Part shown: positions 1 through 64,000 of the stretch, in pieces
How positions within the stretch are numbered: the first letter of the stretch is position 1
Layout of the letters: each line of letters begins with the position of its first letter
Assembly: GCF_036588685.1 (NCBI RefSeq)
Contig: NC_086376.1
Span: forward strand, 60,078,001 to 60,142,000
Direction of reading: 5' to 3'
DNA from: Mytilus trossulus
Lineage: Eukaryota
Length of the DNA stretch: 64,000 nucleotides
Notes under the pieces: model-generated
What the model was told of the DNA's origin: nothing
The model's database searches: none
The model's input: the letters and a program-made list of their open reading frames with translations, nothing else
Translations under genes and position numbers: made by a program

Positions 1-3000
1 TGACCACACACTATGTCTGAATTTCTTTAGATAAATAGCAATTTGGGAAAACACTTATTTTAATCATTGAGAAGCTTAATATTACCTTAACAATAGATAG
101 TGTTTAAAACGCTCAGCTGAATTTACAGAGTTTTCTCCCTGTAGTGTTATGCACCACCTTAAATTCGGAAAACTCCAGCCAGACCCTCATATTAAGTATA
201 ACTTAAATATGATAATAAATAATTACTGCTTATTGAGGATTTTTAATGATTTTTTATTCCTTGAATAACAACAAATGTGCACGTTTTATATTTTGATAGC
301 ATTTGACTGTATGTAGCATGATAATAATTTATCCTTCATTTTGTAAATTTTCTTTAAAATTTATAGATATAACTGGAAATTTAAACAACATTTTTATATT
401 GATGTTAGTGCCACCTAGTTCTTCTAATTGTTTGTTTTTAAATTTTTAGGCTAATTTATTATTATACCCAATGTTTATCTACCGTACTTTCCTCTGATTT
501 TATATTCATACAATCATCTTCCTATTTACCTATAGATATTGGTTTTTTTTGGGGAAAGAGTATGTGTTGTTGGGTTATTGACTCATTGCCATGACCCTAC
601 GTGTCCTTTATTGATATTTTATTGCCTGAATGAGCAGTTGACTAGTGCAATGTACATGTTTATGTATGTTATTGTTCCCTAAATTTCAAATAATAAAAGG
701 TTCTTGTTATTTGCATAATTTAAAAACATTTATAGGTATTTACTTTTAGCACATTGCATAAATGATTGAATGGTACATGTTAAAATACAATATGGATATG
801 TTTTTATAAACCCTATTTAATTTAATACGTCAATTGTTGAATAAAATTATTTATTAAAATATGTTGGATGCTTTTATTACGCCTTATAAAGTATAGCAAC
901 AAAGAATTGGACGAAGACAACGATATGACAAGTAGTGATGGCAATACATTTTACAGTTGAAAGAACTTCATGCTTTGCTTGATCACTTTAGTTTCTATCA
1001 CTTCTAAAAATATATGAGAAATTTAGATTAAGTAAAATGCAACAATATATAATACGAACAGCATTTCTATTTTTCATCTTATAAAGTACCTAAAGGTAAA
1101 AAATTCCATTAAGATCAGAAACTTTAGCATCATGCTTTCATAGTCATGTATTACAACTTCACATAGCTTTGAGAGAATATGTCAGAAAAATTGTGTCTTT
1201 AAATGATTATTTATGATTTAACATGTGTCCACCAGAGAACATATGACACAAAACTTAAACTACTATAAGTACCTGTAGGACCTTCAACAATGAGTAAAAC
1301 CCATACCATATAGTCAACTGTATAAGGCCCAAATGTAAAACAATTCAAAAGAGAATACTAAACGCCTGATTAATTTACAAATTAATGAACGAAAAAACAA
1401 ATTTGATATACAGCAACAAAAAACAACCACTAAATCACAGGCTCCTGACCTTGGACAGGCACATACAAAATCACACAATACTGAACTCTAAGGAAAATTC
1501 AAAACTGAAAGTCCCATATCAAATGCTAAAGCACATCAAGCGAATGGAAAACCACTGTCATATTTCTGACATGGTGCAGGCATTTTCAAATGTAAAACAT
1601 AAGAAAACTGTCAACATCTGTTGAAAAAGGCTAAATTCATCAGATTTATACAAATCAGAAATACATCTAACAAAAATATCAGAGTGGATGTGGCAGGTTA
1701 CTTATACATCCCCACAATAAAAAGACACTGAATACAGATTTGAGAATACTCACAAGTAAGTTCAATTCCCAATAACAACTATTAAAAATATCATGCACCT
1801 TAGACTAAAATACAATTCAGAACACATCTAACTTCTAGTTTAGTTTGAAGATGTCAATAACAGTCAGAAAAATAATATGACCCTGTGCAATGCCAAGATA
1901 CAGGTATCGACACATTTAGAGCCATGAATATGCATATGTATATAACAAAAAGAATGTATTATGTTAGAATCATTAATGCATGTACTGGCATTGTCCCTGA
2001 TACACCCCTGGTAGGCATATTCACTTGTATCCTTTTACTAGTATTCTACTAGCAGAGGTCGCAAAACATTCGGAGTAGATTTCCCCATTATCATTTACTA
2101 ATTTATTCACTTGAATATACTATTTGATGGAATAATCCATTGCAGTGAGAGCGTTGTTTTATTCCAGATATCATTAATGTCTTGTGTAAATGCCTGCACT
2201 GCATGTCCATAACTGCCATTTGATTCCATTAATATGTGTATATACATAGAAGAGGCACAAACTGTCAACTTCATGGTCATTGATTTGACTTAAATTTTCA
2301 TGTTTGATTTAACATACTTAAACGTATATAAACTACAAAAAGTCTAAAATAAACAATTTACAATGTATGGACTCGATAAAATGTATCAATGTTTCGTATG
2401 TATTTTTGTTTCAACGTCATCTAAATAATCATCGAGATGAGATGACCTCCAAAGAATGCAAAGGATCAAATAACCTTATATAAACATATGTATAAACATG
2501 TTCTAATAGTGAAGATGTGCAATTTGGCTGTTCTAGGTCTGTTCGATTTCATATTGTAGGTTGAAAAAACAGGTTTGTTATCGTATTTCCCTGTGTAAGA
2601 ATGATTTTTATTTGTGGATCGTATCAGTCACCCAAATAAATTCTTTTTATCACTTTCTATGTTGATATTCTTATCCTTTTAATAGCTGAATACATGCGTA
2701 ACCCATCTCCAGTCGTTAGTGATGTTACTTATATTATTTTGAATAAATCAAACTAAATGGCTTCTAAAAGTTAATAAGTATTTCATTATATCACTTTCAT
2801 TAATGATGGAACAAAGAAAATCACCTTTGTTTTGTATATCTCGCAGCTAGGACCAATTTAAAACTACCAAATTATCAAACAGAACACCAAGGTTTTAGAT
2901 TAGTTTTTGTTCCAGTGCTGAAAAGGCATCAACAAGTTTGTTTGGTATCGAATGATTAGTGTCTCAATGGCATACTCATCAATTTCGCTTTATTGATATT

Positions 3001-3609
3001 GTCATAGTAAATTCTGTGTTAATGTCGTGAATTGAATCAATGTAATCTAAAAACAAACTGACATGTCAAAAATAATAAAAAAATGACATGGATTTTAACA
3101 GTTTCTGCATGGATGTCTGACAAGAATTTACTAATTTCACTTCTTATAACTTGTTTCAACTCTCTTTGATAATTGACATATGTGTAGTAACGTACACCAA
3201 ATAAACACGCACGGACAGTTAGTACACAGACTAATGCTCATCAATGTTAGAAAGCCTTATTTTATTGACAATTGAACATGAAGGATAGGATTACTGACTA
3301 CATGTTACTGACTTTAATAAACTTGATGGTCATAATCGAACATGATTTTGTAAAGGAGATATTTGTTGACTGTCATTCCCCACCGGTACAATCCACCCAG
3401 TATTGACATCTAAATGATACATTTGATTGTGTTTTTTCCTCTCATTTTCCAAGTTAACGTGATCTTGGATTATTTTGACTATTATGTTTATTCTTTTTTT
3501 AATTCGCCTCGTCAAAGGGACGGAGTAAGCTATACATTACTTTGCAGTTAACCATAATCGCGCACGATAATAAACATGCCCCCTATTGACGGCGTTGGGG
3601 AGATGTTTT

Positions 3610-3767
3610 CAGTGGCGGATCCAGGAATTTTCTTAAGTGGGGGCCCACTGACTGACCTAAGAGGGGGCCCACTTCAGTCACGCTTCAGTGATTCCCTATA
3701 TAAGCAACCAAATTTTTTCCCAAAAAGGGGGGGCCCGGGCCCCCCGCCCCCCCTAAATCCGCCTCTG
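3610..3767. mobile_element. 158-bp GC-rich MITE with imperfect TIRs and a 5-bp target duplication
   Basis: Starts CAGTGGCGGAT and ends ATCCGCCTCTG (reverse complement, 1 mismatch); GTTTT on both sides (3605-3609, 3768-3772). Confidence 0.75.
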
Positions 3768-4049
3768 GTTTTGAAGCTCCCAATTGATTTAACGCACAAT
3801 ATACAAGATATATCTTCCAGTTGGTTCCAATGGATCACAGTCTTAAGGAGAATGAGTTCTTAAAATGCTTAGTTTAACAGTTTGTTATATCAGTTGCCTT
3901 TGAGTTGTTTTTAACCGAGTTGTTTAATTTATTAGTGCTTTCAAATTCTCCAAAGTTTGATAAATGATAATCCTTATAGTTTGGTTTTGCCTTTAACAAA
4001 AAATTTGTCAGGGGTTCTAGTTGGGACCAAAACCTTGAACCACTTTTAA

Positions 4050-4900
4050 CAGCAATGCCAGTCATTGGCTTGTTCTTCTGAATAATCGAGGTGTTAGCGT
4101 TTAAACAGTCTCTTGGCAGTGATCCAGTTTTTATTGACTTTTTGTATATTATTGCAAGTCCTTGTGCTAGATGTTTAGAGCACTGGTTGAAGATTCTGTT
4201 TGAAATTCCCTCTGGTCATGATGCCTTTGATGGATTTAGCTGTCTAACATTATTTCAACACCTTCATGTTTTATTTCAAAGGATGGGATTGAGGTCTTAC
4301 TGTATTTTTATGTTTACGGTAGTGTTTCGTGGTTGTCTCTAATGAATACCGATTTGAATTGTTGTATCAGTAGTTTGCCTGTTGTTTTCAAGTTTGTCCA
4401 TTATGGGGTTGTTGATGCATTGCTATTCAGCCTTTATAACTTGTGTTTCGAATTCTTTTTTGAAATGTTTGTAGATTGACCAGTTCGTTGTTCCCTTTGC
4501 TTGTTTGTATAGACTGTCTTCCGTATTGAACATTTTCCTCATTTTGTTATCTATCCAGGGTAAGCTTGTTTTAGAGCGGACGAGTTTTGATGGTATGTTT
4601 TTGTCCACATTTTTTCGTATTTGAATGTTTTCGATAATTCTTGTACAGTAGCATCACTTTGGGTTGACAGTTTATTCATTTTTATTGAAGATTTTCTCCA
4701 TTTTCCTTTTTTGAGTATATGTAGCATTAACTTGGCCGTTTTCTCTGGTTTTGTATCACAGTCTGTTATTATCATGTCGTAGTCAGATATTCCAGGAGAG
4801 TTTGTTGATGTTTTGATAAGTGAATGGTTGGTGGTTACACTTTTTTTTAAGAGGTATTCACCTCTAGGTGGTGTTTCATGTATCTGAGTAATTGATGAAG
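4050..4900 (-). mobile_element. Decayed CR1/L2-like non-LTR retrotransposon ORF2 (end of endonuclease to pre-RT region)
   Basis: Minus-strand fragments TTNHSLIKTSTNSPGISDYDMII (PGISDHD-like), KTSLPWIDNKMRKMF, and NPSKAS*PEGIS (KASGPDGI-like), with stops and frameshifts. Boundaries approximate. Confidence 0.7.
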
Positions 4901-7900
4901 TTTGTTTTCCTGAATATCTAGGAAATATGCAAGGTGTCTATTCTTAAAAATCTGTTATGGTGGCTGATGTTCTGTTGTTCCCTTTTTATATTTTGATTTG
5001 ATCTGACGGTCGTTTTAGAAATTTGGTGAATAGCTGATTACGCTGTAATTGATTTCTATGACATAAAAGTTTAATTAGATGATTTGGTCTGCTAGTACAC
5101 ACCCTGGTCTAAATATTCTTTTGGTGATTTATGTTCTCGATGACATTTCCAGTGGTAGACGGAATAGACTGGTGTTTCATGACGGCTATCTTACTTTTGC
5201 CTTATTGCTTTGTCAATTGAATTATTTAATTGTAATATTCTACATGGCGGTTTATTGTTTTATCAATGTGTTTGTTGGTTGATATATATTTCTTGTTGTA
5301 TGCTGCTAAATCAAAGCTACCTCCAAATTGCTCTAAGTTTTGAGGTTTTTGTTGTAAAGTTTTTAGCCAATTATACATATATCTATATGTATATTATCGA
5401 TCTGTAATTTTTGCTCTGTTTCTTCACAATATCATTTCGTTTTCAACGGTGTGAGATCTTGTTGGTATGTTCTTGTAGCCAATTTCCTTTACTGTCTGCA
5501 AATACGGAAACATTATTACTTCATTTTACGACCAAGAGACTATCGATGATACAGTTAAGTCTTGCGTTGGCTTCAGAGACTGGTTTTAGCGAAATCAAAA
5601 ACGGAAAACGAAACCACTTTTGCTTTTCATTTTGGTTTTAAAGAAATCAAAAACAAAAACACTCTTCTTTTTTGTGTTTTGTTTTTGATATTTCAAAATA
5701 AAAAAAAAAATTGACGCAAATATACACTGACCGTGATGTATCCACTATTTTGGTTTTAAACTTTGTAGCAGTGTTTGTCTTCTCACATGGATGACAGATC
5801 GATAATCACAAGAAAACAAACAGATAAATCAGTAAAACTTTAACACACTCATAATGACCGACTTATTATCACTTTATTCATTGAAAGTGTTTTAGTTATG
5901 CAAAAAAACAAAAACAAAAAACAAACAAAATAACTATTAAACAAGGTTTGATTGATTATGTTTATTGGTTAAAATGTTTACTAAACAGGAAACTGTAACA
6001 ATAAGTACCACCCACATAAACAATACAAAGAATCTAAATGAGAATCAAAATTCTTTTAATTTATCTTAATTAAAAGATAGAATATATTGTGTTAATCCCA
6101 TGTATTAATTGCTGTCGCAAAAGGCATACACGTACAAGGAAAAATTAAAAATCAATATATTTCAATTTTGTTTTGGAACCTACGATTCAATAATAAATTG
6201 AAGACAGACTTCTTTAGATACTCTTATAGCCAAGCTAGTAAGAATTTTTCAGGCTATGGGACTTCCTGGTGAATACCTACCTAAATGAGGATTTGGAATG
6301 CTACATATCTTGTTTTGTCGAGTATGATAGCGCGTTGTCGATGTTGAATGCTGTACGTAATGACTTTTAGTCATTCGCCGACAATAATGTAAAATCAACC
6401 TCGAACACTTGAAAGATTAGACGGCCTTTGCTGGTATTACTCTGCAGACATCCATGGGTTTCGATAGTTAAATTCAGATGTGTAGATTTAAAGAGAATCA
6501 AAGCGAAGTATCTCACAAGTAATCTTATTTTTTCTGAACAGTAAGATAGATATTATTTACTGTGTTTTTCGTGTTTTAGTATTGTTAATATTTGCTATAA
6601 ATATGACGGACATTGGGTCATCATGAATACCTTATATATGTTGTGTACAAGTTGTAATGATTTGTACAGATTTTTTGTACCAGTAATCAGTGTTTTATGA
6701 ACTGCTTGACACAAATGGATACATGATACAATCTAATACTTAGCATTAATTAAAAAAACAAATTATACGACAACAAAAAGGCTTTTTGAGGATATGAATA
6801 TGGTATCATGAGAAAAATAAAATTAGAATTTGAACCATTCAGATATCCTCATTTCAAATTTGAGGACAAGGAAAATAGCAGTAATTGTAAGGTTGAAATA
6901 TATGAATTAAACTAGTACATTTTAAAAGATAATTCTGTATCACATGGTGCAAGATGGTATGTGTTAAAAAAAAATAATTACTTATACAAAACCCTGTACA
7001 AATTATAATCTATACATACCTACATCCTGTACACAACATATATAACAGAAACGATGCTGAATTTGCCAGGGAAATCCATTTTTACCTCATTTGTTGACGC
7101 TAAGCTACTGATATATTTTCATTTCGTGCTCCTTTTTCTACTGATGTACCATATCATCTTGTTTAAATGATTTAATCTTATTCAAAGTTCTATTCTCGCT
7201 GATTGTTGCACTTTTTTTCTGTCGGTAATGATGGGAATGTTTATGTTATTGATTTTTGTCATTGAGTCACCTTAACAGAATACGCATTAGAGGAGAGAGG
7301 AGGGGACTCCTGTTCGAAATACCATCGAATGATTATTTCTGAATTTTTTTTATAATCGAAGGCTTTTGTACTATAAAGGTCGAAATAAAGGAAATATGTT
7401 AATTTCAAAGGCGAGATAACTCGAAGGTATGCAGTTGCAGCTTATTTTGTGATTTAAGAGTCAATTTTATTCAACGAACCGACAGTTTGCGAAGAGCCAT
7501 TACCCATTTCATGATGTGTACCCATAAAAAAAACCATAATATGCGTATTCCTTAGAATTTTTTTTGATCGGAAATTGTTATTTAAATTGATTTTTTAATT
7601 ATACATTTTTCTAATCACCTGATGCCGCTGGTATTTTTTTCCAAGGTTTCGGTCATTGTTCAAGTGAGTTCCCACTGAATGAATTACCTACTATTTCAAC
7701 TGAAATTGATATTTTTCAATATAATATTACCAATTTTCTAAATGACCTTTATAAATTTAACAATGCCGCAAGATTTAGAAATTTTTCAAAATTTATTGTG
7801 TCATGAATTTATTCAGGCTCATCTGAATTTTCTGACGAGGTGAACGCAAAGAAAAATGTTCTGGAAAAAAATTTGCTATGCATTCCTACCAAATTAACAA

Positions 7901-8285
7901 AAAAGTGCATTTGTTTTGAAGACATCAGAAAATTAAAACAATCCTTATTAAAAGTATGATCAATTAAACTTAAACTTAAATTTTATTCGTATACTAGTAT
8001 GGAGAAACTTATAAGAGAAATTGTACAAACACTTGTATAAATTCGATTCGTTCGTCATAATACTAAGAGGAGAACATTTTAAAAACAAACGAAAAACTAA
8101 TTTGAATATTTTCTGTATCGTACCAAATGACTTATTGTCACTGGTTAAAAATGATGAACAAAATGACAAATCACGTATATTTGATATTTAAAAATCTTGT
8201 AGAATTAGAAAATATTTGTTATACGAATCTAATAACTATCGCTGGAGGGCGTTAGGAAACGTCGATGAACAAATTAGTGTGTAAA

Positions 8286-8428
8286 ATGGAAATTGTCATA
8301 TTTTGTATTATTTTTATTCAGTTTTCTTGTGCAGTATATGTCCAGACACAATATGGATGGGTACGGGGAGTACGTTCCAGTGATGCGATCTCTTTTTACG
8401 GAATTCCATATGCACAACAACCTAGACG
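8286..8428 (+). CDS. Carboxylesterase/cholinesterase-fold protein, exon 1 (signal peptide + N-terminus)
   Basis: MEIVIFCIIFIQFSCA-VYVQTQYGWVRGVRSSDAISFYGIPYAQQPR; FxGIPYA motif; donor GTAAGA, phase 2. Confidence 0.9.
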
Positions 8429-9089
8429 GTAAGATTAGTTTAGACTCATTAAATAATAATCGAATGTTTCCGAGTTTTCTGCATATCCTTCTACGCTATT
8501 GTTTCTTTTACGAACCATGTTTTATAATTTTCATGTGATTTTTTTTACCGCTAAGTCTTTATTTTTTAAAATCCTGATTTTTCTTTCTTCCGATGTATTT
8601 ATAGTTTTGACGATATTTGATGTTTTCGCAATCGAATAATAACAGATTCTTTTTTATAGTGATTAAGATTATAACACAATATTGACTGCTGTATCTCTTT
8701 TTTTGCCTTTTGATGTCTGTTTTTTCTCTCAATATAATGGAATTTGATGCGACTGTCATACAAGTGAGAGGTTTAGCTAGCTACAAAAATCATGTTTAAT
8801 CCACCTTTTTTCTACACAAGAAAATCCCTGTACCAAGTAAGGAATATGACAGTTGTCGTCCATTCGATTGATATATTTGAAAATTTGATTTTGCCATTTG
8901 GTTAGGGACTTTTCGTTTTGAATGTTCATCGGAGTTTGTTGTTTTCGTGACAGAACCTTTTTTGTATTTTCATTAGCGTCTCAAAATATGCGTCATTTAA
9001 CAATACCCTTGTTATAGGAAAAATCTGTATATAATTTGGCGAAAAATCGTGTATATCTACCGTTTCCACACACACACAATAAACCCATC

Positions 9090-9190
9090 TTTATTTCCTA
9101 TCTATCTTTCACCTCAAATGACAATTATATATCTCCCAATTGATACGATATTCCAGGGCTTGTATTTCCTATCATGATTTCTTTGATACG
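9090..9190 (+). mobile_element. Short Penelope-like retroelement RT relic
   Basis: From 9128 it translates as YISQLIRYSRACISYHDFFD, a motif I recognise from the C-terminal RT region of invertebrate Penelope-like elements. Confidence 0.6.
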
Positions 9191-10546
9191 AAATTTCATT
9201 GCCGAACATCTATCAAATAAGGGGAGATATTTAAACTATTGTAAGCGGTACTCAGAATTTAACTTCGACAAATATAGATATTTTGCTATATATGGCAAAG
9301 GTTTCAGGCCATTTGAAAGTGTTTTTTTTTTTGCAATTTAACGTTTCGTCAGAAAAACTTATACATTTTTCAATAATATGGAAAATTTAATGCTTAATGT
9401 GTAAGTTTGCGGACAAACAATTTGTGTGAACAATTTGTTCTGTAGGCCCTTTCCACGTTCCAATACAATACATAACTTGTAGTATTGCTGAGAGGTTTTT
9501 TTATGTGACCACAAATGGATATATTGCTTTCCTTTCGTACTCTTAACTAAAAAATATAATATCTGTATCTTTGATCATGTAGCTTATGTCTACATCGTCT
9601 TTTCACTATATTACGTTTACAATGGAAAGAGATAGTTGAAGCATCAAGAACAAAAAATAAAGATGTAGATAATAAAGAAGATATGGTATGATTTGACGAC
9701 TATCAAACAAACTCAAAATTACAATCACGCGAACTCAATAATAAACATAACCAATATCGAACTCAGCTTTAAAGGCCCGGCATGACAAAATGTGAAATAA
9801 TTCAAACAAACAAAAGCATTTGCCTTATTGAAAACAAAACAATAAACGAAACACTAATATGGAAGCAACCAACGTCAACCACTGCATTACAGGCTCCTGA
9901 TGTTTTTTCTGTGTTGTATTGATCTGAATTTTACTTATAGGGGAGAATTGGGCGCCCATAAACAATTTCAAATCATCTGCTTCTGGTAGGTAACAACTCT
10001 CTATTGATTCTGTTTTGTAATACAAAATAAATTCTTTATTATTTTGTTGGTACCTTCAAACATATTTAACCCCGCCACATTCTTTATGTACCTGTCTAAA
10101 GTCTGGATCCTGTAGTTAAATGGTTGTCGTTGGTTCATATCTGTCATGTTGTTTTTCGTAAAATGTTTCATTATTATTAGGCCATTATTTTCTCATTTGA
10201 ATTGTTACATATTTTCCATGTCGCAGCCTTTTATAGCTGTCTATACGGAATGGGTTTTGATAGATGTCACAATCAAATGAATGGTGGGTACATCAATGGC
10301 ATCTGTTAAATTCTTCAATTTCTGAAATAACAGGTGGTAAACTGTAGATTCATAAAAACTAGTATATATTTAAATATTCAGTTCTGGTATCAGTACTATT
10401 ATTCATGCAAGACCAATATGAAGGGTGTGGTACATCACATGTATTAAAAGTGGATATACACTAAAATGACATGTTTCGAAATTACAGGGAAAAAATGAGA
10501 ATAATCCAAATCTGACACCCTTTTATGACATTTGTCAACTTGGAAT

Positions 10547-10670
10547 ATGGTCCCCAATGCTTTTCAACTTTGTACTTTATTTGGCCTTTTAAACTTTTTT
10601 GATTCGAGCGTCAATGATGAGTCTGTAGTAGACGAAACGCTCGTTTGACGCATATATAAGATTTCAATCC
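10547..10670 (+). repeat. Solo degenerate fragment of the 356-bp hammerhead repeat family
   Basis: gcgtca-ATGATGA-gtct-gtagt-agac-GAA-acgctcgt-t-tgacgc at 10608-10651; core C3 is mutated to A. Confidence 0.7.
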
Positions 10671-11087
10671 TAATTTATATATTCAATTGTAATGTCTTGG
10701 TTTGATATGAACTTAACGGTTTACGTGTAAATCAATCTTTATTTTTTTGTATATTCTACCTGATCTTATTACGTTTTGAGAAGGTCAAGCATTGAAAAGA
10801 GAACAAGCGACAATACATAAAACACAATCATAGCTGCTACTAAATTCTAATAAGGATACATCAGGATATAACTTACAAACAATGGGATAGTACACTCTTA
10901 GTCAGTCGTCTAATGAACAATTTCAATCTAATGCCTTTTAGTATGAGTATCATTTATCATTCCAGAATGACAGATTAATATTTACTGAACCCATGATGCG
11001 GATTAAATAAAAGCGTTTTTTTTTTATAAAATCGTGAACTTTACCGTAGTTAAAATTATTTAGATGAGATTTCTTTTTCTTTTGTAG

Positions 11088-11208
11088 ATGGGAGCATGCC
11101 ATCCACCCTATTCCATGGGGCGGAGTTTTAAATGCCACCAAACCACGACCAATGTGTATACAGCCACCATGTGGCAGATTAGATCCTCCAGGAATGTGTC
11201 AAGAAAAT
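11088..11208 (+). CDS. Carboxylesterase-like exon 2
   Basis: tttgtag acceptor; (R)WEHAIHPIPWGGVLNATKPRPMCIQPPCGRLDPPGMCQEN; GTAAGT donor; phases 2 to 0 fit the neighbouring exons. Confidence 0.9.
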
Positions 11209-11289
11209 GTAAGTATTGGTCACATCAGATTCAAATATTTTACGGTAACAAATTAAAAAAAAGTCAAAAACAGACTCAGGATATACATT

Positions 11290-11490
11290 TAATTAGTTAT
11301 CAAAGGTAATTAAGTACGCTAAACACGCGTTTCGTCTTCATACGACTCAGCAGGGATTTGTAGATGAAAATAGTTATAAAGCCAAACAAGTACAATGATG
11401 AAGAGCATTGAGGACCCAAAATTCCAAAAAAATTGTGCCAAATACGGCTAAGGTAGTTTATTCCTGGGGTAAAAAAATCTTAGTTTTTAA
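11290..11490 (-). repeat. Degenerate antisense fragment of the 356-bp hammerhead repeat family
   Basis: gaagagcattgaggacccaaaattccaaaa..gtgccaaatacggctaaggt is the reverse complement of part of the 57095-58135 unit. Confidence 0.75.
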
Positions 11491-11675
11491 ACACGAAAAG
11501 CACCGATGAAATGTATAGATATATATTATAATCAAATGTCTGACGCATTTGTTTGTTTTGGTTTTTGTTTGTCGTCATATAGTTGATGGGTTTCCCTCAG
11601 TTTTGGTTTCTGACCCGGATTGTTTATCTTTTACATTAAACATTTTCTAAAGATTCTCTCACATATTTTTTTCAG

Positions 11676-11865
11676 ATGTCAGAAAACTGCCATTTTGTGA
11701 ATGTATTTGTGCCTTTGAATGCTGGACAAGGAAATAGAAAGACGGTGATGGTATTTATACATGGAGGAGATTTCCAGTCTATGTCCGGTGGTGCTCCTGC
11801 ATTTAATGGGGAACATTTTGTCAATAAAGGAGATGTTATATTGGTAACATTCAATTACAGATTAG
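11676..11865 (+). CDS. Carboxylesterase-like exon 3
   Basis: MSENCHFVNVFVP...VMVFIHGGDF...DVILVTFNYRL(G); SEDCL-like, HGG and NYRLG motifs; phases 0 to 1. Confidence 0.93.
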
Positions 11866-14769
11866 GTTAGTATTATATTCTTTCTATTGTATGATTACAT
11901 TTCAAAACAAGAGTTTACAGTTTAATCTACATTCAGAATTTCAGAAGACATTATTAGCTCATCTGCCTAAAAAGCTATTACTATTGGAGCATATGCAATG
12001 GCTCTGGGGTCCGTCATAAAAATAAGCAAAGTCTTCTCCTCCAAGTTCTCTATCAATTTTAACCAAACTTCAACATTTGCTTACATCCAATTCATTTGAA
12101 CTTTGGTGGATAGTTGTCTCATTTGCAATTATACCACATATCATATTTTCGTATTGGCTGAATGATTCGTAGTGTATTTAGTATGAATTTTGTGTTCCGT
12201 TAGTCAACAAACATGGCCGCCATATCCAGAAGTAGTACATAGGGATAAAAGGCATTGATCGTTTTAAATCTCTAAAACAATAACAAATAGAGAATGATCA
12301 GAAAAAAAAGGGGAAAAATGTAAGAATGTCACGCTTTACCATCTTCTTTTGTCATCCAAATTATCAGATGTCTACTGAAGGATATTTTTAGATTAAATTT
12401 ATAAGAGTTATTGCAAAAATGATGATTTTTGACTAAATTTAGCGTATTATCTGATATAAATAATTCACCGTACGACTTTCATTAATTAGCAATAACCCTA
12501 CTGCATATTATGCTACAAAAGGCATGACATGACAACAAATTTCAAAAGACACAACCAATGACATCGCCTGATAATAGTACAAAATGAAAATTGAAAAAAA
12601 CAATTATGATGGACAGACCAACCGTAACTGCAACATCATAACCACAGGATCATTAATTGGAACAGGTACATATATAATGTTGCAGAGTTAAGCATGTTCC
12701 CGACCTCACAACCCTCCCATAACACTGGACAGTGGCATCACACCTATCATATTGTATCTTATTTTATTCATTTCTAACATTACTTTATTTTTTTTATAAA
12801 CATAGAGGTAAAAAATCTAAACAATTCAGGATTAATTACAAAAAATGTCCTCATACAATTGTTCAGGTAAATAGGTAATGCTTTTACAAAACAAGTAATA
12901 ATTTGTCAATCATAATGTAATACAAAACTAATTAATGTATCTTATTCATATTTGTTGTTATCAAATTTTTAGGTCATAAATTACACGAAATTATAGTTTT
13001 TGTAATTATTTGCATGTACGTATCAACTAATTATGACAACGTTAAGTAACTGTTAAGATATATTGTAATGATATATTTGAAAATATAGGATCGAGTCTTT
13101 ACCTTACACTATAATGTAGATCTTACCTTATGAAAAGCTCTGATTCCTTAAGCGGGTTTGGCTATACTTAGTTTTAAGTTTAGGTGAATAGCTCTTCATT
13201 TTCTTAATAAGCTTTTAAAACATGAAACAAAACTTGTTATACATGGTGACTTTGTCTTTGGTTAACATGTCACCATAGCTCATTCAAAGGCAAAGAGACA
13301 AGAAACACGATTTGTAATACATATTGACTCTTGTTTGCGAGATGTGTCACCATACTCTGCACAAAACACATTAGTTCAAAATACATTTTTTTAGATGTAT
13401 GATTCGATTAAACTAGAAAAGTATCCGTGGATCATAATGCTTCATTTAAACTATAACAACTCTATGTTCAGATAACACAGAAATCTGTGTCAAAACTCAA
13501 TTTGAACATATCATAGGGAATATAAGTATTGAGCTAAGTTGTTGTGATTCTGATACGAAATACTAAAAGTAGATGAATGCACAAACATAGGAACGACCAC
13601 ACGAAACGGGAAACGTAGAATTATTTAAATAAAAATTGAACCTGGGCAAAAATTCGAAATGTAACCTGTACACTTCAGATGTAAACATGCCGGGGTTTAT
13701 TTAGATCTAAATAAATCTACTAATAGTCCAGTTAACTTTTATGGAATTTGAGTCTAAAGTTAGATATTTTATTTTGCAACGGCAAGTAAAGGTGTGCATT
13801 TTGTACCGATTGTAATACCGACAGTGTTGAATTTTCATCCCCCAACTTAAAAAGTCCAGCATTTTGAAGATATAAGCTTCAAATGTATTTGTGAAGTACA
13901 AAGAGGTCTGACAGACACATTGTGACATATGTAGAACTTTTAAGTGAGAGAGTTCAGAAGTGAAAACAAAAATGTATAACAGATGTTGTTACACGAACAA
14001 AGAGATGTGAGACTGACCGATAATGCGGAGTAGATCTATGATTTTATACATCTATGGTGGAGCAAAGAATTGGGACAATGCTGATGTGGAAATACACGTT
14101 AAACAAATATACGCGGGAGTCATAAGTAATAAAATTAAATGAAAGATAAACTCTAACGTATATAGAACAAACAGATATAAGAGTTTTCAAGCAAAAATAC
14201 AATAACATGAAAAATGACATCAACAGATCGAAGAGGTATGTACTGCTACCCTTTTTTTTTAGAGTGATATTTGTGGCACGGACTCCTAGTGTTGGAATAA
14301 GAAATAAGAAAAACCAATAACATGAGAGATACATTGTCACATATGTATAACTAAGAGGTTTGAGAATCCTGATTTGGTAAAACAATCAAATACAATGTTG
14401 CATAGGTACAGCAAATAAACATATAGTGGTTACATGGAAGAACAACTACAATAGAGAAACAATGTGACAAAAACATTTCATAGATACCGGTCTTATAATT
14501 TATGACGCCGTATACAAACGTTTTGTCTACATAAGACTCGCCAATTGCAAACCATTTTGGAATATCAATTCAACTTACAGTTTGAAGAAAAACAAAAATC
14601 CGAACAAATCCAAAAATTCAGGTAATTCAACAATTAGGAAAAGCATATCACAGAAAATTGATTCATATCAACACCACTTCTACGGACTGTTGGTCGGGTT
14701 TTACGAAATGTCCACCAACAGTGCCATCGACCAAGTGTCAGTAATAAAATCAACGGTACCAATTTTGTT

Positions 14770-14813
14770 GCACCAGATGCGCATTTCGACAAAACATGTC
14801 TTTTCAGTGATGC
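14770..14813 (-). ncRNA. Type I hammerhead ribozyme, probably inactive copy
   Basis: Same fold as 15120-15163, but the core reads CUGAAAA (G8 to A). Confidence 0.65.
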
Positions 14814-15119
14814 TCGTGGCCAAAATATTTGAATTACAAAGCTTATATAAAAGATGAAGAGCTATAATCCAAAAGGTCCAAAAAGTAAAGCCAAATTCGT
14901 GAAAAGAATCAGAGCTTTGCATGAGGGAGATACATTCCTTAATTTATGATAATTTTTAATATTTTATAACAGCAAATTTAAATAACACAAAAAATCCGTA
15001 TTTTCATGCCAGTACCGAAGTACTGGCTACTGGGCTGGTGATACCCTCGGGGACTAATAGTCCACCAGCAGAGGCATCGACCCAGTGGTAGTAATAAAAT
15101 CAACGGTACCAATTTTGTT

Positions 15120-15163
15120 GCACCAGATGCGCATTTCGACAAAACATGTCTCTTCAGTGATGC
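15120..15163 (-). ncRNA. Type I hammerhead ribozyme, intact core
   Basis: Minus strand reads gcauca-CUGAAGA-gaca-uguuu-uguc-GAA-augcgcau-C/-uggugc: stem I gcauca/uggugc, stem II gaca/uguc, palindromic stem III, AUC cleavage triplet. Confidence 0.85.
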
Positions 15164-16729
15164 TCGTGGCTAAAATATTTGAAGTCCAAAGCTTATATAA
15201 AAGATGAAGAGCTATAATCCAAAAGGTCCAAAAAGTAATGCCAAATTCGTGAAAAGAATCAGAGATTTGCATGAGGGAGATACATTCCTTAATTTATAAT
15301 AATTTTTAATACTTTGTACATGTAACAGCAAATTTAAATAACACAAAAAATCCGTATTTTCATGCCAGTACCGAAATACTGGCTACTGGCCTGGTGATAC
15401 CCTCGGGGACTAAAACTCATCAAAGACAACAGGCCTTTTTCAAACGCCAGATTCATCAGCCTGAAGGAAAACAGTTGGACCAAACCAAAAAGAAATCTGA
15501 AGAGCAATTAAAACAGATAATTTCCAAAATTCTCGAAGAGTTTTGCCAAATACGGCAATTATAATAAAAAAGTGTGTGGTAAATAAATTACATCAAAAAT
15601 GAGATGAAATGAACAAAACAAAAAGATGTGAACAAATGCAATAATAAAAGAGATACACTGAACAAGTGTGCTAATGAGGAAATCCAATCTTAAGAAAAGA
15701 TAGATAATAAGTGCCATACAAGTGTTAGTGTAGAACATCTTTTCTTTGATAATATACAACTGTGAAACAAAGAACAATTAAGTGATATAAAACTGTAGTA
15801 CTTAAACGTAAGAATAATAAAGTGAAAAGAAAAATACATTTAATACATTTAGATTTACAACTTCAGACAAGTATATCCTTTAGATTTCATTTAATAGTTT
15901 TCATTTTGTGGAGAAGGAAAAACCATTAAATGTCATGGATGTTTATAAAGAAAGTAAAATATCAAGCATTAACGGTTACAATAAAGGCAGGTTAATTGTG
16001 GTTAATGGGAAAACGTTTAAACATTTGTTTTTGAAGTATTGTTGGAAGGAGAAACGATTGTAAATTTCTGTCAATTATCTATAACAGACTTATGATACAG
16101 TGATGTATATTGCATAAGTTTCAAGTTCTAATGGCTTTAGGTGTGATTTTGTATAATAGATTGATGAACATTTGATTACATAGTCTAAGAGTTGACAAAT
16201 ATCGCAAAACAAATATGGAGCGTTTCTGTCACTGCTATATAAGACAAAGGATTTGTAATTGTAATAGTTTCAAGTTCCTTTGCATCTATGTATGATTTTA
16301 GTACTCGGTCTGTGATGAGTTATAGAAATTGAAAAAAAGAAAGACAGAAGATACCAAAGAGAGAATCAAAATTTATATTTCGATGAGAGACTGACAAAAA
16401 CAAAACAGAATACCTTTGAAAGTAATCAACAAAGCGCTACGTATAAGATAAAAAAAACAAGCTTAACGAACACATCAAACGGTATAGAGGGGCGGGGTAA
16501 TTTCATGTGCATCTGAAGGGTAGACATATAATGCTCTATTCCGTCATGTTATGCATGACAAGTACAAGTACAAATTCCGTGAAAGTTTATTGGGGATATC
16601 ACAGTCGAAAAAAAGTAGACGAGAGAATAGTTTCGACAAACGAACATATCCTTGGTTATTTTATATTTGTGACCAAGATATTCCATAAAGGCAAACCGAT
16701 ACATGATTGCTTCCTTAAATTTTGAAAAT

Positions 16730-17070
16730 GGATGGCATCAGTATCTGTAGTTTTAAATTTTACCGTTAAGAATCTTTTGTGCAATTGTTTACTTGTAAGC
16801 AACAAACCTCTTTCGAGAAAATAAGGATAGAACACGCAAGTGCTCGCACGTCATATCAGCTAGGAGATACATACTCCATATGCAGGTGCTACTAGAATGA
16901 TGTACACACTCTTTAAATTCTAAATTGGAAGCTGAAATCATGTTTTTGTAGTAATGTTTTGTTCACAACCGCCCTCAGTTTTAATTTCGAGATGTATAGG
17001 TATAGATATTAGGCAGACTTGACTGTATTAGAGGTATCGATGCTCGATGGGATAGATGTGATCAACAAAG
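16730..17070 (-). mobile_element. Decayed Penelope-like retroelement RT fragment
   Basis: Minus strand gives frameshifted VDHIYPIE..TSNTVKSA*YL..LHLEI..EG, DFSF, APAYGVCIS*LI, FLERGLLLTSK. Confidence 0.7.
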
Positions 17071-18848
17071 TCACCTAACTTTGAATTAATAATAGAGAGG
17101 GCATCATCCTTATAGCGGAACGCGAAGTTAAAATATTATGCTGGCTTCATTTCGTACTTCCTGAGCAACAGTTGTGGATATTTCCTTTGTTCTAATAAGT
17201 AGCACTGAACGTGTAAATTGTTATACATTTTACATTTGATCTCTCTTATCAACCTGTTATCGCAGTTCTAACAGTATAAACATAACATACAACTTCTGAA
17301 ACTGGTAGTTAAAGATGATTTTCAGATTGTTTTGTTGAAATAAAGCCATATCTGACTGGAATCAAGCACATTCACTTTCTCATAAAATGATATATTTCAT
17401 AAAAAAAATGCTCTGAACATGTATTTACTTCAAAGAAGATCCAAAATCCTAGATTGAGAAAATATTTTGATTTGCATAGGTTTCAAAATCATATGCCATC
17501 TATTCCCCTTTCTTTTCTGGTTCAAGTAAGCATGTGGTGTATACTTTTCACTGTGTGTTTTTAATCAATTAAACGACATATAGTCTCGATAGGCTTTACA
17601 GTGGTTTTTGTTGTTTATTCTGTGGCTGTACCAGGCTGTGCTATTTCGACCATATATTTATTTTCTATTTTTTTCTTTATATCATTACTCATCTTTTCTC
17701 TGAGGAGTCAGGTGTTTGCGGGAGATGTGACCTGTTGCACCGTTGTCCTTTATTTTGATAACTCCTGAAAGATTCGTTGAGATACATATTTTTTGGGGAA
17801 TATTCTCCTCCAATTGCATTTTTTCATATTACTTAATTAAACTAACTATTTACACTCACTATAGAACGACTGTAATAATGTATGTTTGTGATATAGTGCA
17901 GCATGTATGTAGCATTTGACAAAATTAGCTGTTCAAAGGAAGACAACTAACGATTTTTTTTAATATGATAATGGTTTATTTATATTTATGAAAAATGTAT
18001 GGGTCTATTTCCCTCTCTCTATGTTATATATTTGCTGCAAAGTTATATGCATTAATTTATCTGATGCACTGCTTGGATGCACTTAATTTCTACACAAATA
18101 GTGCATTGTAATTATTTTAATTACCATATATACTATATATGGAATAATTATTAAAAAAAAGTTTTGAAATCTCTACTTTCCTTGAGGGAATATGATTTAT
18201 TTGTAATTTTTTTTTGCGGAAAGGAATTGCGTTTTTATCTGTTAAACCAATGATGTTAAATAAGACTCATATAACCTCCTTGGTTAAACTAACAAAAATA
18301 TTTCCATTATAAAATATTCTATCAATGAAGGATACATCAATAAATATCGCATCCCATGAAGCAATATCTAATAGAAAGTGTTGCTTGTTTTTAAAAAGCA
18401 CATGGCTTAAACAGTGTATATGATTTGTTTTTAACGCCTTCCTTGATATGAAAATAATAGCTAGTACATTTATAGTATTTACCTTTTTTCACTATCATTT
18501 TGAAAACGTTTGTCTCTTATAAAATTCTTCCCAATCAAAAAATAAGAATATTACAAATGTGTTACAGCCTTTTCTTATATATACTTCTTATATGGAGAGT
18601 CCTTGACCACACTTACATATTTCAATCTTTAAGGATAATTTGTGTTTTTGGGTATAGAGGAATTCCTCAAAGATTATGTATATCTAATAGAGTATCGATT
18701 CGAATTTATAGTTCCAGAGTATTCGATTCTATAAGAGCCATATTTTTATTTAATACAGAGGATTCGATTCTATATAAGCCATATTTCTATTTAATAAAAG
18801 TGTTAGGATTCCAAATTGAAAATAAATTATGATTTTTCTTTTTAATAG

Positions 18849-18967
18849 GAGTACTAGGATTTTTAGTTACGGAGGGAGTGACGGGTAACTATGGTATAAC
18901 AGACCAGCGATTGGTGTTACAGTGGGTACATAGCAACATAGAAAGATTCGGAGGCGATAGACAAAAT
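18849..18967 (+). CDS. Carboxylesterase-like exon 4
   Basis: (G)VLGFLVTEGVTGNYGITDQRLVLQWVHSNIERFGGDRQN; GNxGxxDQ and NIxxFGGD motifs; phases 1 to 0. Confidence 0.93.
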
Positions 18968-19575
18968 GTAAGTTATCTAAAAAAAAAGCAAAATTAAATT
19001 GTTTGCCAAAGATAAAAAAAAAATCAACAGTTCTTGTCTGATTTCACAGTTTAAAAAACTAAAACGTGTTTGAAAACATATACACGTGGTAGTCATCTGG
19101 CATTTGCGTCAGTTGGTATAAATGGCAGCATTAAGAATTATATCCCTATAGAATGTTTGCATTAATATTCATAGTGTGTAAAGTAGTTTACGAAAAATAA
19201 AAAGGTTTCTATTATGATACTGAAATGGCAAATGAGAGAAAGAAAAACATGTTGAACGACGAGGAAATTACATAGATATGGAGGATAATGAACAGCAACG
19301 TATAGAGATTTCCACGTCTTTCAATAGTTTATATCTATATTTTCTTGTTTTAATTTCAATCAGCTCTCCCCTCATACTTGAAGAATATTTCTAAATTTAC
19401 AATTGATTAAAAATTTCAAACTTTGTTGTATCGGTGAGTTATCATGCAAGCCATCAAATATATATATATAGGTAATTTTTGTTGTTGTAACGTTGTTTCT
19501 TTTGATTCATAAAATTCGACCAAAAAGTTACAACTGGCGACAAGCAATCAAAACTATACTGTTTTATCATTTCAG

Positions 19576-20565
19576 GTCACTCTCTTTGGACAAGGCGCTG
19601 GCGCAGTTTCTGTCGCAATACATATGACATCACCAAAATCTTTAGGACTATTTAGAAATGCAATCCTGGAAAGTCTACCTTTCAGTTTACGTCTCAAGAC
19701 TGTAGATCAAGCTAGGTCACAAGGACAAAATTTCTCTTCCAAAGCAGGTTGTTCAGATTTAGAATGTTTACGAAAGAAATCACCATGGGATATTTTAGAT
19801 GCCCAAGTTAAAACTACTTTACCTCTTGGAACCGTATTACAACGATTACGGCAGTGGGGTCCACATGTAGATGGAAACGATGTATCAGGTGACATACAAG
19901 CTGGCTTCCGGTTTGGTCGAGTACATGATATACCCCTTCTGATAGGGACAACAACCGCAGATGGTGCCGACATAGTCTTTAAAACATATCTCGAGCCATT
20001 AAATAATGCAGCTTTTCGTACAATATTAGCACGTTTAAATCCCTCTCATGCTAGATTATGGTATAACTTATACACTCCTCGATCTAATGATGATTCTAGG
20101 CGAGAGTTAACCCAGTTTATCACAGATTTTGTTTATACATGTCCAACAAGGAGTTTTGCTTCTGATATGACTCGAATAAATAATACATGGGTATACGCTT
20201 TCGGTCGGAATATGGATTTTTTAAATGGAAGTGGGATGTCTCCACATTGCGCGATCAGTGCGTGTCATGGTTCAGAACTTGCCTATTTATTCCAGAATAT
20301 CAAAGATTTAGGTTATAATTTTACCATGCCTGACATGCAACTGTCAGACGAAATCTTAATTTACTGGACAAATTTTGCTAAGCTGAATAATCCTAACGGT
20401 AATTTAGACACGACCGACCCTGGAATGTTTAACTGGTACCAATATACAGGCAGGCCTCCAGTCATCCGAGCGGTCCTTGGTATAGGGCATCCACAGTCTT
20501 CAATCCAAACTGATTACAGGGGAACAATCTGTAATATGTTTGATAACAATAACTTTAGAGCTTGA
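19576..20565 (+). CDS. Carboxylesterase-like exon 5 (terminal); spliced CDS 1563 nt = 520 aa; predicted non-catalytic
   Basis: ttcag acceptor; VTLFGQGAGAVSV, AILES, LIGTTTADG, DFVYTCP, ACHGSEL, YWTNFAK; stop TGA 20563-20565. Confidence 0.93.
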   Translation, partial: VTLFGQGAGAVSVAIHMTSPKSLGLFRNAILESLPFSLRLKTVDQARSQGQNFSSKAGCSDLECLRKKSPWDILDAQVKTTLPLGTVLQRLRQWGPHVDGNDVSGDIQAGFRFGRVHDIPLLIGTTTADGADIVFKTYLEPLNNAAFRTILARLNPSHARLWYNLYTPRSNDDSRRELTQFITDFVYTCPTRSFASDMTRINNTWVYAFGRNMDFLNGSGMSPHCAISACHGSELAYLFQNIKDLGYNFTMPDMQLSDEILIYWTNFAKLNNPNGNLDTTDPGMFNWYQYTGRPPVIRAVLGIGHPQSSIQTDYRGTICNMFDNNNFRA

Positions 20566-20620
20566 TGCTGATATGTATTTAGTTTTGATGTAGTTTACAC
20601 GTATTTATTTAAAGTAATGA

Positions 20621-20626
20621 AATAAA
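20621..20626 (+). terminator. Probable polyadenylation signal of the carboxylesterase-like gene
   Basis: AATAAA 55 nt after the stop codon. Confidence 0.5.
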
Positions 20627-20837
20627 CACTCGACAATCAGTATAACGATGCTTATATCTTCAGAGTTAATGTTTGAGAAGCACTGCTTCGTTAGCTTCTA
20701 ACTAGATAAAAAACATGAATCGCTCCATGTTGGATATAATCATCATTTCAAAGCATTTGGTATCACTGTAGTAGTTTACGGGAGTTTTTAGCCTTTCTTT
20801 TTTTCCAGTTTTCTCAGATTGGAACCAAAATATGAGT

Positions 20838-20975
20838 CAACAGACTGTTCGCAACAATACACTAATGCCTCAACCAAATATCAGGCGAGAATCAACACAC
20901 TGTTCGCAACAATAAACTAATGCCTTTACAAAATATCAGGCGAGAGTCAACACACTGTTCGCAACAATAAACTAA
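20838..20975 (+). repeat. 55-bp tandem repeat (~2.5 units, third unit interrupted by the Harbinger MITE)
   Basis: caacacactgttcgcaacaataaactaatgcc.. at 20838, 20893 and 20948; the third unit resumes at 22335. Confidence 0.9.
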
Positions 20976-22334
20976 GGCCGTGTTCACACCAAATGCCGTG
21001 TAGAGTAAACATATTTACAATAAGTCTAGTGTAGTGTACACTGGTTTCACATTACATTTGTTCACATCTATACACCTTGTTTAGCTACCTGTACATAAGA
21101 TTTGTTCCCACTTGTAAACTATATGTCTTTTAAATGTTCATCACGTAGAACTGAATTCAAAATTTTTGGAAAATGTTTCTAGCGGTAAGGGAACAACCAT
21201 TTGACTTCAAAGGGAGTGGGGATGGGAATGGAAATATGCCGATCCCGAATTTGATAAAAAAAAAATGGTCATACAGATGATAAAAAAATTATTCTGAATC
21301 AAGAGTTTTCCCATACATTATAGTGTTAAATATTGAAAAAAAAGTATTTGATCACCAGCATCGGAAAAAAAGGAATACAAACGTACGCGCGAAAAAAATC
21401 TGACTCAGATAAAAAAAAAATAACCCTCCCCCTTTTTTAAGATAAGTGGTTGCTACTTTATGAAAGCCATTTTATAATTTGTAGTAGATTGAATATACTA
21501 GAGAAGTCTCGATAACGCATTAGAAAACGTTAGCTGCAACAGCGTACTTACAGCCGAAAAAAAAGGGTTGAGATATTAGGGATTACTACATTTTTATCTT
21601 TTCTGTTCGTTTCAAATGGTATTTCTTCTCCAAGGAGTATTTGGTAAAGGAATAGGGTAACGTTTTTTTTTTTATTTTACGTTTTTTGAGTAAAGACCAG
21701 TGGAGAATATTTCCGTGTCCGTCAAATCGAGGGGAGGGGGGCGTGAGCTATTGATTTTTTTTCAGGACAAATTTTGGTGACAAGTCGCAATCAATTTTAG
21801 CATTATATATAGTGGCAGCTGAGGGTGAAACAAACAATTTTTTTTTCAGGGCCAAAAACTGGAAACATTTTTTGTTTCCAAAACAAAATCCATAGCTCAC
21901 CACCACCCCCTTGCCTTTATGTTTTATACTCAACTATAATAGCCCCCCCCCCCCCCCCCCGAAAATCAATTCGTTGCTGCCTTATGGGTTCGGCAATGAT
22001 GCTGCTTTGAGTCTTGATTAATAATGTACGTTAATTTTTTTTAACAAAAAAAATCTGTAAAATTTAGACAACTAATAATTATCAAAAATATCAATTTTAC
22101 TCAAAAATATTTTCCTCCTTAAATATATACACGATAAAACTAATGTCCTAAATGCCTAGTTTTGTGTACACTTAACCTACACAAAACCTACATTGACTAT
22201 CGACTGTGTGTAGGTAAAACATGATTTAAACTACATATAAACATTGAGTTTTATCAATGGGAACGCAATTGTGTTTAGTTTACGTGTGAGTTACACTAAC
22301 ACAACACCGAATTTAGGTCAATGTGAACACGGCC
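20976..22334. mobile_element. Non-autonomous PIF/Harbinger-type element, probably with nested smaller insertions
   Basis: Perfect 13-bp TIRs GGCCGTGTTCACA / TGTGAACACGGCC; TAA duplication at 20973-20975 and 22335-22337. Confidence 0.88.
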
Positions 22335-22409
22335 TAATGCCTTTACAAAATGGAAGTTTATGATGCCGGTTGGTTTAAAGTGGGGGAAAATACAAGGAAA
22401 GTTAACATA

Positions 22410-22620
22410 CTTTTAGTTTCTTGTGTACAATTTGGAAATTAGTATGGCGTTCATTATCACTGGACTAGTATATTTTTGTTTAGGGCCAGCTGAAGGACGC
22501 CTCCGGGTGCGGGAATTTCTCGCTACTTTGAAGACCTGTTGGTAACCTTCTGCTGTTGTTTTTTATTTGGTCGGGTTGTTGTCTCTTTGACACATTCCCC
22601 ATTTCCATTCTCAATTTTAT
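22410..22620 (+). mobile_element. SINE-like interspersed repeat
   Basis: Nearly identical to 37719-37910 and to the reverse complement of ~60459-60650; 3' fragments near 26750 (-) and 33460 (+). Confidence 0.7.
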
Positions 22621-23858
22621 ACTATACGTATAACCATTTACTCAGGTCTAAACAATATTTCAAGCTTTAATAAATAATCTATGGAGTTTTTAGGGTTGGT
22701 TGCTTTTAAGTGGTTTCAAAAAAGGAAAAGCCTACATTATAGACTCATAAAATTCATATATATATAGTACAATTTTATTATTCATTAATAAGAAATTTGT
22801 AGTTTAAATTTTTGCCATGCTACAAACGTACATCCCTTAAGATGTTTACTAAGCGCAGACCATCACATTTAGTAAGCAATAATTAAGGTCAAGCTTTATA
22901 CAAGAGAGCACAAGACACTCAAAGTAGATTTATCATTATGTTTAGCTCTAGATATCAAATTTTCTACAAGGATGTATAATTATGCGAAATCAATCAATTC
23001 AATCAGCCAACATTCAAATAAGATCTCTATTAAACCTGAAAACATATATACCTTCACCACAAAAAAATGTAAAAATTTACCATAACAATCAAAACAGGTG
23101 CCTGTTTATCGAATGGCCATGGACATTTCCCAATATCATCTTAGGACACTATTGTTTTCCTATGTGGGCTTATCAAACGTGTCGCAAACTATAAAGAATT
23201 TCTCCTATGAATTTTGATACGTTGAGGACACTAGTGATGGTTCGTTCTGATTAAGATATTATTGTGAAATGTATAATATTGTTTCATTTGTTATTTGTAC
23301 TATTTTTTTTTTATTTCAATCTGAAAATTATTTCCCTTGTTTTAAATACTCTATTAAGATATTTTAAATGTAAATTTTAACAACGACGTTAAATTAGGAA
23401 AAAAATCAAACTTAGAGCTTGAAAATAAAATGTTTATGAGTGGATTTTATAAGAGTTTTATCCAAGGAGGTGTTAAACCTGCTTAATATTGCATACATTT
23501 TGTTTGCATACACCATATTACACTTACAATCGCTCATTGATAGGGCGGAACGAAAACGATATTTATATGATTGTAAAATAAATAAATTGAAAATGCATCT
23601 ATTACAGTGACTGAAGTTAAACATATTATTAATAATTCTATGAAGAGTACCGGTGCCTATAGACTTAATTACCCTAATCAACATCTGTGAAGTGTTGATA
23701 ATCGGCACGATCAGGTTACTTAGGTCAGGAAATTTTTGAAGGGAGCCGATATAATCATTAGACAACACACTGATAGGCATTAAGTTTTCTCCGTTCTGCC
23801 AGCTTTCATTAAAGGATTTGTTTTTTGGCGGTAAACCACTTATTCTTCCGAAGCAATA

Positions 23859-23910
23859 ATGTTAACATTAATTATAAGTGTTTTAATTGGAATATTGAAC
23901 GGTGTTTTGG
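23859..23910 (+). CDS. Probable signal-peptide exon of the Ig-superfamily (Lachesin/IgLON-like) gene
   Basis: ATG at 23859 gives MLTLIISVLIGILNGVL(G), then the strong donor G|GTGAGT; phase 1 matches both 43678 and 55561. Linkage to the downstream exons is inferred. Confidence 0.65.
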
Positions 23911-26900
23911 GTGAGTATGTTAATTAGATTTTGTGCATGCAGTTGTTTCTTTGCTTGTAAAATGTTTTCATCACAAAAAAAAAGATGAAAGGATATAAAA
24001 TGAATGTACATACTGAATCGATCAAACACGTTTAAAACATGAATATATGTAGGTTTTCATACTTTTAGTTTTCAACATAACCATGATAATAAAAAAGGAA
24101 ATTAATGTGTGGTGTTAAAAGGGTCGTATAGAGAAAATAAGAGTTTTCAGAGAGTTTTTGAAATGTCGATTCACCAATGCATGCATATTTTAAAAGATTA
24201 TTTCTCAAAAGCCTGAAAGGTTGGATAAAAATATTTAAAAAAAATATATGCAGCATTTAAAGTAAAATAATCGTTTTAGAAGGAATTGTTGTTTTAGAAA
24301 GCAAATACTTTTATGCTGTTAGATAATTCACAAATTTGCAGGTACAAATGTATAACATTTGCAAGCAACGATAACATTTTCAATGGCTTTTGATTTATAA
24401 AAAAATGTTACAAGTTGTTTATCAGATGCAGAATCACGACATGAAATTGTAATCAAAATGGTTCCCACAGTTTTTTCACGACTTGTTATTTCTAATTATG
24501 ACTTTGCACTTTACATTTACTACGCTAATATGGCGGGGTATCAAGTAGTATTTCTATTATTAGAGACAGGTACTAATTACTAACAAGATGTCATTTTTGT
24601 TTATAATGATGTAATATAATGGGTATGTCTACCTAATTGTCAGAATCATTGCCAGGTATGTTTTACAATCATGCTTAGCCATGCTGGTTGATAGCCCTTC
24701 AGACGGGCGTCAAGTATTCTTACAAGTGTTATAACTTTGAACACTTTAAGATCTCCAGAAAAAAATCTATTTTCAAGTGAAAATAAAGTTAGATACCAAC
24801 TTTGATTTGAAAATAAGATACCCACTTATATTTTAACAAGGATGTGCATGTATCATATGCAAAATAACTCGCTGACATGTTGCTTTTTGAACTTTTCAGT
24901 AAAATCTGAATTAATTTAGACTGTTCATCAGAAGGAATTGAAAAAAATGCCGTGTTTACACCACAAACTTTACTCAAGAGTAACCTCTATGAGAACGAAA
25001 AAAAATAATATTCTCAAAATCCAGAAAATTTTATTATTTTTCTGAGAAACGCATTTCAAATTTAATTGGCTAGTTCCTGCAATGTCTTAAAACTTTTACA
25101 TGTGCACAGGTTTATCTGTACTCGCAGTAAAATTTGTGGTGTAAATGCCAAAAGGTTATGACGAGCCTTAACAGCTTTTAATGTCTAGATTCATATAAAC
25201 ATATCTTTAAAAATTCCGAATCCGTTATGCTTTTTCATACGTGAAATTAGATTAGTTCCATATCATTTATCGCAGACAATCTATAGGGCACGAGATTTTC
25301 TGACACGTGAGATAATTATTGTTTTGATCTATGTTGTCTCTTCAGTATGATTTCTGATTGGCCCAGTTGGGTTACGTGATTATCAAAATGTACATTATTT
25401 TTATCTCATCATAATTATCCCGGATAGTAAATTCATTAAAAGTTTGATGAATGATTCTAAGAAGCCAGTTGTCACCGCTAAGTTGCTCATCAAGATAAGT
25501 AAACTAGAATATCAAAATAAAACAGATGCTAAATAACACGTGAGAGAAATTGTTATCTATGTCCGGTTTCCGCATTCGGAGAGGTTAATTACAATAAACT
25601 TTGACTTTGTTACCACTACATCCCTAGCTCCCTTAGTTCACTAAAAGCTTTAAGCTATCTGGTAAACAAGAGGATGGTTTAAACATTTTCAAATTTGTCC
25701 CAGTATTATATAAGTATTCAAGGTTTTATATTCCTCGTAGATTCTGAGAAACACGTGACGAACCGATCAATATAAGAACACAATATAGTTGAGAAAAGTG
25801 ATATCACAAAAAATTCAAAACGGAAAGTCCCTTATCAAATGGCAAAATCATAAGCTTAAACACAGCAAACGAATGGATAGCAACTGTCATATTTCTGACT
25901 TGGTACAAGCAATTTCTTATGTAGAAAATGGTGGATTGAATCTGGTTTTATAGCCTAGATAAACCTCTCACTTAAGGACATAGTTTCAAGTGTTATGAAA
26001 AAGTTGTACGAAGAACATTGGAGCAATCACAGAGCCAGGAACAAATGGTCTTAAAATTATTCGATAACATAAACTGACAAATGAAAGATAGGAATTATAC
26101 AAAACAAAACACACAATTAACTTTTTTTATCAAGACTTCGGTATATTCAGCGCGGTTGTATATTCGCACATGTATATCTTTTGCTTTCACGTTACTAAGT
26201 TAGTACGTAGAAATGTTGGCGAAGAATAAGTCATTTAAAATATAGCATTAAAGAGATGTGGTGTGATGTTAATGGGACAGATAACTATCAGAGTTTATAT
26301 ATATATATGTGGTTTGGATGTAGGCAACTTAAATAGTATAGGTCACTATATGTATTTTAAAATCTACTAAAATGCGAAAAAAAATCTAGTTTTTACTGGA
26401 AGAACATAGACTTATAATAAAAATAAATCATACGAGTCATAAGTTCCTTTGATAATTTCTCATTTTCATTTGAAAATTCTATGTAACTTAATCTCATCTC
26501 GCAATAACAGTTACTTATAATACAACATTAAATTCAGTGTTATTTATATCATGTATATATAGAATAGAAAGCCATTATATATATATAATAAATAAGAAGC
26601 TGTAACATTTAAGCATGTTAGAAAATTCGCCTATTTTAAGTGCATTATTTACAGTACAAAACATTTCGACGTCTATTTAAGATAAGATAACAGGCTTTTG
26701 CACAACAAAGAATAATACTAATATATGTGAATACAGAACTACTTTATAAAATAGAGAATGGAAACGGGGAATGTGTCAAAGAGACAACAAAACGACCAAA
26801 GAGCAGAAAGCAGCTGAAATTTAAGCTATTGGAAAATAAGTTATATAACCATTAGATCCTATACTGTCATACTGTAGCAAACATTTTAAGTTCGTTAAAT

Positions 26901-29212
26901 GATACTTTAGCAGTATTTAGTTACGGAAAAGTAGTACAATTACACATAATCAGAAGATAATTAGTCATAAAACAAACTAAAACAGACTATGTACATCACA
27001 TTTAATGATGAAATAATTGCTATATTAACCAAATCACTGTATATATATAGAATAACATTTTCTGTTCCATTGTGCAAATAAGTTTGTGAAAATGTAATGT
27101 CATTTTATTTTTAAGTAAAAACTGAAAGATAGGCCAGTTGTTAAAATCCGTAAATTTTGGAATCTAAATGTTTTAATTTTTTCCGAATTGTAATTACGCG
27201 CTCTCTCTTTCCAACGCCTATGGTCGTCACACGACATTTGCTATTAAACGTCATACTTCTCAAACAAATATGTATCTAAATTATTTCTATCTTTGAAAAA
27301 AAAACATTTTTCGATTAGTCACACTTAAAAGAAAATGTAAATATCTGTTTCATCATATTGCAATTTTCAATGGTTCCTTTGTATGTATAACGACATCTGG
27401 TAGATATTTGGCAGGTCATTAGGTTGGCTTCACAGTGTTGCACATTTAATCTCCCGTGGTGACACAAAACTTAAGCGGTTGAAACGGTATTAATGAAAAT
27501 GAGGCATGGACGGAAGACTTGGTTCCTGTAGTGTGCCGAGATTAAAATGATACACAAAAAATATGGGTTGGCAGTTTTAGTTTGGATTTTGTATGAGTAA
27601 TAATACTCAAAAGCTTGAATTATGAAATAAATTTTATGATAATATTGACTTTGCTTTTATTTACGAAATCAGAAATATATAGGATGATTAAAAAGCAGTT
27701 ATAGATATACTTGATTACAAAGGCAAGTTATGCCTAATTCGTCATACAATGTAATGGTAATTGCAACAGGAAAAGAAAACACATTACGGCCATGTTTGTT
27801 TATAAGGCTAACAAGTTTAGGAATTGCACTTTAAATCTTTATTACAGGCGAATCATCTTATTAGTGATTTCCATCATCATACTTTTGTTATTCAATCTTA
27901 CGTCTGGTAATGTTCAACGGCAGTTCGATAATTTATAAATTTGTAGAATCACTTAAATGTTCTGTCTGTTTTCTACATTGAAATTCTGTACAGATTAGTT
28001 TTGGTTATCGCATTATATGTTGTCTTCGTGTACACTGTTCAACAATTAGTTGTAAAGAAATTGTTGCGAAGAATATGCAGTATTAGAGCACAGGACGACA
28101 TGATGCCATGAAATATAAATTTCCTTTTAAATATTAGTTCATCCATGATAAACAAAAGTTCCGTAGCATATTTTTTTCTATTTATAGACATATTACTGAC
28201 GGAATCAACAGAATGAATATGTGTTTTAACAGGAACAGATAGATCTATTATGCATGGTTATATCAAACTTTCCAGAGGAACTTAAGTTAACACATATACG
28301 TTGACAGTGATATTGACAGGTCAAATACTCGACTGTTAGCAAATTGCGATGACAACTTATTATTCTTTTGGTTTATGAAGACTATTTTGGTGACTTCTAC
28401 TGTTTTCAAAAAATCTTTTCCTTCTATTGATATTATTGTATGTTATTAAATACCAGAGACATGATATCTAAAAACAACATGATGACTTCCCGACAAATAT
28501 GTCCTATCCCTATAAGTTATCATTTGGTATTGTAAGAAGATGGTATGATAAACTGGACTCCTGTTGTGTTCACTTATCGCTACACTGACTTCGGTGCAAG
28601 GCTATAGATGGAATGGCGGACCAGTTTAATGGTATGATTGCCAATTAGACAACAGTTTCACTATCCACCAGAGTCCTAATGACATAGATGTAAGCAACTG
28701 TACTGTGATTTATACAATGGGCCCATATACTGTATAGTCACCCATAAAAGACCCCGGCATGTAAAATTATTCAAACGAGAAAAACAACGTTAGGATGTAT
28801 ATGGCAAAACAAATAATAAAATAGGTATGATAGACATGCTTCCGACTACGGACAAGGGCACTAAAATGTGGCGGTATTAAACACAATTGTGGCCACTGGG
28901 CACTTCTTATACATTCTAACCTAGATCAGTGATCATGGTGATGCAACAGCACACCATAATAATTAACTCTATAAATAAAGAGTTGGGTATGACTTTATTC
29001 AACCGATTGGTAGGAAGCCTACAAAAAAATAAGAAAAAGACAGAATTCCAGCAGTTTACGAAATCTATTCAAAGTCAATTACAACTTACTAATACATAAG
29101 TCATGCTCTTCCAGACTGAAGAATGCTAGTTAAATAAACTGAATTTGGCAAATACAATACAAGTCATGATAATTGGGTCGGTATCAATTGTTTTAGTTAA
29201 GGATACAGTTCC

Positions 29213-29325
29213 AAAACAAATAATTTCTAGAGAAGTTTGAAATGTTTAGTAGATGCAGAAGCTAAAACAAATAATTACTAGAGAAGTTTGAAATGTTTAG
29301 TAGATGCAGAAGCTAAAACCAATAA
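29213..29325 (+). repeat. 51-bp tandem duplication
   Basis: aaaacaaataatt(t/a)ctagagaagtttgaaatgtttagtagatgcagaagct twice plus a partial third copy. Confidence 0.9.
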
Positions 29326-32300
29326 GCCCATGTCTTTTGACTGCAAAATAGAACACACTATACAGACAGCATAGTCAGTTATTCTTGGTTACAAAAATAA
29401 TCAGAAGTAAATCTTGTTTATCATTGAAGATACTCTTGTATAATCCTTCTTCCTGAGTTTTATAGGGTTATCTATCTAAGAGCTGATTAACCGACGTGTG
29501 CATCATTCGTCTATTTCACTTTTTGCATATATTTATCGTTGATATTCATGTAATCCAAAGACATTAAAATAAACATTTACAATAACTACAAGACCAGACG
29601 CAAAAAATCCTTGAAATTAGGCCAATTTAGTAGTTTATAAAAAACAAATCTTTAAGTATCGTAATCTTTGAAAATTCATACTCTGAAGTGTAAACTAAAA
29701 GAAACTTTGTATGTGTTTATTCATTCTGTTGTTAAGTTACTAGCTTGTTTATAAAACGTATACATAATGAAATTTAATGAAAGTTACGATAAAATCCGTC
29801 GTTCTACGTATATAGGTTACAGCATCACGAATAACCAAGAATTTTCAGTTTCCAAATGTTTTGAAATTAAGAAGTACAACATTGTACAAGGAGATAAGCA
29901 TTTGTTAACATGTACACTGTTGATCGTAAAATTAGCTTTTTGTAAATAGGAATTTTGACAAATATCGAAGAATTATAAATAAAAAACAAACCAAATTAAT
30001 GTGTCCTTCAAAACAACTTGGCATGTCGAAAATACATAATGGTTCTACAAACTACAAGCATGTAGGGAATAGTTCTTTTGCTATGGTATGCGTTTACTAA
30101 ATTGTCCACAGATGAAATCCTCCCAAGTGTTCTATGTTGATTTACAACTGCTGAGATAAGGTACCGCCGACCATTAGATACAGTTACATAAGAATCATCA
30201 ATCTTACTCTATGCCAGACAATATGTAAACTACTTGTAACATATGTTTATGATATTATAAACCATTCGTCATAACATGGTGAAGAAATCTCAAACAACGC
30301 CTTATATTTGTCACTGTTCTAAACGTTTATATAATTATATGCCACTTGTTTGGTAAATAAATCAGAATGTTAGTTATGGCAGATTATTTTGACTTTTCGT
30401 TCTTTGAAGATGAGATTTATTATATTGAAAAACTGGTTATCAAAAATAATTCAGTCATTTTTAGTGTCAACCTATTAAGTCTTCAACAGTTTTATGATAT
30501 GTTCCACGAAACAGTCATATAGTACTACTATACATCTTTGCTAGTCAAGGGTTGGACAGGACGGTACGGAATCGTAACTATTGGCTAGCAAAGATGCTAC
30601 TATGATAATGACTACTACTACTGCTACTACGAACACCTATACTAATAATAATAAACTAACAGGCTAATGATGATATTGAAAATAATAATACCAATATCTA
30701 CTTAAAAGAGATGAGAGGAAAAAAAACCCATCCAAACCACTCTTAAAAAACTTTTTATTTTCATAATTGCCCCATTGATGTTTTCCCGTTATGAATTCGA
30801 ATGACATTTTGATTTTCTTCAGCAATATCTAGAGTCTGTTATTTAAAAGATAGAAGATAAACAAATAAATAAGCATTTTAACCTTTTACCACATTCTCTG
30901 AAGTTTAATTTTTCAACTATCTCTAATTCGCACATGTAGACAGAAATAGAGCCATATCATGTTAAATGAATTTTGACCAGATTAGATAAATATTCTCATT
31001 AACAGGTGTAATGATTCTATTCATACCAATGAGCATTTACATTTTCAGTTTTACTTTCTGTAAAATTACTGCCCATGTCAAATGAAAGGTCAATAAAAAA
31101 AACGGAAATGGTCGATACGTTATGCATGCTAACATTTTCTCGATCCACAAACTTTCCTCGGAGTTTTTTTGTGATTTTACTTATTATACAAATTAACCAA
31201 TAATGTTAATATGCACATGGTCATCCTTCCGAAATATTATGCTTTTTATCTCTATCTCTTTATTTATGATCACAGAGGTTTGCACATACAACCGACATAC
31301 CTGTCGATTAAGGGTGATACTAAACTTGTCCTGTACATGTTTTAATATTTCTGTGAAACAGCAATTCTTTTTCGTTTGTTTCATCTCGATGTCTTTAGGC
31401 TTTCTCAATCTTAATTTTCTGTGTTATGTTTTGTAAATATTGTCTTTGTCTATTCGGTGTTTTTCGTTTCGTCCTGAACATGCATGAAATATTTGCCACT
31501 GGACGTTAAGCAACCATCAATCAATCGTTTTGTCATTGTGTTGTCTTTTTTTCTTCGGTTTGATTTTCGAATGATCTCTTGGTTTTTTATTCCTTCTTAT
31601 ACCTACACACGTGTTTTATTTCCATTCGTGATTTCTGCATTTATCATCCGTTCCAAGCATCTTTTATCAAGGACATATTTTAACAGTACTTAAACAGCCA
31701 GTATTAACATTTTCTCAAGAAAAGTCTACTATCATCTAATCTCATGAGAATTTTTATAGCAGACTATAGAGTATAAGTTTTTCTCATTGTTGAAGGCCAT
31801 ACGATGACCTACAATCGTTTTCATCTTTACCATTTGAACTGATGGCTAGAGGCTAACACCTCTCATTTTATAATAATAACCTAACACAAATGTTTCATCA
31901 CATCAAATAGTAAAGAAAAGAACAACAATAGTTCAGAACATGATAAGTATGTCTGTATGTATACTTGTCAGCTAAGGATACAAACATCGTGTTTTCTCAC
32001 TTACTTTTGCTTGTATTGTCATTATTTCTCAGGAAATATACAAAACAGAAACAGCAAAACAATTATATTATATATCTGTGTAATTGTTTTAACATAATAC
32101 TGTTTCTGTTAACAACACACTTGGCAAGTATAAGAGGTTCTTGAGGTTCTTGTAAAACCCTTTTTAAACAATCTTTGTTGACTAATAAGATATTTGATTT
32201 AGTTGTAAATCTTGATTGATGTTAATTCACTCCTAATGTTCTTATTAATCTTGATGTAACATCCCTTAATTACGTATATTTTACGTTTGCTGACGTTTAT

Positions 32301-32434
32301 ATATAAAACCTGAAATATCGCCAAAACATTCAACAATTTGTATGATTACCAAGACCGCAATATTGAAGAAAACAAACTGAATGACCAATAACATATTCAT
32401 TTAATAACAAATAAAAGGTTATAATATACTCATG

Positions 32435-32735
32435 TTCTGCAGATCTTACGCAATCGAGCGAACGGGATAAAACGGTACACTAATACGTAGATCCTTGGCA
32501 AGCATAACTGAGCGAACGGGATGTAATACCACCCTAATATGCGGACCTTAGGCAAGCATGACTGAGTGTACGCGGACTATTGTCTCATTGGCAACCAAAC
32601 CACATCTTCTTTTTTACATATAACCTCATAATGTTATGCAGTTCGTTGGAAAGCACGATTAAGTGGACGGGCTATAATATCATAAGGTTATGCAGATATA
32701 AGGGGGCCACGACTGAATGGACGGGCTATAATCTT
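32435..32735 (+). repeat. Degenerate ~55-60-bp tandem repeat
   Basis: Recurring atgcagatc..gcaagcatgactgagcgaacggg-like units. Confidence 0.6.
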
Positions 32736-35249
32736 AGGTGATTGTGCCATCAACAACTTAGCTTTTGATCAAAAACGAAATTCTGGAAGAAATTGAAACA
32801 TTACTTAGGTTGCGGGGTCGTATCTGATGATGCGATTTTAAATGCGAATGCAAATGTTGACCAAATTTCCAATTTCGCTGCTGTCGAAACAAAATTCAAA
32901 GAATTAAAAATCGTAAAGTTTGATAAATTCCTGAAGTAAAACTATCAATGGTTTGCTGTATAAAATACAGCTGTCCAGTGTCGACTGATGTGAACCACTA
33001 AGCTAGGCTATCACCAAGAGCATCTACTTTATAGTTCAGTTATGACACCTTCGTTTATGATTTATTGTACTGCATTCGGTATTATGCATCTAATCATATC
33101 CCACCTTACAAACCTAAAATTATCTACTATCACTTCAAAATTGATCAACAGGAACATTCGGTATTATATTTATCTTATCACATCTCAACCTACAACCATA
33201 AAATATCAAGTGGCACCCACTAGTTACCAGCACTGTACCTAAATAAAAACAAGGATTGCCAATGAGACAAATATCCACAAATATTCTAAGCTTCGCGCAT
33301 ATATAGTTCCAACATTTAAAAAACCCCATGTCAACTTGATTTTTCTGATAGTATTTGCATAAGAAGAAAGTTAAGATGGTCGTGAATTTATTGTACATTT
33401 TGTATCATTGTTTACAGATATAAACATGAAATCGGTAACCTGCATTTCCATGTTTTACTGTGCTCTTTGGTCGGGTTGTTGTCTCTTTGACACATTTCCC
33501 TTTTCCGTTCTCAATTTTATGAAAATTATTAAAAACCGCTCCATAATTATTTAAAACTAACATTTAGCATATAGCGAAGAAATCTTAGCACACAATTGGG
33601 TTAATGCCTCATGGGTATCAGATATATACTGTTGGTCTATTTAGTGTGTGAGATTGAAGCTCTCATGCATTTAACTGAAACTCAATAGAGTTAAACGGTA
33701 TTGTTCCCCTTTCAGCCCATCATAAGAACGAGTTAAAGGACAATATTTTATTTAATAGTTGTTGTCGTTTGTTTGCTCCTTCGATTAAATGTATTCATCT
33801 TTTGTAAAATGCACTCTCACTGTTTGATTTACATATATGTTGTACATTTTGCAGATATTAATAAATGATGAATGTTTGCATCGGACGTAGTTCCTAGTGA
33901 GATAATGCACCCTCAAGATATCTGTCTGATTAGATACACTGTTATTATGTCACGTGTTATCAGTTTCAATTTAAAGTGTGCACGGCTATTGCAATTTATG
34001 TTCAGATCTGGGGTTGTTTTCACTGACACGTTCAAGGTTAAATCATATGGAACACATTTCAATATTTTTTCGTCGAGGTCTTCAAAATTATTCTGTATAT
34101 ACTTTACAGGCCGAATCTATTTTGTTTTCAACTCGACCGGAAAATAATCATAAGTGCGAAACAGGAAGTATTGCAATACTCGATTTCTGGAAGCATGTCA
34201 AATAAGTACGCACGTGACCATTTGATAGTCGGTAAGAAACTCAAGAACTTCGTGTGAATAAGAAAGTTTACGTCATTAAGATAAAAAAAAAGTGATATTG
34301 TACCAAAGAAATCAGCTTGTGGCAAGTTTTAATCTTTTTTAGTTGTCAACACTCCAATAAGTTGAATAACAAAGTTAAACTTGCATTAAAAACAAGACTT
34401 GGTTCAAACATACACCATAAAATTATATAATACCAATGTCGGGGACCACAGAAACAAAACCAGTCAAACGAAACTAGATAACAAGAACATAAAGGATGTT
34501 AGAATTACTGTACACAAATTTAAAGGATCATAACGGAACACATTTTCTTACTAATATTTGTATTATCATATTTTTTGTATTTAAATCTAATTATATAACA
34601 ATATATTGTATTTATCAATCTATTAATATCTAGTCAATGCCAACAGAGTTATGAGCAAATTTTCCACTTCAAAACATTTTATGAAGCGGGATGAGTATCT
34701 GTATTTATACATTAGACCGTACTGCACTGGTTACCGGAATTTTAGATCCACAAACCTAGGCACTTTTACCGGAGAAACAGGCTATATATGCCCTCAATTT
34801 TAGAACTAATTCATACATTTTGTAATATTCAAAACTACAAGTACAGAGTAGAAAAATATGTGTTCTACAAGGATCACCAGTCCTTCGCCTTTCATCTGAT
34901 ACCTTAACTACTAAGATATATGCTACATTCTCAACACTGGTAGTTTAAGATTCACCTTTCCATGTTCTTTTTTTCCTGGGCCGAATAGGTGGGGTTACAT
35001 CTTACAACGTCTATCCAAAATATTATTGTAAAGAAGTCTGGTCAATCTAGGCGTTTTAAACTTAGAGTGAGGTGAGAGTTTTTAAAGCTCTGTGTTAAAG
35101 GCCTCACTGTGACTTTGAGATGAGGAACAGCTATAGAAGCGAGTTTCCTTTGCTTTTTGTGTGTTTGTGCTGTGCATTTGAACTGATTGTGTGTCATGGA
35201 TGGATACCCCATATCCTTTGTTTTTCTATTCAATAGATTTTATGGTGTC

Positions 35250-35600
35250 AATAAATAAAAGCAACAGTAGTATACCGCTGTTAAACTCATAAATCCATGG
35301 ACCAAAAACAAAATCGGGGTAACAAACTAATACCGAGGGAAACGCATTTAATATAACAGGAGAACAACGACACAACACTAAAATGTAACACACACAGCAA
35401 CGGACCAAGCATCAGACAAAATACCACGAGAATAACAAATATAACATCAAAACCAAATACATGAATTTGGATAGACAAGTACCATGACACGTCTTATCGC
35501 AATGTAAATTTACACTTAAAAATAAAAGAAATCAAACGACGCAACGTTAAAATGTAACACACACAGAAACGAACTATAATATAACAATGGCCAATCATTA
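35250..35600 (-). repeat. Interspersed repeat family (also ~56070-56200 +, ~62043-62260 +)
   Basis: Shared tttccctcagtttt..gtttgtaacccggatt...cagcggtatactactgttgcctttatt segment in several copies. Confidence 0.65.
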
Positions 35601-37718
35601 ACCTTGTTTTCATACAGGAATAACAAACACAGGTGTGTCTGATTTGGTTTATGAAATGTCACCATTCGCATAGGTTTGGTCGCCCGAGTTCGAATGATAT
35701 TTAACCAAAAGGTTTGGTTTCCTAGATCTAATGGTATTGATCCTTTAGGTTTGGTCACCAAGATCTATTGGTAATTGTTCCATTTGTTCGGTCTCCTTAT
35801 TTTTATGATATTTGTCCTGTAGGTTTGGTCTCCGAGTTCTAACGATATTTGCCCTGCAGGTCTGGTCTTCGGGTTCTACTTGGTCCGATGAATTGTCGCT
35901 GTGCTTATCATTCTAACCTCAGTCCATCGATTCAGATTCAAAATTTCTTTTTATAAGATTGTATGCTCTCTATAATTCCAACAAACACAAACCTTTTATC
36001 TAATTCGAGAGTCATTATCCTAGCCTATTTAAGTGAGCGTTTTCGGTCATGCTAATGTTTGGCTGTGTTTGTGTACGTCCTCTACCTTATGATCTTTATT
36101 ATCTTCACCTCCACTCCCCCGCTATAGTCATTTGTTATTGTTGGTTGTGTTGTTTTTTCTATTCATCTTATGTGTTTGTTTTTTGTGAATACTTCATTTC
36201 ATTGTTCTCTTGTGTTACATTATCTGTGTATTAATAGAATCTTCTTGGCATCAGTATATCAGAGACAAGCAGTTAAACTGTCGCCATAAACAAGATGGTG
36301 TATTATGTAATCATATTCCCAAGACAATTACAGTCGTAGTAATAATATCCACTTTCAAATACTTAAGATTTACAGACATTTTTCAAGTCTACCCCCTCCT
36401 TGTGCTCTCCATTTTCTCAACTTTTCTTCCCGTCCTGAATGTTATAATTTCACTCCAAATATTTTACAATAAATAACCAATCAAATGGCCCGTACTACCT
36501 TTGAGTTCTTATCTCATATGATCACATTATAAATAATAGATATGTTAAGTTTTCAATTTTGGAATCGGTCAAAGATAAGATGGTATTATACCTTAAGCCT
36601 TATTCTTGGAGTGAACTTGGACGATAAAATATATCTGCAACAAAAAGCCTCTAGCAAATTTCGCTAATTTATACTAATGATGTATTCAATTTATATATTT
36701 GTAAGTTGCAATAAAGCTAGTATATTTGGGATCACTTACAAATGATCAGAGCACTATAATGATGAAATGTATAGTAATTGACAATGAAATTATCTGGCAT
36801 GTAGTCAAACACATGGTTAAAAATACTACAGGCCGATGTTTATAAGATGTTCAAATTTGTTATATGCATAATCAAAAAGCATGTCTGTTACTTGTGTTCT
36901 GACAGTAGTATTTTAAGAGAGAGGAAACATTTGTCAACAGTTCCCGACTTGTGTACGCCAGGGTATTTGGTGTAATAACTCGCTGTTTTTATAAGATAAA
37001 TCTGAAACCTGACTTGACTTTGATAGTCTTTAATAGTAATTTTTGTTTTCGAAAGAGCCGGGGGATGGGCTACTTGTTTGTAATCCTTGATACCAGCAAT
37101 GTTTTTTTTAAACAATTTAAACTATCGAAATAGTTATTAAAGGAGCAATATAGAACGTAACCAAGAAAAGAAATATACTAATACTTTAGTAATCACACAA
37201 GAACAGATGAAAAATAATAGACATGTCTAGTGTAATTCTACTGTTTTTAAAGTATGAAGGTTGGAAGGGTTAGACTCTCTAACGTTGTACATATAATTGT
37301 CTTGATTGTAACAACAAATGACATTTGTACAAAGAGAATTAGCTAAGAAAAATTATATCAACAGCACAACAAAGAGAATGTCAGAGTGAATTTCCTACAG
37401 GACGATCTTCTATTAAATGACTTTCATCTCTAAAAAATCATTTGTTTATCAAAAGTAATAACAATTATTTGAGCATAGCATCTTGGCATAACATCTTGGC
37501 ATAGTATCATCATTGACAGAGAAGCAACGAAATGTTTTCAATGCAAAGGAATATGAAAGTTGTCATACATTTGTTTGAAGTTTAAAGTGTAGCATCTGAT
37601 TTTGCCATATAATTAGCGCCTTTCCGTTTTGAATTTTCCTCGGAGTTCATGCATTATACTTTATACCCCCTTTTGTGACGTTAGTTCTCGTCATTGATTA
37701 GAAACATGCTTTCCATAT

Positions 37719-37910
37719 AATTTGGAAATTAGTATGGCGTTCATTATCACTGAACTAGTATATATTTGTTTAGGGGCCAGCTGAAGGACGCCTCCGGGTG
37801 CGGGAATTTCTCGCTACATTGAAGACCTGTTGGTGACCTTCTGCTGTTGTTTTTTTATTTGGTCGAGTTGTTGTCTCTTTGACACATTCCCCATTTCCAT
37901 TCTCAATTTT
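37719..37910 (+). mobile_element. SINE-like interspersed repeat, second copy
   Basis: Near-identical to 22429-22620. Confidence 0.7.
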
Positions 37911-37962
37911 ATCTCATTCTTTTCTGCACGATTGATTGCAAACGTCAAAGACAACGTATTGA

Positions 37963-38200
37963 ATTATAATCCTGGTAACTTTAATAACTATTTACACCAT
38001 TGGGTCGATGCCACTGCTGGTGGACGTTTTGTCGATGGTTTCACCAGCCCAGTAGTCAGCCACTCGGTGTTGGCATGAATATCAATTATATGGCATTTCT
38101 TTTTTTATTAATTTGCTGTTTACAAAACTTTAAATTTTCGAAAAAAACTAAGATTTTCTTATCCCATGAATCGATTACCTTAGCCGCATATGGCACAATT
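37963..38200 (+). repeat. Partial 356-bp-family unit without the hammerhead
   Basis: Matches ~57390-57620 (tgggtcgatgccactgctggtggac...ccagcccagtagtcagc). Confidence 0.75.
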
Positions 38201-39874
38201 TTTGTAAAGAACATTTTAACTGTATTTTCTGATATGTTCCGTAGAAATACTTCTGTAACAAACTTTTCAATTTGTGACTCTCATGTATTCATGTATTCGA
38301 CCATTTCAGTTTCAACCATACACTTAATAAGATGAAATTACCGAATCTGACACATTTTTAAGGCATTTAAACGTAAATGTATTTTCACATCCCGCTCTGC
38401 CGGGAAATCAATGCTTCAACAATTGTTTTATATACAAAAATACGAATTTAAACATTATTTTTTGTGTGTTTTTCTTCTGTTCATCATTCATGTAATGCAC
38501 GTAAAGCTATTTAAAACTACGAAACAAAACAAAAACAACTTTTAAATGATAAGAAAGAATTAACCTCTGCTCTTTTACTGTTTCTGATGCCAATGAAGTA
38601 ATTCAGCAAAGTGAAGTTGAAAGAAAATAGTTTATGTGTTAACTGGCTATTAAACTTCTCATACGTAATTAGCAGCATCTAACAATACACTTGGTTTGTA
38701 CCACAAACAGAACCTTACAAATACAGTGTATACTGAGATAAAATAAAATACGAGTGAATATGACAACGCAGCTATATAGCATGAGTTTTTATATATTTGT
38801 GGCTTTAACGTTCATAATTTCGATATCATGAGACAACAGTGAAACCACAACAAGCCGTTATATCTGATAGTTACATTATAATTCTATAATTCTGACAGAT
38901 TTCATATTTATAGTAGTTACATTATAATTTCATGTCAAAAATTTCGTTGTCTATGACGTTTGCAATTGATCGTGTAGACAAGAATGAGAGCATATTTCTA
39001 ACCAATGACGAGAAGTAACGTTACAAGAGGTTGGGGTATAAAGTATAATGCATGGTAAACATACTCAAAATAGAGTTTTAAAGAAACAAAGGACGTTTCA
39101 GTGATGAAATCATTGTTCTACAATACTATTGCTAAATTCAACACATTGAAACTAGACATCCAATAAAAAGTAAAATCACAAAAATACTGAACTCCGAGGA
39201 AAATTCAATCGGAAAGTCCATAATTAAATGGCAAACTAAAAAGCCCAAAGCTACATCAAAAGAATGGATACCAACAACGATTGTTGATATTATTTCTGTG
39301 AACACAGTTTACCTTTTGATAGAATACACTTTACACGGAAAGTTGCTAGTCTAACCAGGTTTTATGGCTCTCCCGGCTTTACTTCGCGTTTTTCCTATTT
39401 AGGTTATCCTTCATGACAGCATCACTCTTATCTTGTCTCATGTCAATATGATCTCTATCAGGAAAATGCACTGCTCTTTGACACTATAATTGTGATATTG
39501 TAGTTGGATATTCAAAATAGTTCAGCTTTCTAAACAAAAATCTTACATTTTGAAAGGGGGACGTTTTGATAAATGATATTATCATATTCAATTTCAAATC
39601 AAGAAAACAGAAGTCATTAGCTTGACAGAAACCAATAAATCAATCATTCACAGAATATTAACTCCGACAAGACATCTGCTATAATAATCTTTTTTAATTT
39701 TTAAATTCTTTTTTAAGGATCTTGATGTGTATGTAGGGATCATTAAACGAAACAGAGTAAAGATAAATATGTGAACTTTCTTGTTTTGATGTTTCCTTAT
39801 CATTCTAGAAATAATAAGGTTATAATCTGACGGAGGAACAAACTGAAGTCATGTTGACCTGTTTTGAGTTATGA

Positions 39875-40053
39875 AAAAAGTAAAATCACAAAAATACTGA
39901 ACTCCGACGAAAATTCAAAACGGAAAGTCCATAATCAAATGGCAAAATCGAAAGCTCAAACACATCAAACGAATGGATAACACGTTAACTGTCATATTCC
40001 TGACATGGTACATGCATTTGCTTATGTAGAAAATGGTGGATTAAACCTGGTTT
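39875..40053 (+). repeat. ~180-bp interspersed repeat (also ~1465-1595, 25795-25975, 39166-39270 on +; ~8755-8945 on -)
   Basis: aaaatcacaaaaatactgaactccga..aaattcaaaacggaaagtcc..atcaaatggcaaaatc recurs across the window. Confidence 0.75.
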
Positions 40054-40119
40054 TTGATTCTTTAAGTATTTAGTTTAACTTTATACTGATAGTGACTATA
40101 GTTAACTCAACACTTATCA

Positions 40120-42068
40120 TTTTTTATACGACCGCAAATTTTGAAAAAAATTTCGTCGTATATTGCTATCACGTTGGCGTCGTCGTCGTCGTCGTCGTCG
40201 TCGTCCGAATACTTTTAGTTTTCGCACTCTAACTTTAGTAAAAGTGAATAGAAATCTATGAAATTTTAACACAAGGTTTATGACCATAAAAGGAAGGCTG
40301 GTATGGATTTTGGGAGTTTTGGTCCCAACATTTTAGGAATTAAGGGCCAAAAAGGGCCCAAATAAGCATTTTCTTGGTTTTCGCACTATAACTTTAGTTT
40401 AAGTTAATAGAAATCTATGAAATTTTGACACAAGGTTTATAACCACAAAATAAAGGTTGGGATTGATTTTGGGAGTTTTATTTTCAACAGTTTAGGAATT
40501 AGGGGCCAAAAAAGGGCCCAGATAAGCATTATTCTTGGTTTTCGCACTATAACTTTAGTTTAAGTAAATAGAAATCAATGAAATTTAAACATAATGTTTA
40601 TGACAACATAAGGAAGATTGGTATTGATTTTGGGATTTTAGGTCCCAACAGTTTAGGAATTAGGGGCCAAAAAGGGACCCAAATAAGCATTTTTCTTGGT
40701 TTTCGCACCATAACGTTAGTATAAGTAAATAGAAATCTATGAAATTTAAACACAAGGTTAATGACCATAAAAGGAAAGTTAGTATTGATTTTGGGAGTTT
40801 TGGTCCCAACAGTTTAGGAGAAAGGGGCCCAGAGGGTCCAAAATTAAACTTTGTTTGATTTCATCAAAATTGAATTATTGGGGTTCTTTGATATGCCGAA
40901 TCTAACTGTGTATGTAGATTCTTAACTTTTGGTCCCGTTTTCAAATTGGTCTACATTAAGGTCCAAAGGGTCCAAAATTAAACTTAGTTTGATTTTAACA
41001 AAAATTTAATCCTTGGGGTTCTTTGATATGCTAAATCTAAAAATGAACTTAGATTTTTTATTATTGGCCCAGTTTTCAAGTTGGCCCAAATCAGGGTCCA
41101 AAATTAAACTTTTTTGATTTCATCAAAAATTGATAAATGGGGTTCTTTGATATGCCAAGTCTAACTGTGTATGTAGATTCTTCATTTTTGGTCCCGTTTT
41201 CAAATTGGCCTACATTACGGTCCAAAGAGTCCAAAATTAAACTAAGTTTGATTTTAACAAAAATTAAATTCTTGGGCCTCTTTGATATGCTGAATCTAAA
41301 CATGTACTTAGATTTTTGATTATGGGCCCAGTTTTCAAGTTGGTCCAAATCAGGATCTAAAATTATTATATTAAGTATTGTGGAATAGCAAGTCTTTTCA
41401 ATTGCACAGTATTGTGCAATGGCAAGAAATATCTAATTTCACAATATTGTGAAATAGCAATTTTTTTTTTAATTAGAGTTATCTTTCTTTGTCCAAAATA
41501 GTAAGCAAGAAATATCTTATTGCAAGATTTTTTTTTAATTGGAGTTATCTTTCTTTGTCCAGAATCAACTTAAATCTTTGTTATATACAATAAACAATGT
41601 ATATTCACTTTTTACTACCAACTGATAAATTTAAATAATCTTTACCATTCAGTGATAACAAGCAGTTTTTTTACATCATGTATTTAAATGAGTAGTAATT
41701 GTTGCAAACTCCATTAGAATATTTTAATTCAAATTAGTTTTGGAATAAGGGAAAGGGGGATGTGAATAAAAAATTGGGTTAAATTTTTCTCATTTGAAAT
41801 TTCATAAATAAAAAGAAAATTTCTTCAAACATTTTTTTGAGAGGATTAATATTCAACAGCATAGTGAATTGCTCTAAGAGAAAACAAACAATTTAAGTTC
41901 ATTTGAATACATTCATTCTGTGTCAAAAACCTATGCTGTGTCAACTATTTAATCACAATCCAAATTTAGAGCGGAATCCAGCTTGAATGTTGTGTCCATA
42001 CTTGCCCCAACCGTTCAGGGTTCAACCTCTGCGGTCGTATAAAGCTACGCCCTGCGGAGCATCTGGTT
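40120..42068 (+). mobile_element. Non-autonomous Helentron-associated (DINE-1/HINE-like) element, copy 1
   Basis: T-run; subterminal IR TTTATACGACCGCA (40123-40136) / TGCGGTCGTATAAA (42030-42043); partial IR after the left copy; (GTC)n; ~160-bp and ~130-bp internal tandem repeats; 3' hairpin GCTACGC-CCT-GCGGAGC; TT ends; no TSD. Confidence 0.88.
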
Positions 42069-43677
42069 GCATATGTTTTCTTCCAAAAACCACATGAGAT
42101 TTATTTCATCCATTGGGTGCAGATAATGGAGTTAAAACTGCTGACCCTTCAAACTTATTTTAGTTTGTCACCAATTTTTGTTTGGGTTAGTGATGCTCTG
42201 CAATCTTCATTTTATTGTGGACATTCATTTGTTTGTTGGTGACGGTCATTTCCATACTGTTTAATTTGTATTTAATTTTTCTTTTTTTTTTTAATTGTTA
42301 TCTTCTTCCCGCCTTTTTAATAAAAAAAGATGAAGGAATCTGAATTGTACTAAAGGTCCTGGTGATCTTATCTTGCCAGTGTTTACACCTCTTAATTTAT
42401 ATAAACACGAATTGTTCACCTAATTAACATTGGCATAGCTTTATCATTCTGTAAGGGAATGCATCATTTATTTTGATGGGTAGGTTAATTTAGATGTCAG
42501 ATTCCAATTTGACAGGGCTGCAGTTGTTTATAGCACTGTTATGCACATTGCTCCAGAGTCAGTTTTTTTGTACTCTGTTTTTTAACATCCTGTAACAAGT
42601 TGGCAAATCTTTGGCATTTCACACCTCCTGGCCTCCTTATTGAACTCTCAAATCAAATTGTTTGGCAAATGAAGCATAAACTATCTAAAAGGGTCAGCAG
42701 GTCTGTCAATCTTTAGAATGTAACTTACCATTAAAAGGTTATAACATCAAGAAATTTTATTCGAGAATGATGTTAAATTTTCAAAGTTTCTCAGCTCTTA
42801 AATGTATTGACAGCTACCAACCACATTATTTAGTGTCCTCACTTTTAAATAAATAATAATAATAATAATTTTATTTGCAAAAATACACCCATATGGGTCA
42901 AGCAAACACAAATACAACATTTAATATAGACAGATATAAATCTTGTACAACGTACAGTGAAAGCAGCCAATGTCAAAACTTTTTTCTACTTGAAGATTTT
43001 GTTTGAATAAGAAAGCTGTTTGGTATATCCAGGTTATATTATTAAAGGATATTTGCTACAAGTCCTCATACAATAGTTCTGTTTAGACAGGTTTCTTGTT
43101 TACATATTGTTTGCTTTACACAGGTTTTACTGTAATTACATACAAGCAATATCAGCTTCCAACATTAAAAGATATTTTTTTTGGATTTAATGTTTATGTC
43201 TTTGATAAGCTTGATAACTTTGTCTGTATTGGTAGACATGGTAGGTTGGCTCCAGAGGAGTAACCTCCTTAGAGATCACATGGCTTCCTTTTGATACTTG
43301 TTTATATTGAAGAATATTTCAAAGAAAATATCATTTTCAACACCATATTATTATCTCAAGTTAAAAGTATTTGTGACTGTGTCACATTCAAGGTCAAATG
43401 TTAAGTATGACTTTAGACAGTGCCACTTACAAACTTGAGTGTTTGGGTGTGAATTTAGATGTTTAAGAGCCTCTCAGTTGTTACATTCCAAATGACCTGT
43501 TTAATTTGATTGTAATTTCCTCTAATTCTAACCATCAGCTAGCATTTTATGTTTACCCTTGTAAGCTTGGTGTTTTGATAAGCTGAAAAGATATCTAAAT
43601 TTCGTGTACAGCAACTAAAAATTTAACATAGAAAACAGCTGTTGTAACAAACTTTTTTAAATCTTTGTGTTTTGCAG

Positions 43678-43867
43678 TTGGAGGACAACCCACCTTGAAT
43701 GTAGACTTTGAAATGAAGAATACCACCAAGTATAAAGGGGAAATTGTACGTCTCCGTTGTGAGATTTCTGGAAACCCGTTTCCCAAGTACAGTTGGTTCA
43801 AAGACAGCATAGAAATTGGAGATAAAGAGGACCGATTCAATGTGAAATTGACGCCATGGGGTTCAAG
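43678..43867 (+). CDS. Ror: ROR ectodomain exon a: Ig domain, first half
   Basis: (V)GGQPTLNVDFEMKNTTKYKGEIVRLRCEISGNPFPKYSWFKD...KLTPWGS(R); AG/GT; phases 1 to 2. Confidence 0.9.
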
Positions 43868-44839
43868 GTAATAATTTTTTGTATTTTCTTGTAATCTTTC
43901 AACATTGTGTATTTGATTTTTACAAAGATTTGGAAACTGCAGAAGATTGTAATCTTTCAACATTGTATTTTTGATTATTAAAAAGATTTGGAAATTTCAG
44001 AAGATAGTAAAATGAGTGATTGAAAATATAGTTTTAAAGTAAAGGTTAATTTTACTGTTGATGATTTAAACAAAGGAGGGATGCGAGAACATAAAATAAA
44101 CCATTTAGTGGATTAAGATAAATACAAAAATTGTTAAAATAAACTTTTGTTAAGAGTAAGAAAATAAACCAGATGTATTATCTCCTACAGCCTATAGATT
44201 TAAATTAGTCAAAGTAATATGGAGTTAATACAAGGATTATGTGTTTAGGTGAGGGATAGCTATCATCTGGTTGTAAGCAGTTATAAATCTGTTCATGTTG
44301 GCAATATTTAACATCTTTTGTATGTAAAATAAGCAAGCATGTTCGTAGTTTACTTTTTAGGTGTGCAGAAATGTAAACAATTTTTTCGCAAGATAGCAGT
44401 AACTGTTCTTATGCATTTCATTCTTGTAATTTATTTATCCATGAATTACATGCCACTGTACAGAAATGGATTCAAAACAAGCTATAATAGATAAAAAGCA
44501 CTATAACTTCTAATCTTAAATGTTGATGAAAAGACAAAACTAAATATTACAGACAAAAATCATCAAAAGAAGACATTGAAAAATAAATAACTGTTTTCAT
44601 AGTTTACATTATAAGTGCTCGGAACTGTAAACAATTTAATAACAACTGTGGCAACTGTTCTTGTATTTTTCATGCTTGTTGTTTTTTGTATTCTTGAACT
44701 TCATGCCATTGTACAGTAATGGTTTCAAAACAAATAATAACAGTAAATAGCTATTCTGAAAACAAACAAAAACTTAGCTAGGATGCTGAATTATAAAGAA
44801 CATTCAATTAGCAACTTATAAATTTATTTATTTTTTCAG

Positions 44840-44946
44840 ATTGAAGATAGAGAAATCAGTACCCCATGACAGTGGTTATTATATGTGTATAGCTGCTAAC
44901 AGGGCTGGAAACAAAAATGCTACAGCTTATCTACAGATCAAAAATG
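44840..44946 (+). CDS. Ror: ROR ectodomain exon b: Ig domain, second half
   Basis: LKIEKSVPHDSGYYMCIAANRAGNKNATAYLQIKN; DxGxYxC motif; phases 2 to 1. Confidence 0.9.
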
Positions 44947-45641
44947 GTAGGTCAAAGGGGGACAACTATTTTACAACTAAAGTAAATCATAAAGTTCTAA
45001 GATTCAGATTTTTATCTCTCAAACATACTGTTATTTAACAAGACAGTTACTAAGCTTCATGTATTCAGCACTATCACTTTTTTCTTCTTCAGTAATTAAT
45101 TTGAATTCTAGTATTTGCAAGCTTTATCCCATTGCTTTACTATTATCAAAATTAATAGGTATTTAAGATTCAGAATGCAATTTAAATTTCCATTTACAGT
45201 GCCACCACCTGCTTAATTTTAAGGTGGAGTCATACTAAATTATTTCTTTTATCTGTTTGAAAAGCATTAAATTAACATTTAAAAAATATCCCAATATTTA
45301 ATTGTTTTCACCTGCATTCAGCTGATAGTGTCAGAAATAGCTGAACATTTGTTAAGCTATAATGATAATAAGTTGGCTATCATAGTTCAAAGGTTATGGA
45401 GTTTTTAAATTCTTTTATATCTCCATTTGTGTTAAAAAAAACTCTAGTCCATAATAAAAATCTGTTAATGTGTAGTTTTTTGGATCCTCAAGCCACCAAA
45501 TTTTACCATATTATTTTATTTATTTCTAGTTTGTATTTCTTTTCAATTTTCTTATAAAAGATTTAATTTTATATCATTTCATAACCAATTAATACTGATT
45601 TTTACCTCTCTAATATTGTATTTCCACATTTTTTTCCACAG

Positions 45642-45729
45642 AACATCCTCCCAAAAAGGATAACAAGGGTGGAGGATCTAAGACTGATGTGGATTCATCA
45701 TTCCCAGATCTAGGGGATGATACAGATAG
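45642..45729 (+). CDS. Ror: ROR ectodomain exon c: Ig-CRD linker
   Basis: ccacag acceptor; (E)HPPKKDNKGGGSKTDVDSSFPDLGDDTD(R); AG|GTAAGT donor; phases 1 to 2, needed to keep frame between exons b and d. Confidence 0.8.
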
Positions 45730-46920
45730 GTAAGTTCAGTCAATACCAGGAAATATTCCATCTCTGGAATTAAAAGGTTGTTTATTTATACATTTGCATT
45801 CGACAAATGTATTCTTCAAACTGAACAGAATTTGGATTTATTTTAACACATGGTTCAAAGTCTATAAATTGATTATGAAAATAAGAACTCAGTTATTATT
45901 TTTTGTAAATTCTCTATAAATTTCATTTTGAATTAAAAGAAAGTAACAGTAAGAATATTTTTTACTTATCTTCTAATTAAATGAAGAAGTAGAGAAAGAA
46001 AGTGTATAGACTAATCTAAAAATGGTTAAATACTATGACCAAAAAACTTGTCTTAAGTTGCATTTTAAGATGGAAAATTTTCTTTAAAGATTTTCTGGAA
46101 AGTATGATCCAGAAATATATAAAAAGTAAGTAATCATTTTAATGGATTGAGGGTTTGCATGGCTTCTATTTACATTTTTTATCTTTTAATTATACTTTTT
46201 CCCTGACTATTTGTAGGATTTCATACACACTCTTTATATAGTTTTGATTGCTAGTGCTTTAAATTTTAATTTGTGAAAGATTTTTTGATTTTTTAATTGC
46301 AAATTATGAGGGGTCAGCAAGCATTTGCAGCTCTGCCACCCATCTTTTTGAATTAGTACATAAAAATTGAAAAAAAATCTGTGTAAATAGAAGCACATAT
46401 GAAATCCCAATTCTTAATTGTATCTATATATTGTCATCCTGCTTTTTGGCTATTCTGCGGCAGTCATTCATATGTTTATATATATTTTGATGGCTTGCAC
46501 TTGCCTTTTGTGAATTTTCTGTGTTTTCAATTACACTGCATTCACTATCCTCTTCTTTAAAAACTAATTCTATGTAAAATATTTCATCTTGCAGTGACTA
46601 GATCTGATATAAAATATTATTAAACCTGTATAATAATGGTAAAGAGCACGCAAAAGAAGAAAAATATTTAGAAATTATAAAAAACATTGCAAGATGAAAT
46701 TATTAAATTCTGTACATTTTTAGCTCTAATGTGAATCAATATTAATTTTCTATTTGTAACAATACTGTATTGAGTTAGCTTCAAGCTAATTTTTCTCAAG
46801 CTTTTTCCTAATAATGCTTTGCATAATAATTTTCATGTTCTTACTCTAAATGTAACAACTAATAAGACTATTATACAAGAGCTGTTGATCTTTACAATAT
46901 GCAATTAACCCATGATACTA

Positions 46921-47370
46921 TACAGTTAACCTGTACATGAGCAAACCTTTACACTAAATAGTTAACATTTGCCCAATGGAGTTAACCTTTACATTATACA
47001 GTTAACCTTGACACTTTATAGTTAACCTTGACACTTTATAGTTAACCTTTACACTATGACAGTTAACCTCTCACTATACAGTTTACCTTTACCTTTACAC
47101 TATACAGTTTACCTTGACACTTTATAGTAAACCTTTAAACTACAACAGTTAACCTTTACACTATATAGTTAACCTTGACACTATACAGTTAACCTTGACA
47201 CTTTATAGTTAACCTTGACACTATACAGTTAACCTTGACACTTTATAGTTAACCTTTACACTATAACAGTTAACCTCTCACTATACAGTTTACCTTTACC
47301 TTTACACTATAAAGTTAACCTTTACACTTCAGTTAACCCTTACACTAGTTAACCTTCACACTATACAGTT
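46921..47370 (+). repeat. 20-bp minisatellite
   Basis: About 20 units of gttaacctt(g/t)acact(a/t)ta(c/t)a. Confidence 0.92.
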
Positions 47371-48098
47371 ATACAGATTGAAACTAATTTAGTAGCATAT
47401 ACATGGCATAAATATGATATATTCATAAAAAATTATAAAACAAAAAAGACAGAAGAGGACATAAGACTTCAGACAATCAGTTGCACAAATTTGTAAATTG
47501 ATAGAAATGCACCATTCAAATCTTTTAATTATGAATATTTCAAATGTGTAATTTACTTTGATTTGACATAATTTACTAGTTTCATAGTTTATTAAAGAAA
47601 GCTCAGCCGTAGAAGACTGTGTAACAGGAGCATATTATACACAATATAAATCGCAACATATTTCATAATACATACAGCATACATTTTTGAATTATACATC
47701 TGAAATATGTATGTTGTACATTTGTATGCTCATATTATTTTTAAAGCATGTTGAATTTTGTGATAGTTTTTAGTTTGTGTATAAATGCATAAAGGCAAAT
47801 GCTTGCTGTTATCTGATCTTTACATACATTATACCTTAGAATAGAAATGGATATCAAAGAAACTATGAACAGGTTTCTCATTTATGGGAGGAAAGACATA
47901 TTTTAAGAGAAACATGTCAAATAAATGTATAAAATTGGGAAATAACATGTAAAATAGATGAACCAATCTGTTATGGTGATCGTATTATAATTGTCAATAC
48001 ATTATTAAAAAAAAATCATCTTTCCTAGCTGGCAAAATGATTTTAATGATAATATGGAGAAGAAAGAGATTAGAATTTCTGAATACTAACTTTTACAG

Positions 48099-48250
48099 AT
48101 TGAAAGAGGAAAGCAGTGGCAGTACTAAAGATGACAGCAATGGTTTCTGTCAACCGTTTCGAGGAAACATGTGTGCCAGGTTTATAGGCAATCAGACAAT
48201 TTATGTCAATTCTGAGTATGCTCAAGGTGTAAAGGAAGAAAAATTTATTG
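48099..48250 (+). CDS. Ror: ROR ectodomain exon d: Frizzled-like CRD start
   Basis: GFCQPFRGNMCARFIGNQTIYV, compared with vertebrate ROR1 [21 protein letters not shown] (recalled from memory); phases 2 to 1. Confidence 0.93.
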
Positions 48251-48777
48251 GTATGTATGAATTAGCAGTGGCAGAGTCAACACTTTTATCAACAATTTAT
48301 ACATGTTTTTCTGGGAAAGATTAGGGTCTGAAACTAGGAACCTGCATTCATTGCTTCAAAAAGTGGGGGTATACGGTTTTACCTCTGTCTGTCCAACCGT
48401 TATATAAATATTTTTTATCCCATGTTCTCCACTTTGATCAAGTGCTCTAAAGATAGAAACAAATGAAGCAAGATTAAATTTACAATTAATTGGCTTAAGT
48501 TTTATATCTACAGATGGATCACTTAGGCAAACTGACAGTGTCAACTAAGTAAAATTAAAAGATCTCCCTGATTGGGTTTTGGTCATGCAATGGGAAATTG
48601 GCCTATTTCCTTTTTTCCTGCTTCATGATTTATCTAAGGTACCAATCAGCTTTTACATGTTTAGATACTTTTTAGCTAATACTGTCATAGTAGAATGAAA
48701 AAGAGAATTGATGTTAAAAGGGACATAACTCAAAAAATGTACTGTGTAAGTAAAATATTGTATTGCAATCTTTTCAG

Positions 48778-48987
48778 CTGCTTTTACTGTGATTGCTGCC
48801 TCCAGTGATATGTCAGCTGAATGTCAGAAGTATGCCATAGAATTTCTATGTTTCTACACCTTCCCTTTATGTGATCGTCAACATATCAACCCTACCCCTC
48901 GTAAAGTCTGCAGAGACGAGTGTGAAATGCTAGAGGGCACTATCTGTAAAAAGGAATATGTCATTGGTCGACACCATCCAATGATTG
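48778..48987 (+). CDS. Ror: ROR ectodomain exon e: CRD core
   Basis: AAFTVIAASSDMSAECQKYAIEFLCFYTFPLCD...PRKVCRDECEMLEGTICKKEY; ROR CRD cysteine pattern; phases 1 to 1. Confidence 0.93.
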
Positions 48988-49747
48988 GTAAGTTTGCTGT
49001 TATATGGGTTGATATCTGATTATTGGAATATGATTTAAAAGTGGCCCTTTTTAATATGATGTACTGGTTCTTTTGGAGTACCCTTTGTTGTTCTTTTTTT
49101 TACCTTGATTTGTATTGTCTGAATTTATTTATGAGATTTGGACATCTGTTAACACCTGGTGCCTCTAGTTTTTTTAACTGAAATAACCTCTGATCTTTGT
49201 TAAAAAGTGAACACTTCTTGTAACATTCAATTAGAAGGAATACATGTAAAATCTTTTGTAAATAACTTCAAACAGACTTCAAACTGTTTCAGATGTAGTT
49301 ATATGGTTCAGTTTTGTTAACAGTTTGAAGGTTTTAAATACCAAAGCTCCTGACAATTATGTGTATAATAAAAAAACAAGGGATGTAGTGTGACAATTGG
49401 CTGTTTCAGAATCTAAAGCATCATGAGTAATTTCATTGTTCATACCCAAAAGTGAAAAGAACGTTATGTTATTGAATTTCCATTGTTTATAACGTTTTAA
49501 ACCAATCAAAACACTTTAGTGTACGTTTTTGAAAATATTACCCAGAATGCATTAGATTCTGAAACAGCGAATTCATGATGTTTAACCCTCTGGGCACTTG
49601 ACATAACCCAAAGCAATAGAACAGCACTTTAACTGCTATTCTTCATCTAGAAGTCATAATGAGACATAAAAATGGATCAAAAGCACATACATAACTCAGA
49701 ACTAGTAGTATCATTTGCATAATTAAAATATTTTTTTTTGTTTTTAG

Positions 49748-49855
49748 GAGAAGGTTTCCTTCCAAAGTGCTATGACTTACCACCAAGAGGTACCCCAGAG
49801 GGGGATAAATGTAAAGGTATTAATGTACCCATTGATCCTACACAACGACCAGAAG
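49748..49855 (+). CDS. Ror: ROR ectodomain exon f: CRD end
   Basis: (G)EGFLPKCYDLPPRGTPEGDKCKGINVPIDPTQRPE; LPxCxxLP motif; phases 1 to 1. Confidence 0.9.
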
Positions 49856-50464
49856 GTATGTCACATCCTTATAGAAAATTATTGTTTCGTTTTTTGGTGG
49901 TTTTTTTTAGTTGTGATTCACAAAATTGAAAAATTATGAAGTCAAGTATACCAGTCAAAGATTCTTTTGTTAATAATTATAGAAGCTATTCAGTTTGTAC
50001 TGAAAGGTTTTCAAAAAAAAGCTAGTTGTTGAAACACAAATTGCTTGATTTATGTTATTTGTAAAGTACATTGTACTATTGATAATCTGAAGAACACTTA
50101 AACTAATGCATTATAAACAATATATGGAAATTGTCATTAATAACACCACTAAAAGTTAGGTAACAGTACAATGAAAAAGCTTGATGAAATATTGGCAAAT
50201 TAAAGGAGAAAACTTGTTTTATAACTTTTTATTTTTTTTAATTAACGCTACATCTGTTAAAAGTTTCCATTCAATCAGAATTAAAATGGTAGACAATGAT
50301 ATGCCTAGTCAGACACTATACATTGTGATTATATTTTATTTTATTTTCAGACTTCTGTATTATGTATTTGCAAAAAGGAATTGTAACACGATTTTATACC
50401 TTCCTCTAATATCAATATATTGTGTGAATTTCTATGCTTATTTACTGTTTCCTTGTTTTTTAAG

Positions 50465-50590
50465 TTCACACATGTTATGGTGGTAATGGCATGAAATACA
50501 AAGGATCTATCAATCACAGTCGGTCTGGAAGGCCGTGTATGAACTGGAAAAATAATCCACATTTTAAAGGCAGTGAATATCCTGATCTAG
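50465..50590 (+). CDS. Ror: ROR ectodomain exon g: Kringle, first half
   Basis: (V)HTCYGGNGMKYKGSINHSRSGRPCMNWKNNPHFKGSEYPDL; CYxGxGxxYxG..SGxxCxxW motif; phases 1 to 1. Confidence 0.9.
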
Positions 50591-51456
50591 GTTAGTGGAT
50601 GATAAACAATTAAGAAAACAGACATCTATATGCCAAAAAGAGGCTTAAAACAAAGGCATCATCCATAAATTAAGCAGTGACTACCAAAGATGTGTATTGA
50701 GCAATTGTTTCTCTTGTAACTTCTTTTAGATTACTATAAGACTGACTTTATCTTCACATATGTTTAAAAAATAAAAGATTTCATCAAACATTAATGACAG
50801 TTTATTCAAACAAAATTCAACAAAAAAAGGATGAGTAAAGGGTGGCATACATGATCAACAAGCATCTTTGTCATAATCTAGCTCTTTATCACTGTAAAAA
50901 TGAGACATTAAAATCTAAATTGACAAAAACAAAATAGTACAGACATTGGGTTTAACTTGGGACAGACACATTAATTTATGTCTGAGTAAGAAAGTTTTTG
51001 TTGGTATAATCATCATATATCTGTATATTGATAAGTTTAGATTATTTCTATTCCATTCATGATCTATATATCATTCAGTGAAGCAAAACAAAGTTTTCTC
51101 TGCCCTGATAACAGGATTGCATAATATATTTTAACTACATTAAAATATCTTTATAACTGGTCTGAAACATGTAAAGATTTTTCAAATCACACAAAATTCT
51201 GGTTTTCCTGTCAATGTAAAATATAAATATGCTCATCTGATTTCATTCTCATTTTGCTCTCATGTCAAAAACATATGCATATGAGTATTTAAAATATTTT
51301 GGTCCGATTCATGTTCATGTTGAAAAGATTAGGGTTTTGACTGAGATTGGTGAACTGAACATGAAAATGTGATTGTGGGAGCAGGACATTGGTATCACCT
51401 ATGGAGTTGTATGGACACATATTCTTGTTTTTTGTTATATTACATTTATTTTATAG

Positions 51457-51561
51457 GAAACCATCACCTGTGTAGAAACCCAAATGGTACATATACAGGA
51501 CCATGGTGCTATACCGACCCTTCATATCATCATACAGAATTATGTGATATCCCTAAATGTG
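51457..51561 (+). CDS. Ror: ROR ectodomain exon h: Kringle, second half (last ROR exon seen)
   Basis: (G)NHHLCRNPNGTYTGPWCYTDPSYHHTELCDIPKC; CRNP..PWCYT motif; donor G|GTATGT, phase 1. Confidence 0.93.
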
Positions 51562-51568
51562 GTATGTA

Positions 51569-51820
51569 TTTTTATGCCCCTGTTGTAGCTGAGGAGGCAT
51601 TAAGTTTTACCCTTATCTGTATGTTTGTCCATCAATACGTCAGGATTGATTTCCATTCTCTAACTTTAGTTTGCCTCAACCAAATATTTTGAAACTTATA
51701 CACAATGTTTTTTACCAAAAAACTCAGTTCAAGTACAAAATTTGGATTGCATCACTTTTACAGGTCTTGAGTTATTTCCCTTTATAACATTACATGCACG
51801 AGGATCATCTGTGTCTCATT
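51569..51820 (+). mobile_element. Older, decayed HINE-like fragment
   Basis: Begins tttttatgcccc, followed by a decayed GTCY-like tract and a tctctaactttagt segment resembling the HINE internal repeat. Confidence 0.45.
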
Positions 51821-52001
51821 TATTTTAAAATCAAAAAGTTGAAGTTTATGGCAGGGATCATCTTGATCATTGTTCAAGACAGTCAACTATCAAAATGAAG
51901 TGCTGCAATAAAAGCACTGTTCCTATGATAACTGGTTATATGTTATTATTTCATGAGATTGTTGTCTTAGTACATCCATCTTGTATTCCAGATTTTCTTG
52001 A

Positions 52002-52057
52002 TTTTTATACGACCGCAAATTTTGAAAAAATTTTCGTCGTATATTGCTATCACGTTG

Positions 52058-52089
<32 letters not shown>

Positions 52090-53966
52090 CGAATACTTTT
52101 AGTTTTCGCACTCTAACTTTAGTAAAAGTGAATATAAATCTATAAAATTTTATCACAAGGTTTATGACCACAAAAGGAAGGTTGCTATTGATTTTGGGAG
52201 TTTTGGTCCCAACATTTTAGGAATTAGGGGCCAAAAAGGGCCCAAATAAGCATTTTCTTGGTTTTCGCACTATAACTTTAGTTTAAGTTAATAGAAATCT
52301 ATGAAATTTTGACACAAGGTTTATGACCACAAAAGAAAGGTTGGGATTGATTTTGGGAGTTTTGGTTTCAACAGTGTAGGAATTAGGGGCCACAAAAGGG
52401 CCCAAATAAGCATTATTCTTGGTTTTCGCACAATAACTTTAGTTTAAGTAAATAGAAAATAATGAAATTTAAACACAATGTTTATGACCACAAAAGGAAG
52501 GTTGTTATTGATTTTGGGAGTTTAGGTCACAACAGTTTAGGAATTAGGGGCCAAAAAGGGACCCAAATAAGCATTTTTCTTGGTTTTCGCACCATAACTT
52601 TAGTATAAGTAAATAGAAATCTATGAAATTAAACACAAGGTTTATGACCATGAAAGGAAGGTTGGTAATGATTTTGGGAGTTTTGGTCCCAACAGTTTAG
52701 GAATGAGGGACCCAAAGGGTCCAAAATTAAACTTTGTTTGATTTCATCAAAATTGAATAATTGGGGTTCTTTGATATGCCGAATCTAATTGTGTATGTAG
52801 ATTTTTAACTTTTGTCCCTTTTTCAAATTGGTCTACATTAAGGTCCAAAGGGTCCAAAATTAAAATTCGTTTGATTTTGACAAAAAATTAATCGTTTGTG
52901 TTCTTTGATATGCTGAATCTAAAAATGTACTTAGATTCTTGATTATAGGCCCAGTTTTCAAGTTGGTCCAAATCGGGGTCCAAAATTAAACTTTGTTTGA
53001 TTTCATCAAAACTTGAATAAATGGGGTTCTTTGATATGCCAAATCTAACTGTGTATGTAGATTCCTCATTTTTGGTCTTGTTTTCAAATTGGTCTACATT
53101 AAAGTCCAAAGGGTCCAAAATTAAACTTAGTTTGATTTTAACAAAAATTGAAATCTTGGGGTTCTTTGATATGCTGAATCCAAACATGTACTTAGATTTT
53201 TGATTATGGGACCAGTTTTCAAGTTGGTCCAAATCAGGATCTAAAATTATTATATTAAGTTTTGTGCAATAGCAAGTCTTTTCAATTGCACAGTATTGCG
53301 CAATGGCAAGAAATATCTTATTGCAAAATATTGTGAAATAGCAATTTTGTTTTTAATTAGAGTTATCTTTCTTTGTCCAGAATAGTAAGCAAGAAATATC
53401 TAATTTTAAGAATTTTTTTTATTTGGAGTTATCTTTCTTTGTCCAGAATCAACTTAAATCTTTGTTATATATACAATATACAATGTATATTCACTTTTTA
53501 CTACCAACTGATAAATTAAAATAATCTTTACCATTCAGTGAAAACAAGCAGTTTTTTTACATCTTAATATTTTATGATGTATTTAAATGAGTAGTTATTG
53601 TTGCAAACTCCATTAGAAATTTTAATTAAGATTAGTTTTGGAATAAGGGAAAGGGGGATGTGATTAAAAAAATTGGGTTCAATTTTCTCATTTGAAATTT
53701 CATAAATAAAAAGAAAATTTCTTCAAACATTTTTTGGAGAGGATTAATATTCAACAGCATAGTGAATTGCTCTAAGAGAAAACAAAAATTTTAAGTTCAT
53801 TAGAACACATTCATTCTGTGTCAGAAACCTATGCTGTGTCAACTATTTAATCACAATTCAAATTTAGAGCTGAATCCAGCTTGAATGTTGTGTCCATACT
53901 TGCCCCAACCGTTCAGGGTTCAACCTCTGCGGTCGTATAAAGCTACGCCCTGCGGAGCATCTGGTT
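52002..53966 (+). mobile_element. Non-autonomous Helentron-associated (DINE-1/HINE-like) element, copy 2
   Basis: Colinear with 40120-42068, same orientation and termini; differs by scattered substitutions and small indels. Confidence 0.88.
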
Positions 53967-55560
53967 GTCTTTTGTTAAGTTTATTTTTATTCTGAAACGG
54001 CATTGAACGATATTTTCCTCGCTGTTTTACCCGCAAATCTTAACCAACATATAACAATAAATGAGCATAGTGAACAGATATAATATATTACTATAATATA
54101 TCATAATAACTTGACGAAGTCTTTTTTACAAATGATTGTTTTTGTTAATGCATCTTTTGAATTTCCGGCCATGGCTTCATGTTCATTGATTAAACTTTCA
54201 CTGCACTCTTCGAGATTTACCAGATGTTTTGACTTGCTTGTATTTTTGAAATATTTCTTTCCTCGAGAGAATTTTATCTAAAAGGTTTAAAAATATACAG
54301 ATTGAAATGTATTCGTACATAATAACCTTAGCAATTACAGCTTATATAATAACTTAACAGAACATGTGTCATTTGTTTCTAACAGATTTACACTAAAACA
54401 TTTCTTCCAATCAGATAACGAAATACGAAAACAATAAAGTTATAACATTTTCATGATATCAATATTTGTAAAAATGAAAGCTATGTATAATTTTCTTAGA
54501 CGTTATCAGTGAAATCAGGTCGATTTTTTTTAAAAGTTTTTTATTTATCATAGAAAATTTGTGCACCTGCTTCCCAATGAATGTAAAACCCTAACATTCT
54601 CCTCGGGGATACCACGAATCTTATCTCTTTAGGAGTACTACATTGTATCATGGAATAAATTTTGTTTGCAACTGATATTTAAGTATCTTGATTAAAATCT
54701 TATGAACTGCTTTAAAATGCGCCACACCCATGTTTTAAACATTTTCTAAATGCCAAACGTTTTTTGTTATTAATAATGTTTTAATTGACGACGGTATTCA
54801 CGTCATGACTGTTTGATATCTTGATCAAGCCAACGACGTGAAACAAATATTCCATAGATTAAAAATTTGAAATGACATTCGTTACACGTATGGATATTTA
54901 AATTATGTGTTGATGATGCAATTGATAAGTATTTTTCGACTAACACATACTGATAACGCCAAGACTTAGTTTCTTTTAGCCTAATGTGTTCGAAATAAAA
55001 CAACAGCAGATTTCAGTATAAAAAAAAGAATGCATAAGCAAAATAATATAATCGAAAAAAAACCATTTTAACTAAAAATATCAGTTTTGAGGAATAAAGT
55101 TTGTTTTAATTAGTCGAACCAATCAAATGGTCCACTAAGTATTATAATTGAATTTCATTATGAAGCTTTTGGTTGTGTCTACATCTGCTCTGATAATTTT
55201 AGATGAATAAGTTCTAGGCACAACTCCTCTGCATGGCCGGTAACTAATATGTTTAATATTTTCACTCACACCTTTACTGGTCATTTGCTGCACTTCCTTT
55301 AAAATCAGATAAACTAGAAAATCAACTACGTTGAAAAATTAAAAAAAGTTTGGAAATGAGACAACGATACGCCAAATAATGCTATGCGCACTACTTGCCG
55401 GACACAAATTCATGCTGATTAGTTTACTGAAGAACCAACTATCAATACATTACATGCGTCCGAGTTTTTTTCTGAATTAACTTTAACATTTTCAAGCAAA
55501 CGAAGCATTAATAGCTAGTAACAAGGGGATATTTTTATTGTTGCATTTGTTTATTTGTAG

Positions 55561-55658
55561 GTGCACCATTTTTAAACTACGATTCTTTGACCATTACTTC
55601 TATAAAAGGAAAGCACGTTGTATTACCCTGTGTCGTCAAAAACTTAGGATTTTCTAGT
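55561..55658 (+). CDS. Lachesin/IgLON/DIP-like gene: Ig1, first half
   Basis: tttgtag acceptor; (G)APFLNYDSLTITSIKGKHVVLPCVVKNLGFSS; GTAAGT donor; phases 1 to 0. Confidence 0.87.
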
Positions 55659-56262
55659 GTAAGTAAAATTTTGTTCAAGTAATTATAAAGATTATCTAGT
55701 GTAAAAAACTTATGATTTTCTAGTGAGGTAAAATTTTGTACATTGTTTGTTATAACTAAAACTTTTTCTAGGTAAGTAAAACGTAGGATCTTGTAGTTTG
55801 AGTATATACATTAAGATGTTTTCTAGTGCAACATTGTCTAGTGTAAGAATAAAATAGGATGTCTTAGTATAAGTTTGGCATTTGATTTCATTTAAAGCCA
55901 GACTAAGTATTTTATTAAGTAAGGATATACATGTTCTCACAATGAAGTGTACAACGGTTGGCTTTCTTGAACTAAACTAATTTGATACGAAGAAAATAAA
56001 AAATATAAACAAGCCAAATATATAAGCAATTAAAACACCGAAAAATATTTGACGATCTTTCAGCACTGCAGTGTTTCTGTTGTTTCGTTTCCGGTTATAG
56101 CTGATGTGTTTACCTCAGTTTTAGTTTGTAACCCAGATTTGATTTCTGTCAATCAATTTATGACTTACGAACAGCGGTATACTACTGCTGCCTTTATTTG
56201 ATATATAATGCTGATTAAGACAAATATTATATTCGTATCTATGTGATGAAATTCCTTTTCAG

Positions 56263-56464
56263 ATTATATGGTTTTCACCGAGCGGTGGTGCTATAGCTAA
56301 AGACACCCATCTGTATTCACAAGATGATAGAATCTCTGTACAACATCCTTACAAAACAGACTATAATTTAGTAATAGACAACATCCGGGAATCTGACGCT
56401 GGGATATACATATGTATGGTGTTAGGTGGACAATCAGAGAAACATGTCACTTTAAAAGTACAAT
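56263..56464 (+). CDS. Lachesin/IgLON-like: Ig1, second half
   Basis: IIWFSPSGGAIAKDTHLYSQDDRISVQHPYKTDYNLVIDNIRESDAGIYICMVLGGQSEKHVTLKVQ; phases 0 to 1. Confidence 0.9.
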
Positions 56465-56825
56465 GTATGTACTATGTCAAAATGGCAAAAAATATAAACT
56501 ATTGCAATTTGTGGTCAGCGATAGAGAACAAACATGTATAATGCTAATTCTCTATGAAACTAGTATATCAATGACATAGTACTTCCATGGATAGTTGATA
56601 ATCAGCCTAAAGGTTTCCAACAGGTTTTCTATGTTAACTCAGTCAAGTTAACCTACACATTAATTTTTCCAGGATTTCATGTTTTCGCATGTTTCCTATT
56701 GTTTTTAGAATTCGAATTGAGATCTTTGGTCAACTTTTCGCTAGATATTTACACGTAAGGAAGACTGAACAGTCATTTCTAACTCATGCAATAAACTGTA
56801 TTTTTATTTTGCAAAACAAATTTAG

Positions 56826-56984
56826 CACCACCAACGCTGGACGTACAAAGATCTACACCAAATCTTAAAATAGTAATGGAAGGGGATACGTTATCATTAA
56901 CATGTGCAGCTACAGGGAAACCGGAACCTGTAATCAGCTGGTACAGAACTGTAGAAACAGATTCACCCGAGCAGACAAAAGAAG
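56826..56984 (+). CDS. Lachesin/IgLON-like: Ig2, first half
   Basis: (S)PPTLDVQRSTPNLKIVMEGDTLSLTCAATGKPEPVISWYRTVETDSPEQTKE; phases 1 to 1. Confidence 0.9.
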
Positions 56985-57340
56985 GTATCTATGATATGAA
57001 GGACGAGACAAAATCCCATTAAACAAACCATCGAAAAAACCTGGTGCAAAACTAAATTTATGAAACAATTTTGTTAAGTTTTATTTCATCGGTTACGATT
57101 CGTCCCCGAGGGTATCACCAGCCCAGTAGTCAGCACTTCGGTGTTGACATGAATATCAATTATATGGTCATTTTTGATAAATTTTCTGTTTACAAAACTT
57201 TGAAATTTTCGAAAAACTAAGGATTTTCTTACCCCAGGAGTAGATTACCTTAGCCGTATTTGGCACAACTTTTTGGAATTTTGGGTCCTCAATGCTCTTC
57301 AACTTTGTATTTGTTTTGATTTTTTACTATTTTGATCGGA

Positions 57341-57384
57341 GCGTCACTGATGAGTCTTATGTAGACGAAACGCGCGTCTGGCGT
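57341..57384 (+). ncRNA. Type I hammerhead ribozyme 1
   Basis: gcguca-CUGAUGA-gucu-uaugu-agac-GAA-acgcgcgu-C/-uggcgu; GUC triplet, predicted cut after 57378; palindromic stem III. Confidence 0.88.
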
Positions 57385-57696
57385 ATAAAATTATAATCCT
57401 GGTACATTTGATAACTATTTACACCACTGGGTCGATGCCACTTCTGGTGGACGATTCGTCCCCGAGGGTATCACCAGCCCAGTAGTCAGCACTTCGGTGT
57501 TGACATGAATATCAATTATATGGTCATTTTTGATAAATTTTCTGTTTACAAAACTTTGAATTTTTCGAAAAACTAAGGATTTTCTTACCCCAGGAGTAGA
57601 TTACCTTAGCCGTATTTGGCACAACTTTTTGGAATTTTGGGTCCTCAATGCTCTTCAACTTTGTATTTGTTTTGATTTTTTACTATTTTGATCGGA

Positions 57697-57740
57697 GCGT
57701 CACTGATGAGTCTTATGTTGACGAAACGCGCGTCTGGCGT
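57697..57740 (+). ncRNA. Type I hammerhead ribozyme 2
   Basis: Same core; stem II guc/gac. Confidence 0.85.
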
Positions 57741-58052
57741 ATAAAATTATAATCCTGGTACATTTGATAACTATTTACACCACTGGGTCGATGCCACTGC
57801 TGGTGGACGATTCGTCCCCGAGGGTATCACCAGCCCAGTAGTCAGCACTTCGGTGTTGACATGAATATCAATTATATGGTCATTTTTGATAAATTTTCTG
57901 TTTACAAAACTTTGAATTTTTCGAAAAACTAAGGATTTTCTTAGCCCAGAAGTAGATTACCTTAGCCGTATTTGGCACAACTTTTTGGAATTTTGGGTCC
58001 TCAATGCTCTTCAACTTTGTATTTGTTTTGATTTTTTACTATTTTGATAGGA

Positions 58053-58096
58053 GCGTCACTGATGAGTCCTATGTAGACGAAACGCGCGTCTGGCGT
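58053..58096 (+). ncRNA. Type I hammerhead ribozyme 3
   Basis: Same core; stem II guc/gac. Confidence 0.85.
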
Positions 58097-59243
58097 ATAA
58101 AATTATAATCCTGGTACATTTGATAACTATTTACAGCGAACTTTTAGTACTTGTGACCACAATTCAAGTGGTGTCATTACTTTTTGCCATGACGTTGTCA
58201 GTTCGTCTTCGGCGTATGAGTTTGAATATCCCTTTGGTAACGTCCGGCTTACATTAACAATTCTAAATTTCAAGCGAATTTTATTTTCATTCCATTAAAT
58301 GAGGCGTTAAGGATAAAAGACAATCACTGAGATGTATCTACATCTTACTATTTAAACGCAGCTTAATTAAAAAAATAGATTTCTTTATAGTATTTAACAA
58401 AAAAAGGATTCTGAAAAAAAAATGATATCTTTAAAAGAAGATATGAAAGTGCAAACTTACTTATCTTTATTTAGAATCTAATTTGTTTATGTTTTCAAAA
58501 CAAAACCAGAAAAAGAACACATAAACATGATAAAACTCAACGGTTTAAAAATACACTCACTTTGCTTGATTGTTAAGTTCTTAGATTGATTGTAAAATTC
58601 TTGAATTGATTGTAAAATTCTTATCTTTACGGCTATTCTATGTAGTTTACAATGTGATAAAGATATCAAAGGCATTTAAAATTATCTTTTGTTAAGTAAT
58701 GATTGAATAAGGAAATTTTAAAGGTCAGAAAATAAAACGAAACATTTGATATCACTTTCTTTTCTAAAAACCATAAAGTTTATATATTTTTTGCATTAAT
58801 GTAATTGTTCCGACAGGTATGATGATTTAATCGAGTTAATCTCATCCGAAAAAATTGACAGTGATAAAAGAAACTTTGGCACGATAAGACTTCTATCTTC
58901 CAATGAAGAAAAAAAATATTTCTGTTATATATTATACAAACAAGAGGCTTACTGCAGTAACTCCATTATCTCCTGTAACGGCATTTAATTGAAGTGATAG
59001 TTATGTTAGTTCTGTTGACTTTGGTACAATTTCTTACAAAGACAAACTCATCTTACAAGATTTCCATAAAAGGGATTGTTTCTTTCATAGAAACATTCCA
59101 ACAAATTGTTCTTACGGTTAATTGATATAAAAGTAAAGAGATGGGGTATAATTGCCAATAAGACACACATCAGAAAAAGTTAAATGAAATAGATGTAGGC
59201 TTACGGACACCATCCTGATTAAGTTGGCCATTAAGAAAAAGTA

Positions 59244-59424
59244 CGGTCAAACCTGTTTAAGAGACCACATATATTATGCAAAAAAACTGTGTTATAAGAC
59301 CATTGATTTTAGGTCCCTCTGTGGTGCATTTTACGGAGATTAAACCTATATTAAAGGACCACCTGTCTTAAGAAATCACTTTTTAGCTCTCCCTTAGTTG
59401 GTCTCTTAAAAACAGGTTTCACTG
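59244..59424. mobile_element. ~180-bp Tc1/mariner(pogo)-type MITE
   Basis: Imperfect TIRs cggtcaaacctgtttaagagacc / ggtctcttaaaaacaggtttcactg; TA on the left, TT on the right. Confidence 0.6.
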
Positions 59425-59871
59425 TTCTCCTGTCACAGATGACAATAAATATGTTTCTTTCGTCGTAGCCAATATTCCTTCCTCTAATCCTCGCAATTAC
59501 ACCTCCGAATATCATGTAACCATTCGAAGTTGGAACGTCAGATCAGATTTTTATTGCACACGACATATCATAGATAGTTTTTTAGTGTTAATGTTTTGAA
59601 ATCTACATTTTTATGGATATAAACAAAAACTAGACTTTCTTTTTAACATATTTTCACGTCGTAATGAAATTGGTTCTCTTGCATCTAAGAAGTGTGTAAT
59701 TTGTTTTACGTTCGTTGTGTAATTAATAATAATTGATATTTTTAGATCTTGCTATAACATGTTCAATAGTATCCATAAAGGATGTACATTTAAATGTATG
59801 TTTTTCGCGCCTGAAGTTTTGTCAAATTGCAAGAAATTGGTCATTCATTATGTAATTATGTCTATTTCAAG

Positions 59872-60000
59872 ATCTTGGAACGACTGGTACGGTTTTATCA
59901 ATAAATGATATTGCCCGAGAAGCGGCTGGATCTTATGAATGTGTGGCATCTAACAATTTACCACCAAATGTATCCAGAGAAATTATAGTAACTGTTCATT
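59872..60000 (+). CDS. Lachesin/IgLON-like: Ig2, second half
   Basis: (D)LGTTGTVLSINDIAREAAGSYECVASNNLPPNVSREIIVTVH; GxYECxAxN motif; GTAAGT donor; phases 1 to 1. Confidence 0.88.
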
Positions 60001-60458
60001 GTAAGTACATGCACATCGATATCGATCCCTGAGTAACTTTTAGTTTCATAAAAGTGCACCACGTTTATTTGAGCCGCATCAGATACCTGATTACAGTTAA
60101 TCTGAGAGTGACTTGTTTAACCTATTTTACATATTATAAAATAACTTGTTTACCTTTTTTATATATTATAGAGTTACTTGTTTTACCTATTTAACAAATC
60201 AAAACTGAAATTTGTAAATCTCTTAAAAGATGTTTAAAAGCCCTGCCGCTATAATCAATTCGTTTTTCAGTTTGAATCATTTTTATGATTTCACTTAACC
60301 AAACAAAGAACAAGAAAGTGTAATCAGCTGTTTTTTTTTATGTCAACGAATCAGAATTAGGATATAGCATGCGAATTTATACCACACTTCGACAAATAGA
60401 TGATCTTCGAACTATAAAGCTGACTTAAAAAAGTATATAACGTTAAAATCAGAGAACA

Positions 60459-60770
60459 TAAAATTGAGAAAGGAAAAGGTGAATGTGTCAAAGCGACAAC
60501 AACCCGACCATAGAGCAGAAAACAGCCGAAGTCCACCTATGGGTCTTCAATGTAGCGAGAATTCCCTCACCCGTAGGTGTCCTGCAGCTGGCCCCTAAAA
60601 AATATGTATACTAGTACAGTGATAATGGACGTCATACTAAACTCCGAATTTATAAAAACAGCTTAAATTTAAAACATACAAGACTAACAAAGGCCAGAAG
60701 CTCCTGACTAGGGACAGGCGCAAAATTGCGGCGGGGTTAAATATGTTTATTGGATCTCAACCCTCCCCGC
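60459..60770 (-). mobile_element. SINE-like repeat, antisense copy
   Basis: Reverse complement of the 22410-22620 family, extended further. Confidence 0.65.
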
Positions 60771-61126
60771 ATATCATATTTATTGGCAGGGTAAACTTGT
60801 ACTTTTGTGATCTTAGATTTATAAGAAAGTGTACTATAGAACTCGAATAGAAGTATACAATACCATATCCATACTGAAACAGCATAACTCGAATATGGAC
60901 AGATAAAATTATGGCCATAAGAAAACAAAAAAGGCATAATGGTTTACTTTTTTAAAGTTGTTATTTTGATGGAGAGTTGTTTCATTGGCACTCACAGCAC
61001 ATCTTCCTGTATCTATTTAAAAGTCAAAGGCATTCAAATGTACTTCAGAATCAATTACTGATTTAGTGGCACGAACTTGTCTTGAGAAAAGCTTTATTCC
61101 ACGTTTGTCTTTTCTCTTAATTTTTA

Positions 61127-61320
61127 TCATTGACATTTCTTTCTGCCATTTTGTAGATGAACCTCAGATATACCACAAGAAGGACTAAGTGTCATTGATA
61201 TTTCTTTTCACCGTTTTGTAGATAAACCTCAGATATACCATAGGATGACCAAGTGTCATTCACATTTCTTTTCAACATTTTGTAGATAAACCACAGATAT
61301 ACCCCCAGAATGACCAAGTA
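61127..61320 (+). repeat. Tandem triplication (65/64 bp) of the Ig3 exon acceptor region
   Basis: tcatt..atttcttt...ttttgtagat.aacc.cagatatacc..a..a.gac.aagt at 61127, 61192 and 61256. Confidence 0.9.
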
Positions 61321-61585
61321 ACGAAGAAACCTGGTAAGACTGTTATATTCGAATGTGTTGCAGAGGGGTATCCCCTTCCTCAGGTTGTATGGAGGAGAAA
61401 TGGAAACATCATATCCAGAACCGAACCGTCGAACAAATTTAGACAGGATGTATATGAAGATAAAGATTCAATAATTTTGTCTCTACGAATCAATTACCTT
61501 GACGATAATGATTTTGGTACCTACACTTGTGAAGCAGAAAATAAATATGGATCATCAGCACACGATTATACCTTGGAAAAGACAG
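61286..61585 (+). CDS. Lachesin/IgLON-like: Ig3 (gene continues beyond the window)
   Basis: (Y)KPQIYPQNDQVTKKPGKTVIFECVAEGYPLPQVVWRRNG...LRINYLDDNDFGTYTCEAENKYGSSAHDYTLEKT; donor G|GTAATT. Confidence 0.92.
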
Positions 61586-61661
61586 GTAATTTCATTGTAG
61601 TATGCACATAACCAGACAAGGATGGGGCCAGACATATGGCTTCATAGTATATGACTGGGTT

Positions 61662-64000
61662 AACTTACTTACTAACTACCATCGGCCTTGTACGCCATTG
61701 GCGTGTAGGGCAGAAACGAAGATTTTTCACTTTTGTCGTTCATTGGCAGTTTTCTGTAGTGTGTCCAATCTGTTGATGTTTACAAGCCTCTGTCGCTACA
61801 GTTCTCCTCCATGTCATTAAAGGTCTTCCTCTGTTTCTTTTACTTTCTGGAGTCAAGTGGAGTGCTTCCTTTGTGTTATCCTCTTAGTCTTTCCGTGGTA
61901 TATGTCCAATCCACCACCTCTGTCTTCTCATTATAGTTGTAACTATACCTTCTTGTTGGCATCCATGTCAAGTTGGCTATAGTTTGAAGAAAATTTATGG
62001 CCATAAGGTTCGAAAAATCCTTCTGAGACTTTTGTGTGGACAGCTTAAACCAACCATTTTTTTACTTAAAATGTCCTGAAACAAGTCCGGAAAATGGCCA
62101 TTGTTATATTATAGTTCGTTTCTGTGTGTGTTACATTTTAATGTTGTGCTTCTGTTTGGTGCGTTTCCCTCAGTTTTTGTTTGTAACCCGGATTCGTTTT
62201 TCTCTCAATCGATTTTATGAATTTCGAACAGCGGTAAACAACTGTTGCCTTTTTATTTTGGTCTTGGTTTGTCATCCTCCAACATTCTGAATCATACAAA
62301 AGTACAGCCAAGAAAAAACTGATGATAAGTTTTAGTTAGGTCCGAATGATATATTGATCAGATCTCCATACAGCCTGCAAGTTGTTAAGATCTGGCGTTG
62401 CATTTGATAGTTGTCTTTAAAACTCAGATTCTGCTCCGCCATTAATAAGAACAGTTCTGCCAAGGTATGTAAGGGTATCAAAATATGGTAATGTTTTTCC
62501 ATCTTGTAAAATGACCCTGGGTTGTTTACGATTAGCGTCATGATTTCAGTTTATTTAAGTTGATTGTCAGCTCCATCTGTCCTGAATATTTTTGTAGTTC
62601 TGAGGTCTTATCTTGAATGTGTTGGTGTGTCTTATACATTAGTGCTAGGTCTGAAGGAACATCTAGATCTTCCAAAGTGGTGAAGGTGCCCCCTCTTGGT
62701 GTTTCAGCAGTTTTTTGTCTCATTATCCAGTCTATGAATATGATAAAGAGTGTCGATGAAATGGCACACCCACGTCTGACTCCTGTTTATATATACTTGA
62801 AAGTAAATATCACTGTATTACACCTTGCATCTGAATATGTTGTAGAATGCTTTTATGAGGTTTATAAGATGTTGTAGAATGCCATATGATCGTAATATTT
62901 TCTGAAGACTGTTCATGTGGATCCTGTCAAACACTTTCTCAAAGACGACAAAATTTATATACAGCTGCCGTTGCCATTCTGTGCATTGTTTTATAATATT
63001 TCTTAAAGTAGACATTTGCTCTCTGCAATCTGTCCCTTGGGCGAAAACCTGCTTTTTTCACAGTAGGTTATCACTGGAGTCTACAATTTGTCTTATAATA
63101 AATTTTGCCATGGATTTACTTGGGATGGAGAGTTGTGTAATGTCACGCCAGTTGTTACAATCATTAAGTGCTCCCTTTTTTGGTATTTTGATTATAGAGC
63201 CATTATTTCAGACGTATGTTATCTGTACCTTTTTCGAGATGTCTTTACAGATATATAGAGCAGGATGGCAGATAAGCCCAATATATTTTAAACAGTTCAG
63301 CATTCAGAAGGTCTTTTCCATTTTTTAAACTTTTAATGACAGATATTATCTCTGCATTTCAAGTGGTTCTATGGTGATTTCAATTTCATTATTATTTTCT
63401 GCTATAATAGGGAGTTATATTGTCGTTGGTCTATGTAGTTTCTTACTGGAATCTTCTGTCTATCTCTTTGTTGATCATTTTGGGATGTTAACAAATTTAT
63501 TTACTAGCTTGTCTTTTACAGGAATATTATACAATGCTGTAATTTTTCCTGAAATAATTCGATGATTTTATATACGTTTCCTTGCTCGCCTTTGCTAGCC
63601 GCTTCTACTGCATTTTTAGCAACACTATCCATGTAAGTTATCTTGTCATTTCGTACCATTCTAAATGACTATTGACTTTTCTGTGTATTTGACTGTATTC
63701 ACGATGGTATCTTCCCTTAAGACATTGTGATTTTGCCTCATTCAATTTCTTTTTTGTATATCTTGCGATGATAATACTGTTCCGTATTCTAGGTGTTATC
63801 AAATCTTTCTGTTTCTGTTTCTGTTAGAATCTTTTGAACTTTAGTAAATATTTCAGAGATTTTATCCCACTATCATCGATTGTTTCTGTGTCTTATTCGT
63901 CATTTAAGTTTTCTAAAAAGTTGGTTTCTATTTCTAATCAAGGTTGTATATTCTTTTCGTGCATTGCTTTCTTACAACTTTTCAATGTCAAACTGTTTCA
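61662..64000 (-). mobile_element. Decayed RTE-clade non-LTR retrotransposon (RT and 3' end), interrupted by a repeat at ~62043-62260
   Basis: Minus strand: GALNDCNNWRDITQLSIPSK, AGFRP, TLRNIIKQCTEWQRQLYINFVVFEKVFD, GVRRGCAIS, LEDLDVPSDLAL (decayed YADD); short (TAAG)n-like tail near 61662-61672. Confidence 0.85.

What the first reader, a model, noticed from the sequence alone, without database searches (positions are those of the whole stretch)
23859..61585. Predicted in-frame chimeric protein SP-Ig-Frizzled CRD-Kringle-Ig-Ig-Ig
Seen: the signal exon ends in phase 1; the ROR block starts and ends in phase 1 and totals 1086 nt (362 codons, no stops); the first Lachesin-like exon (55561) starts in phase 1. 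Both inclusion (>=675 codons) and complete skipping (>=313 codons) of the block keep the frame. Known: the ROR CRD binds Wnt, Lachesin/IgLON/DIP proteins are typically GPI-anchored three-Ig adhesion molecules, and phase 1-1 modules are the classic units of exon shuffling. Inference: a kinase-less Wnt-binding ectodomain on an adhesion scaffold (decoy or co-receptor), a domain order I do not recognise from any named family.
Basis: partly seen in the sequence, partly recalled or inferred. Interest (0 to 1): 0.9.

Follow-up and report, generated by a model that had tools for sequence, protein, structure and literature searches.

The report
Captured ROR ectodomain exons in multi-Ig gene
A 9.7-kb piece of a Wnt-receptor (ROR) gene, carrying only its extracellular exons, was copied next to a rolling-circle transposon into the first intron of a many-Ig-domain gene on another chromosome; the copy is still under strong purifying selection, so it looks like a young case of exon shuffling, but no RNA evidence for the fused protein could be obtained.

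Summary
The exons are real: ROR-type Ig, Frizzled CRD and Kringle (43678-51561), then Ig domains (55561-61585), all on the + strand, all in phase 1 and with no stops.

- The ROR block is a partial duplicate of a complete ROR gene on another chromosome (C1). That gene has its TM and kinase in a terminal exon right after the Kringle.
- The copy starts exactly at the 3' end of a HINE/Helentron-like element (42068|42069). It ends about 230 bp after the last Kringle exon.
- The two copies differ by 12 synonymous changes and 1 replacement in 226 codons (omega 0.02; introns 5-7% diverged). The captured exons are therefore translated, not dead passengers.
- The host is not a three-Ig Lachesin. Four more Ig domains and a Thr/Pro stalk lie just past the window.

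Frame compatibility alone proves little, because phase 1-1 is the rule for these modules. The block is 990-1002 nt, not 1086.

The Ig1 exon has no start codon or signal peptide of its own, and none lies between the block and it. Host transcription must therefore read through the block in sense.

The parts
23859..23910 (+). Putative first coding exon: 17-residue hydrophobic signal peptide, ends in phase 1
   Evidence: the only strict candidate (ATG, hydrophobic core, phase-1 consensus donor) in 20600-55560. The chance rate is about 0.5 per 35 kb. The region is unique in the genome and is not part of the C1 duplication.
40121..42068 (+). HINE/Helentron-like non-autonomous element (TE-L), about 1.95 kb, with T-run ends, subterminal inverted repeats and internal tandem repeats
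   Evidence: high-copy family (>30,000 first-look candidates); this copy is 95-96% identical to others. Its 3' end abuts the ROR-derived DNA exactly.
42069..51790 (+). DNA copied from the ROR gene on C1:13345100-13354519(-): part of an intron, 7 exons with their introns, and about 230 bp of the intron before the TM-kinase exon
   Evidence: 92-95% nucleotide identity, collinear. CpG o/e is 0.19 here against 0.81-0.93 in the flanks and 0.31 in the C1 copy.
43678..43867 (+). ROR Ig domain, first exon (phase 1 at start)
   Evidence: Ig_3/I-set, E 3e-7. 97% aa and 97% nt identity to C1.
44840..44946 (+). ROR Ig domain, second exon (donor 44946, or 44950 if the 48099 acceptor is used)
   Evidence: I-set C-terminal half, E 7e-5; splice sites.
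48107..48250 (+). Fz CRD exon a (cysteines 1-2); acceptor 48107 or 48099, not 48029
   Evidence: Two synonymous differences from C1.
48778..48987 (+). Fz CRD exon b (cysteines 3-8)
   Evidence: Pfam Fz, E 2e-9. ROR2 CRD structure 9fse, E 3e-20. 100% aa identity to C1.
49748..49855 (+). Fz CRD exon c (cysteines 9-10)
   Evidence: only synonymous differences from C1.
50465..50590 (+). Kringle exon a
   Evidence: Pfam Kringle, E 7e-7. One replacement (M/I) against C1.
51457..51561 (+). Kringle exon b, ends in phase 1 (donor TGTG|GTATGT)
   Evidence: Pfam Kringle, E 2e-8. 100% aa identity to C1 with five synonymous differences.
52002..53966 (+). Second, younger copy of the same element family (TE-R), same orientation
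   Evidence: 97-98% identical to many genomic copies; 93.7% identical to TE-L. It is separated from the end of C1 homology by about 210 bp that match nothing else in the genome.
55561..55658 (+). Host gene Ig1, first exon; starts in phase 1 with no ATG or signal peptide of its own
   Evidence: No SP-like exon lies between 51562 and 55560, even at relaxed thresholds.
56263..56464 (+). Host Ig1, second exon
   Evidence: V-set/I-set, E 8e-7.
56826..56984 (+). Host Ig2, first exon
   Evidence: Ig_3, E 3e-9.
59872..60000 (+). Host Ig2, second exon
   Evidence: Ig_3, E 3e-4.
61286..61585 (+). Host Ig3 exon; the gene continues past the window (Ig4-Ig7 and a Thr/Pro stalk at L009 628-921, 1354-1644, 3071-3193+5924-6049, 6515-6802, 7305-7517)
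   Evidence: Ig_3/I-set, E 2e-16. Downstream exons.

Best explanation
A recent DNA-level partial duplication copied about 9.7 kb of the canonical ROR receptor gene on chromosome piece C1. The copy holds the Ig, Frizzled-CRD and Kringle exons with their introns, but not the signal-peptide exon or the TM-kinase exon. It landed directly at the 3' end of a HINE/Helentron-like rolling-circle element, in sense orientation, inside the long first intron of a multi-Ig (at least 7 Ig plus a Thr/Pro stalk) cell-surface gene on C4. Every captured exon set is phase 1-1 and kept its splice sites. The host's signal-peptide exon also ends in phase 1 and its Ig1 exon starts in phase 1. The cassette is therefore most likely spliced into the host mRNA, constitutively or alternatively, giving SP-Ig-CRD-Kringle-Ig(x7)-stalk: a kinase-less ROR ectodomain carried on an Ig adhesion-type scaffold. 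By analogy with kinase-independent ROR/CAM-1, it would act as a tethered Wnt sink or co-receptor. Shown: the duplication, its boundaries, the parental gene, the purifying selection, the frame compatibility and the host gene's extension. Inferred: the use of exon 23859-23910, the two fusion junctions, the role of the transposon and the Wnt-related function.
For: Parental gene: the CRD and Kringle exons are 100% identical in protein to C1:13345312-13348101(-). The best PF07714 hit in the whole genome (E 5e-96, 577-aa open frame) lies immediately downstream of the C1 Kringle exon, with a TM segment and a phase-1 acceptor. There is no kinase hit near C4:60.1-60.4 Mb, and no kinase motif in 200 kb downstream of the window. 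Extent: homology runs from 42069 to about 51790 only; 23300-24500 is unique in the genome, and no C1 match was listed for 36500-40115. Exact abutment to the element's 3' end is shown. Selection: 226 codons, Sd 12, Nd 1, dS 0.094, dN 0.0018, omega 0.02. If the C4 copy were neutral, about 25 replacements would be expected, P = 2.6e-10. Intron divergence is 4.6-6.9%, so the exon identity is not due to gene conversion. The Ig exon is 97% identical in aa and nt. All 10 CRD, 6 Kringle and 2 Ig cysteines and all 14 splice dinucleotides are intact. The cassette brings no start or signal exon of good quality. The host Ig1 exon has none either, and none lies between 51562 and 55560, so host transcripts must traverse the cassette in sense. 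Frames are open for inclusion and for skipping. Precedents: HINE-like elements at breakpoints of functional gene duplicates and chimeric genes (PMC4067079); class 1-1 module shuffling (PMC8001218); the ROR/CAM-1 ectodomain alone sequesters Wnts (PMC3539944).
Against: The SP exon is a prediction, and its kind arises by chance about 0.5 times per 35 kb. Purifying selection shows that the cassette is translated, not what it is spliced to: a separate secreted ROR ectodomain would fit equally well. The dN/dS test cannot separate the two branches without an outgroup. C1 today has no copy of the element at the matching position, so a simple 3' transduction from C1 is not shown. Direct Wnt binding by ROR CRDs is itself debated (my recollection of the ROR2/Nrk structural work, not checked here).
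Confidence: 0.55

Rival explanations
1. The captured cassette is expressed as its own product, a secreted kinase-less ROR ectodomain (soluble decoy). It would be started from the host SP exon or from a weak internal candidate (42494-42557), and ended by read-through or polyadenylation in the intron after 51561. The multi-Ig mRNA would skip the cassette.
For: Purifying selection requires translation only. Read-through after 51561 stays open for 42 more codons. A relaxed SP-like exon lies inside the captured DNA at 42494-42557. Soluble or kinase-independent ROR function has precedent (PMC3539944).
Against: The donor at 51561 is intact and strong. The internal SP candidate has a weak donor (6/9) and an acidic N-region. 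Only 425 bp of captured DNA lies upstream of it, so a promoter would have to come from the element. Nothing marks a terminal exon.
Confidence: 0.22
2. Assembly artefact: the 9.7-kb block is a divergent haplotype of the C1 ROR locus wrongly placed between repeats on C4. The low dN/dS would then simply reflect two alleles of one functional gene.
For: Both ends of the block lie at repeats: the element end at 42068 and an ~80-bp dispersed repeat at 51740-51820. Allelic copies would give exactly such a low omega.
Against: Intron divergence of 5-7%, dS of 0.094 and a poorly alignable Kringle intron are high for alleles. The block is truncated inside two introns and sits in the middle of a 96-Mb scaffold. 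It carries its own small insertions, such as the ~80-bp element at about 42851-42934. TE-L's divergence from its family (4-5%) is similar in age to the duplication.
Confidence: 0.1
3. Dead passenger: the ROR exons are never included in any translated mRNA and are decaying pseudo-exons in an intron.
For: This is the default fate of gene fragments carried with Helitron-like elements (PMC4067079 reports captured fragments with stops and frameshifts).
Against: There is 1 replacement against 12 synonymous changes in 226 codons, P = 2.6e-10 under neutrality of one copy. There are no stops or frameshifts, and all cysteines and splice sites are intact.
Confidence: 0.03
4. Interleaved canonical genes: the block is the 5' part of a second full ROR gene whose TM-kinase exons lie further downstream, with the Ig gene nested in its intron.
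For: Same strand. The Kringle exon ends in phase 1, as in the parent.
Against: Homology to C1 stops about 370 bp before the parental TM-kinase exon. No kinase motif occurs in 200 kb downstream, and no PF07714 hit lies on C4 after 60.14 Mb within reach. Only two ROR-type CRD loci exist in the genome.
Confidence: 0.03

Closest known systems
ROR-family receptor tyrosine kinases (ROR1/ROR2, C. elegans CAM-1, Drosophila Ror/Nrk)
   Same: Ig - Frizzled CRD - Kringle in this order. The CRD exon matches the human ROR2 CRD structure 9fse (E 3e-20) and annotated ROR proteins. It derives directly from this genome's own ROR gene.
   Different: No TM segment and no kinase. The Kringle is followed by Ig domains of an unrelated gene.
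MuSK
   Same: Combines Ig domains with a ROR-like Fz CRD (and, from my memory, a Kringle in some non-mammalian vertebrates).
   Different: Order is Ig-Ig-Ig-CRD(-Kringle)-TM-kinase; here it is Ig-CRD-Kringle-Ig(x7) without a kinase. Recent origin by duplication from ROR, not shared ancestry with MuSK.
IgLON / Lachesin / DIP three-Ig GPI-anchored adhesion proteins
   Same: N-terminal run of I-set/V-set Ig domains encoded by phase-1 exons.
   Different: At least seven Ig domains plus a Thr/Pro-rich stalk. The best sequence matches are generic (DSCAM, titin, Robo, neurofascin, DIP). No family-specific signal.
Helitron/Helentron-associated gene-fragment capture and DINE-1/HINE-flanked new genes in Drosophila
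   Same: A gene fragment with introns is copied to a new locus and joined to the end of a rolling-circle element, giving a potentially chimeric gene (PMC4067079).
   Different: Here the fragment is a complete set of phase 1-1 extracellular modules landing in sense in a phase-1 intron, and it is under strong purifying selection. The donor locus shows no element at the breakpoint.
Kinase-independent ROR/CAM-1 Wnt sequestration; secreted Wnt antagonists with an Fz CRD (sFRP)
   Same: A CRD-bearing ectodomain acting without a kinase (PMC3539944).
   Different: That function is only an analogy here and nothing was tested. sFRPs pair the CRD with an NTR domain, not with Ig or Kringle.

Membership tests
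ROR receptor tyrosine kinase | Extracellular Ig + Frizzled CRD (10 Cys) + Kringle (6 Cys) | tested here: met
   Pfam hits exon by exon, cysteines counted in the exon translations, ROR2 CRD structure match.
ROR receptor tyrosine kinase | Transmembrane segment and intracellular tyrosine-kinase domain in the same gene | tested here: not met
   Present in the parental C1 gene. Absent from the C4 copy: homology ends before that exon, and no kinase lies within 200 kb downstream.
IgLON / Lachesin | Exactly three Ig domains followed by a GPI-attachment signal | tested here: not met
   Four further Ig domains and a Thr/Pro stalk follow on the same strand in phase 1. The terminal exon was not identified.
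IgLON / Lachesin | Family-specific sequence similarity | tested here: inconclusive
   Only generic I-set matches. No homologue of suitable length was found for the Ig1 exon.
MuSK | Ig1-3 N-terminal to the CRD, with a kinase domain | tested here: not met
   Domain order from the exon order; no kinase.
Helentron non-autonomous element (HINE/DINE-1-like) | T-run termini, about 13-bp subterminal inverted repeats, central tandem repeats, 3' palindrome, very high copy number | tested here: met
   Ends read (5' TTTTTTATACGACCG... and 3' ...CGGTCGTATAAAG...GGTT), internal repeats of about 130-160 bp, and >30,000 candidates. Features are as described in PMC4067079. The 3' palindrome and empty sites were not checked.
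Helitron-type 3' transduction | Element present next to the captured sequence at the donor locus | tested here: not met
   The C1 alignment starts exactly at the first base after the element and does not extend into it.
Chimeric (exon-shuffled) gene | Transcripts joining exons of the two parental genes | not testable with these tools

The most novel reading that the evidence does not exclude
An exon-shuffling event caught young. A rolling-circle-transposon-associated copy of three class 1-1 modules (Ig, Frizzled CRD, Kringle) from a ROR receptor was dropped in phase into the signal-peptide intron of a seven-Ig surface protein. It was at once fixed by selection as a new kinase-less, Ig-tethered ROR ectodomain. 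This domain order was not seen among the best 150 of 1.84 billion representative proteins.
Probability: 0.5. Interest if true: 0.75.

Novelty: new variant of a known kind. Interest (0 to 1): 0.6.

Why it matters
Exon shuffling of phase 1-1 extracellular modules is the textbook explanation for how animal cell-surface proteins were built, but nearly all examples are ancient and their mechanism is inferred. Here both parents are still recognisable down to their introns (dS about 0.09). One breakpoint sits exactly on a rolling-circle element. The captured modules also show clear purifying selection. If the fusion transcript exists, it gives a datable, mechanistically readable case of a new receptor-like protein. 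It also gives a natural experiment on what a ROR ectodomain does without its kinase.

Tried and rejected

Fetching more of C1:
- The C1 Ig exons, the C1 signal exon and the C1 side of the left breakpoint could only be seen as match coordinates and identities.

Searches that led nowhere:
- The 20-kb self-genome DNA search was swamped by the transposon.
- The representative-protein search with the CRD exon found ROR proteins and fragments but no protein from this species. Its top hit, a 2741-aa Malus zinc-knuckle protein, is a cysteine-bias artefact.
- Word-index searches with the Kringle and Ig1 open frames found only genomic ORF fragments of related species, or nothing.
- A terminal GPI/TM exon of the host gene was sought and not identified convincingly.
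- The Rfam scan of the window found nothing at gathering level.

Rejected:
- The 48029 acceptor, and with it the 1068/1086-nt block length.
- The Lachesin label.
- Gene conversion as the cause of exon identity, because synonymous divergence equals or exceeds intron divergence.

The joined protein was not sent to any search, fold or complex tool.

Full report
**Where the window lies.** The window is G000:C4:60078001-60142000 (+) of a 1.3-Gb, 32% GC genome. The closest protein matches are molluscan. The CRD exon is 75% identical to a Tegillarca granosa (blood clam) protein and 90% identical to unnamed ORF fragments. The animal is therefore probably a bivalve. I did not try to name it.

**The observation.**
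- Exon 23859-23910 encodes MLTLIISVLIGILNGVL plus one base, and has the donor TGG|GTGAGT.
- Seven exons between 43678 and 51561 encode an Ig domain (two exons), a Frizzled CRD with ten cysteines (three exons) and a Kringle with six cysteines (two exons). Pfam recognises each part, and the central CRD exon matches the human ROR2 CRD structure.
- Five exons from 55561 to 61585 encode three Ig domains.
- All domain boundaries are phase 1, and both inclusion and skipping of the block are open.
- The quoted length of 1086 nt is not reproduced. The long acceptor at 48029 gives 1068 nt, but it is not conserved in the parental gene (AG to AA, followed by a 5-nt indel). The real exon starts at 48099 or 48107, which gives 1002 or 990 nt.

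**What the frame match is worth.** Ig, Fz and Kringle modules and signal-peptide exons are class 1-1 / phase 1 almost by rule (PMC8001218).

**Origin of the ROR block.**
- Searching the animal's own genome with the CRD and Kringle exons found one other locus, C1:13345312-13348101 (-), identical in protein.
- The strongest tyrosine-kinase match in the whole genome (E 5e-96, 577-aa open frame) lies immediately downstream of that C1 Kringle exon. It is preceded by a TM segment and a phase-1 acceptor. C1 therefore holds the canonical ROR gene.
- The window's block is collinear with it, introns included, at 92-95% identity from 42069 to about 51790.
- The copy stops about 370 bp before the parental TM-kinase exon.
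- It does not include the region of the putative signal exon at 23859, which is unique in the genome.
- No kinase lies within 200 kb downstream.
- The block is thus a partial, DNA-level duplicate of the ectodomain exons only.
- Its CpG o/e is 0.19, against 0.31 in the C1 copy and 0.81-0.93 in the surrounding intron. This marks it as foreign to its present surroundings.

**How it got there.**
- The block is flanked by two copies of a ~1.95-kb, very high-copy element. The element has T-run ends, subterminal inverted repeats and internal tandem repeats, which are the features of Helentron non-autonomous elements (HINE/DINE-1-like; PMC4067079).
- The left junction is exact. The element ends at 42068 and C1 homology begins at 42069, while C1 itself has no element there.
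- The left copy is 95-96% identical to its relatives, an age similar to that of the duplication.
- The right copy is younger (97-98%). It is separated from the end of homology by about 210 bp of unique sequence, so it is probably an independent later insertion.
- HINE-like elements at the breakpoints of functional gene duplicates and chimeric genes are documented in Drosophila (PMC4067079).
- The association with the element is shown. The exact mechanism (end bypass, filler-DNA repair or template switching) is not. A simple 3' transduction from the present C1 allele is not supported.

**Is the cassette used?** This is the key new result.
- Over the five CRD and Kringle exons (226 codons) the two copies differ at 13 sites, 12 synonymous and one conservative replacement (M/I). 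This gives dS 0.094, dN 0.0018 and omega 0.02.
- The introns between these exons differ by 4.6-6.9%, so the exons have not been homogenised by gene conversion.
- If the C4 copy had drifted neutrally while C1 stayed constrained, about 25 replacements would be expected; P(1 or fewer) = 2.6e-10.
- The first Ig exon is 97% identical in both protein and DNA.
- All structural cysteines and all 14 splice dinucleotides are intact.
- The captured exons are therefore translated into something that matters.

**What they are joined to.**
- The captured DNA brings no convincing start or signal exon. The one relaxed candidate, 42494-42557, has a weak donor and an acidic N-region.
- The host Ig1 exon (55561) begins in phase 1, with no methionine in its open frame. 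No signal-like exon lies between the cassette and it, even at relaxed thresholds.
- The only strict candidate in the 35 kb upstream is 23859-23910. It lies just after the last exon of a carboxylesterase gene. Exons of that quality arise by chance about 0.5 times per 35 kb, so it is plausible but not proven.
- Whatever the true first exon is, host pre-mRNA must run through the cassette in sense. The cassette consists of short exons with good splice sites that were constitutive in the parent.
- Inclusion, giving SP-Ig-CRD-Kringle-Ig..., is therefore the simplest reading of the selection signal. I put it at about 0.55.
- A separate secreted ROR ectodomain, ending in the intron after 51561, is the main rival at about 0.22.
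- A misplaced divergent haplotype is possible but unlikely (about 0.1), given 5-7% intron divergence, truncation inside introns and private insertions.
- Dead pseudo-exons, and a second full ROR gene, are each about 0.03.

**The host gene is not Lachesin-like.**
- In the 10 kb after the window, on the same strand and in phase 1, lie exons for four more Ig domains and a Thr/Pro-rich stalk. In locus L009 they are at 628-921, 1354-1644, 3071-3193 with 5924-6049, 6515-6802, and 7305-7517.
- The Ig domains match only generic I-set proteins such as DSCAM, titin, Robo, neurofascin and DIP.
- I could not identify the last exon, so the type of membrane anchorage is unknown.

**Novelty of the architecture.**
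- A HMMER search of 1.84 billion representative proteins with the CRD exon returned 311 hits.
- Among the best 150, those of 230 residues or more that I examined are mostly ROR-type proteins (Ig-CRD-Kringle-kinase) or fragments of them.
- The exceptions are two crinoid giants with many Ig domains and several CRDs, and one skate protein with a CRD followed by two Ig domains.
- None has Ig-CRD-Kringle followed by the host-type Ig domains.
- No protein model from this species is in the collections, so this says nothing about expression.

**Function (inferred only).** ROR/CAM-1 can act through its ectodomain alone by sequestering Wnts (PMC3539944). A ROR ectodomain displayed on a long Ig stalk could act likewise as a tethered Wnt sink or co-receptor. 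From my own memory, not checked here, structural work has questioned direct lipid-mediated Wnt binding by ROR CRDs, so even the parental activity is not settled.

**Limits.**
- The spliced model was searched exon by exon by reference only.

**Verdict.** The exons and frames are real. This is a new variant of a known kind: transposon-associated exon shuffling that produces a chimeric gene.

Noticed in passing
window:19513-20562 (+): A 350-codon open frame with carboxylesterase/cholinesterase-like sequence ends here. It is apparently the last exon of the upstream neighbour gene, 3.3 kb before the putative signal exon.
   Followed up: no
window:61127-61319: A 65-bp unit holding the acceptor and first codons of the Ig3 exon (…ttttgtag|ATAAACC…) is repeated three times in tandem at 84% identity. 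The two upstream copies carry acceptor-like sites that would lead to early stops.
   Followed up: partly
It is a tandem repeat of about 356 bp, seen in all three frames. The Rfam scan of the whole window at gathering threshold reported no family at all.
   Followed up: partly
window:61660-61964 and about 37716-37918: SINE-like dispersed repeats of about 200-300 bp, with dozens to thousands of copies at 75-99% identity across all chromosomes.
   Followed up: no
window:62330-63210 (-): Open frames with reverse-transcriptase-like sequence (…FIIFIDWIMR…), probably a non-LTR retrotransposon fragment in the intron after Ig3.
   Followed up: no
window:42851-42934: An ~80-bp element present in the C4 copy but absent from C1, with very many 95-100% identical copies genome-wide (MITE-like). 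It inserted after the duplication.
   Followed up: no
L010-L022 (ext. 79.5-130 kb after window start): Downstream neighbours on the + strand look like a transglutaminase/kyphoscoliosis-peptidase-like gene, B-box/NHL (TRIM-like) single-exon genes, and a polypeptide GalNAc-transferase-like gene. They were judged from open frames only.
   Followed up: no
G000:C3:16.31-16.36 Mb, C4:20.13-20.15 Mb, C1:26.00-26.03 Mb: Three large tandem arrays of near-identical single-exon kinase-domain ORFs (about 289, 284 and 270 aa; period about 1.7-1.9 kb) appeared in the PF07714 scan of the genome.
   Followed up: no

What the first reader, a model, noticed from the sequence alone, without database searches (positions are those of the whole stretch)
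40120..53966. ROR ectodomain cassette bracketed by two direct Helentron/DINE-like elements inside another gene's intron
Seen: eight intact ROR Ig-CRD-Kringle exons (43678-51561) lie wholly between two full-length, same-orientation ~1.95-kb HINE copies. I found no ROR transmembrane or kinase exon after the Kringle; the next exons belong to an unrelated Lachesin/IgLON-like gene. Known: ROR continues into TM + kinase, and rolling-circle elements (Helitron/Helentron) can carry flanking host DNA and insert without a TSD. Inference: the 13.8-kb unit moved as a composite element (outer ends of two copies), or as a circle excised and reintegrated by HINE-HINE recombination, copying a piece of the ROR gene with its introns. 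The two copies differ by substitutions and indels (copy 1 lacks ~13 nt near 41678), consistent with separate insertions rather than a target duplication.
Basis: partly seen in the sequence, partly recalled or inferred. Interest (0 to 1): 0.95.

Follow-up and report, generated by a model that had tools for sequence, protein, structure and literature searches.

The report
ROR gene fragment captured between HINEs
In a mussel genome, a 10-kb piece of the ROR receptor gene (all its extracellular-domain exons, introns included) has been copied to another chromosome, where it sits exactly between two copies of a rolling-circle transposon; this is a clean example of how such elements can move exon cassettes, but it is not shown that the copy is used.

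Summary
Two full-length, same-orientation copies of a high-copy Helentron-type non-autonomous element (HINE; 40121-42068 and 52002-53966, 94.6% alike) bracket a 9.9-kb intron-containing copy of nine ROR exons (Ig, Frizzled CRD, Kringle).

The complete ROR gene, with its TM+kinase exon, lies on another chromosome (C1, about 13.34 Mb). Homology to it begins at the first base after the 3' terminus of HINE copy 1. It ends in ROR's last intron, about 200 bp before copy 2. The block keeps its parent's CpG depletion (0.19, against 0.8 around it).

This is a DNA-level transduplication bounded by rolling-circle element ends. End-bypass or composite Helentron transposition explains it best, and HINE-HINE recombination is the main rival. 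The donor locus in this assembly carries no HINE, and no empty allele could be examined.

All frames and splice sites are intact. The cassette is phase 1-1 and a multiple of three in length. Exon differences to the parent are 20 synonymous to 3 non-synonymous. A same-strand three-Ig gene with a phase-1 acceptor starts 1.6 kb downstream.

Neither transcription of the copy nor chimeric splicing was shown. "Inside another gene's intron" is unproven.

This is a known kind of event and a new, well-resolved case in a mussel.

The parts
40121..42068 (+). HINE copy 1. Full-length Helentron-type non-autonomous element with, in order: 5' T-run, 11-nt subTIR, complementary IR, (CGT)n microsatellite, 161-bp and ~260-bp central tandem repeats, 3' subTIR, and a 3' palindrome 8 nt from the end.
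   Evidence: It differs from the consensus of nine other full-length copies fetched (98-99% alike) by 2.2% substitutions.
42069..51800 (+). Block copied from the ROR gene on C1 (C1:13345099-13354519, minus strand). It runs from the intron before the Ig exon to the last intron. Identity to the parent is patchy, 69-99.7%.
   Evidence: CpG o/e is 0.19 here, 0.20 in the parent block and 0.8 in the C4 flanks.
43678..43867 (+). ROR exon, Ig domain first half. Phase-1 acceptor.
44840..44946 (+). ROR exon, Ig domain second half.
45642..45729 (+). ROR linker exon.
46090..46125 (+). 36-nt alternative micro-exon (present in ROR isoform X4), conserved in the copy.
48099..48250 (+). ROR exon, start of the Frizzled CRD.
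48778..48987 (+). ROR exon, Frizzled CRD core.
   Evidence: Fz, E = 2e-9.
49748..49855 (+). ROR exon, end of the CRD.
50465..50590 (+). ROR exon, Kringle first half.
51457..51561 (+). ROR exon, Kringle second half. It ends in phase 1. If unspliced, the frame runs 47 codons into the intron and stops.
49395..49569 (.). 175-bp MITE with terminal inverted repeats and an AATT target duplication. It inserted in this copy's lineage, and the C1 parent shows the exact empty site.
51569..51820 (+). 5' end and one ~160-bp monomer of a second HINE-like family, lying just after the Kringle exon's donor site. It is also present in the parent intron, so it predates the copying. Homology to the parent fades out inside it.
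51821..52001 (+). About 180 bp found nowhere else in the assembly. It may be donor-allele intron sequence or filler.
   Evidence: It is present in organism B (run X2), joined to the preceding repeat.
52002..53966 (+). HINE copy 2, full length and in the same orientation. It is more diverged: 4.2% substitutions from the consensus of those nine fetched copies.
55561..55655 (+). First Ig-domain exon of the downstream three-Ig gene. Its acceptor is phase 1, so it is frame-compatible with the end of the Kringle exon.

Best explanation
The 13.85-kb unit at 40121-53966 is a gene-fragment transduplication made by the rolling-circle (Helentron) transposition machinery.

Proposed sequence of events:
1. 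A HINE (copy 1) sat in a T-run of the ROR intron about 1.5 kb upstream of the Ig exon on chromosome C1.
2. Transposition began at its 5' end and failed to stop at its own 3' palindrome.
3. It copied 9.7 kb of ROR: nine exons with their introns.
4. It ended in one of two ways. It may have stopped at the 3' end of a second HINE in ROR's last intron (composite transposition). Or it may have stopped at a new end and integrated in the T-run in front of a HINE already resident on C4.
5. The product integrated without target duplication in a T-run on C4, upstream of a three-Ig gene and on the same strand.

Shown: the two element copies with exact termini, the parent locus, the exact 3'-end/ROR junction, the foreign CpG signature, and the intact in-frame cassette.

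Inferred: that a HINE once sat at the donor site, that the machinery read through it, and which of the two termination variants applied.
For: - Both copies are complete members of a high-copy family with defined ends and HINE architecture. The defining features come from PMC4067079 and PMC7492417.
- Homology to the C1 ROR locus begins at 42069, the first base after copy 1's 3' terminus, with no ambiguity beyond the shared termini.
- C1 carries the TM+kinase exon 460 bp beyond the end of homology. The window has none, which fixes the direction as C1 to C4.
- CpG o/e is 0.19 in the block, 0.20 in the parent and 0.8 in the C4 flanks.
- The outer flanks are unique in the genome, so nothing beyond the HINEs was duplicated.
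- The donor breakpoint abuts a TTTT run, which is the family's target type. Two nested copies show insertion in T-runs without a TSD.
- The genome holds at least 100 Helitron_like_N matches, many inside intact 2,000-3,100-aa frames.
- 3'-end bypass with transduction is shown experimentally for Helraiser (PMC4778049). Thomas et al. proposed end bypass or composite transposition for DINE-1/HINE-associated gene duplications.
Against: - The C1 locus in this assembly has no HINE within 70 kb.
- Its sequence at the breakpoint differs by one base (a C) from a perfect empty site for the observed junction.
- The last ~200 bp before copy 2 has no counterpart at C1.
- No autonomous partner sharing these termini was identified.
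- The composite exists once in the genome, so there is no sign that it transposed as a unit more than once.
Confidence: 0.6

Rival explanations
1. Homology-dependent transfer between HINE copies. A double-strand break in a HINE resident on C4 was repaired from the ROR locus, where two HINEs flanked the block. Alternatively, a circle excised by HINE-HINE recombination integrated into the resident HINE. Either route leaves HINE-block-HINE without any transposase step.
For: - The two HINEs are in direct orientation.
- They share 4-5 variants not seen in nine other copies.
- Repeat-mediated ectopic recombination is the published explanation for several DINE-1-flanked new genes in Drosophila (PMC2211543, listed).
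- Divergence from the consensus of the nine other fetched copies is equal in the two HINEs at their outer parts and unequal in the middle.
Against: - It also needs two HINEs at the donor, and none is present there.
- Both inner junctions are exact element termini with the normal T counts, as expected for ordinary insertions.
- The unequal middle segments are the tandem-repeat region, where alignment is unreliable.
Confidence: 0.22
2. Assembly artefact. The block is the second haplotype of the C1 ROR locus, carrying two polymorphic HINE insertions, and was wrongly joined into a solo HINE on C4.
For: - Both boundaries fall in a 2-kb high-copy repeat.
- The block's divergence from C1 is patchy (69-99.7%), like deep allelic lineages.
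- Low pN/pS is what alleles of a working gene would show.
- Diagnostic exon sites are not locus-specific across Mytilus.
- No read spanning a whole HINE was examined.
Against: - The window has no N, so two contig-level mis-joins 12 kb apart would be needed.
- In run X1 the parent-type Kringle-exon unitig has depth 45.8 and the window-type 19.9. That is about three haploid copies rather than two, but it is weak evidence because unitig depth is not a copy number.
- Unitigs identical to the window cross 52001/52002 and 53966/53967, by 24 and 22 nt only.
- The supposed haplotype would stop exactly short of the kinase exon.
Confidence: 0.08
3. The copy is an inert by-product: a young, unexpressed gene fragment that will decay. 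This is a functional reading and is compatible with any of the mechanisms above.
For: - No protein model with a ROR ectodomain but no kinase, or fused to Ig domains, exists for any annotated Mytilus. The only partial models lie on the ROR contig itself.
- No start or signal-peptide exon was copied.
- RNA contigs could not be assigned to the copy, and the downstream Ig exons were silent in the two RNA runs.
Against: - All nine exons, all splice sites and the frame are intact.
- Only one private amino-acid change (L to F) occurs in ~355 codons, against 9% synonymous and 5.6-8% intron divergence from the parent.
- If the copy were unconstrained, that allows at most about 0.6% neutral divergence since constraint was lost.
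Confidence: 0.55

Closest known systems
HINE / DINE-1-like non-autonomous Helentrons, including the bivalve elements Cg_HINE, pearl/CvE and MgE (Thomas et al. 2014, PMC4067079; Vojvoda Zeljko et al. 2020, PMC7492417)
   Same: - An 11-nt subTIR sits a few nt from the 5' end.
- A complementary IR and a microsatellite lie in the left flank.
- There are ~160-bp and ~260-bp central tandem repeats.
- The 3' subTIR starts 38 nt from the end, followed by a short palindrome.
- Termini are oligo-T, insertion is in T-runs without a TSD, and copy number is very high.
   Different: Here two copies act, or appear to act, as the outer ends of a 13.85-kb unit that carries 9.9 kb of host gene. Such capture by HINEs was proposed but not documented in those papers. 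The autonomous partner was not linked here.
Helitron 3'-end bypass transduction and composite capture (Helraiser, PMC4778049; maize and bat Helitrons)
   Same: Host DNA starts exactly at the element's 3' terminus. The capture is at DNA level, with introns. There is a single new insertion without a TSD. The captured fragment holds several exons of one gene.
   Different: The element is of Helentron type, not a canonical Helitron (T-run target, subTIRs). The captured stretch is long and ends at, or next to, a second complete element. The donor locus no longer shows the element.
DINE-1-flanked new and chimeric genes in Drosophila (Yang et al. 2008, PMC2211543)
   Same: A dispersed partial gene duplicate is flanked by copies of a Helentron-derived repeat. 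It is placed next to another gene, with potential for a chimeric product.
   Different: Those cases were attributed to ectopic recombination. Here the exact coincidence with a complete 3' terminus favours a transposition-type junction. Expression of a chimera is not shown here.
ROR receptor tyrosine kinases (Mytilus ROR1-like, XP_071177130 cluster)
   Same: The Ig, Frizzled-CRD and Kringle exons are 94-100% identical in protein to Mytilus ROR.
   Different: The copy lacks the signal-peptide exons and the TM+kinase exon, so it cannot be a ROR receptor. At most it encodes an ectodomain.

Membership tests
HINE (non-autonomous Helentron) | 12-15-bp (in oysters 11-12-bp) subterminal inverted repeats: the 5' one 2-4 nt from the end, the 3' one 38-60 bp from the end. 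| tested here: met
   An 11-nt subTIR follows four to five T at the 5' end. Its complement starts 38 nt from the 3' end. Both features are the same in 12 copies.
HINE (non-autonomous Helentron) | Left-flank IR complementary to the subTIR, plus a microsatellite. | tested here: met
   The 5' 55 nt fold as a hairpin pairing subTIR with IR (z = -3.0; none of 200 shuffles folds as well). A (CGT)n run follows.
HINE (non-autonomous Helentron) | Short palindrome 8-35 bp from the 3' terminus. | tested here: met
   A 3+3-bp stem with one internal mismatch ends 8 nt from the end. The fold itself is not better than shuffles (z = -0.9).
HINE (non-autonomous Helentron) | Central tandem repeats in fixed orientation. 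| tested here: met
   161-bp and ~260-bp direct repeats occur in both copies.
HINE (non-autonomous Helentron) | Insertion in T-rich or TT sites without target-site duplication. | tested here: met
   Two copies nested in other copies (L017, L026) give empty sites. The T counts fit insertion inside a T-run with no duplication. This rests on two cases only.
HINE (non-autonomous Helentron) | An autonomous Helentron (Rep/helicase/endonuclease) sharing the termini. | not testable with these tools
   Rep-helicase frames are abundant and intact, but the DNA around them could not be fetched. An earlier unchecked note (s1-827242) reports such a pair elsewhere in this genome.
Rolling-circle 3' transduction / composite capture | Captured host DNA begins exactly at the element's 3' terminus, and a parent locus exists. 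| tested here: met
   Position 42069 corresponds to C1:13354519. The parent has the missing kinase exon.
Rolling-circle 3' transduction / composite capture | The element is present at the donor site. | tested here: not met
   No HINE lies within 70 kb at the C1 locus of this assembly.
Rolling-circle 3' transduction / composite capture | An empty target site shows that the whole unit inserted at once. | not testable with these tools
   The flanks are unique in the assembly.
ROR receptor tyrosine kinase | Ig + Frizzled CRD + Kringle ectodomain. | tested here: met
ROR receptor tyrosine kinase | Transmembrane segment and tyrosine-kinase domain. | tested here: not met
   The window has none. The only ROR-type kinase exon in the genome is on C1.
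IgLON/lachesin-like (downstream gene) | Three Ig domains, a signal peptide and a GPI anchor. | tested here: inconclusive
   Exons for three Ig domains are present. The signal-peptide exon and C-terminus were not found. The feature search gave only generic I-set clusters.

The most novel reading that the evidence does not exclude
The captured cassette is a working exon-shuffling product. Its nine exons form a phase 1-1 unit of 1,122 nt (1,086 without the micro-exon). They lie on the same strand as a three-Ig gene whose first Ig exon has a phase-1 acceptor, 4 kb downstream. They could therefore be spliced between that gene's leader exon and its Ig exons, giving a Wnt-binding CRD-Kringle module on an IgLON-like adhesion molecule. 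Alternatively they could be read out as a secreted ROR decoy. In either case the cassette has been kept by purifying selection since a Helentron delivered it.
Probability: 0.2. Interest if true: 0.85.

Novelty: new member of a known kind. Interest (0 to 1): 0.55.

Why it matters
Gene-fragment capture by canonical Helitrons is well documented. For the Helentron/HINE branch, which dominates bivalve and Drosophila repeat landscapes, capture has mostly been inferred from association.

Here every piece is visible at base resolution:
- the complete elements;
- the exact 3'-end/host junction;
- the intact parent gene on another chromosome;
- a compositional fossil (CpG depletion) marking the imported DNA.

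The cargo is a whole, frame-symmetric extracellular module of a Wnt co-receptor, set down just upstream of an Ig-superfamily gene. This makes it a concrete, testable candidate for TE-driven domain shuffling. It may also be one source of the gene presence/absence variation for which mussels are known.

Tried and rejected
- **Mis-join that removed the block from the true ROR locus:** rejected. C1 keeps its own block, and the two blocks differ by 5-8% plus indels.
- **Retro-copy:** rejected, because the introns are retained.
- **HINEs inserted after an unrelated segmental duplication:** rejected, because homology stops exactly at a terminus and the outer flanks are unique.
- **C4 as the donor:** rejected. 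It lacks the leader and kinase exons, and its CpG content is foreign to its surroundings.
- **One HINE recently duplicated into two:** rejected. The two are 94.6% alike, which is less than either is to other copies.
- **Chimeric or truncated ROR-ectodomain proteins in public annotation:** none found.
- **RNA support:** contigs of two presumed RNA runs carry spliced Kringle-region exons. The sites that separate copy from parent in this genome are not locus-specific, because M. edulis ROR carries the copy's state. No Kringle-to-Ig joint was listed, and the Ig exons were uncovered. The result is inconclusive.
- **Ortholog of the downstream Ig gene:** the search was swamped by giant multi-Ig proteins, and the Atlas look-up gave only generic I-set clusters.
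- **Signal-peptide exon by heuristic scan:** nothing between 53967 and 55560, and only weak candidates upstream.
- **Joined sequences:** Exons were searched one by one by reference. Only a few codons around each junction were joined, inside a script, to place splice sites.

Full report
**What is there**

The window is G000:C4:60078001-60142000 of a 1.3-Gb genome with 14 chromosome-sized contigs and no N in the window. Its ROR protein is 99% identical to Mytilus ROR1-like proteins.

Two direct repeats, 40121-42068 and 52002-53966, align end to end at 94.6-95% identity. They belong to a very abundant family. A search with copy 1 gave 7,423 first-look candidates. Of the 40 scored, most align over positions 1-1948 at 94-97%. 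Twelve copies share the same first and last bases, with unrelated flanks.

The anatomy matches HINEs as defined by Thomas et al. 2014 (PMC4067079) and for oysters by Vojvoda Zeljko et al. 2020 (PMC7492417):
- oligo-T ends;
- an 11-nt subterminal inverted repeat;
- a complementary IR that folds with it (z = -3.0);
- a (CGT)n microsatellite;
- 161-bp and ~260-bp central tandem repeats;
- a 3' subTIR starting 38 nt from the end;
- a small palindrome 8 nt from the end.

Two copies nested inside other copies supply empty sites. These show insertion inside T-runs without target duplication.

**The cargo**

Between the two elements lie nine ROR exons on the + strand, with canonical and conserved splice sites and no stop. 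Searched one at a time by reference, they hit Ig, Fz and Kringle.

The window has no TM or kinase exon. In the whole genome the ectodomain exons occur only here and on C1, and the only ROR-type kinase exon is on C1.

**The parent and the junctions**

The 9.9-kb interval matches C1:13345099-13354519 (minus strand) at 87-96% in BLAST pieces. On C1 the Kringle exon is followed after a 674-bp intron (about 460 bp beyond the end of homology) by a 1.67-kb exon encoding the TM segment, kinase and tail. The leader exons lie 12-21 kb or more upstream of the copied part.

Homology starts at window 42069, the base after the last T of copy 1. At that point C1 reads a TTTT run, then one C, then the shared sequence. 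The donor breakpoint therefore abuts the family's preferred target, but it is one base off a perfect empty site.

On the right, homology declines after the Kringle exon. It runs through the 5' end and one monomer of a different HINE-like family that both loci share, and it is lost near 51790-51820. The next ~180 bp occurs nowhere else in the assembly and runs up to the exact 5' end of copy 2.

The outer flanks are unique apart from a ~185-bp dispersed repeat at about 39870-40055. The C1 locus has no copy of this HINE within 70 kb.

**Direction and independence**

CpG o/e is 0.19 in the block, 0.20 in the parent block, 0.28 upstream of the block on C1, and about 0.8 on both sides on C4.

The two blocks differ by 5.6-8% in aligned non-exon DNA, with very uneven identity (69-99.7%) and several indels. 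One indel is a 175-bp MITE at 49395-49569, for which C1 is the exact empty site.

Against nine other full-length copies fetched, which are 98-99% alike, copy 1 shows 2.2% substitutions and copy 2 shows 4.2%. The two share four or five variants absent from the other nine. They are old, related, but separate copies.

**Mechanism**

A junction at a complete 3' terminus, a multi-exon intron-containing cargo, unique outer flanks and a T-run target all point to rolling-circle transduction. Helraiser bypasses its 3' hairpin in about 12% of events and carries flanking DNA (PMC4778049). Thomas et al. suggested end bypass or composite transposition for HINE/DINE-1-associated duplications. The genome carries many intact Rep-helicase frames.

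I could not separate three variants:
- (a) Two HINEs in the donor were mobilised as one unit.
- (b) Copy 1 plus read-through ended de novo and landed in the oligo-T in front of a resident copy 2.
- (c) Homology-directed transfer occurred between HINEs.

All three need at least one HINE at the donor that the assembled C1 haplotype lacks.

A misplaced second haplotype is unlikely for three reasons. It would need two contig-level mis-joins in gap-free sequence. Unitigs identical to the window reach across both right-hand junctions, by 24 and 22 nt only. At the Kringle exon the parent-type unitig is about twice as deep as the window-type (45.8 against 19.9), which suggests three haploid copies and a hemizygous insert. 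This is weak evidence, because unitig depth is not a copy number.

**Is the copy used?**

The exons differ from the parent at 24 of the 1,084 nt compared. At that point one exon end (48250, entered as 48246) and another (48987, entered as 48989) were slightly misplaced, and the micro-exon was left out; it carries one further, synonymous difference. Of the differences, 20 are synonymous and 3 non-synonymous, giving pN/pS of about 0.04.

Polarised with four Mytilus species, only one amino-acid change (L to F in the Ig domain) is private to the copy. So either the cassette is constrained, or it was copied very recently from an allelic lineage already about 5% away from the assembled C1 allele. 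The patchy identity, and the fact that M. edulis ROR carries the copy's state at one "diagnostic" site, fit the second option.

The cassette is frame-symmetric: it has a phase-1 acceptor, a phase-1 end, and a length that is a multiple of three. The first Ig exon of the downstream same-strand three-Ig gene has a phase-1 acceptor at 55561, so a read-through fusion would be in frame.

The evidence stops there:
- No such joint was listed in two presumed RNA runs, and the Ig exons were uncovered in them.
- Spliced Kringle-region contigs cannot be assigned to the copy.
- No matching protein model exists in public annotation.
- No leader exon was found. A carboxylesterase exon lies at 19513-20562 (+).

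Whether the unit sits in an intron of the Ig gene or in front of it is therefore open.

**Limits**

- The single representatives search was uninformative.

**Verdict**

This is a real, precisely bounded HINE-bracketed transduplication of the ROR ectodomain. The kind of event is known, and the case is new and unusually clean. Its functional status is unresolved.

Noticed in passing
window 19513-20562 (+): A 350-codon open frame matches the C-terminal two-thirds of the carboxylesterase family (PF00135, E = 5e-43). An upstream same-strand gene therefore ends about 20 kb before the composite.
   Followed up: partly
window 49395-49569: A 175-bp MITE with terminal inverted repeats and an AATT target duplication. 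It belongs to a high-copy family (88-92% identity to copies on all large contigs). The C1 ROR intron is its exact empty site.
   Followed up: yes
window 51569-51820; L029, L030: A second HINE-like family begins 8 nt after the Kringle exon's donor site, in both ROR copies. Its ~160-bp monomer forms tandem arrays at other loci.
   Followed up: partly
window 39870-40055: A ~185-bp dispersed repeat (3,905 first-look candidates, 88-91% identity) lies just left of HINE copy 1. It is not related to the MITE at 49395.
   Followed up: partly
window 37785-38332 and 57056-58105: The same repeated open-frame peptides occur at both places. The second place is the hammerhead/retrozyme-like array noted earlier (s1-827086), so a further copy of that repeat lies upstream of the composite.
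   Followed up: no
window 46934-47349: An array of 20-bp-period repeats inside a ROR intron. It differs in length between the copy and the parent (87-bp indel).
   Followed up: no
G000 genome-wide: At least 100 Helitron_like_N matches, many inside uninterrupted frames of 2,000-3,100 codons, several in near-identical clusters. This suggests recently active autonomous rolling-circle elements.
   Followed up: partly
proteins P0148/P0302 and P0142 (M. galloprovincialis, one 332-kb contig): Two separate gene models on one contig both contain the CRD-Kringle exons, with different residues. One model ends right after the Kringle exon. This could be a local duplication or an uncollapsed haplotype at the ROR locus of that assembly.
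   Followed up: no
window 44907-44909 and its C1 counterpart: Both ROR copies of this genome have G where M. edulis, M. galloprovincialis, M. californianus and M. coruscus have A (motif RA[G/A]NKNA). This is a shared derived state, or the result of gene conversion between the copies.
   Followed up: no

Follow-up and report, generated by a model that had tools for sequence, protein, structure and literature searches.

What could take most of the CpG out of one block of an intron when the DNA on either side keeps its own? The question arises in a 64,000-nucleotide stretch of Mytilus trossulus DNA (the window), where the original prediction, based on approximate hand counts, described a sharp CpG-depletion domain between two copies of a HINE element. 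By direct count, the block between the copies contains 43 CpG (o/e 0.19, with a G+C of 0.30 and a GpC o/e of 1.00), against a CpG o/e of 0.77 over positions 1-42068 and of 0.78 over 52002-64000, which amounts to a loss of 76%, or 137 missing CpG, and affects both introns (0.15) and exons (0.34). Base composition was ruled out as the cause (G+C 0.30 versus 0.32-0.33, GpC 1.0). The hand counts of 1 CpG in 45001-46020, 26 in 54001-55020 and 23 in 38401-39400 proved exact, although the low one comes from the kilobase in which the block is most extreme (o/e 0.05), well below its mean.

A three-segment change-point fit gave a log-likelihood ratio of 82.7, where none of 20 shuffles exceeded 10.6. Among 9,930-base windows outside the elements the lowest o/e was 0.73 (median 0.80), so that the block has no counterpart of its size in the window, as had been anticipated; there is a second, shallower trough at 1-2000 (o/e 0.32). 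In the unique sequence on either side of each element (1 kb each), o/e falls from 0.69 to 0.20 across the left copy and rises from 0.16 to 1.24 across the right one. However, the interiors of the HINE copies are themselves CpG-poor (0.21 and 0.20), and the step is therefore resolved only to the approximately 2-kb elements: the fit places the start of the trough at 40256 without masking, and its boundaries at 39993 and 53992, the outer element edges, when the elements are masked. The edges are thus real steps at both copies, and "sharp" is to be read at that precision. The TpG and CpA excess proposed as a check is present on an o/e basis (1.25 versus 1.17 and 1.34 versus 1.20, modestly raised in the block; about 119 extra for the 137 missing CpG), whereas the raw TpG plus CpA count differs from that of the flanks only at p = 0.07.

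The block consists of nine intact internal exons of ROR with their introns, on the strand of the host gene and in frame with it, and judged by these matches it is a fragment: its exons encode the Ig, CRD and Kringle domains (residues 54-427), the only part of ROR in the 64 kb, and it falls short of the signal peptide, Ig, CRD, Kringle, transmembrane segment and kinase that make a complete gene, the first exons and the kinase being absent. The fragment sits within intron 1 of a multi-Ig gene (Table 1) whose protein is identical to a Mytilus trossulus protein at 313/313 residues, whose exons have a CpG o/e of about 0.75, and whose first intron has 0.80 to the left of the insert and 1.09 to the right. 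Orthologues of this gene are without ROR exons, the M. trossulus host models skip them, and ROR and the host gene are on different chromosomes (of differing length) in all three Mytilus species listing both. The block is therefore foreign to the intron, as originally claimed. No fused host-ROR protein was found among 6 clusters for the CRD exon (122-2000 residues) or 2 clusters for one host exon (176-2000 residues), and an exact look-up of the 9 window frames in a protein collection, run without a positive control, returned 0/9. No M. trossulus ROR is among the named members listed (15 of 17); a separate Mytilus ROR without the ectodomain (540-1719 residues) was absent from 57 clusters, and could sit inside the main cluster.

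Table 1. Features of the HINE-ROR-HINE insert and of its host gene (window coordinates)
Feature	Position	Strand	Detail	Basis
HINE copy 1	40121..42066	+	1,946 bp; 5' subTIR 40123-40136, inner inverted repeat to ~40162, (CGT)n 40178-40205; arrays 40218-40819 (161-bp) and 40829-41365 (126-135-bp); 3' subTIR 42030-42043, putative hairpin 42044-42060, then TT	repeats, subTIRs, ends
HINE copy 2	52002..53964	+	1,963 bp, same direction as copy 1; subTIRs 52004-52017 and 53928-53941, putative hairpin 53942-53958, then TT	repeats, subTIRs, ends
CpG-depleted block	42069..52001	.	ROR introns and exons	CpG counts, change-point, ROR match
ROR exon	43678..43867	+	Ig domain part 1; phase 1 start; L88F	ROR match
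ROR exon	44840..44946	+	Ig domain part 2; A141N	ROR match
ROR exon	45642..45729	+	linker	ROR match
ROR exon	46090..46125	+	linker; 36 nt	ROR match
ROR exon	48099..48250	+	CRD (Fz) start	ROR match
ROR exon	48778..48987	+	CRD	Pfam Fz and ROR match
ROR exon	49748..49855	+	CRD end	ROR match
ROR exon	50465..50590	+	Kringle part 1	ROR match
ROR exon	51457..51561	+	Kringle end; phase 1 end	ROR match
Host multi-Ig gene, coding exon 1	23859..23910	+	52 nt, signal-peptide-like, phase 1 donor	
Host intron 1	23911..55560	+	contains the 13.8-kb HINE-ROR-HINE insert	
Host coding exons 2-6	55561-55658, 56263-56464, 56826-56984, 59872-60000, 61286-61585	+	within 55561..61585	

Both flanking elements have the marks of a HINE: a 14-bp subTIR pair, perfect in both copies (11-15 bp near both ends being the rule), an inner inverted repeat with a microsatellite after the 5' subTIR, here (CGT)9.3 and (CGT)10.3, and central tandem arrays, of which each copy has one of 161-bp units (3.8-3.9 repeats) and one of 126-135-bp units (3-4 repeats). 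A 5' hairpin pairs the subTIR in both predicted folds (z -2.1 and -1.8). The 17-nt imperfect 3' hairpin was recognised by eye, 6 nt from the end of copy 1, and the predicted fold of the 56-nt 3' end prefers another pairing, not above shuffles (z -1.2 and -1.6). The longest stop-to-stop frame is 154 codons, the absence of Rep/Helicase being judged by frame length. Contig flanks beyond 53966 are diverse, as in an interspersed, high-copy family, whose contigs in run X1 have a summed depth of about 1.4 million where single-copy sequence has about 50 (a depth, not a copy number), and loose contig ends at 53966 (105 in X2, 90 in X3) confirm the 3' end of copy 2. Each of the four junctions coincides exactly with an element end and adjoins a T-run, and no target duplication was seen at them in the window. 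Host DNA thus lies between two same-direction elements whose outer ends are intact, the layout of a composite unit. The copies are 94.9% identical; their difference of 5.1% exceeds that between the block and its X1-X3 alleles, and no mismatch-free tract is longer than 101 bp, so we take them to be separate insertions; the duplication of a single HINE at insertion was ruled out by the same difference.

The age of the depletion could be judged from contigs of four of the 24 runs listed (X1, X2, X3 and X6), compared over 42030-57050, in which the pieces listed differ from the block by 1.0, 2.8, 3.2 and 6.9%, respectively. The four non-X1 pieces with no more than 6 differences together have 4 CpG against 29 expected, and would still be expected to have 17 if all 13 differences had made CpG (p = 0.012). 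At 36 low-copy sites the other allele gains CpG at 2 and loses CpG at 2, and transitions are unenriched at CpG contexts (4/19, p = 0.31). Because contigs from other mussels lie within 1-7% of the block and some are provably CpG-poor, the depletion is, by these comparisons, older than the juxtaposition of ROR and host. In its exons and its introns alike the block is low in CpG o/e while its GpC is normal, as in methylated gene bodies, and in M. californianus gene-body methylation and CpG o/e are reported to be correlated at rho -0.617 (10.1101/2025.08.27.672726). It is on this published relation that we infer methylation as the cause, the missing CpG likely having been lost to mutation long ago, when the DNA was part of a methylated gene body at the parent ROR locus. 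The proposal that the block evolved in a methylated ROR body is thus upheld for its ROR origin and for the precedence of the depletion, its methylation part being carried over from M. californianus. As support for the juxtaposition, the CpG signal is only partly as independent as had been supposed, because any ROR-derived block would carry it however it arrived. The CpG biology itself is ordinary; of interest is its use in tracing the origin of the DNA in what may be an in-frame exon shuffling.

How did the block arrive? Its depth is host-like in all four runs, and it is low-copy and unamplified; the block/host depth ratios (1.21, 1.60, 1.12 and 1.67 in X1, X2, X3 and X6) are unusable as a measure of copy number, that of X1 being no higher than the others (1.12-1.67). 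Among the 32 contig pieces listed none bridges a junction, the HINE repeat dominating the joints and loose ends; none of those listed reaches 42067 or 52001, and neither an empty host site nor a donor allele with both HINEs is among them. A further 1,203 joints, 6,401 loose ends and 189,160 pieces lie beyond this listing, and the absence therefore carries no weight. In metagenomes the host-flank pattern gave 0 matches, and the ROR alignment gave 329 pattern hits, none confirmed, and no relative. The earlier caveat that CpG cannot separate a real event from a mis-assembly stands, and the read and contig searches did not separate them either.

Our favoured account, which we hold tentatively, is that a ROR allele had received two HINE insertions in the same direction, and that these, with the ROR DNA between them, were recently copied into the host intron as a single composite rolling-circle unit. 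Germline methylation of the ROR body would have eroded its CpG o/e to about 0.2, the host intron staying near 0.8, and two HINE copies, whose ends are precise, would have landed in ROR introns about 10 kb apart. A Helentron Rep/Helicase may then have started at the 5' end of copy 1, bypassed its 3' hairpin and stopped at the hairpin of copy 2, with the 13.8-kb unit being inserted into a run of T in the host intron. The frame is intact, as are the splice sites, and the exons are predicted to splice into the host transcript. Against this account, gene capture by HINEs is described as infrequent (PMC4067079), the block is unamplified, no fused protein appeared among the clusters searched, and transitions at the 36 sites show no enrichment at CpG contexts. 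An unamplified single copy fits recombination, by which a host intron that already held one HINE would have received the block, with the same inherited CpG footprint, either by repair of a break in that HINE from a two-HINE ROR allele (long-tract strand invasion) or by integration of a HINE-ROR circle. We consider this doubtful. The abundance of HINEs (the depth of about 1.4 million versus 50 in X1) would provide homologous partners everywhere and the four junctions would look canonical here too, but the partners are only about 95% alike, and a third HINE insertion is needed at the host site, none being seen among the pieces listed or in the metagenomes. Both copies would also be hybrids, and the long common tract that overlapping crossovers could leave is absent, which is a weak point.

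It is unlikely that the structure was made by the assembly, with a native two-HINE ROR allele linked to the host intron across a third HINE copy by two mis-joins or one gap-filling read, so that the CpG step would be an in-silico splice of two loci. The missing bridging contig, exons free of stops and frameshifts as expected of a native allele, the lack of a fused protein on record in the clusters searched and host models that skip the ROR exons all fit such an error. In X1, pieces with zero differences from the block (410 and 417 bp) and from the host (539 bp) have depths of 19.5-21.9, and a summed depth of 41-48 at 50547-51548 fits two copies only. Conversely, window-like contigs in X1 have depths of 17.7-19.5 against 37.9 for alternatives (up to 57.7 when collapsed), a 1:2 pattern that fits three copies and is only a hint, one host bin being likewise about 22:38. 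An artefact would also need two errors through 1.95-kb repeats only 95% alike, and the whole 64 kb is without an N gap. Long reads span repeats of 1.95 kb. That the CpG was lost in place, through methylation of a HINE-bounded domain after insertion or in a native, interleaved ROR gene, is highly improbable. The trough boundaries do coincide with the elements, and copy-to-copy transitions are slightly commoner at CpG positions (4/68 versus 37/1,874, p = 0.053), but the depletion is common to other mussels' alleles, a 76% loss with 1-3% allele divergence would need an implausible rate, 25/30 CpG are common to the two HINE copies with their (CGT)n tracts perfect, and the rest of ROR is missing from the 64 kb and is on another chromosome in three congeners.

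There are likenesses to known systems. As described for mosaic methylation of the M. californianus type (10.1101/2025.08.27.672726), CpG o/e is low and GpC normal in the exons and introns of a conserved signalling gene, with the neighbouring gene and intergenic DNA near 0.8; unlike in that system, the low-CpG domain is here a gene fragment within the intron of a CpG-retaining gene, and its edges are set by transposons and not by a transcription unit. The elements resemble HINE/DINE-1, the oyster Cg_HINE and the M. galloprovincialis MgE in their subTIRs, inner inverted repeat, microsatellite, two consecutive central arrays (one of about 160 bp), putative 3' palindrome and T-rich sites, the likeness to MgE being one of description and not of sequence comparison (PMC4067079, PMC7492417). 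The same sources propose composite transposition for HINEs, describe gene capture inside them as little or infrequent, and report DINE-1 at gene-duplicate breakpoints. In bats, HelibatN539 is reported to have captured KCNQ5 sequence by composite end-bypass (PMC4224331), gene DNA being enclosed, as here, by two rolling-circle elements of the same direction, the first giving the 5' end and the second the 3' end; in contrast, the present elements are Helentron-type HINEs and not canonical Helitrons, both are full length, and the 9.9-kb cargo has nine intact in-frame exons and is unamplified. Hemizygous structural variation in Mytilus is reported with insertions up to 30 kb and a heterozygosity of 1.73% (PMC7653742); the insert would be of that size class, large, low-copy and with coding exons, although what it carries is part of a core single-copy gene and not a dispensable gene family.

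If the structure is real, it would show the composite transposition proposed for HINEs with unusual completeness, in a genus with large insertion polymorphisms. It would also amount to an experiment of nature, in which a presumably methylated gene body was set into a presumably unmethylated intron, and 5mC on the copy and on the parent ROR would tell whether invertebrate gene-body methylation follows sequence or transcription unit. If the assembly made it, a mussel genome of reference grade has a mis-join here. From sequence alone, steps in CpG o/e can point to pieces of genes that have moved recently, or to mis-joins, in genomes with mosaic methylation.

Finally, this could be a live exon shuffling, in which the composite HINE has brought in the complete ROR ectodomain, to follow the multi-Ig signal peptide in frame and make a kinase-less Wnt decoy of about 1,180 residues; we give this only a small chance. 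The preserved frame was rejected as a sign of selection, because 7 of the block's 10 intron positions have phase 1 and the frame would be kept at about even odds. Likewise, L88F and A141N were rejected as signs of decay, since 2/373 residues is divergence-like beside the 7-8/313 by which the host protein differs from those of M. edulis and M. galloprovincialis. Position 43779, in the first ROR exon, is C (Leu) in all four runs compared.

The CpG trough between the two HINE copies (non-autonomous Helentron elements) is confirmed. The hand counts of the original prediction (1, 26 and 23 CpG in three sample stretches) were exact, and the whole block between the elements holds 43 CpG, an observed/expected ratio (o/e) of 0.19 against 0.77 for all window sequence to its left and 0.78 for all to its right. 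Block G+C (0.30) and GpC o/e (1.00) are both ordinary, which rules out composition as the cause. The step was borne out by a change-point fit over all C positions (log-likelihood ratio 82.7 vs 10.6 for the best of 20 shuffles), and no comparable trough occurs elsewhere, 9,930-base windows outside the elements all having an o/e of at least 0.73. The predicted coincidence with the element copies stands in part: the edges can be placed to within the two elements and no more finely, the HINE interiors being themselves CpG-poor (o/e 0.21 and 0.20); with the copies masked, the fitted boundaries are 39993 and 53992. About 137 CpG are missing; TpG + CpA are in excess by ~119 on an o/e basis, although the difference in their raw count reaches only p = 0.07. 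A shallower CpG-poor stretch at the window start (14 CpG, o/e 0.32), in which no exon was identified, may be where another methylated gene body ends.

Using full-length ROR, tblastn found nine exons in the block, covering residues 54-427 (Ig, Frizzled-type CRD and Kringle domains), all nine with AG/GT edges and together 1,122 nt with 0 stops. They differ from Mytilus edulis ROR at 2 of 373 residues (L88F and A141N), one exon showing 100% identity over 69 residues. For residues 1-53 and the transmembrane and kinase part, tblastn gave no match in the 64 kb; very short exons could escape, yet an 18-residue host exon was found. The host is a multi-Ig gene, its six window exons being identical to a M. 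trossulus protein (313/313 residues) with 7-8 differences from M. edulis and M. galloprovincialis. It retains CpG (exons o/e about 0.75; intron 1 0.80 left and 1.09 right of the insert); block exons and introns have 0.34 and 0.15. ROR and host lie on sequences of different length in M. edulis (126.3/100.1 Mb), M. galloprovincialis (133.1/104.9 Mb) and M. californianus (142.4/132.2 Mb), and hence on different chromosomes; no M. trossulus ROR is among 15 listed of 17 named members. That the ROR-derived block is foreign to the host intron is thus supported, both by nine ROR exons without the remaining ROR and by the separate chromosomes in three congeners. Several partial ROR models (P0002, P0006, P0011, P0017, P0021-P0023), four ending at the block's final Kringle exon, lie on one 332-kb M. 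galloprovincialis scaffold; fragmentation or doubling in the assembly is the probable reason, though a partial ROR copy similar to the block is conceivable.

Features of the window and their positions
Feature	Position	Strand	Remarks
CpG-poor stretch	1-2000		
Two open frames	3874-4937	-	Pfam: only a weak unrelated match; resemble decayed non-LTR retrotransposon pieces
Carboxylesterase large exon	19513-20565	+	Just upstream of host; Pfam COesterase E 5e-43; CpG o/e 0.78
Host first coding exon	23859-23910	+	Same strand as ROR exons
HINE copy 1	40121-42066	+	
ROR block	42069-52001	+	
Minisatellite	46890-47371		Degenerate 20-bp unit, 24 copies, ROR intron; 21-base longer form in run X1
HINE copy 2	52002-53964	+	
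Host second coding exon	start 55561	+	Same strand as ROR exons
356-bp unit x 2.9	57095-58135		Host intron; 98% identity; CpG o/e 1.07 (rich); partial copies, both directions, near 10549, 11307, 15000, 37955
65-bp unit x 3	61127-61319		Spans host exon 6 splice acceptor

We aligned contigs of four sequencing runs (X1, X2, X3 and X6, of 24; three organism labels) to 42030-57050. In the pieces listed, they differ from the block at 24/2,337 (X1, minisatellite piece excluded), 141/5,003 (X2), 101/3,204 (X3) and 289/4,207 bases (X6); host pieces differ by 1.4% (X1), 3.7% (X3) and 4.9% (X6), which places the block within the ROR allelic range. Because ROR is present in every mussel and depth is host-like, we take these pieces as native ROR, although some may come from animals that carry the insert as well. 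Among non-X1 pieces, the four that differ at no more than 6 bases hold 4 CpG against 29 expected at the flank rate, and at most 17 even if every difference created one (p = 0.012). At 36 low-copy block sites (among 40 sites listed, with 1,041 more), the other allele gains CpG in 2 and loses it in 2. Such CpG-poor pieces with few differences in other runs indicate that the depletion predates the juxtaposition; CpG loss in place seems to us extremely improbable. Methylation is the likely cause by analogy with M. californianus, for which 10.1101/2025.08.27.672726 relates gene-body methylation to CpG o/e (rho -0.617); in our small sample, transitions are not enriched at CpG (4/19, p = 0.31).

The HINE copies are direct repeats (94.9% identity over 1,942 aligned bases). 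Subterminal inverted repeats form a perfect 14-bp pair in each copy, which also has an inner inverted repeat, a (CGT)n tract and two central arrays; this agrees with the HINE anatomy described in PMC4067079 and PMC7492417. A 3' palindrome seen by eye gains no support from the predicted fold. Each of the four junctions coincides exactly with an element end next to a T-run, which makes it likely that the two inner ones arose by HINE insertion into ROR introns. The copies share 25/30 CpG and diverge more from each other than the block does from X1-X3 alleles; two separate, young insertions are the most plausible reading. A single HINE duplicated on arrival is disfavoured by this divergence and by the absence of mismatch-free tracts longer than 101 bp. 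A loose end in X3 at 53686, where a second HINE-like 5' end is apparently inserted in some family members, suggests nested insertions.

The HINE-ROR-HINE structure in the host intron is probably real, although its junctions are unproven: the HINE family is very abundant in run contigs, its repeat fills the joint and loose-end listings, and none of 32 listed pieces bridges 42067, 52001 or 53966. X1, in which block and host both have pieces without any difference at a depth of about 20, is possibly the source sample and does not count as independent. Its block contigs of this kind stand beside alternatives at 37.9, with collapsed contigs up to 57.7, as would be expected of two native copies and one extra. 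Contrary to this, the ratio is much the same in one host depth bin, depth in two block bins is compatible with two copies and no more, and X1 does not exceed the other runs in its block-to-host ratio (1.21). The F88 base appears in 0/4 runs and a non-window letter in all four at 15/36 low-copy block sites, in keeping with an uncommon allele. Nothing was found in two metagenome scans (host-flank pattern; ROR alignment), and the protein clusters for the CRD exon and a host exon hold no fused ROR-host protein. Mis-assembly is nevertheless improbable, as it would take two mis-joins through 2-kb repeats only 95% alike, and the window contains no N. Long reads, if such were used, generally span repeats of this length.

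For its origin we tentatively favour composite end-bypass transposition, in which HINE-ROR-HINE would have moved as a single unit, carrying the ROR piece into the host intron. Recombination through a HINE already resident there would yield the same picture, and we regard it as less likely. Composite end-bypass transposition has been demonstrated in bats, for HelibatN539 and KCNQ5 sequence (PMC4224331), and composite transposition is proposed for HINEs (PMC4067079). A CpG pattern of this kind is standard for mosaic methylation, and composite capture has precedents; within incomplete literature coverage, neither the present locus nor any bivalve multi-exon cassette bracketed by HINEs was seen to be reported. 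Rolling-circle elements are described as abundant in bivalves (PMC10294476), and a transposon role in mussel insertion polymorphism is left open (PMC7653742).

Should the structure be real, a fused ROR-host transcript of ~1,180 codons (808 + 374) is predicted from the intact splice sites, and its product would run from signal peptide through ROR ectodomain and Ig stalk to a hydrophobic tail; the CRD may bind Wnt and the tail may be a GPI-type anchor. Host exon 1, the nine ROR exons and host exons 2-6 form 687 codons without a stop, weak evidence of anything because 7/10 block intron positions are phase 1. The 65-bp array at host exon 6 creates three candidate AG sites; its unit length is not divisible by 3, and use of either upstream site would therefore break the reading frame or introduce stops.

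Three short high-copy repeats were also seen within ROR introns in the run contigs (48290-48500, 49395-49573 and 51600-51810). The HINE 161-bp unit has a look-alike in the repeat near 51650, which has lost that unit's CpG, and the one at 49395-49573, with terminal inverted repeats, may be young, since it retains CpG (4 vs 3.9 expected).

Follow-up and report, generated by a model that had tools for sequence, protein, structure and literature searches.

Non-LTR retrozymes have already been described in the genus Mytilus. About 5000 type I hammerhead motifs, which fall into two families of 350–390-bp repeats, are reported for M. galloprovincialis, and the corresponding circular RNAs are abundant in gonad and mantle and circularized by RtcB rather than by self-ligation (Cervera and de la Pena 2020, PMC7229834). 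A cloned mussel repeat cleaves as a monomer at about 0.1/min, and its ribozyme is devoid of most nucleotides for loop–loop tertiary interactions (PMC7229834). Retrozymes are seemingly promoterless and reliant on read-through transcription (PMC7761336), and the animal elements have been linked to, and proposed to derive from, the pLTRs of Penelope-like elements (Li, Clavereau and Pollet 2026, 10.64898/2026.07.22.740005). Penelope-like elements themselves show 5′ truncation, partial tandems and a tail of 30–40 bp (PMC8557442). In Xenopus, 42–44% of the retrozyme copies are intronic though introns are depleted of them, and local amplification by unequal crossing-over has been proposed (10.64898/2026.07.22.740005). 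Metazoan non-LTR retrozymes are recognized as non-coding repeats of 150–450 bp (350–390 bp in mussels) with a GC content under 45–50% that are self-cleaving, give rise to linear as well as circular RNA and are free of LTRs, primer-binding sites and polypurine tracts, with a target-site duplication of more than 4 bp when one is present. The array described here is, as judged from its sequence, very likely a young and selfish insertion of this known Mytilus retrozyme.

The window, i.e. the whole 64-kb stretch of Mytilus trossulus DNA that we analyzed, contains the array on its forward strand at positions 57095–58135, as delimited by repeat finding. An earlier note on this DNA had described near-identical 356-bp tandem units at this place, and Tandem Repeats Finder reports the same with 2.9 copies, a period of 356, 98% matches and no indels. 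The array starts with a 5′-truncated unit (57095–57378, unit positions 73–356) that ends at the first predicted ribozyme cut. This is followed by two predicted monomers of 356 nt between cuts (57379–57734 and 57735–58090), which cleavage would release, and by a 3′ tail of 45 nt past the last cut (58091–58135), about the place at which other copies of the family also stop. The units differ from each other at seven positions in total (pairwise 3, 5 and 5, thus 98–99% alike over their whole length), all of which spare the catalytic core, and have a GC content of 38.5% compared to about 30% in the flanks. Monomer 2 is marked by the unit-specific variants 57944 G, 57950 A, 58049 A and 58069 C. Between 57023 and 59386 there is no open reading frame of at least 70 aa, hence none overlapping the array, and no LTR-like pair was found beyond the tandem units themselves. 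The locus therefore combines a hammerhead in each unit, head-to-tail repeats, low GC, non-coding sequence and dispersed multi-copy relatives, all of which are characteristic of metazoan non-LTR retrozymes, and the assignment to this class made in the earlier note is supported, the element being one for which cleavage and circular RNA have been reported in Mytilus (PMC7229834). It shares with the published mussel retrozyme the genus, the type I hammerhead, a unit length within 350–390 bp, the low GC, the tandem arrangement, the presence of two related genomic families and a circle predicted to sequester the ribozyme. No difference is apparent, the likeness to the clones MN642551–MN642576 being one of anatomy and size rather than of alignment (PMC7229834). 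As an element, it is very likely one copy of a known high-copy mussel retrozyme and, as such, nothing new. The available text of PMC7229834 gives no gene context, orientation or insertion ends. The available part of the study of vertebrate non-LTR retrozymes includes no mollusc and reports neither a strand bias nor the position of 3′ ends (10.64898/2026.07.22.740005). A search of the open-access literature found no study on sense intronic retrozymes of mussels or on retrozyme 3′ ends, both of which may be covered by the supplements of PMC7229834 and 10.64898/2026.07.22.740005.

All three units carry a canonical type I hammerhead. The pattern CTGATGA-GTC-loop-GAC-GAAAC occurs three times in the window, always on the plus strand (57347, 57703 and 58059), and in none of 100 shuffles. 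Since the three motifs score just below the Rfam gathering cut-off of 34 (32.2, 33.0 and 33.4 bits, i.e. 0.6–1.8 bits under it), a gathering scan of the window returned no hit, while an E-value scan with the full Hammerhead_1 model (RF00163) recovered all of them at 57341–57384, 57697–57740 and 58053–58096 (E 3e-6 to 9e-6). Each contains stem I (6 bp), stem II (3–4 bp), the GUC triplet and the stem III palindrome ACGCGCGU, which provides two base pairs and a tetraloop; stem II is 3 bp long in the second motif due to an A-to-T change at 57719 and in the third due to a T-to-C change at 58069. The predicted cuts fall at 57378/57379, 57734/57735 and 58090/58091, so that 57379, 57735 and 58091 are the first bases after cleavage. 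Pattern and Rfam E-values thus confirm the three hammerheads with CUGAUGA/GAAA cores, stems I and II, a GUC site and a self-complementary stem III that the earlier note had proposed, and the predicted sites agree with its cut positions bounding two 356-nt units. The note had further held that motifs with a short palindromic stem III cleave as dimers. A rationale for this has been given (PMC4209133), but a requirement for a dimer is unsupported as stated: stem III of the present motifs has two base pairs and a tetraloop, and the published mussel clone cleaved as a monomer. Most invertebrate hammerhead motifs cleave as monomers (PMC7761336). For the double-hammerhead fold, a gain in stability of 12 kcal/mol over two single hammerheads is predicted, and folding in this manner may speed up cleavage. 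In an alignment of 15 family motifs, 93% of the 165 cells pair and both-sided changes affect four of the eleven pairs, in stems I, II and III; the covariation score was reached by none of 500 shuffles, the two-sided changes all coming from two copies of a second family and hence representing one evolutionary branch and not independent events.

Four further loci of the family are present in the 64-kb window. Three are relics, namely 37955–38207 (plus strand, 85% alike, unit positions 4–256, devoid of a hammerhead), 10540–10674 (plus strand, about 79% alike) and 11307–11488 (minus strand, about 84% alike), the latter two with a broken hammerhead core. The fourth, at 14703–15413 on the minus strand, belongs to a second retrozyme family of about 70% similarity and comprises about two units of about 350 bp with an AUC triplet, the palindrome AUGCGCAU and one intact and one altered core. 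This array starts at unit position 77, near position 73 of the main array, and occupies, in antisense orientation, an intron of a gene of the carboxylesterase family. Compared to the main family, compensatory changes are found in all three stems, and in stem III ACGCGCGU is exchanged for AUGCGCAU, a replacement of palindrome by palindrome that fits single and double hammerhead folding alike. Beyond the window, all six loci matched by the core pattern in metagenome contigs extend into unit sequence, while viral contigs gave no match to the pattern. In three DNA runs the unit reaches a very high summed contig depth, which is not a copy number, and head-to-tail unit joints are common family-wide. 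Three side observations concern the same stretch. The nucleophile-elbow motif of carboxylesterases reads GxSxG, and the corresponding region of the carboxylesterase-family gene (11640–20565) reads GQGAG, without the serine, so that its product is possibly a catalytically dead member. A composite repeat composed of a CGT microsatellite, about 3.9 × 161 bp and then 259/135-bp units is present at 40178–41365 and 52059–53249 and looks like one dispersed mobile repeat. Two more high-copy repeats (53400 to about 53970 and 56120–56255) are deep in the three DNA runs and in the RNA run X19.

The earlier note had placed the array on the same strand as its host gene, within the intron 56985–59871 and in the middle of the second Ig domain, with which splice sites and protein joins agree. 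The intron is of the GT-AG type and in phase 1 (GT at 56985, AG at 59870–59871), and the plus-strand exons on either side, 56826–56984 and 59872–60001, encode the first and second half of Ig domain 2 (aa about 118–170 and about 171–213 of P0001). In public Mytilus proteins, PEQTKE from the one exon is directly followed by DLGTTG from the other, within that domain. The host protein comprises 806 aa with a V-set domain and further Ig domains. A downstream exon encoding a 97-aa Ig domain is 98% identical to a M. galloprovincialis and 88% to a M. coruscus protein, and a neighboring exon matches a ROR1-like protein of M. edulis with 100% over 72 aa; from these matches alone the DNA would be assigned to Mytilus, probably to the edulis group. 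The array lies in sense orientation, with 394 nt from the donor to the first cut and 1781 nt from the last cut to the acceptor. Its sense strand harbors no GT(A/G)AG donor, no AG acceptor with a long pyrimidine stretch and no A(A/T)TAAA, and exonization or premature polyadenylation by the array was therefore dropped from consideration. As a separate observation, Ror-like ectodomain exons (aa 53–427 of M. edulis P0004; Ig, Frizzled and Kringle) occupy 43674–51560 on the same strand, and thus lie between the predicted first coding exon of the Ig gene (23859–23912) and its second (about 55561), the Ig region extending over 55561–61587. The first 52 aa of Ror and its membrane and kinase exons are absent from the 64-kb window, and the Ror-like series has its last exon in common with the partial M. 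galloprovincialis P0005. This layout reflects either interleaved same-strand genes, a truncated Ror copy or an artefact of the gene models; if the two genes interleave, the array would also be in sense within a Ror intron.

Taken as a whole, we consider it highly probable that the array is a young insertion of the known retrozyme, and propose for it a Penelope-type origin and slow cutting in this intron, with a likely nil to modest effect on the host. A reverse transcriptase of the Penelope type, with priming at the target site some 45 nt past the ribozyme cut, would have gone round a circular RNA (or along an uncleaved multimer) for about 2.9 turns, so that the 3′ end would be fixed and the 5′ end truncated. 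As no promoter of the element itself is known, transcription of the Ig gene would supply the RNA; read-through transcription as the source of circles is already the published model (PMC7761336). The hammerheads would then cut slowly (the in vitro rate of the family is about 0.1/min), either as monomers or, with a gain in speed, as a double hammerhead. Monomers of 356 nt would arise from a minor share of the transcripts or of the lariats after excision, and a host ligase of the RtcB type would circularize them, while splicing would likely be completed on most transcripts.

We then considered what the RNA run X19 and the published rate imply for the host gene. The last 135 letters of record 12 of X19 lie on 56263–56397, and the run also covers 55628 and 55632 near a contig end, hence this low-depth contig appears to be spliced between two upstream exons and the Ig gene is likely transcribed. 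In the bin 56936–57071 the run has zero cover and is thus uninformative on splicing of the intron that harbors the array. X19 contains family sequence and joints that jump 356 back, but the same joints occur in DNA runs, and contigs cannot show RNA ends. Its depth of 2,746–22,306 over the unit versus about 3 over the exons is a sum over contigs, is of a kind with that of two other repeats and represents no expression level. By simple arithmetic on the published in vitro rate, 0.1/min per site, at least one of the three sites would have been cut after 1, 2 and 5 min with a probability of 0.26, 0.45 and 0.78, respectively, and the two sites that bound a given monomer would both have been cut with a probability of 0.01, 0.03 and 0.15. 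Cutting of the host pre-mRNA is thus plausible. These numbers also speak for the most serious alternative, in which the same insertion acts as a cis knock-down allele: three sense hammerheads would cut the nascent pre-mRNA prior to splicing and markedly lower the Ig mRNA, and perhaps affect a possibly overlapping Ror pre-mRNA as well. The stability predicted for the double-hammerhead fold, the depletion of retrozymes in Xenopus introns and an engineered fast hammerhead in a zebrafish intron, which caused an up to 20-fold knock-down of the mRNA (PMC11856399), point in the same direction. On the other hand, splicing is reported to proceed despite cleavage by an intronic hammerhead, but not when the cut is made by a fast HDV ribozyme (PMC2995048, citing Dye et al. 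and Fong et al.). The published mussel ribozyme, lacking most loop–loop tertiary nucleotides, is slow and hence nearer to the splicing-compatible case, from which a small effect is expected. In addition, the rate was determined at 37°C with 6 mM MgCl2, and cleavage in mussel cells is probably slower, and in Xenopus 42–44% of the copies are nevertheless intronic. A nil to modest effect on the host is therefore likely, a marked one doubtful, and we regard the knock-down allele as an unlikely, if still serious, explanation.

Less probable still, though worth weighing, is that the array is an inert DNA repeat, generated by local duplication of one inserted monomer, whose motifs do not cut in their context. 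Isolated motifs folded no better than their shuffles (z of 0.49, 0.37 and −0.65), and the predicted active fold lies 5–10 kcal/mol above the local minimum free energy (MFE) fold and 9–13 kcal/mol above that of the circle, both of which sequester the core. The circular monomers fold modestly better than shuffles, a weak signal with z of −1.85 and −2.26 (4 and 0 of 60 shuffles as low). In Xenopus, one out of nine predicted dimers cleaved in vitro and eight did not, hence an intact-looking motif need not cut, and the unequal crossing-over proposed there would account for a local tandem (10.64898/2026.07.22.740005). Against an inert repeat, the seven differences between the units all lie outside the catalytic core, the published mussel clone was likewise predicted to be sequestered in its circle and yet cleaved (PMC7229834), and head-to-tail joints are common in the DNA runs throughout the family.

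The insertion looks recent and is probably polymorphic, because public DNA contigs leave the window sequence at the left edge of the array. Four of 24 public runs, all of them in the form of contigs, were compared with the window, namely the DNA runs X1, X2 and X7 and the RNA run X19. In each of the three DNA runs, a contig over the upstream exon continues with sequence unlike the array: record 8 of X1 carries 241 letters of other sequence past 57096, record 24 of X2 carries 14 letters past 57096 and record 28 of X7 carries 1006 letters past 56987. The empty site is thus deduced from contig departure at one edge, and X1, which contains 81% of the words sampled from the region, might be heterozygous and still carry an allele with the array. 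Among metagenome contigs, the pattern for the orthologous exon matched 598 times, and none of these matches was confirmed. At the left junction TTAC is found at 57093–57096 and again at 58131–58134, possibly a 4-nt microhomology or a target duplication; no repeat of at least 5 nt was found at the two junctions of the array. The reading as a young insertion follows from the match in anatomy and size, the dispersed relatives, the 3, 5 and 5 differences between the units and the contigs that leave at the left edge. The apparent absence from other alleles, in turn, argues against a conserved role, i.e. against a domesticated ribozyme kept for host regulation like the ultraconserved intronic hammerheads of amniotes. 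With these the array shares a type I hammerhead in an intron, and its sense orientation and three intact cores, compared to the broken or missing cores of the other sense copies in the window, would suit such a role. The amniote motifs are single and conserved (PMC7761336), whereas the mussel array is tandem and belongs to a high-copy family, each of the three DNA runs has a contig that lacks it at this site, and its units are 98–99% alike throughout and not in the ribozyme only. We thus regard domestication as largely refuted and very improbable.

The ends of the young insertion may also be informative on how it was made. The array begins at unit position 73 and stops at 45, so that neither end coincides with a cut. 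Among twelve copies, the seven with well-preserved 3′ ends (this array, L001, L002, two in L004, L005 and L006) lose similarity about 41–46 nt past the cut when judged by alignment, and at 26–45 when scored against the unit of the window alone because three of the copies belong to a sequence variant. The remaining five of the twelve misfit or cannot be judged, with two decayed copies at about 15–40, family 2 at 81 or beyond, one relic at 256 and L003 running off its contig end. A loose end at 57421, i.e. unit position 43, is also seen in X19, and the 5′ extents of the family copies vary widely. This clustering concerns few copies, and short-read contigs favor those with a ribozyme near unique flank. 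Fixed 3′ and variable 5′ ends would fit priming of the Penelope type on RNA that is circular or has not been cleaved: a reverse transcriptase with its start some 45 nt inside the monomer has to pass the position of the cut, for which a circular or an intact multimeric template would be needed. With Penelope-like elements the array shares type I hammerheads, partial tandems, 5′ truncation and a short 3′ tail (PMC8557442, PMC4209133). While this fixed tail and the proposed descent of retrozymes from pLTRs might suggest that the array constitutes the terminal repeats of an autonomous element of this kind, this is most improbable for the present locus, as no reading frame of at least 70 aa and thus no RT/GIY-YIG frame such as these elements possess lies between its repeats, and its hammerhead is canonical with a stem III and unlike the minimal kind typical of metazoan Penelope-like elements (PMC4209133).

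The young insertion is of value as a test case, being a probably polymorphic, intact and sense triple hammerhead in a defined intron, and it serves two questions: from which copies in the genome the abundant circles originate, and whether slow ribozymes of natural origin reduce the mRNA of their host. The clustering of 3′ ends adds a small, checkable hint on retrozyme priming. The most far-reaching version, a segregating sense insertion that turns the Ig gene into a Pol II source of retrozyme circles and at the same time into a natural ribozyme knock-down allele, seems to us rather unlikely. If it were true, it would, together with a fixed 3′ end of the family about 43 nt past the cut, be direct evidence at the genomic level for priming of a Penelope-type enzyme on the circle and for its passage over the ligation junction. 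Mussels would then offer polymorphisms of this kind by the thousands, with which orientation-dependent selection and exon tethering could be tested in the wild.
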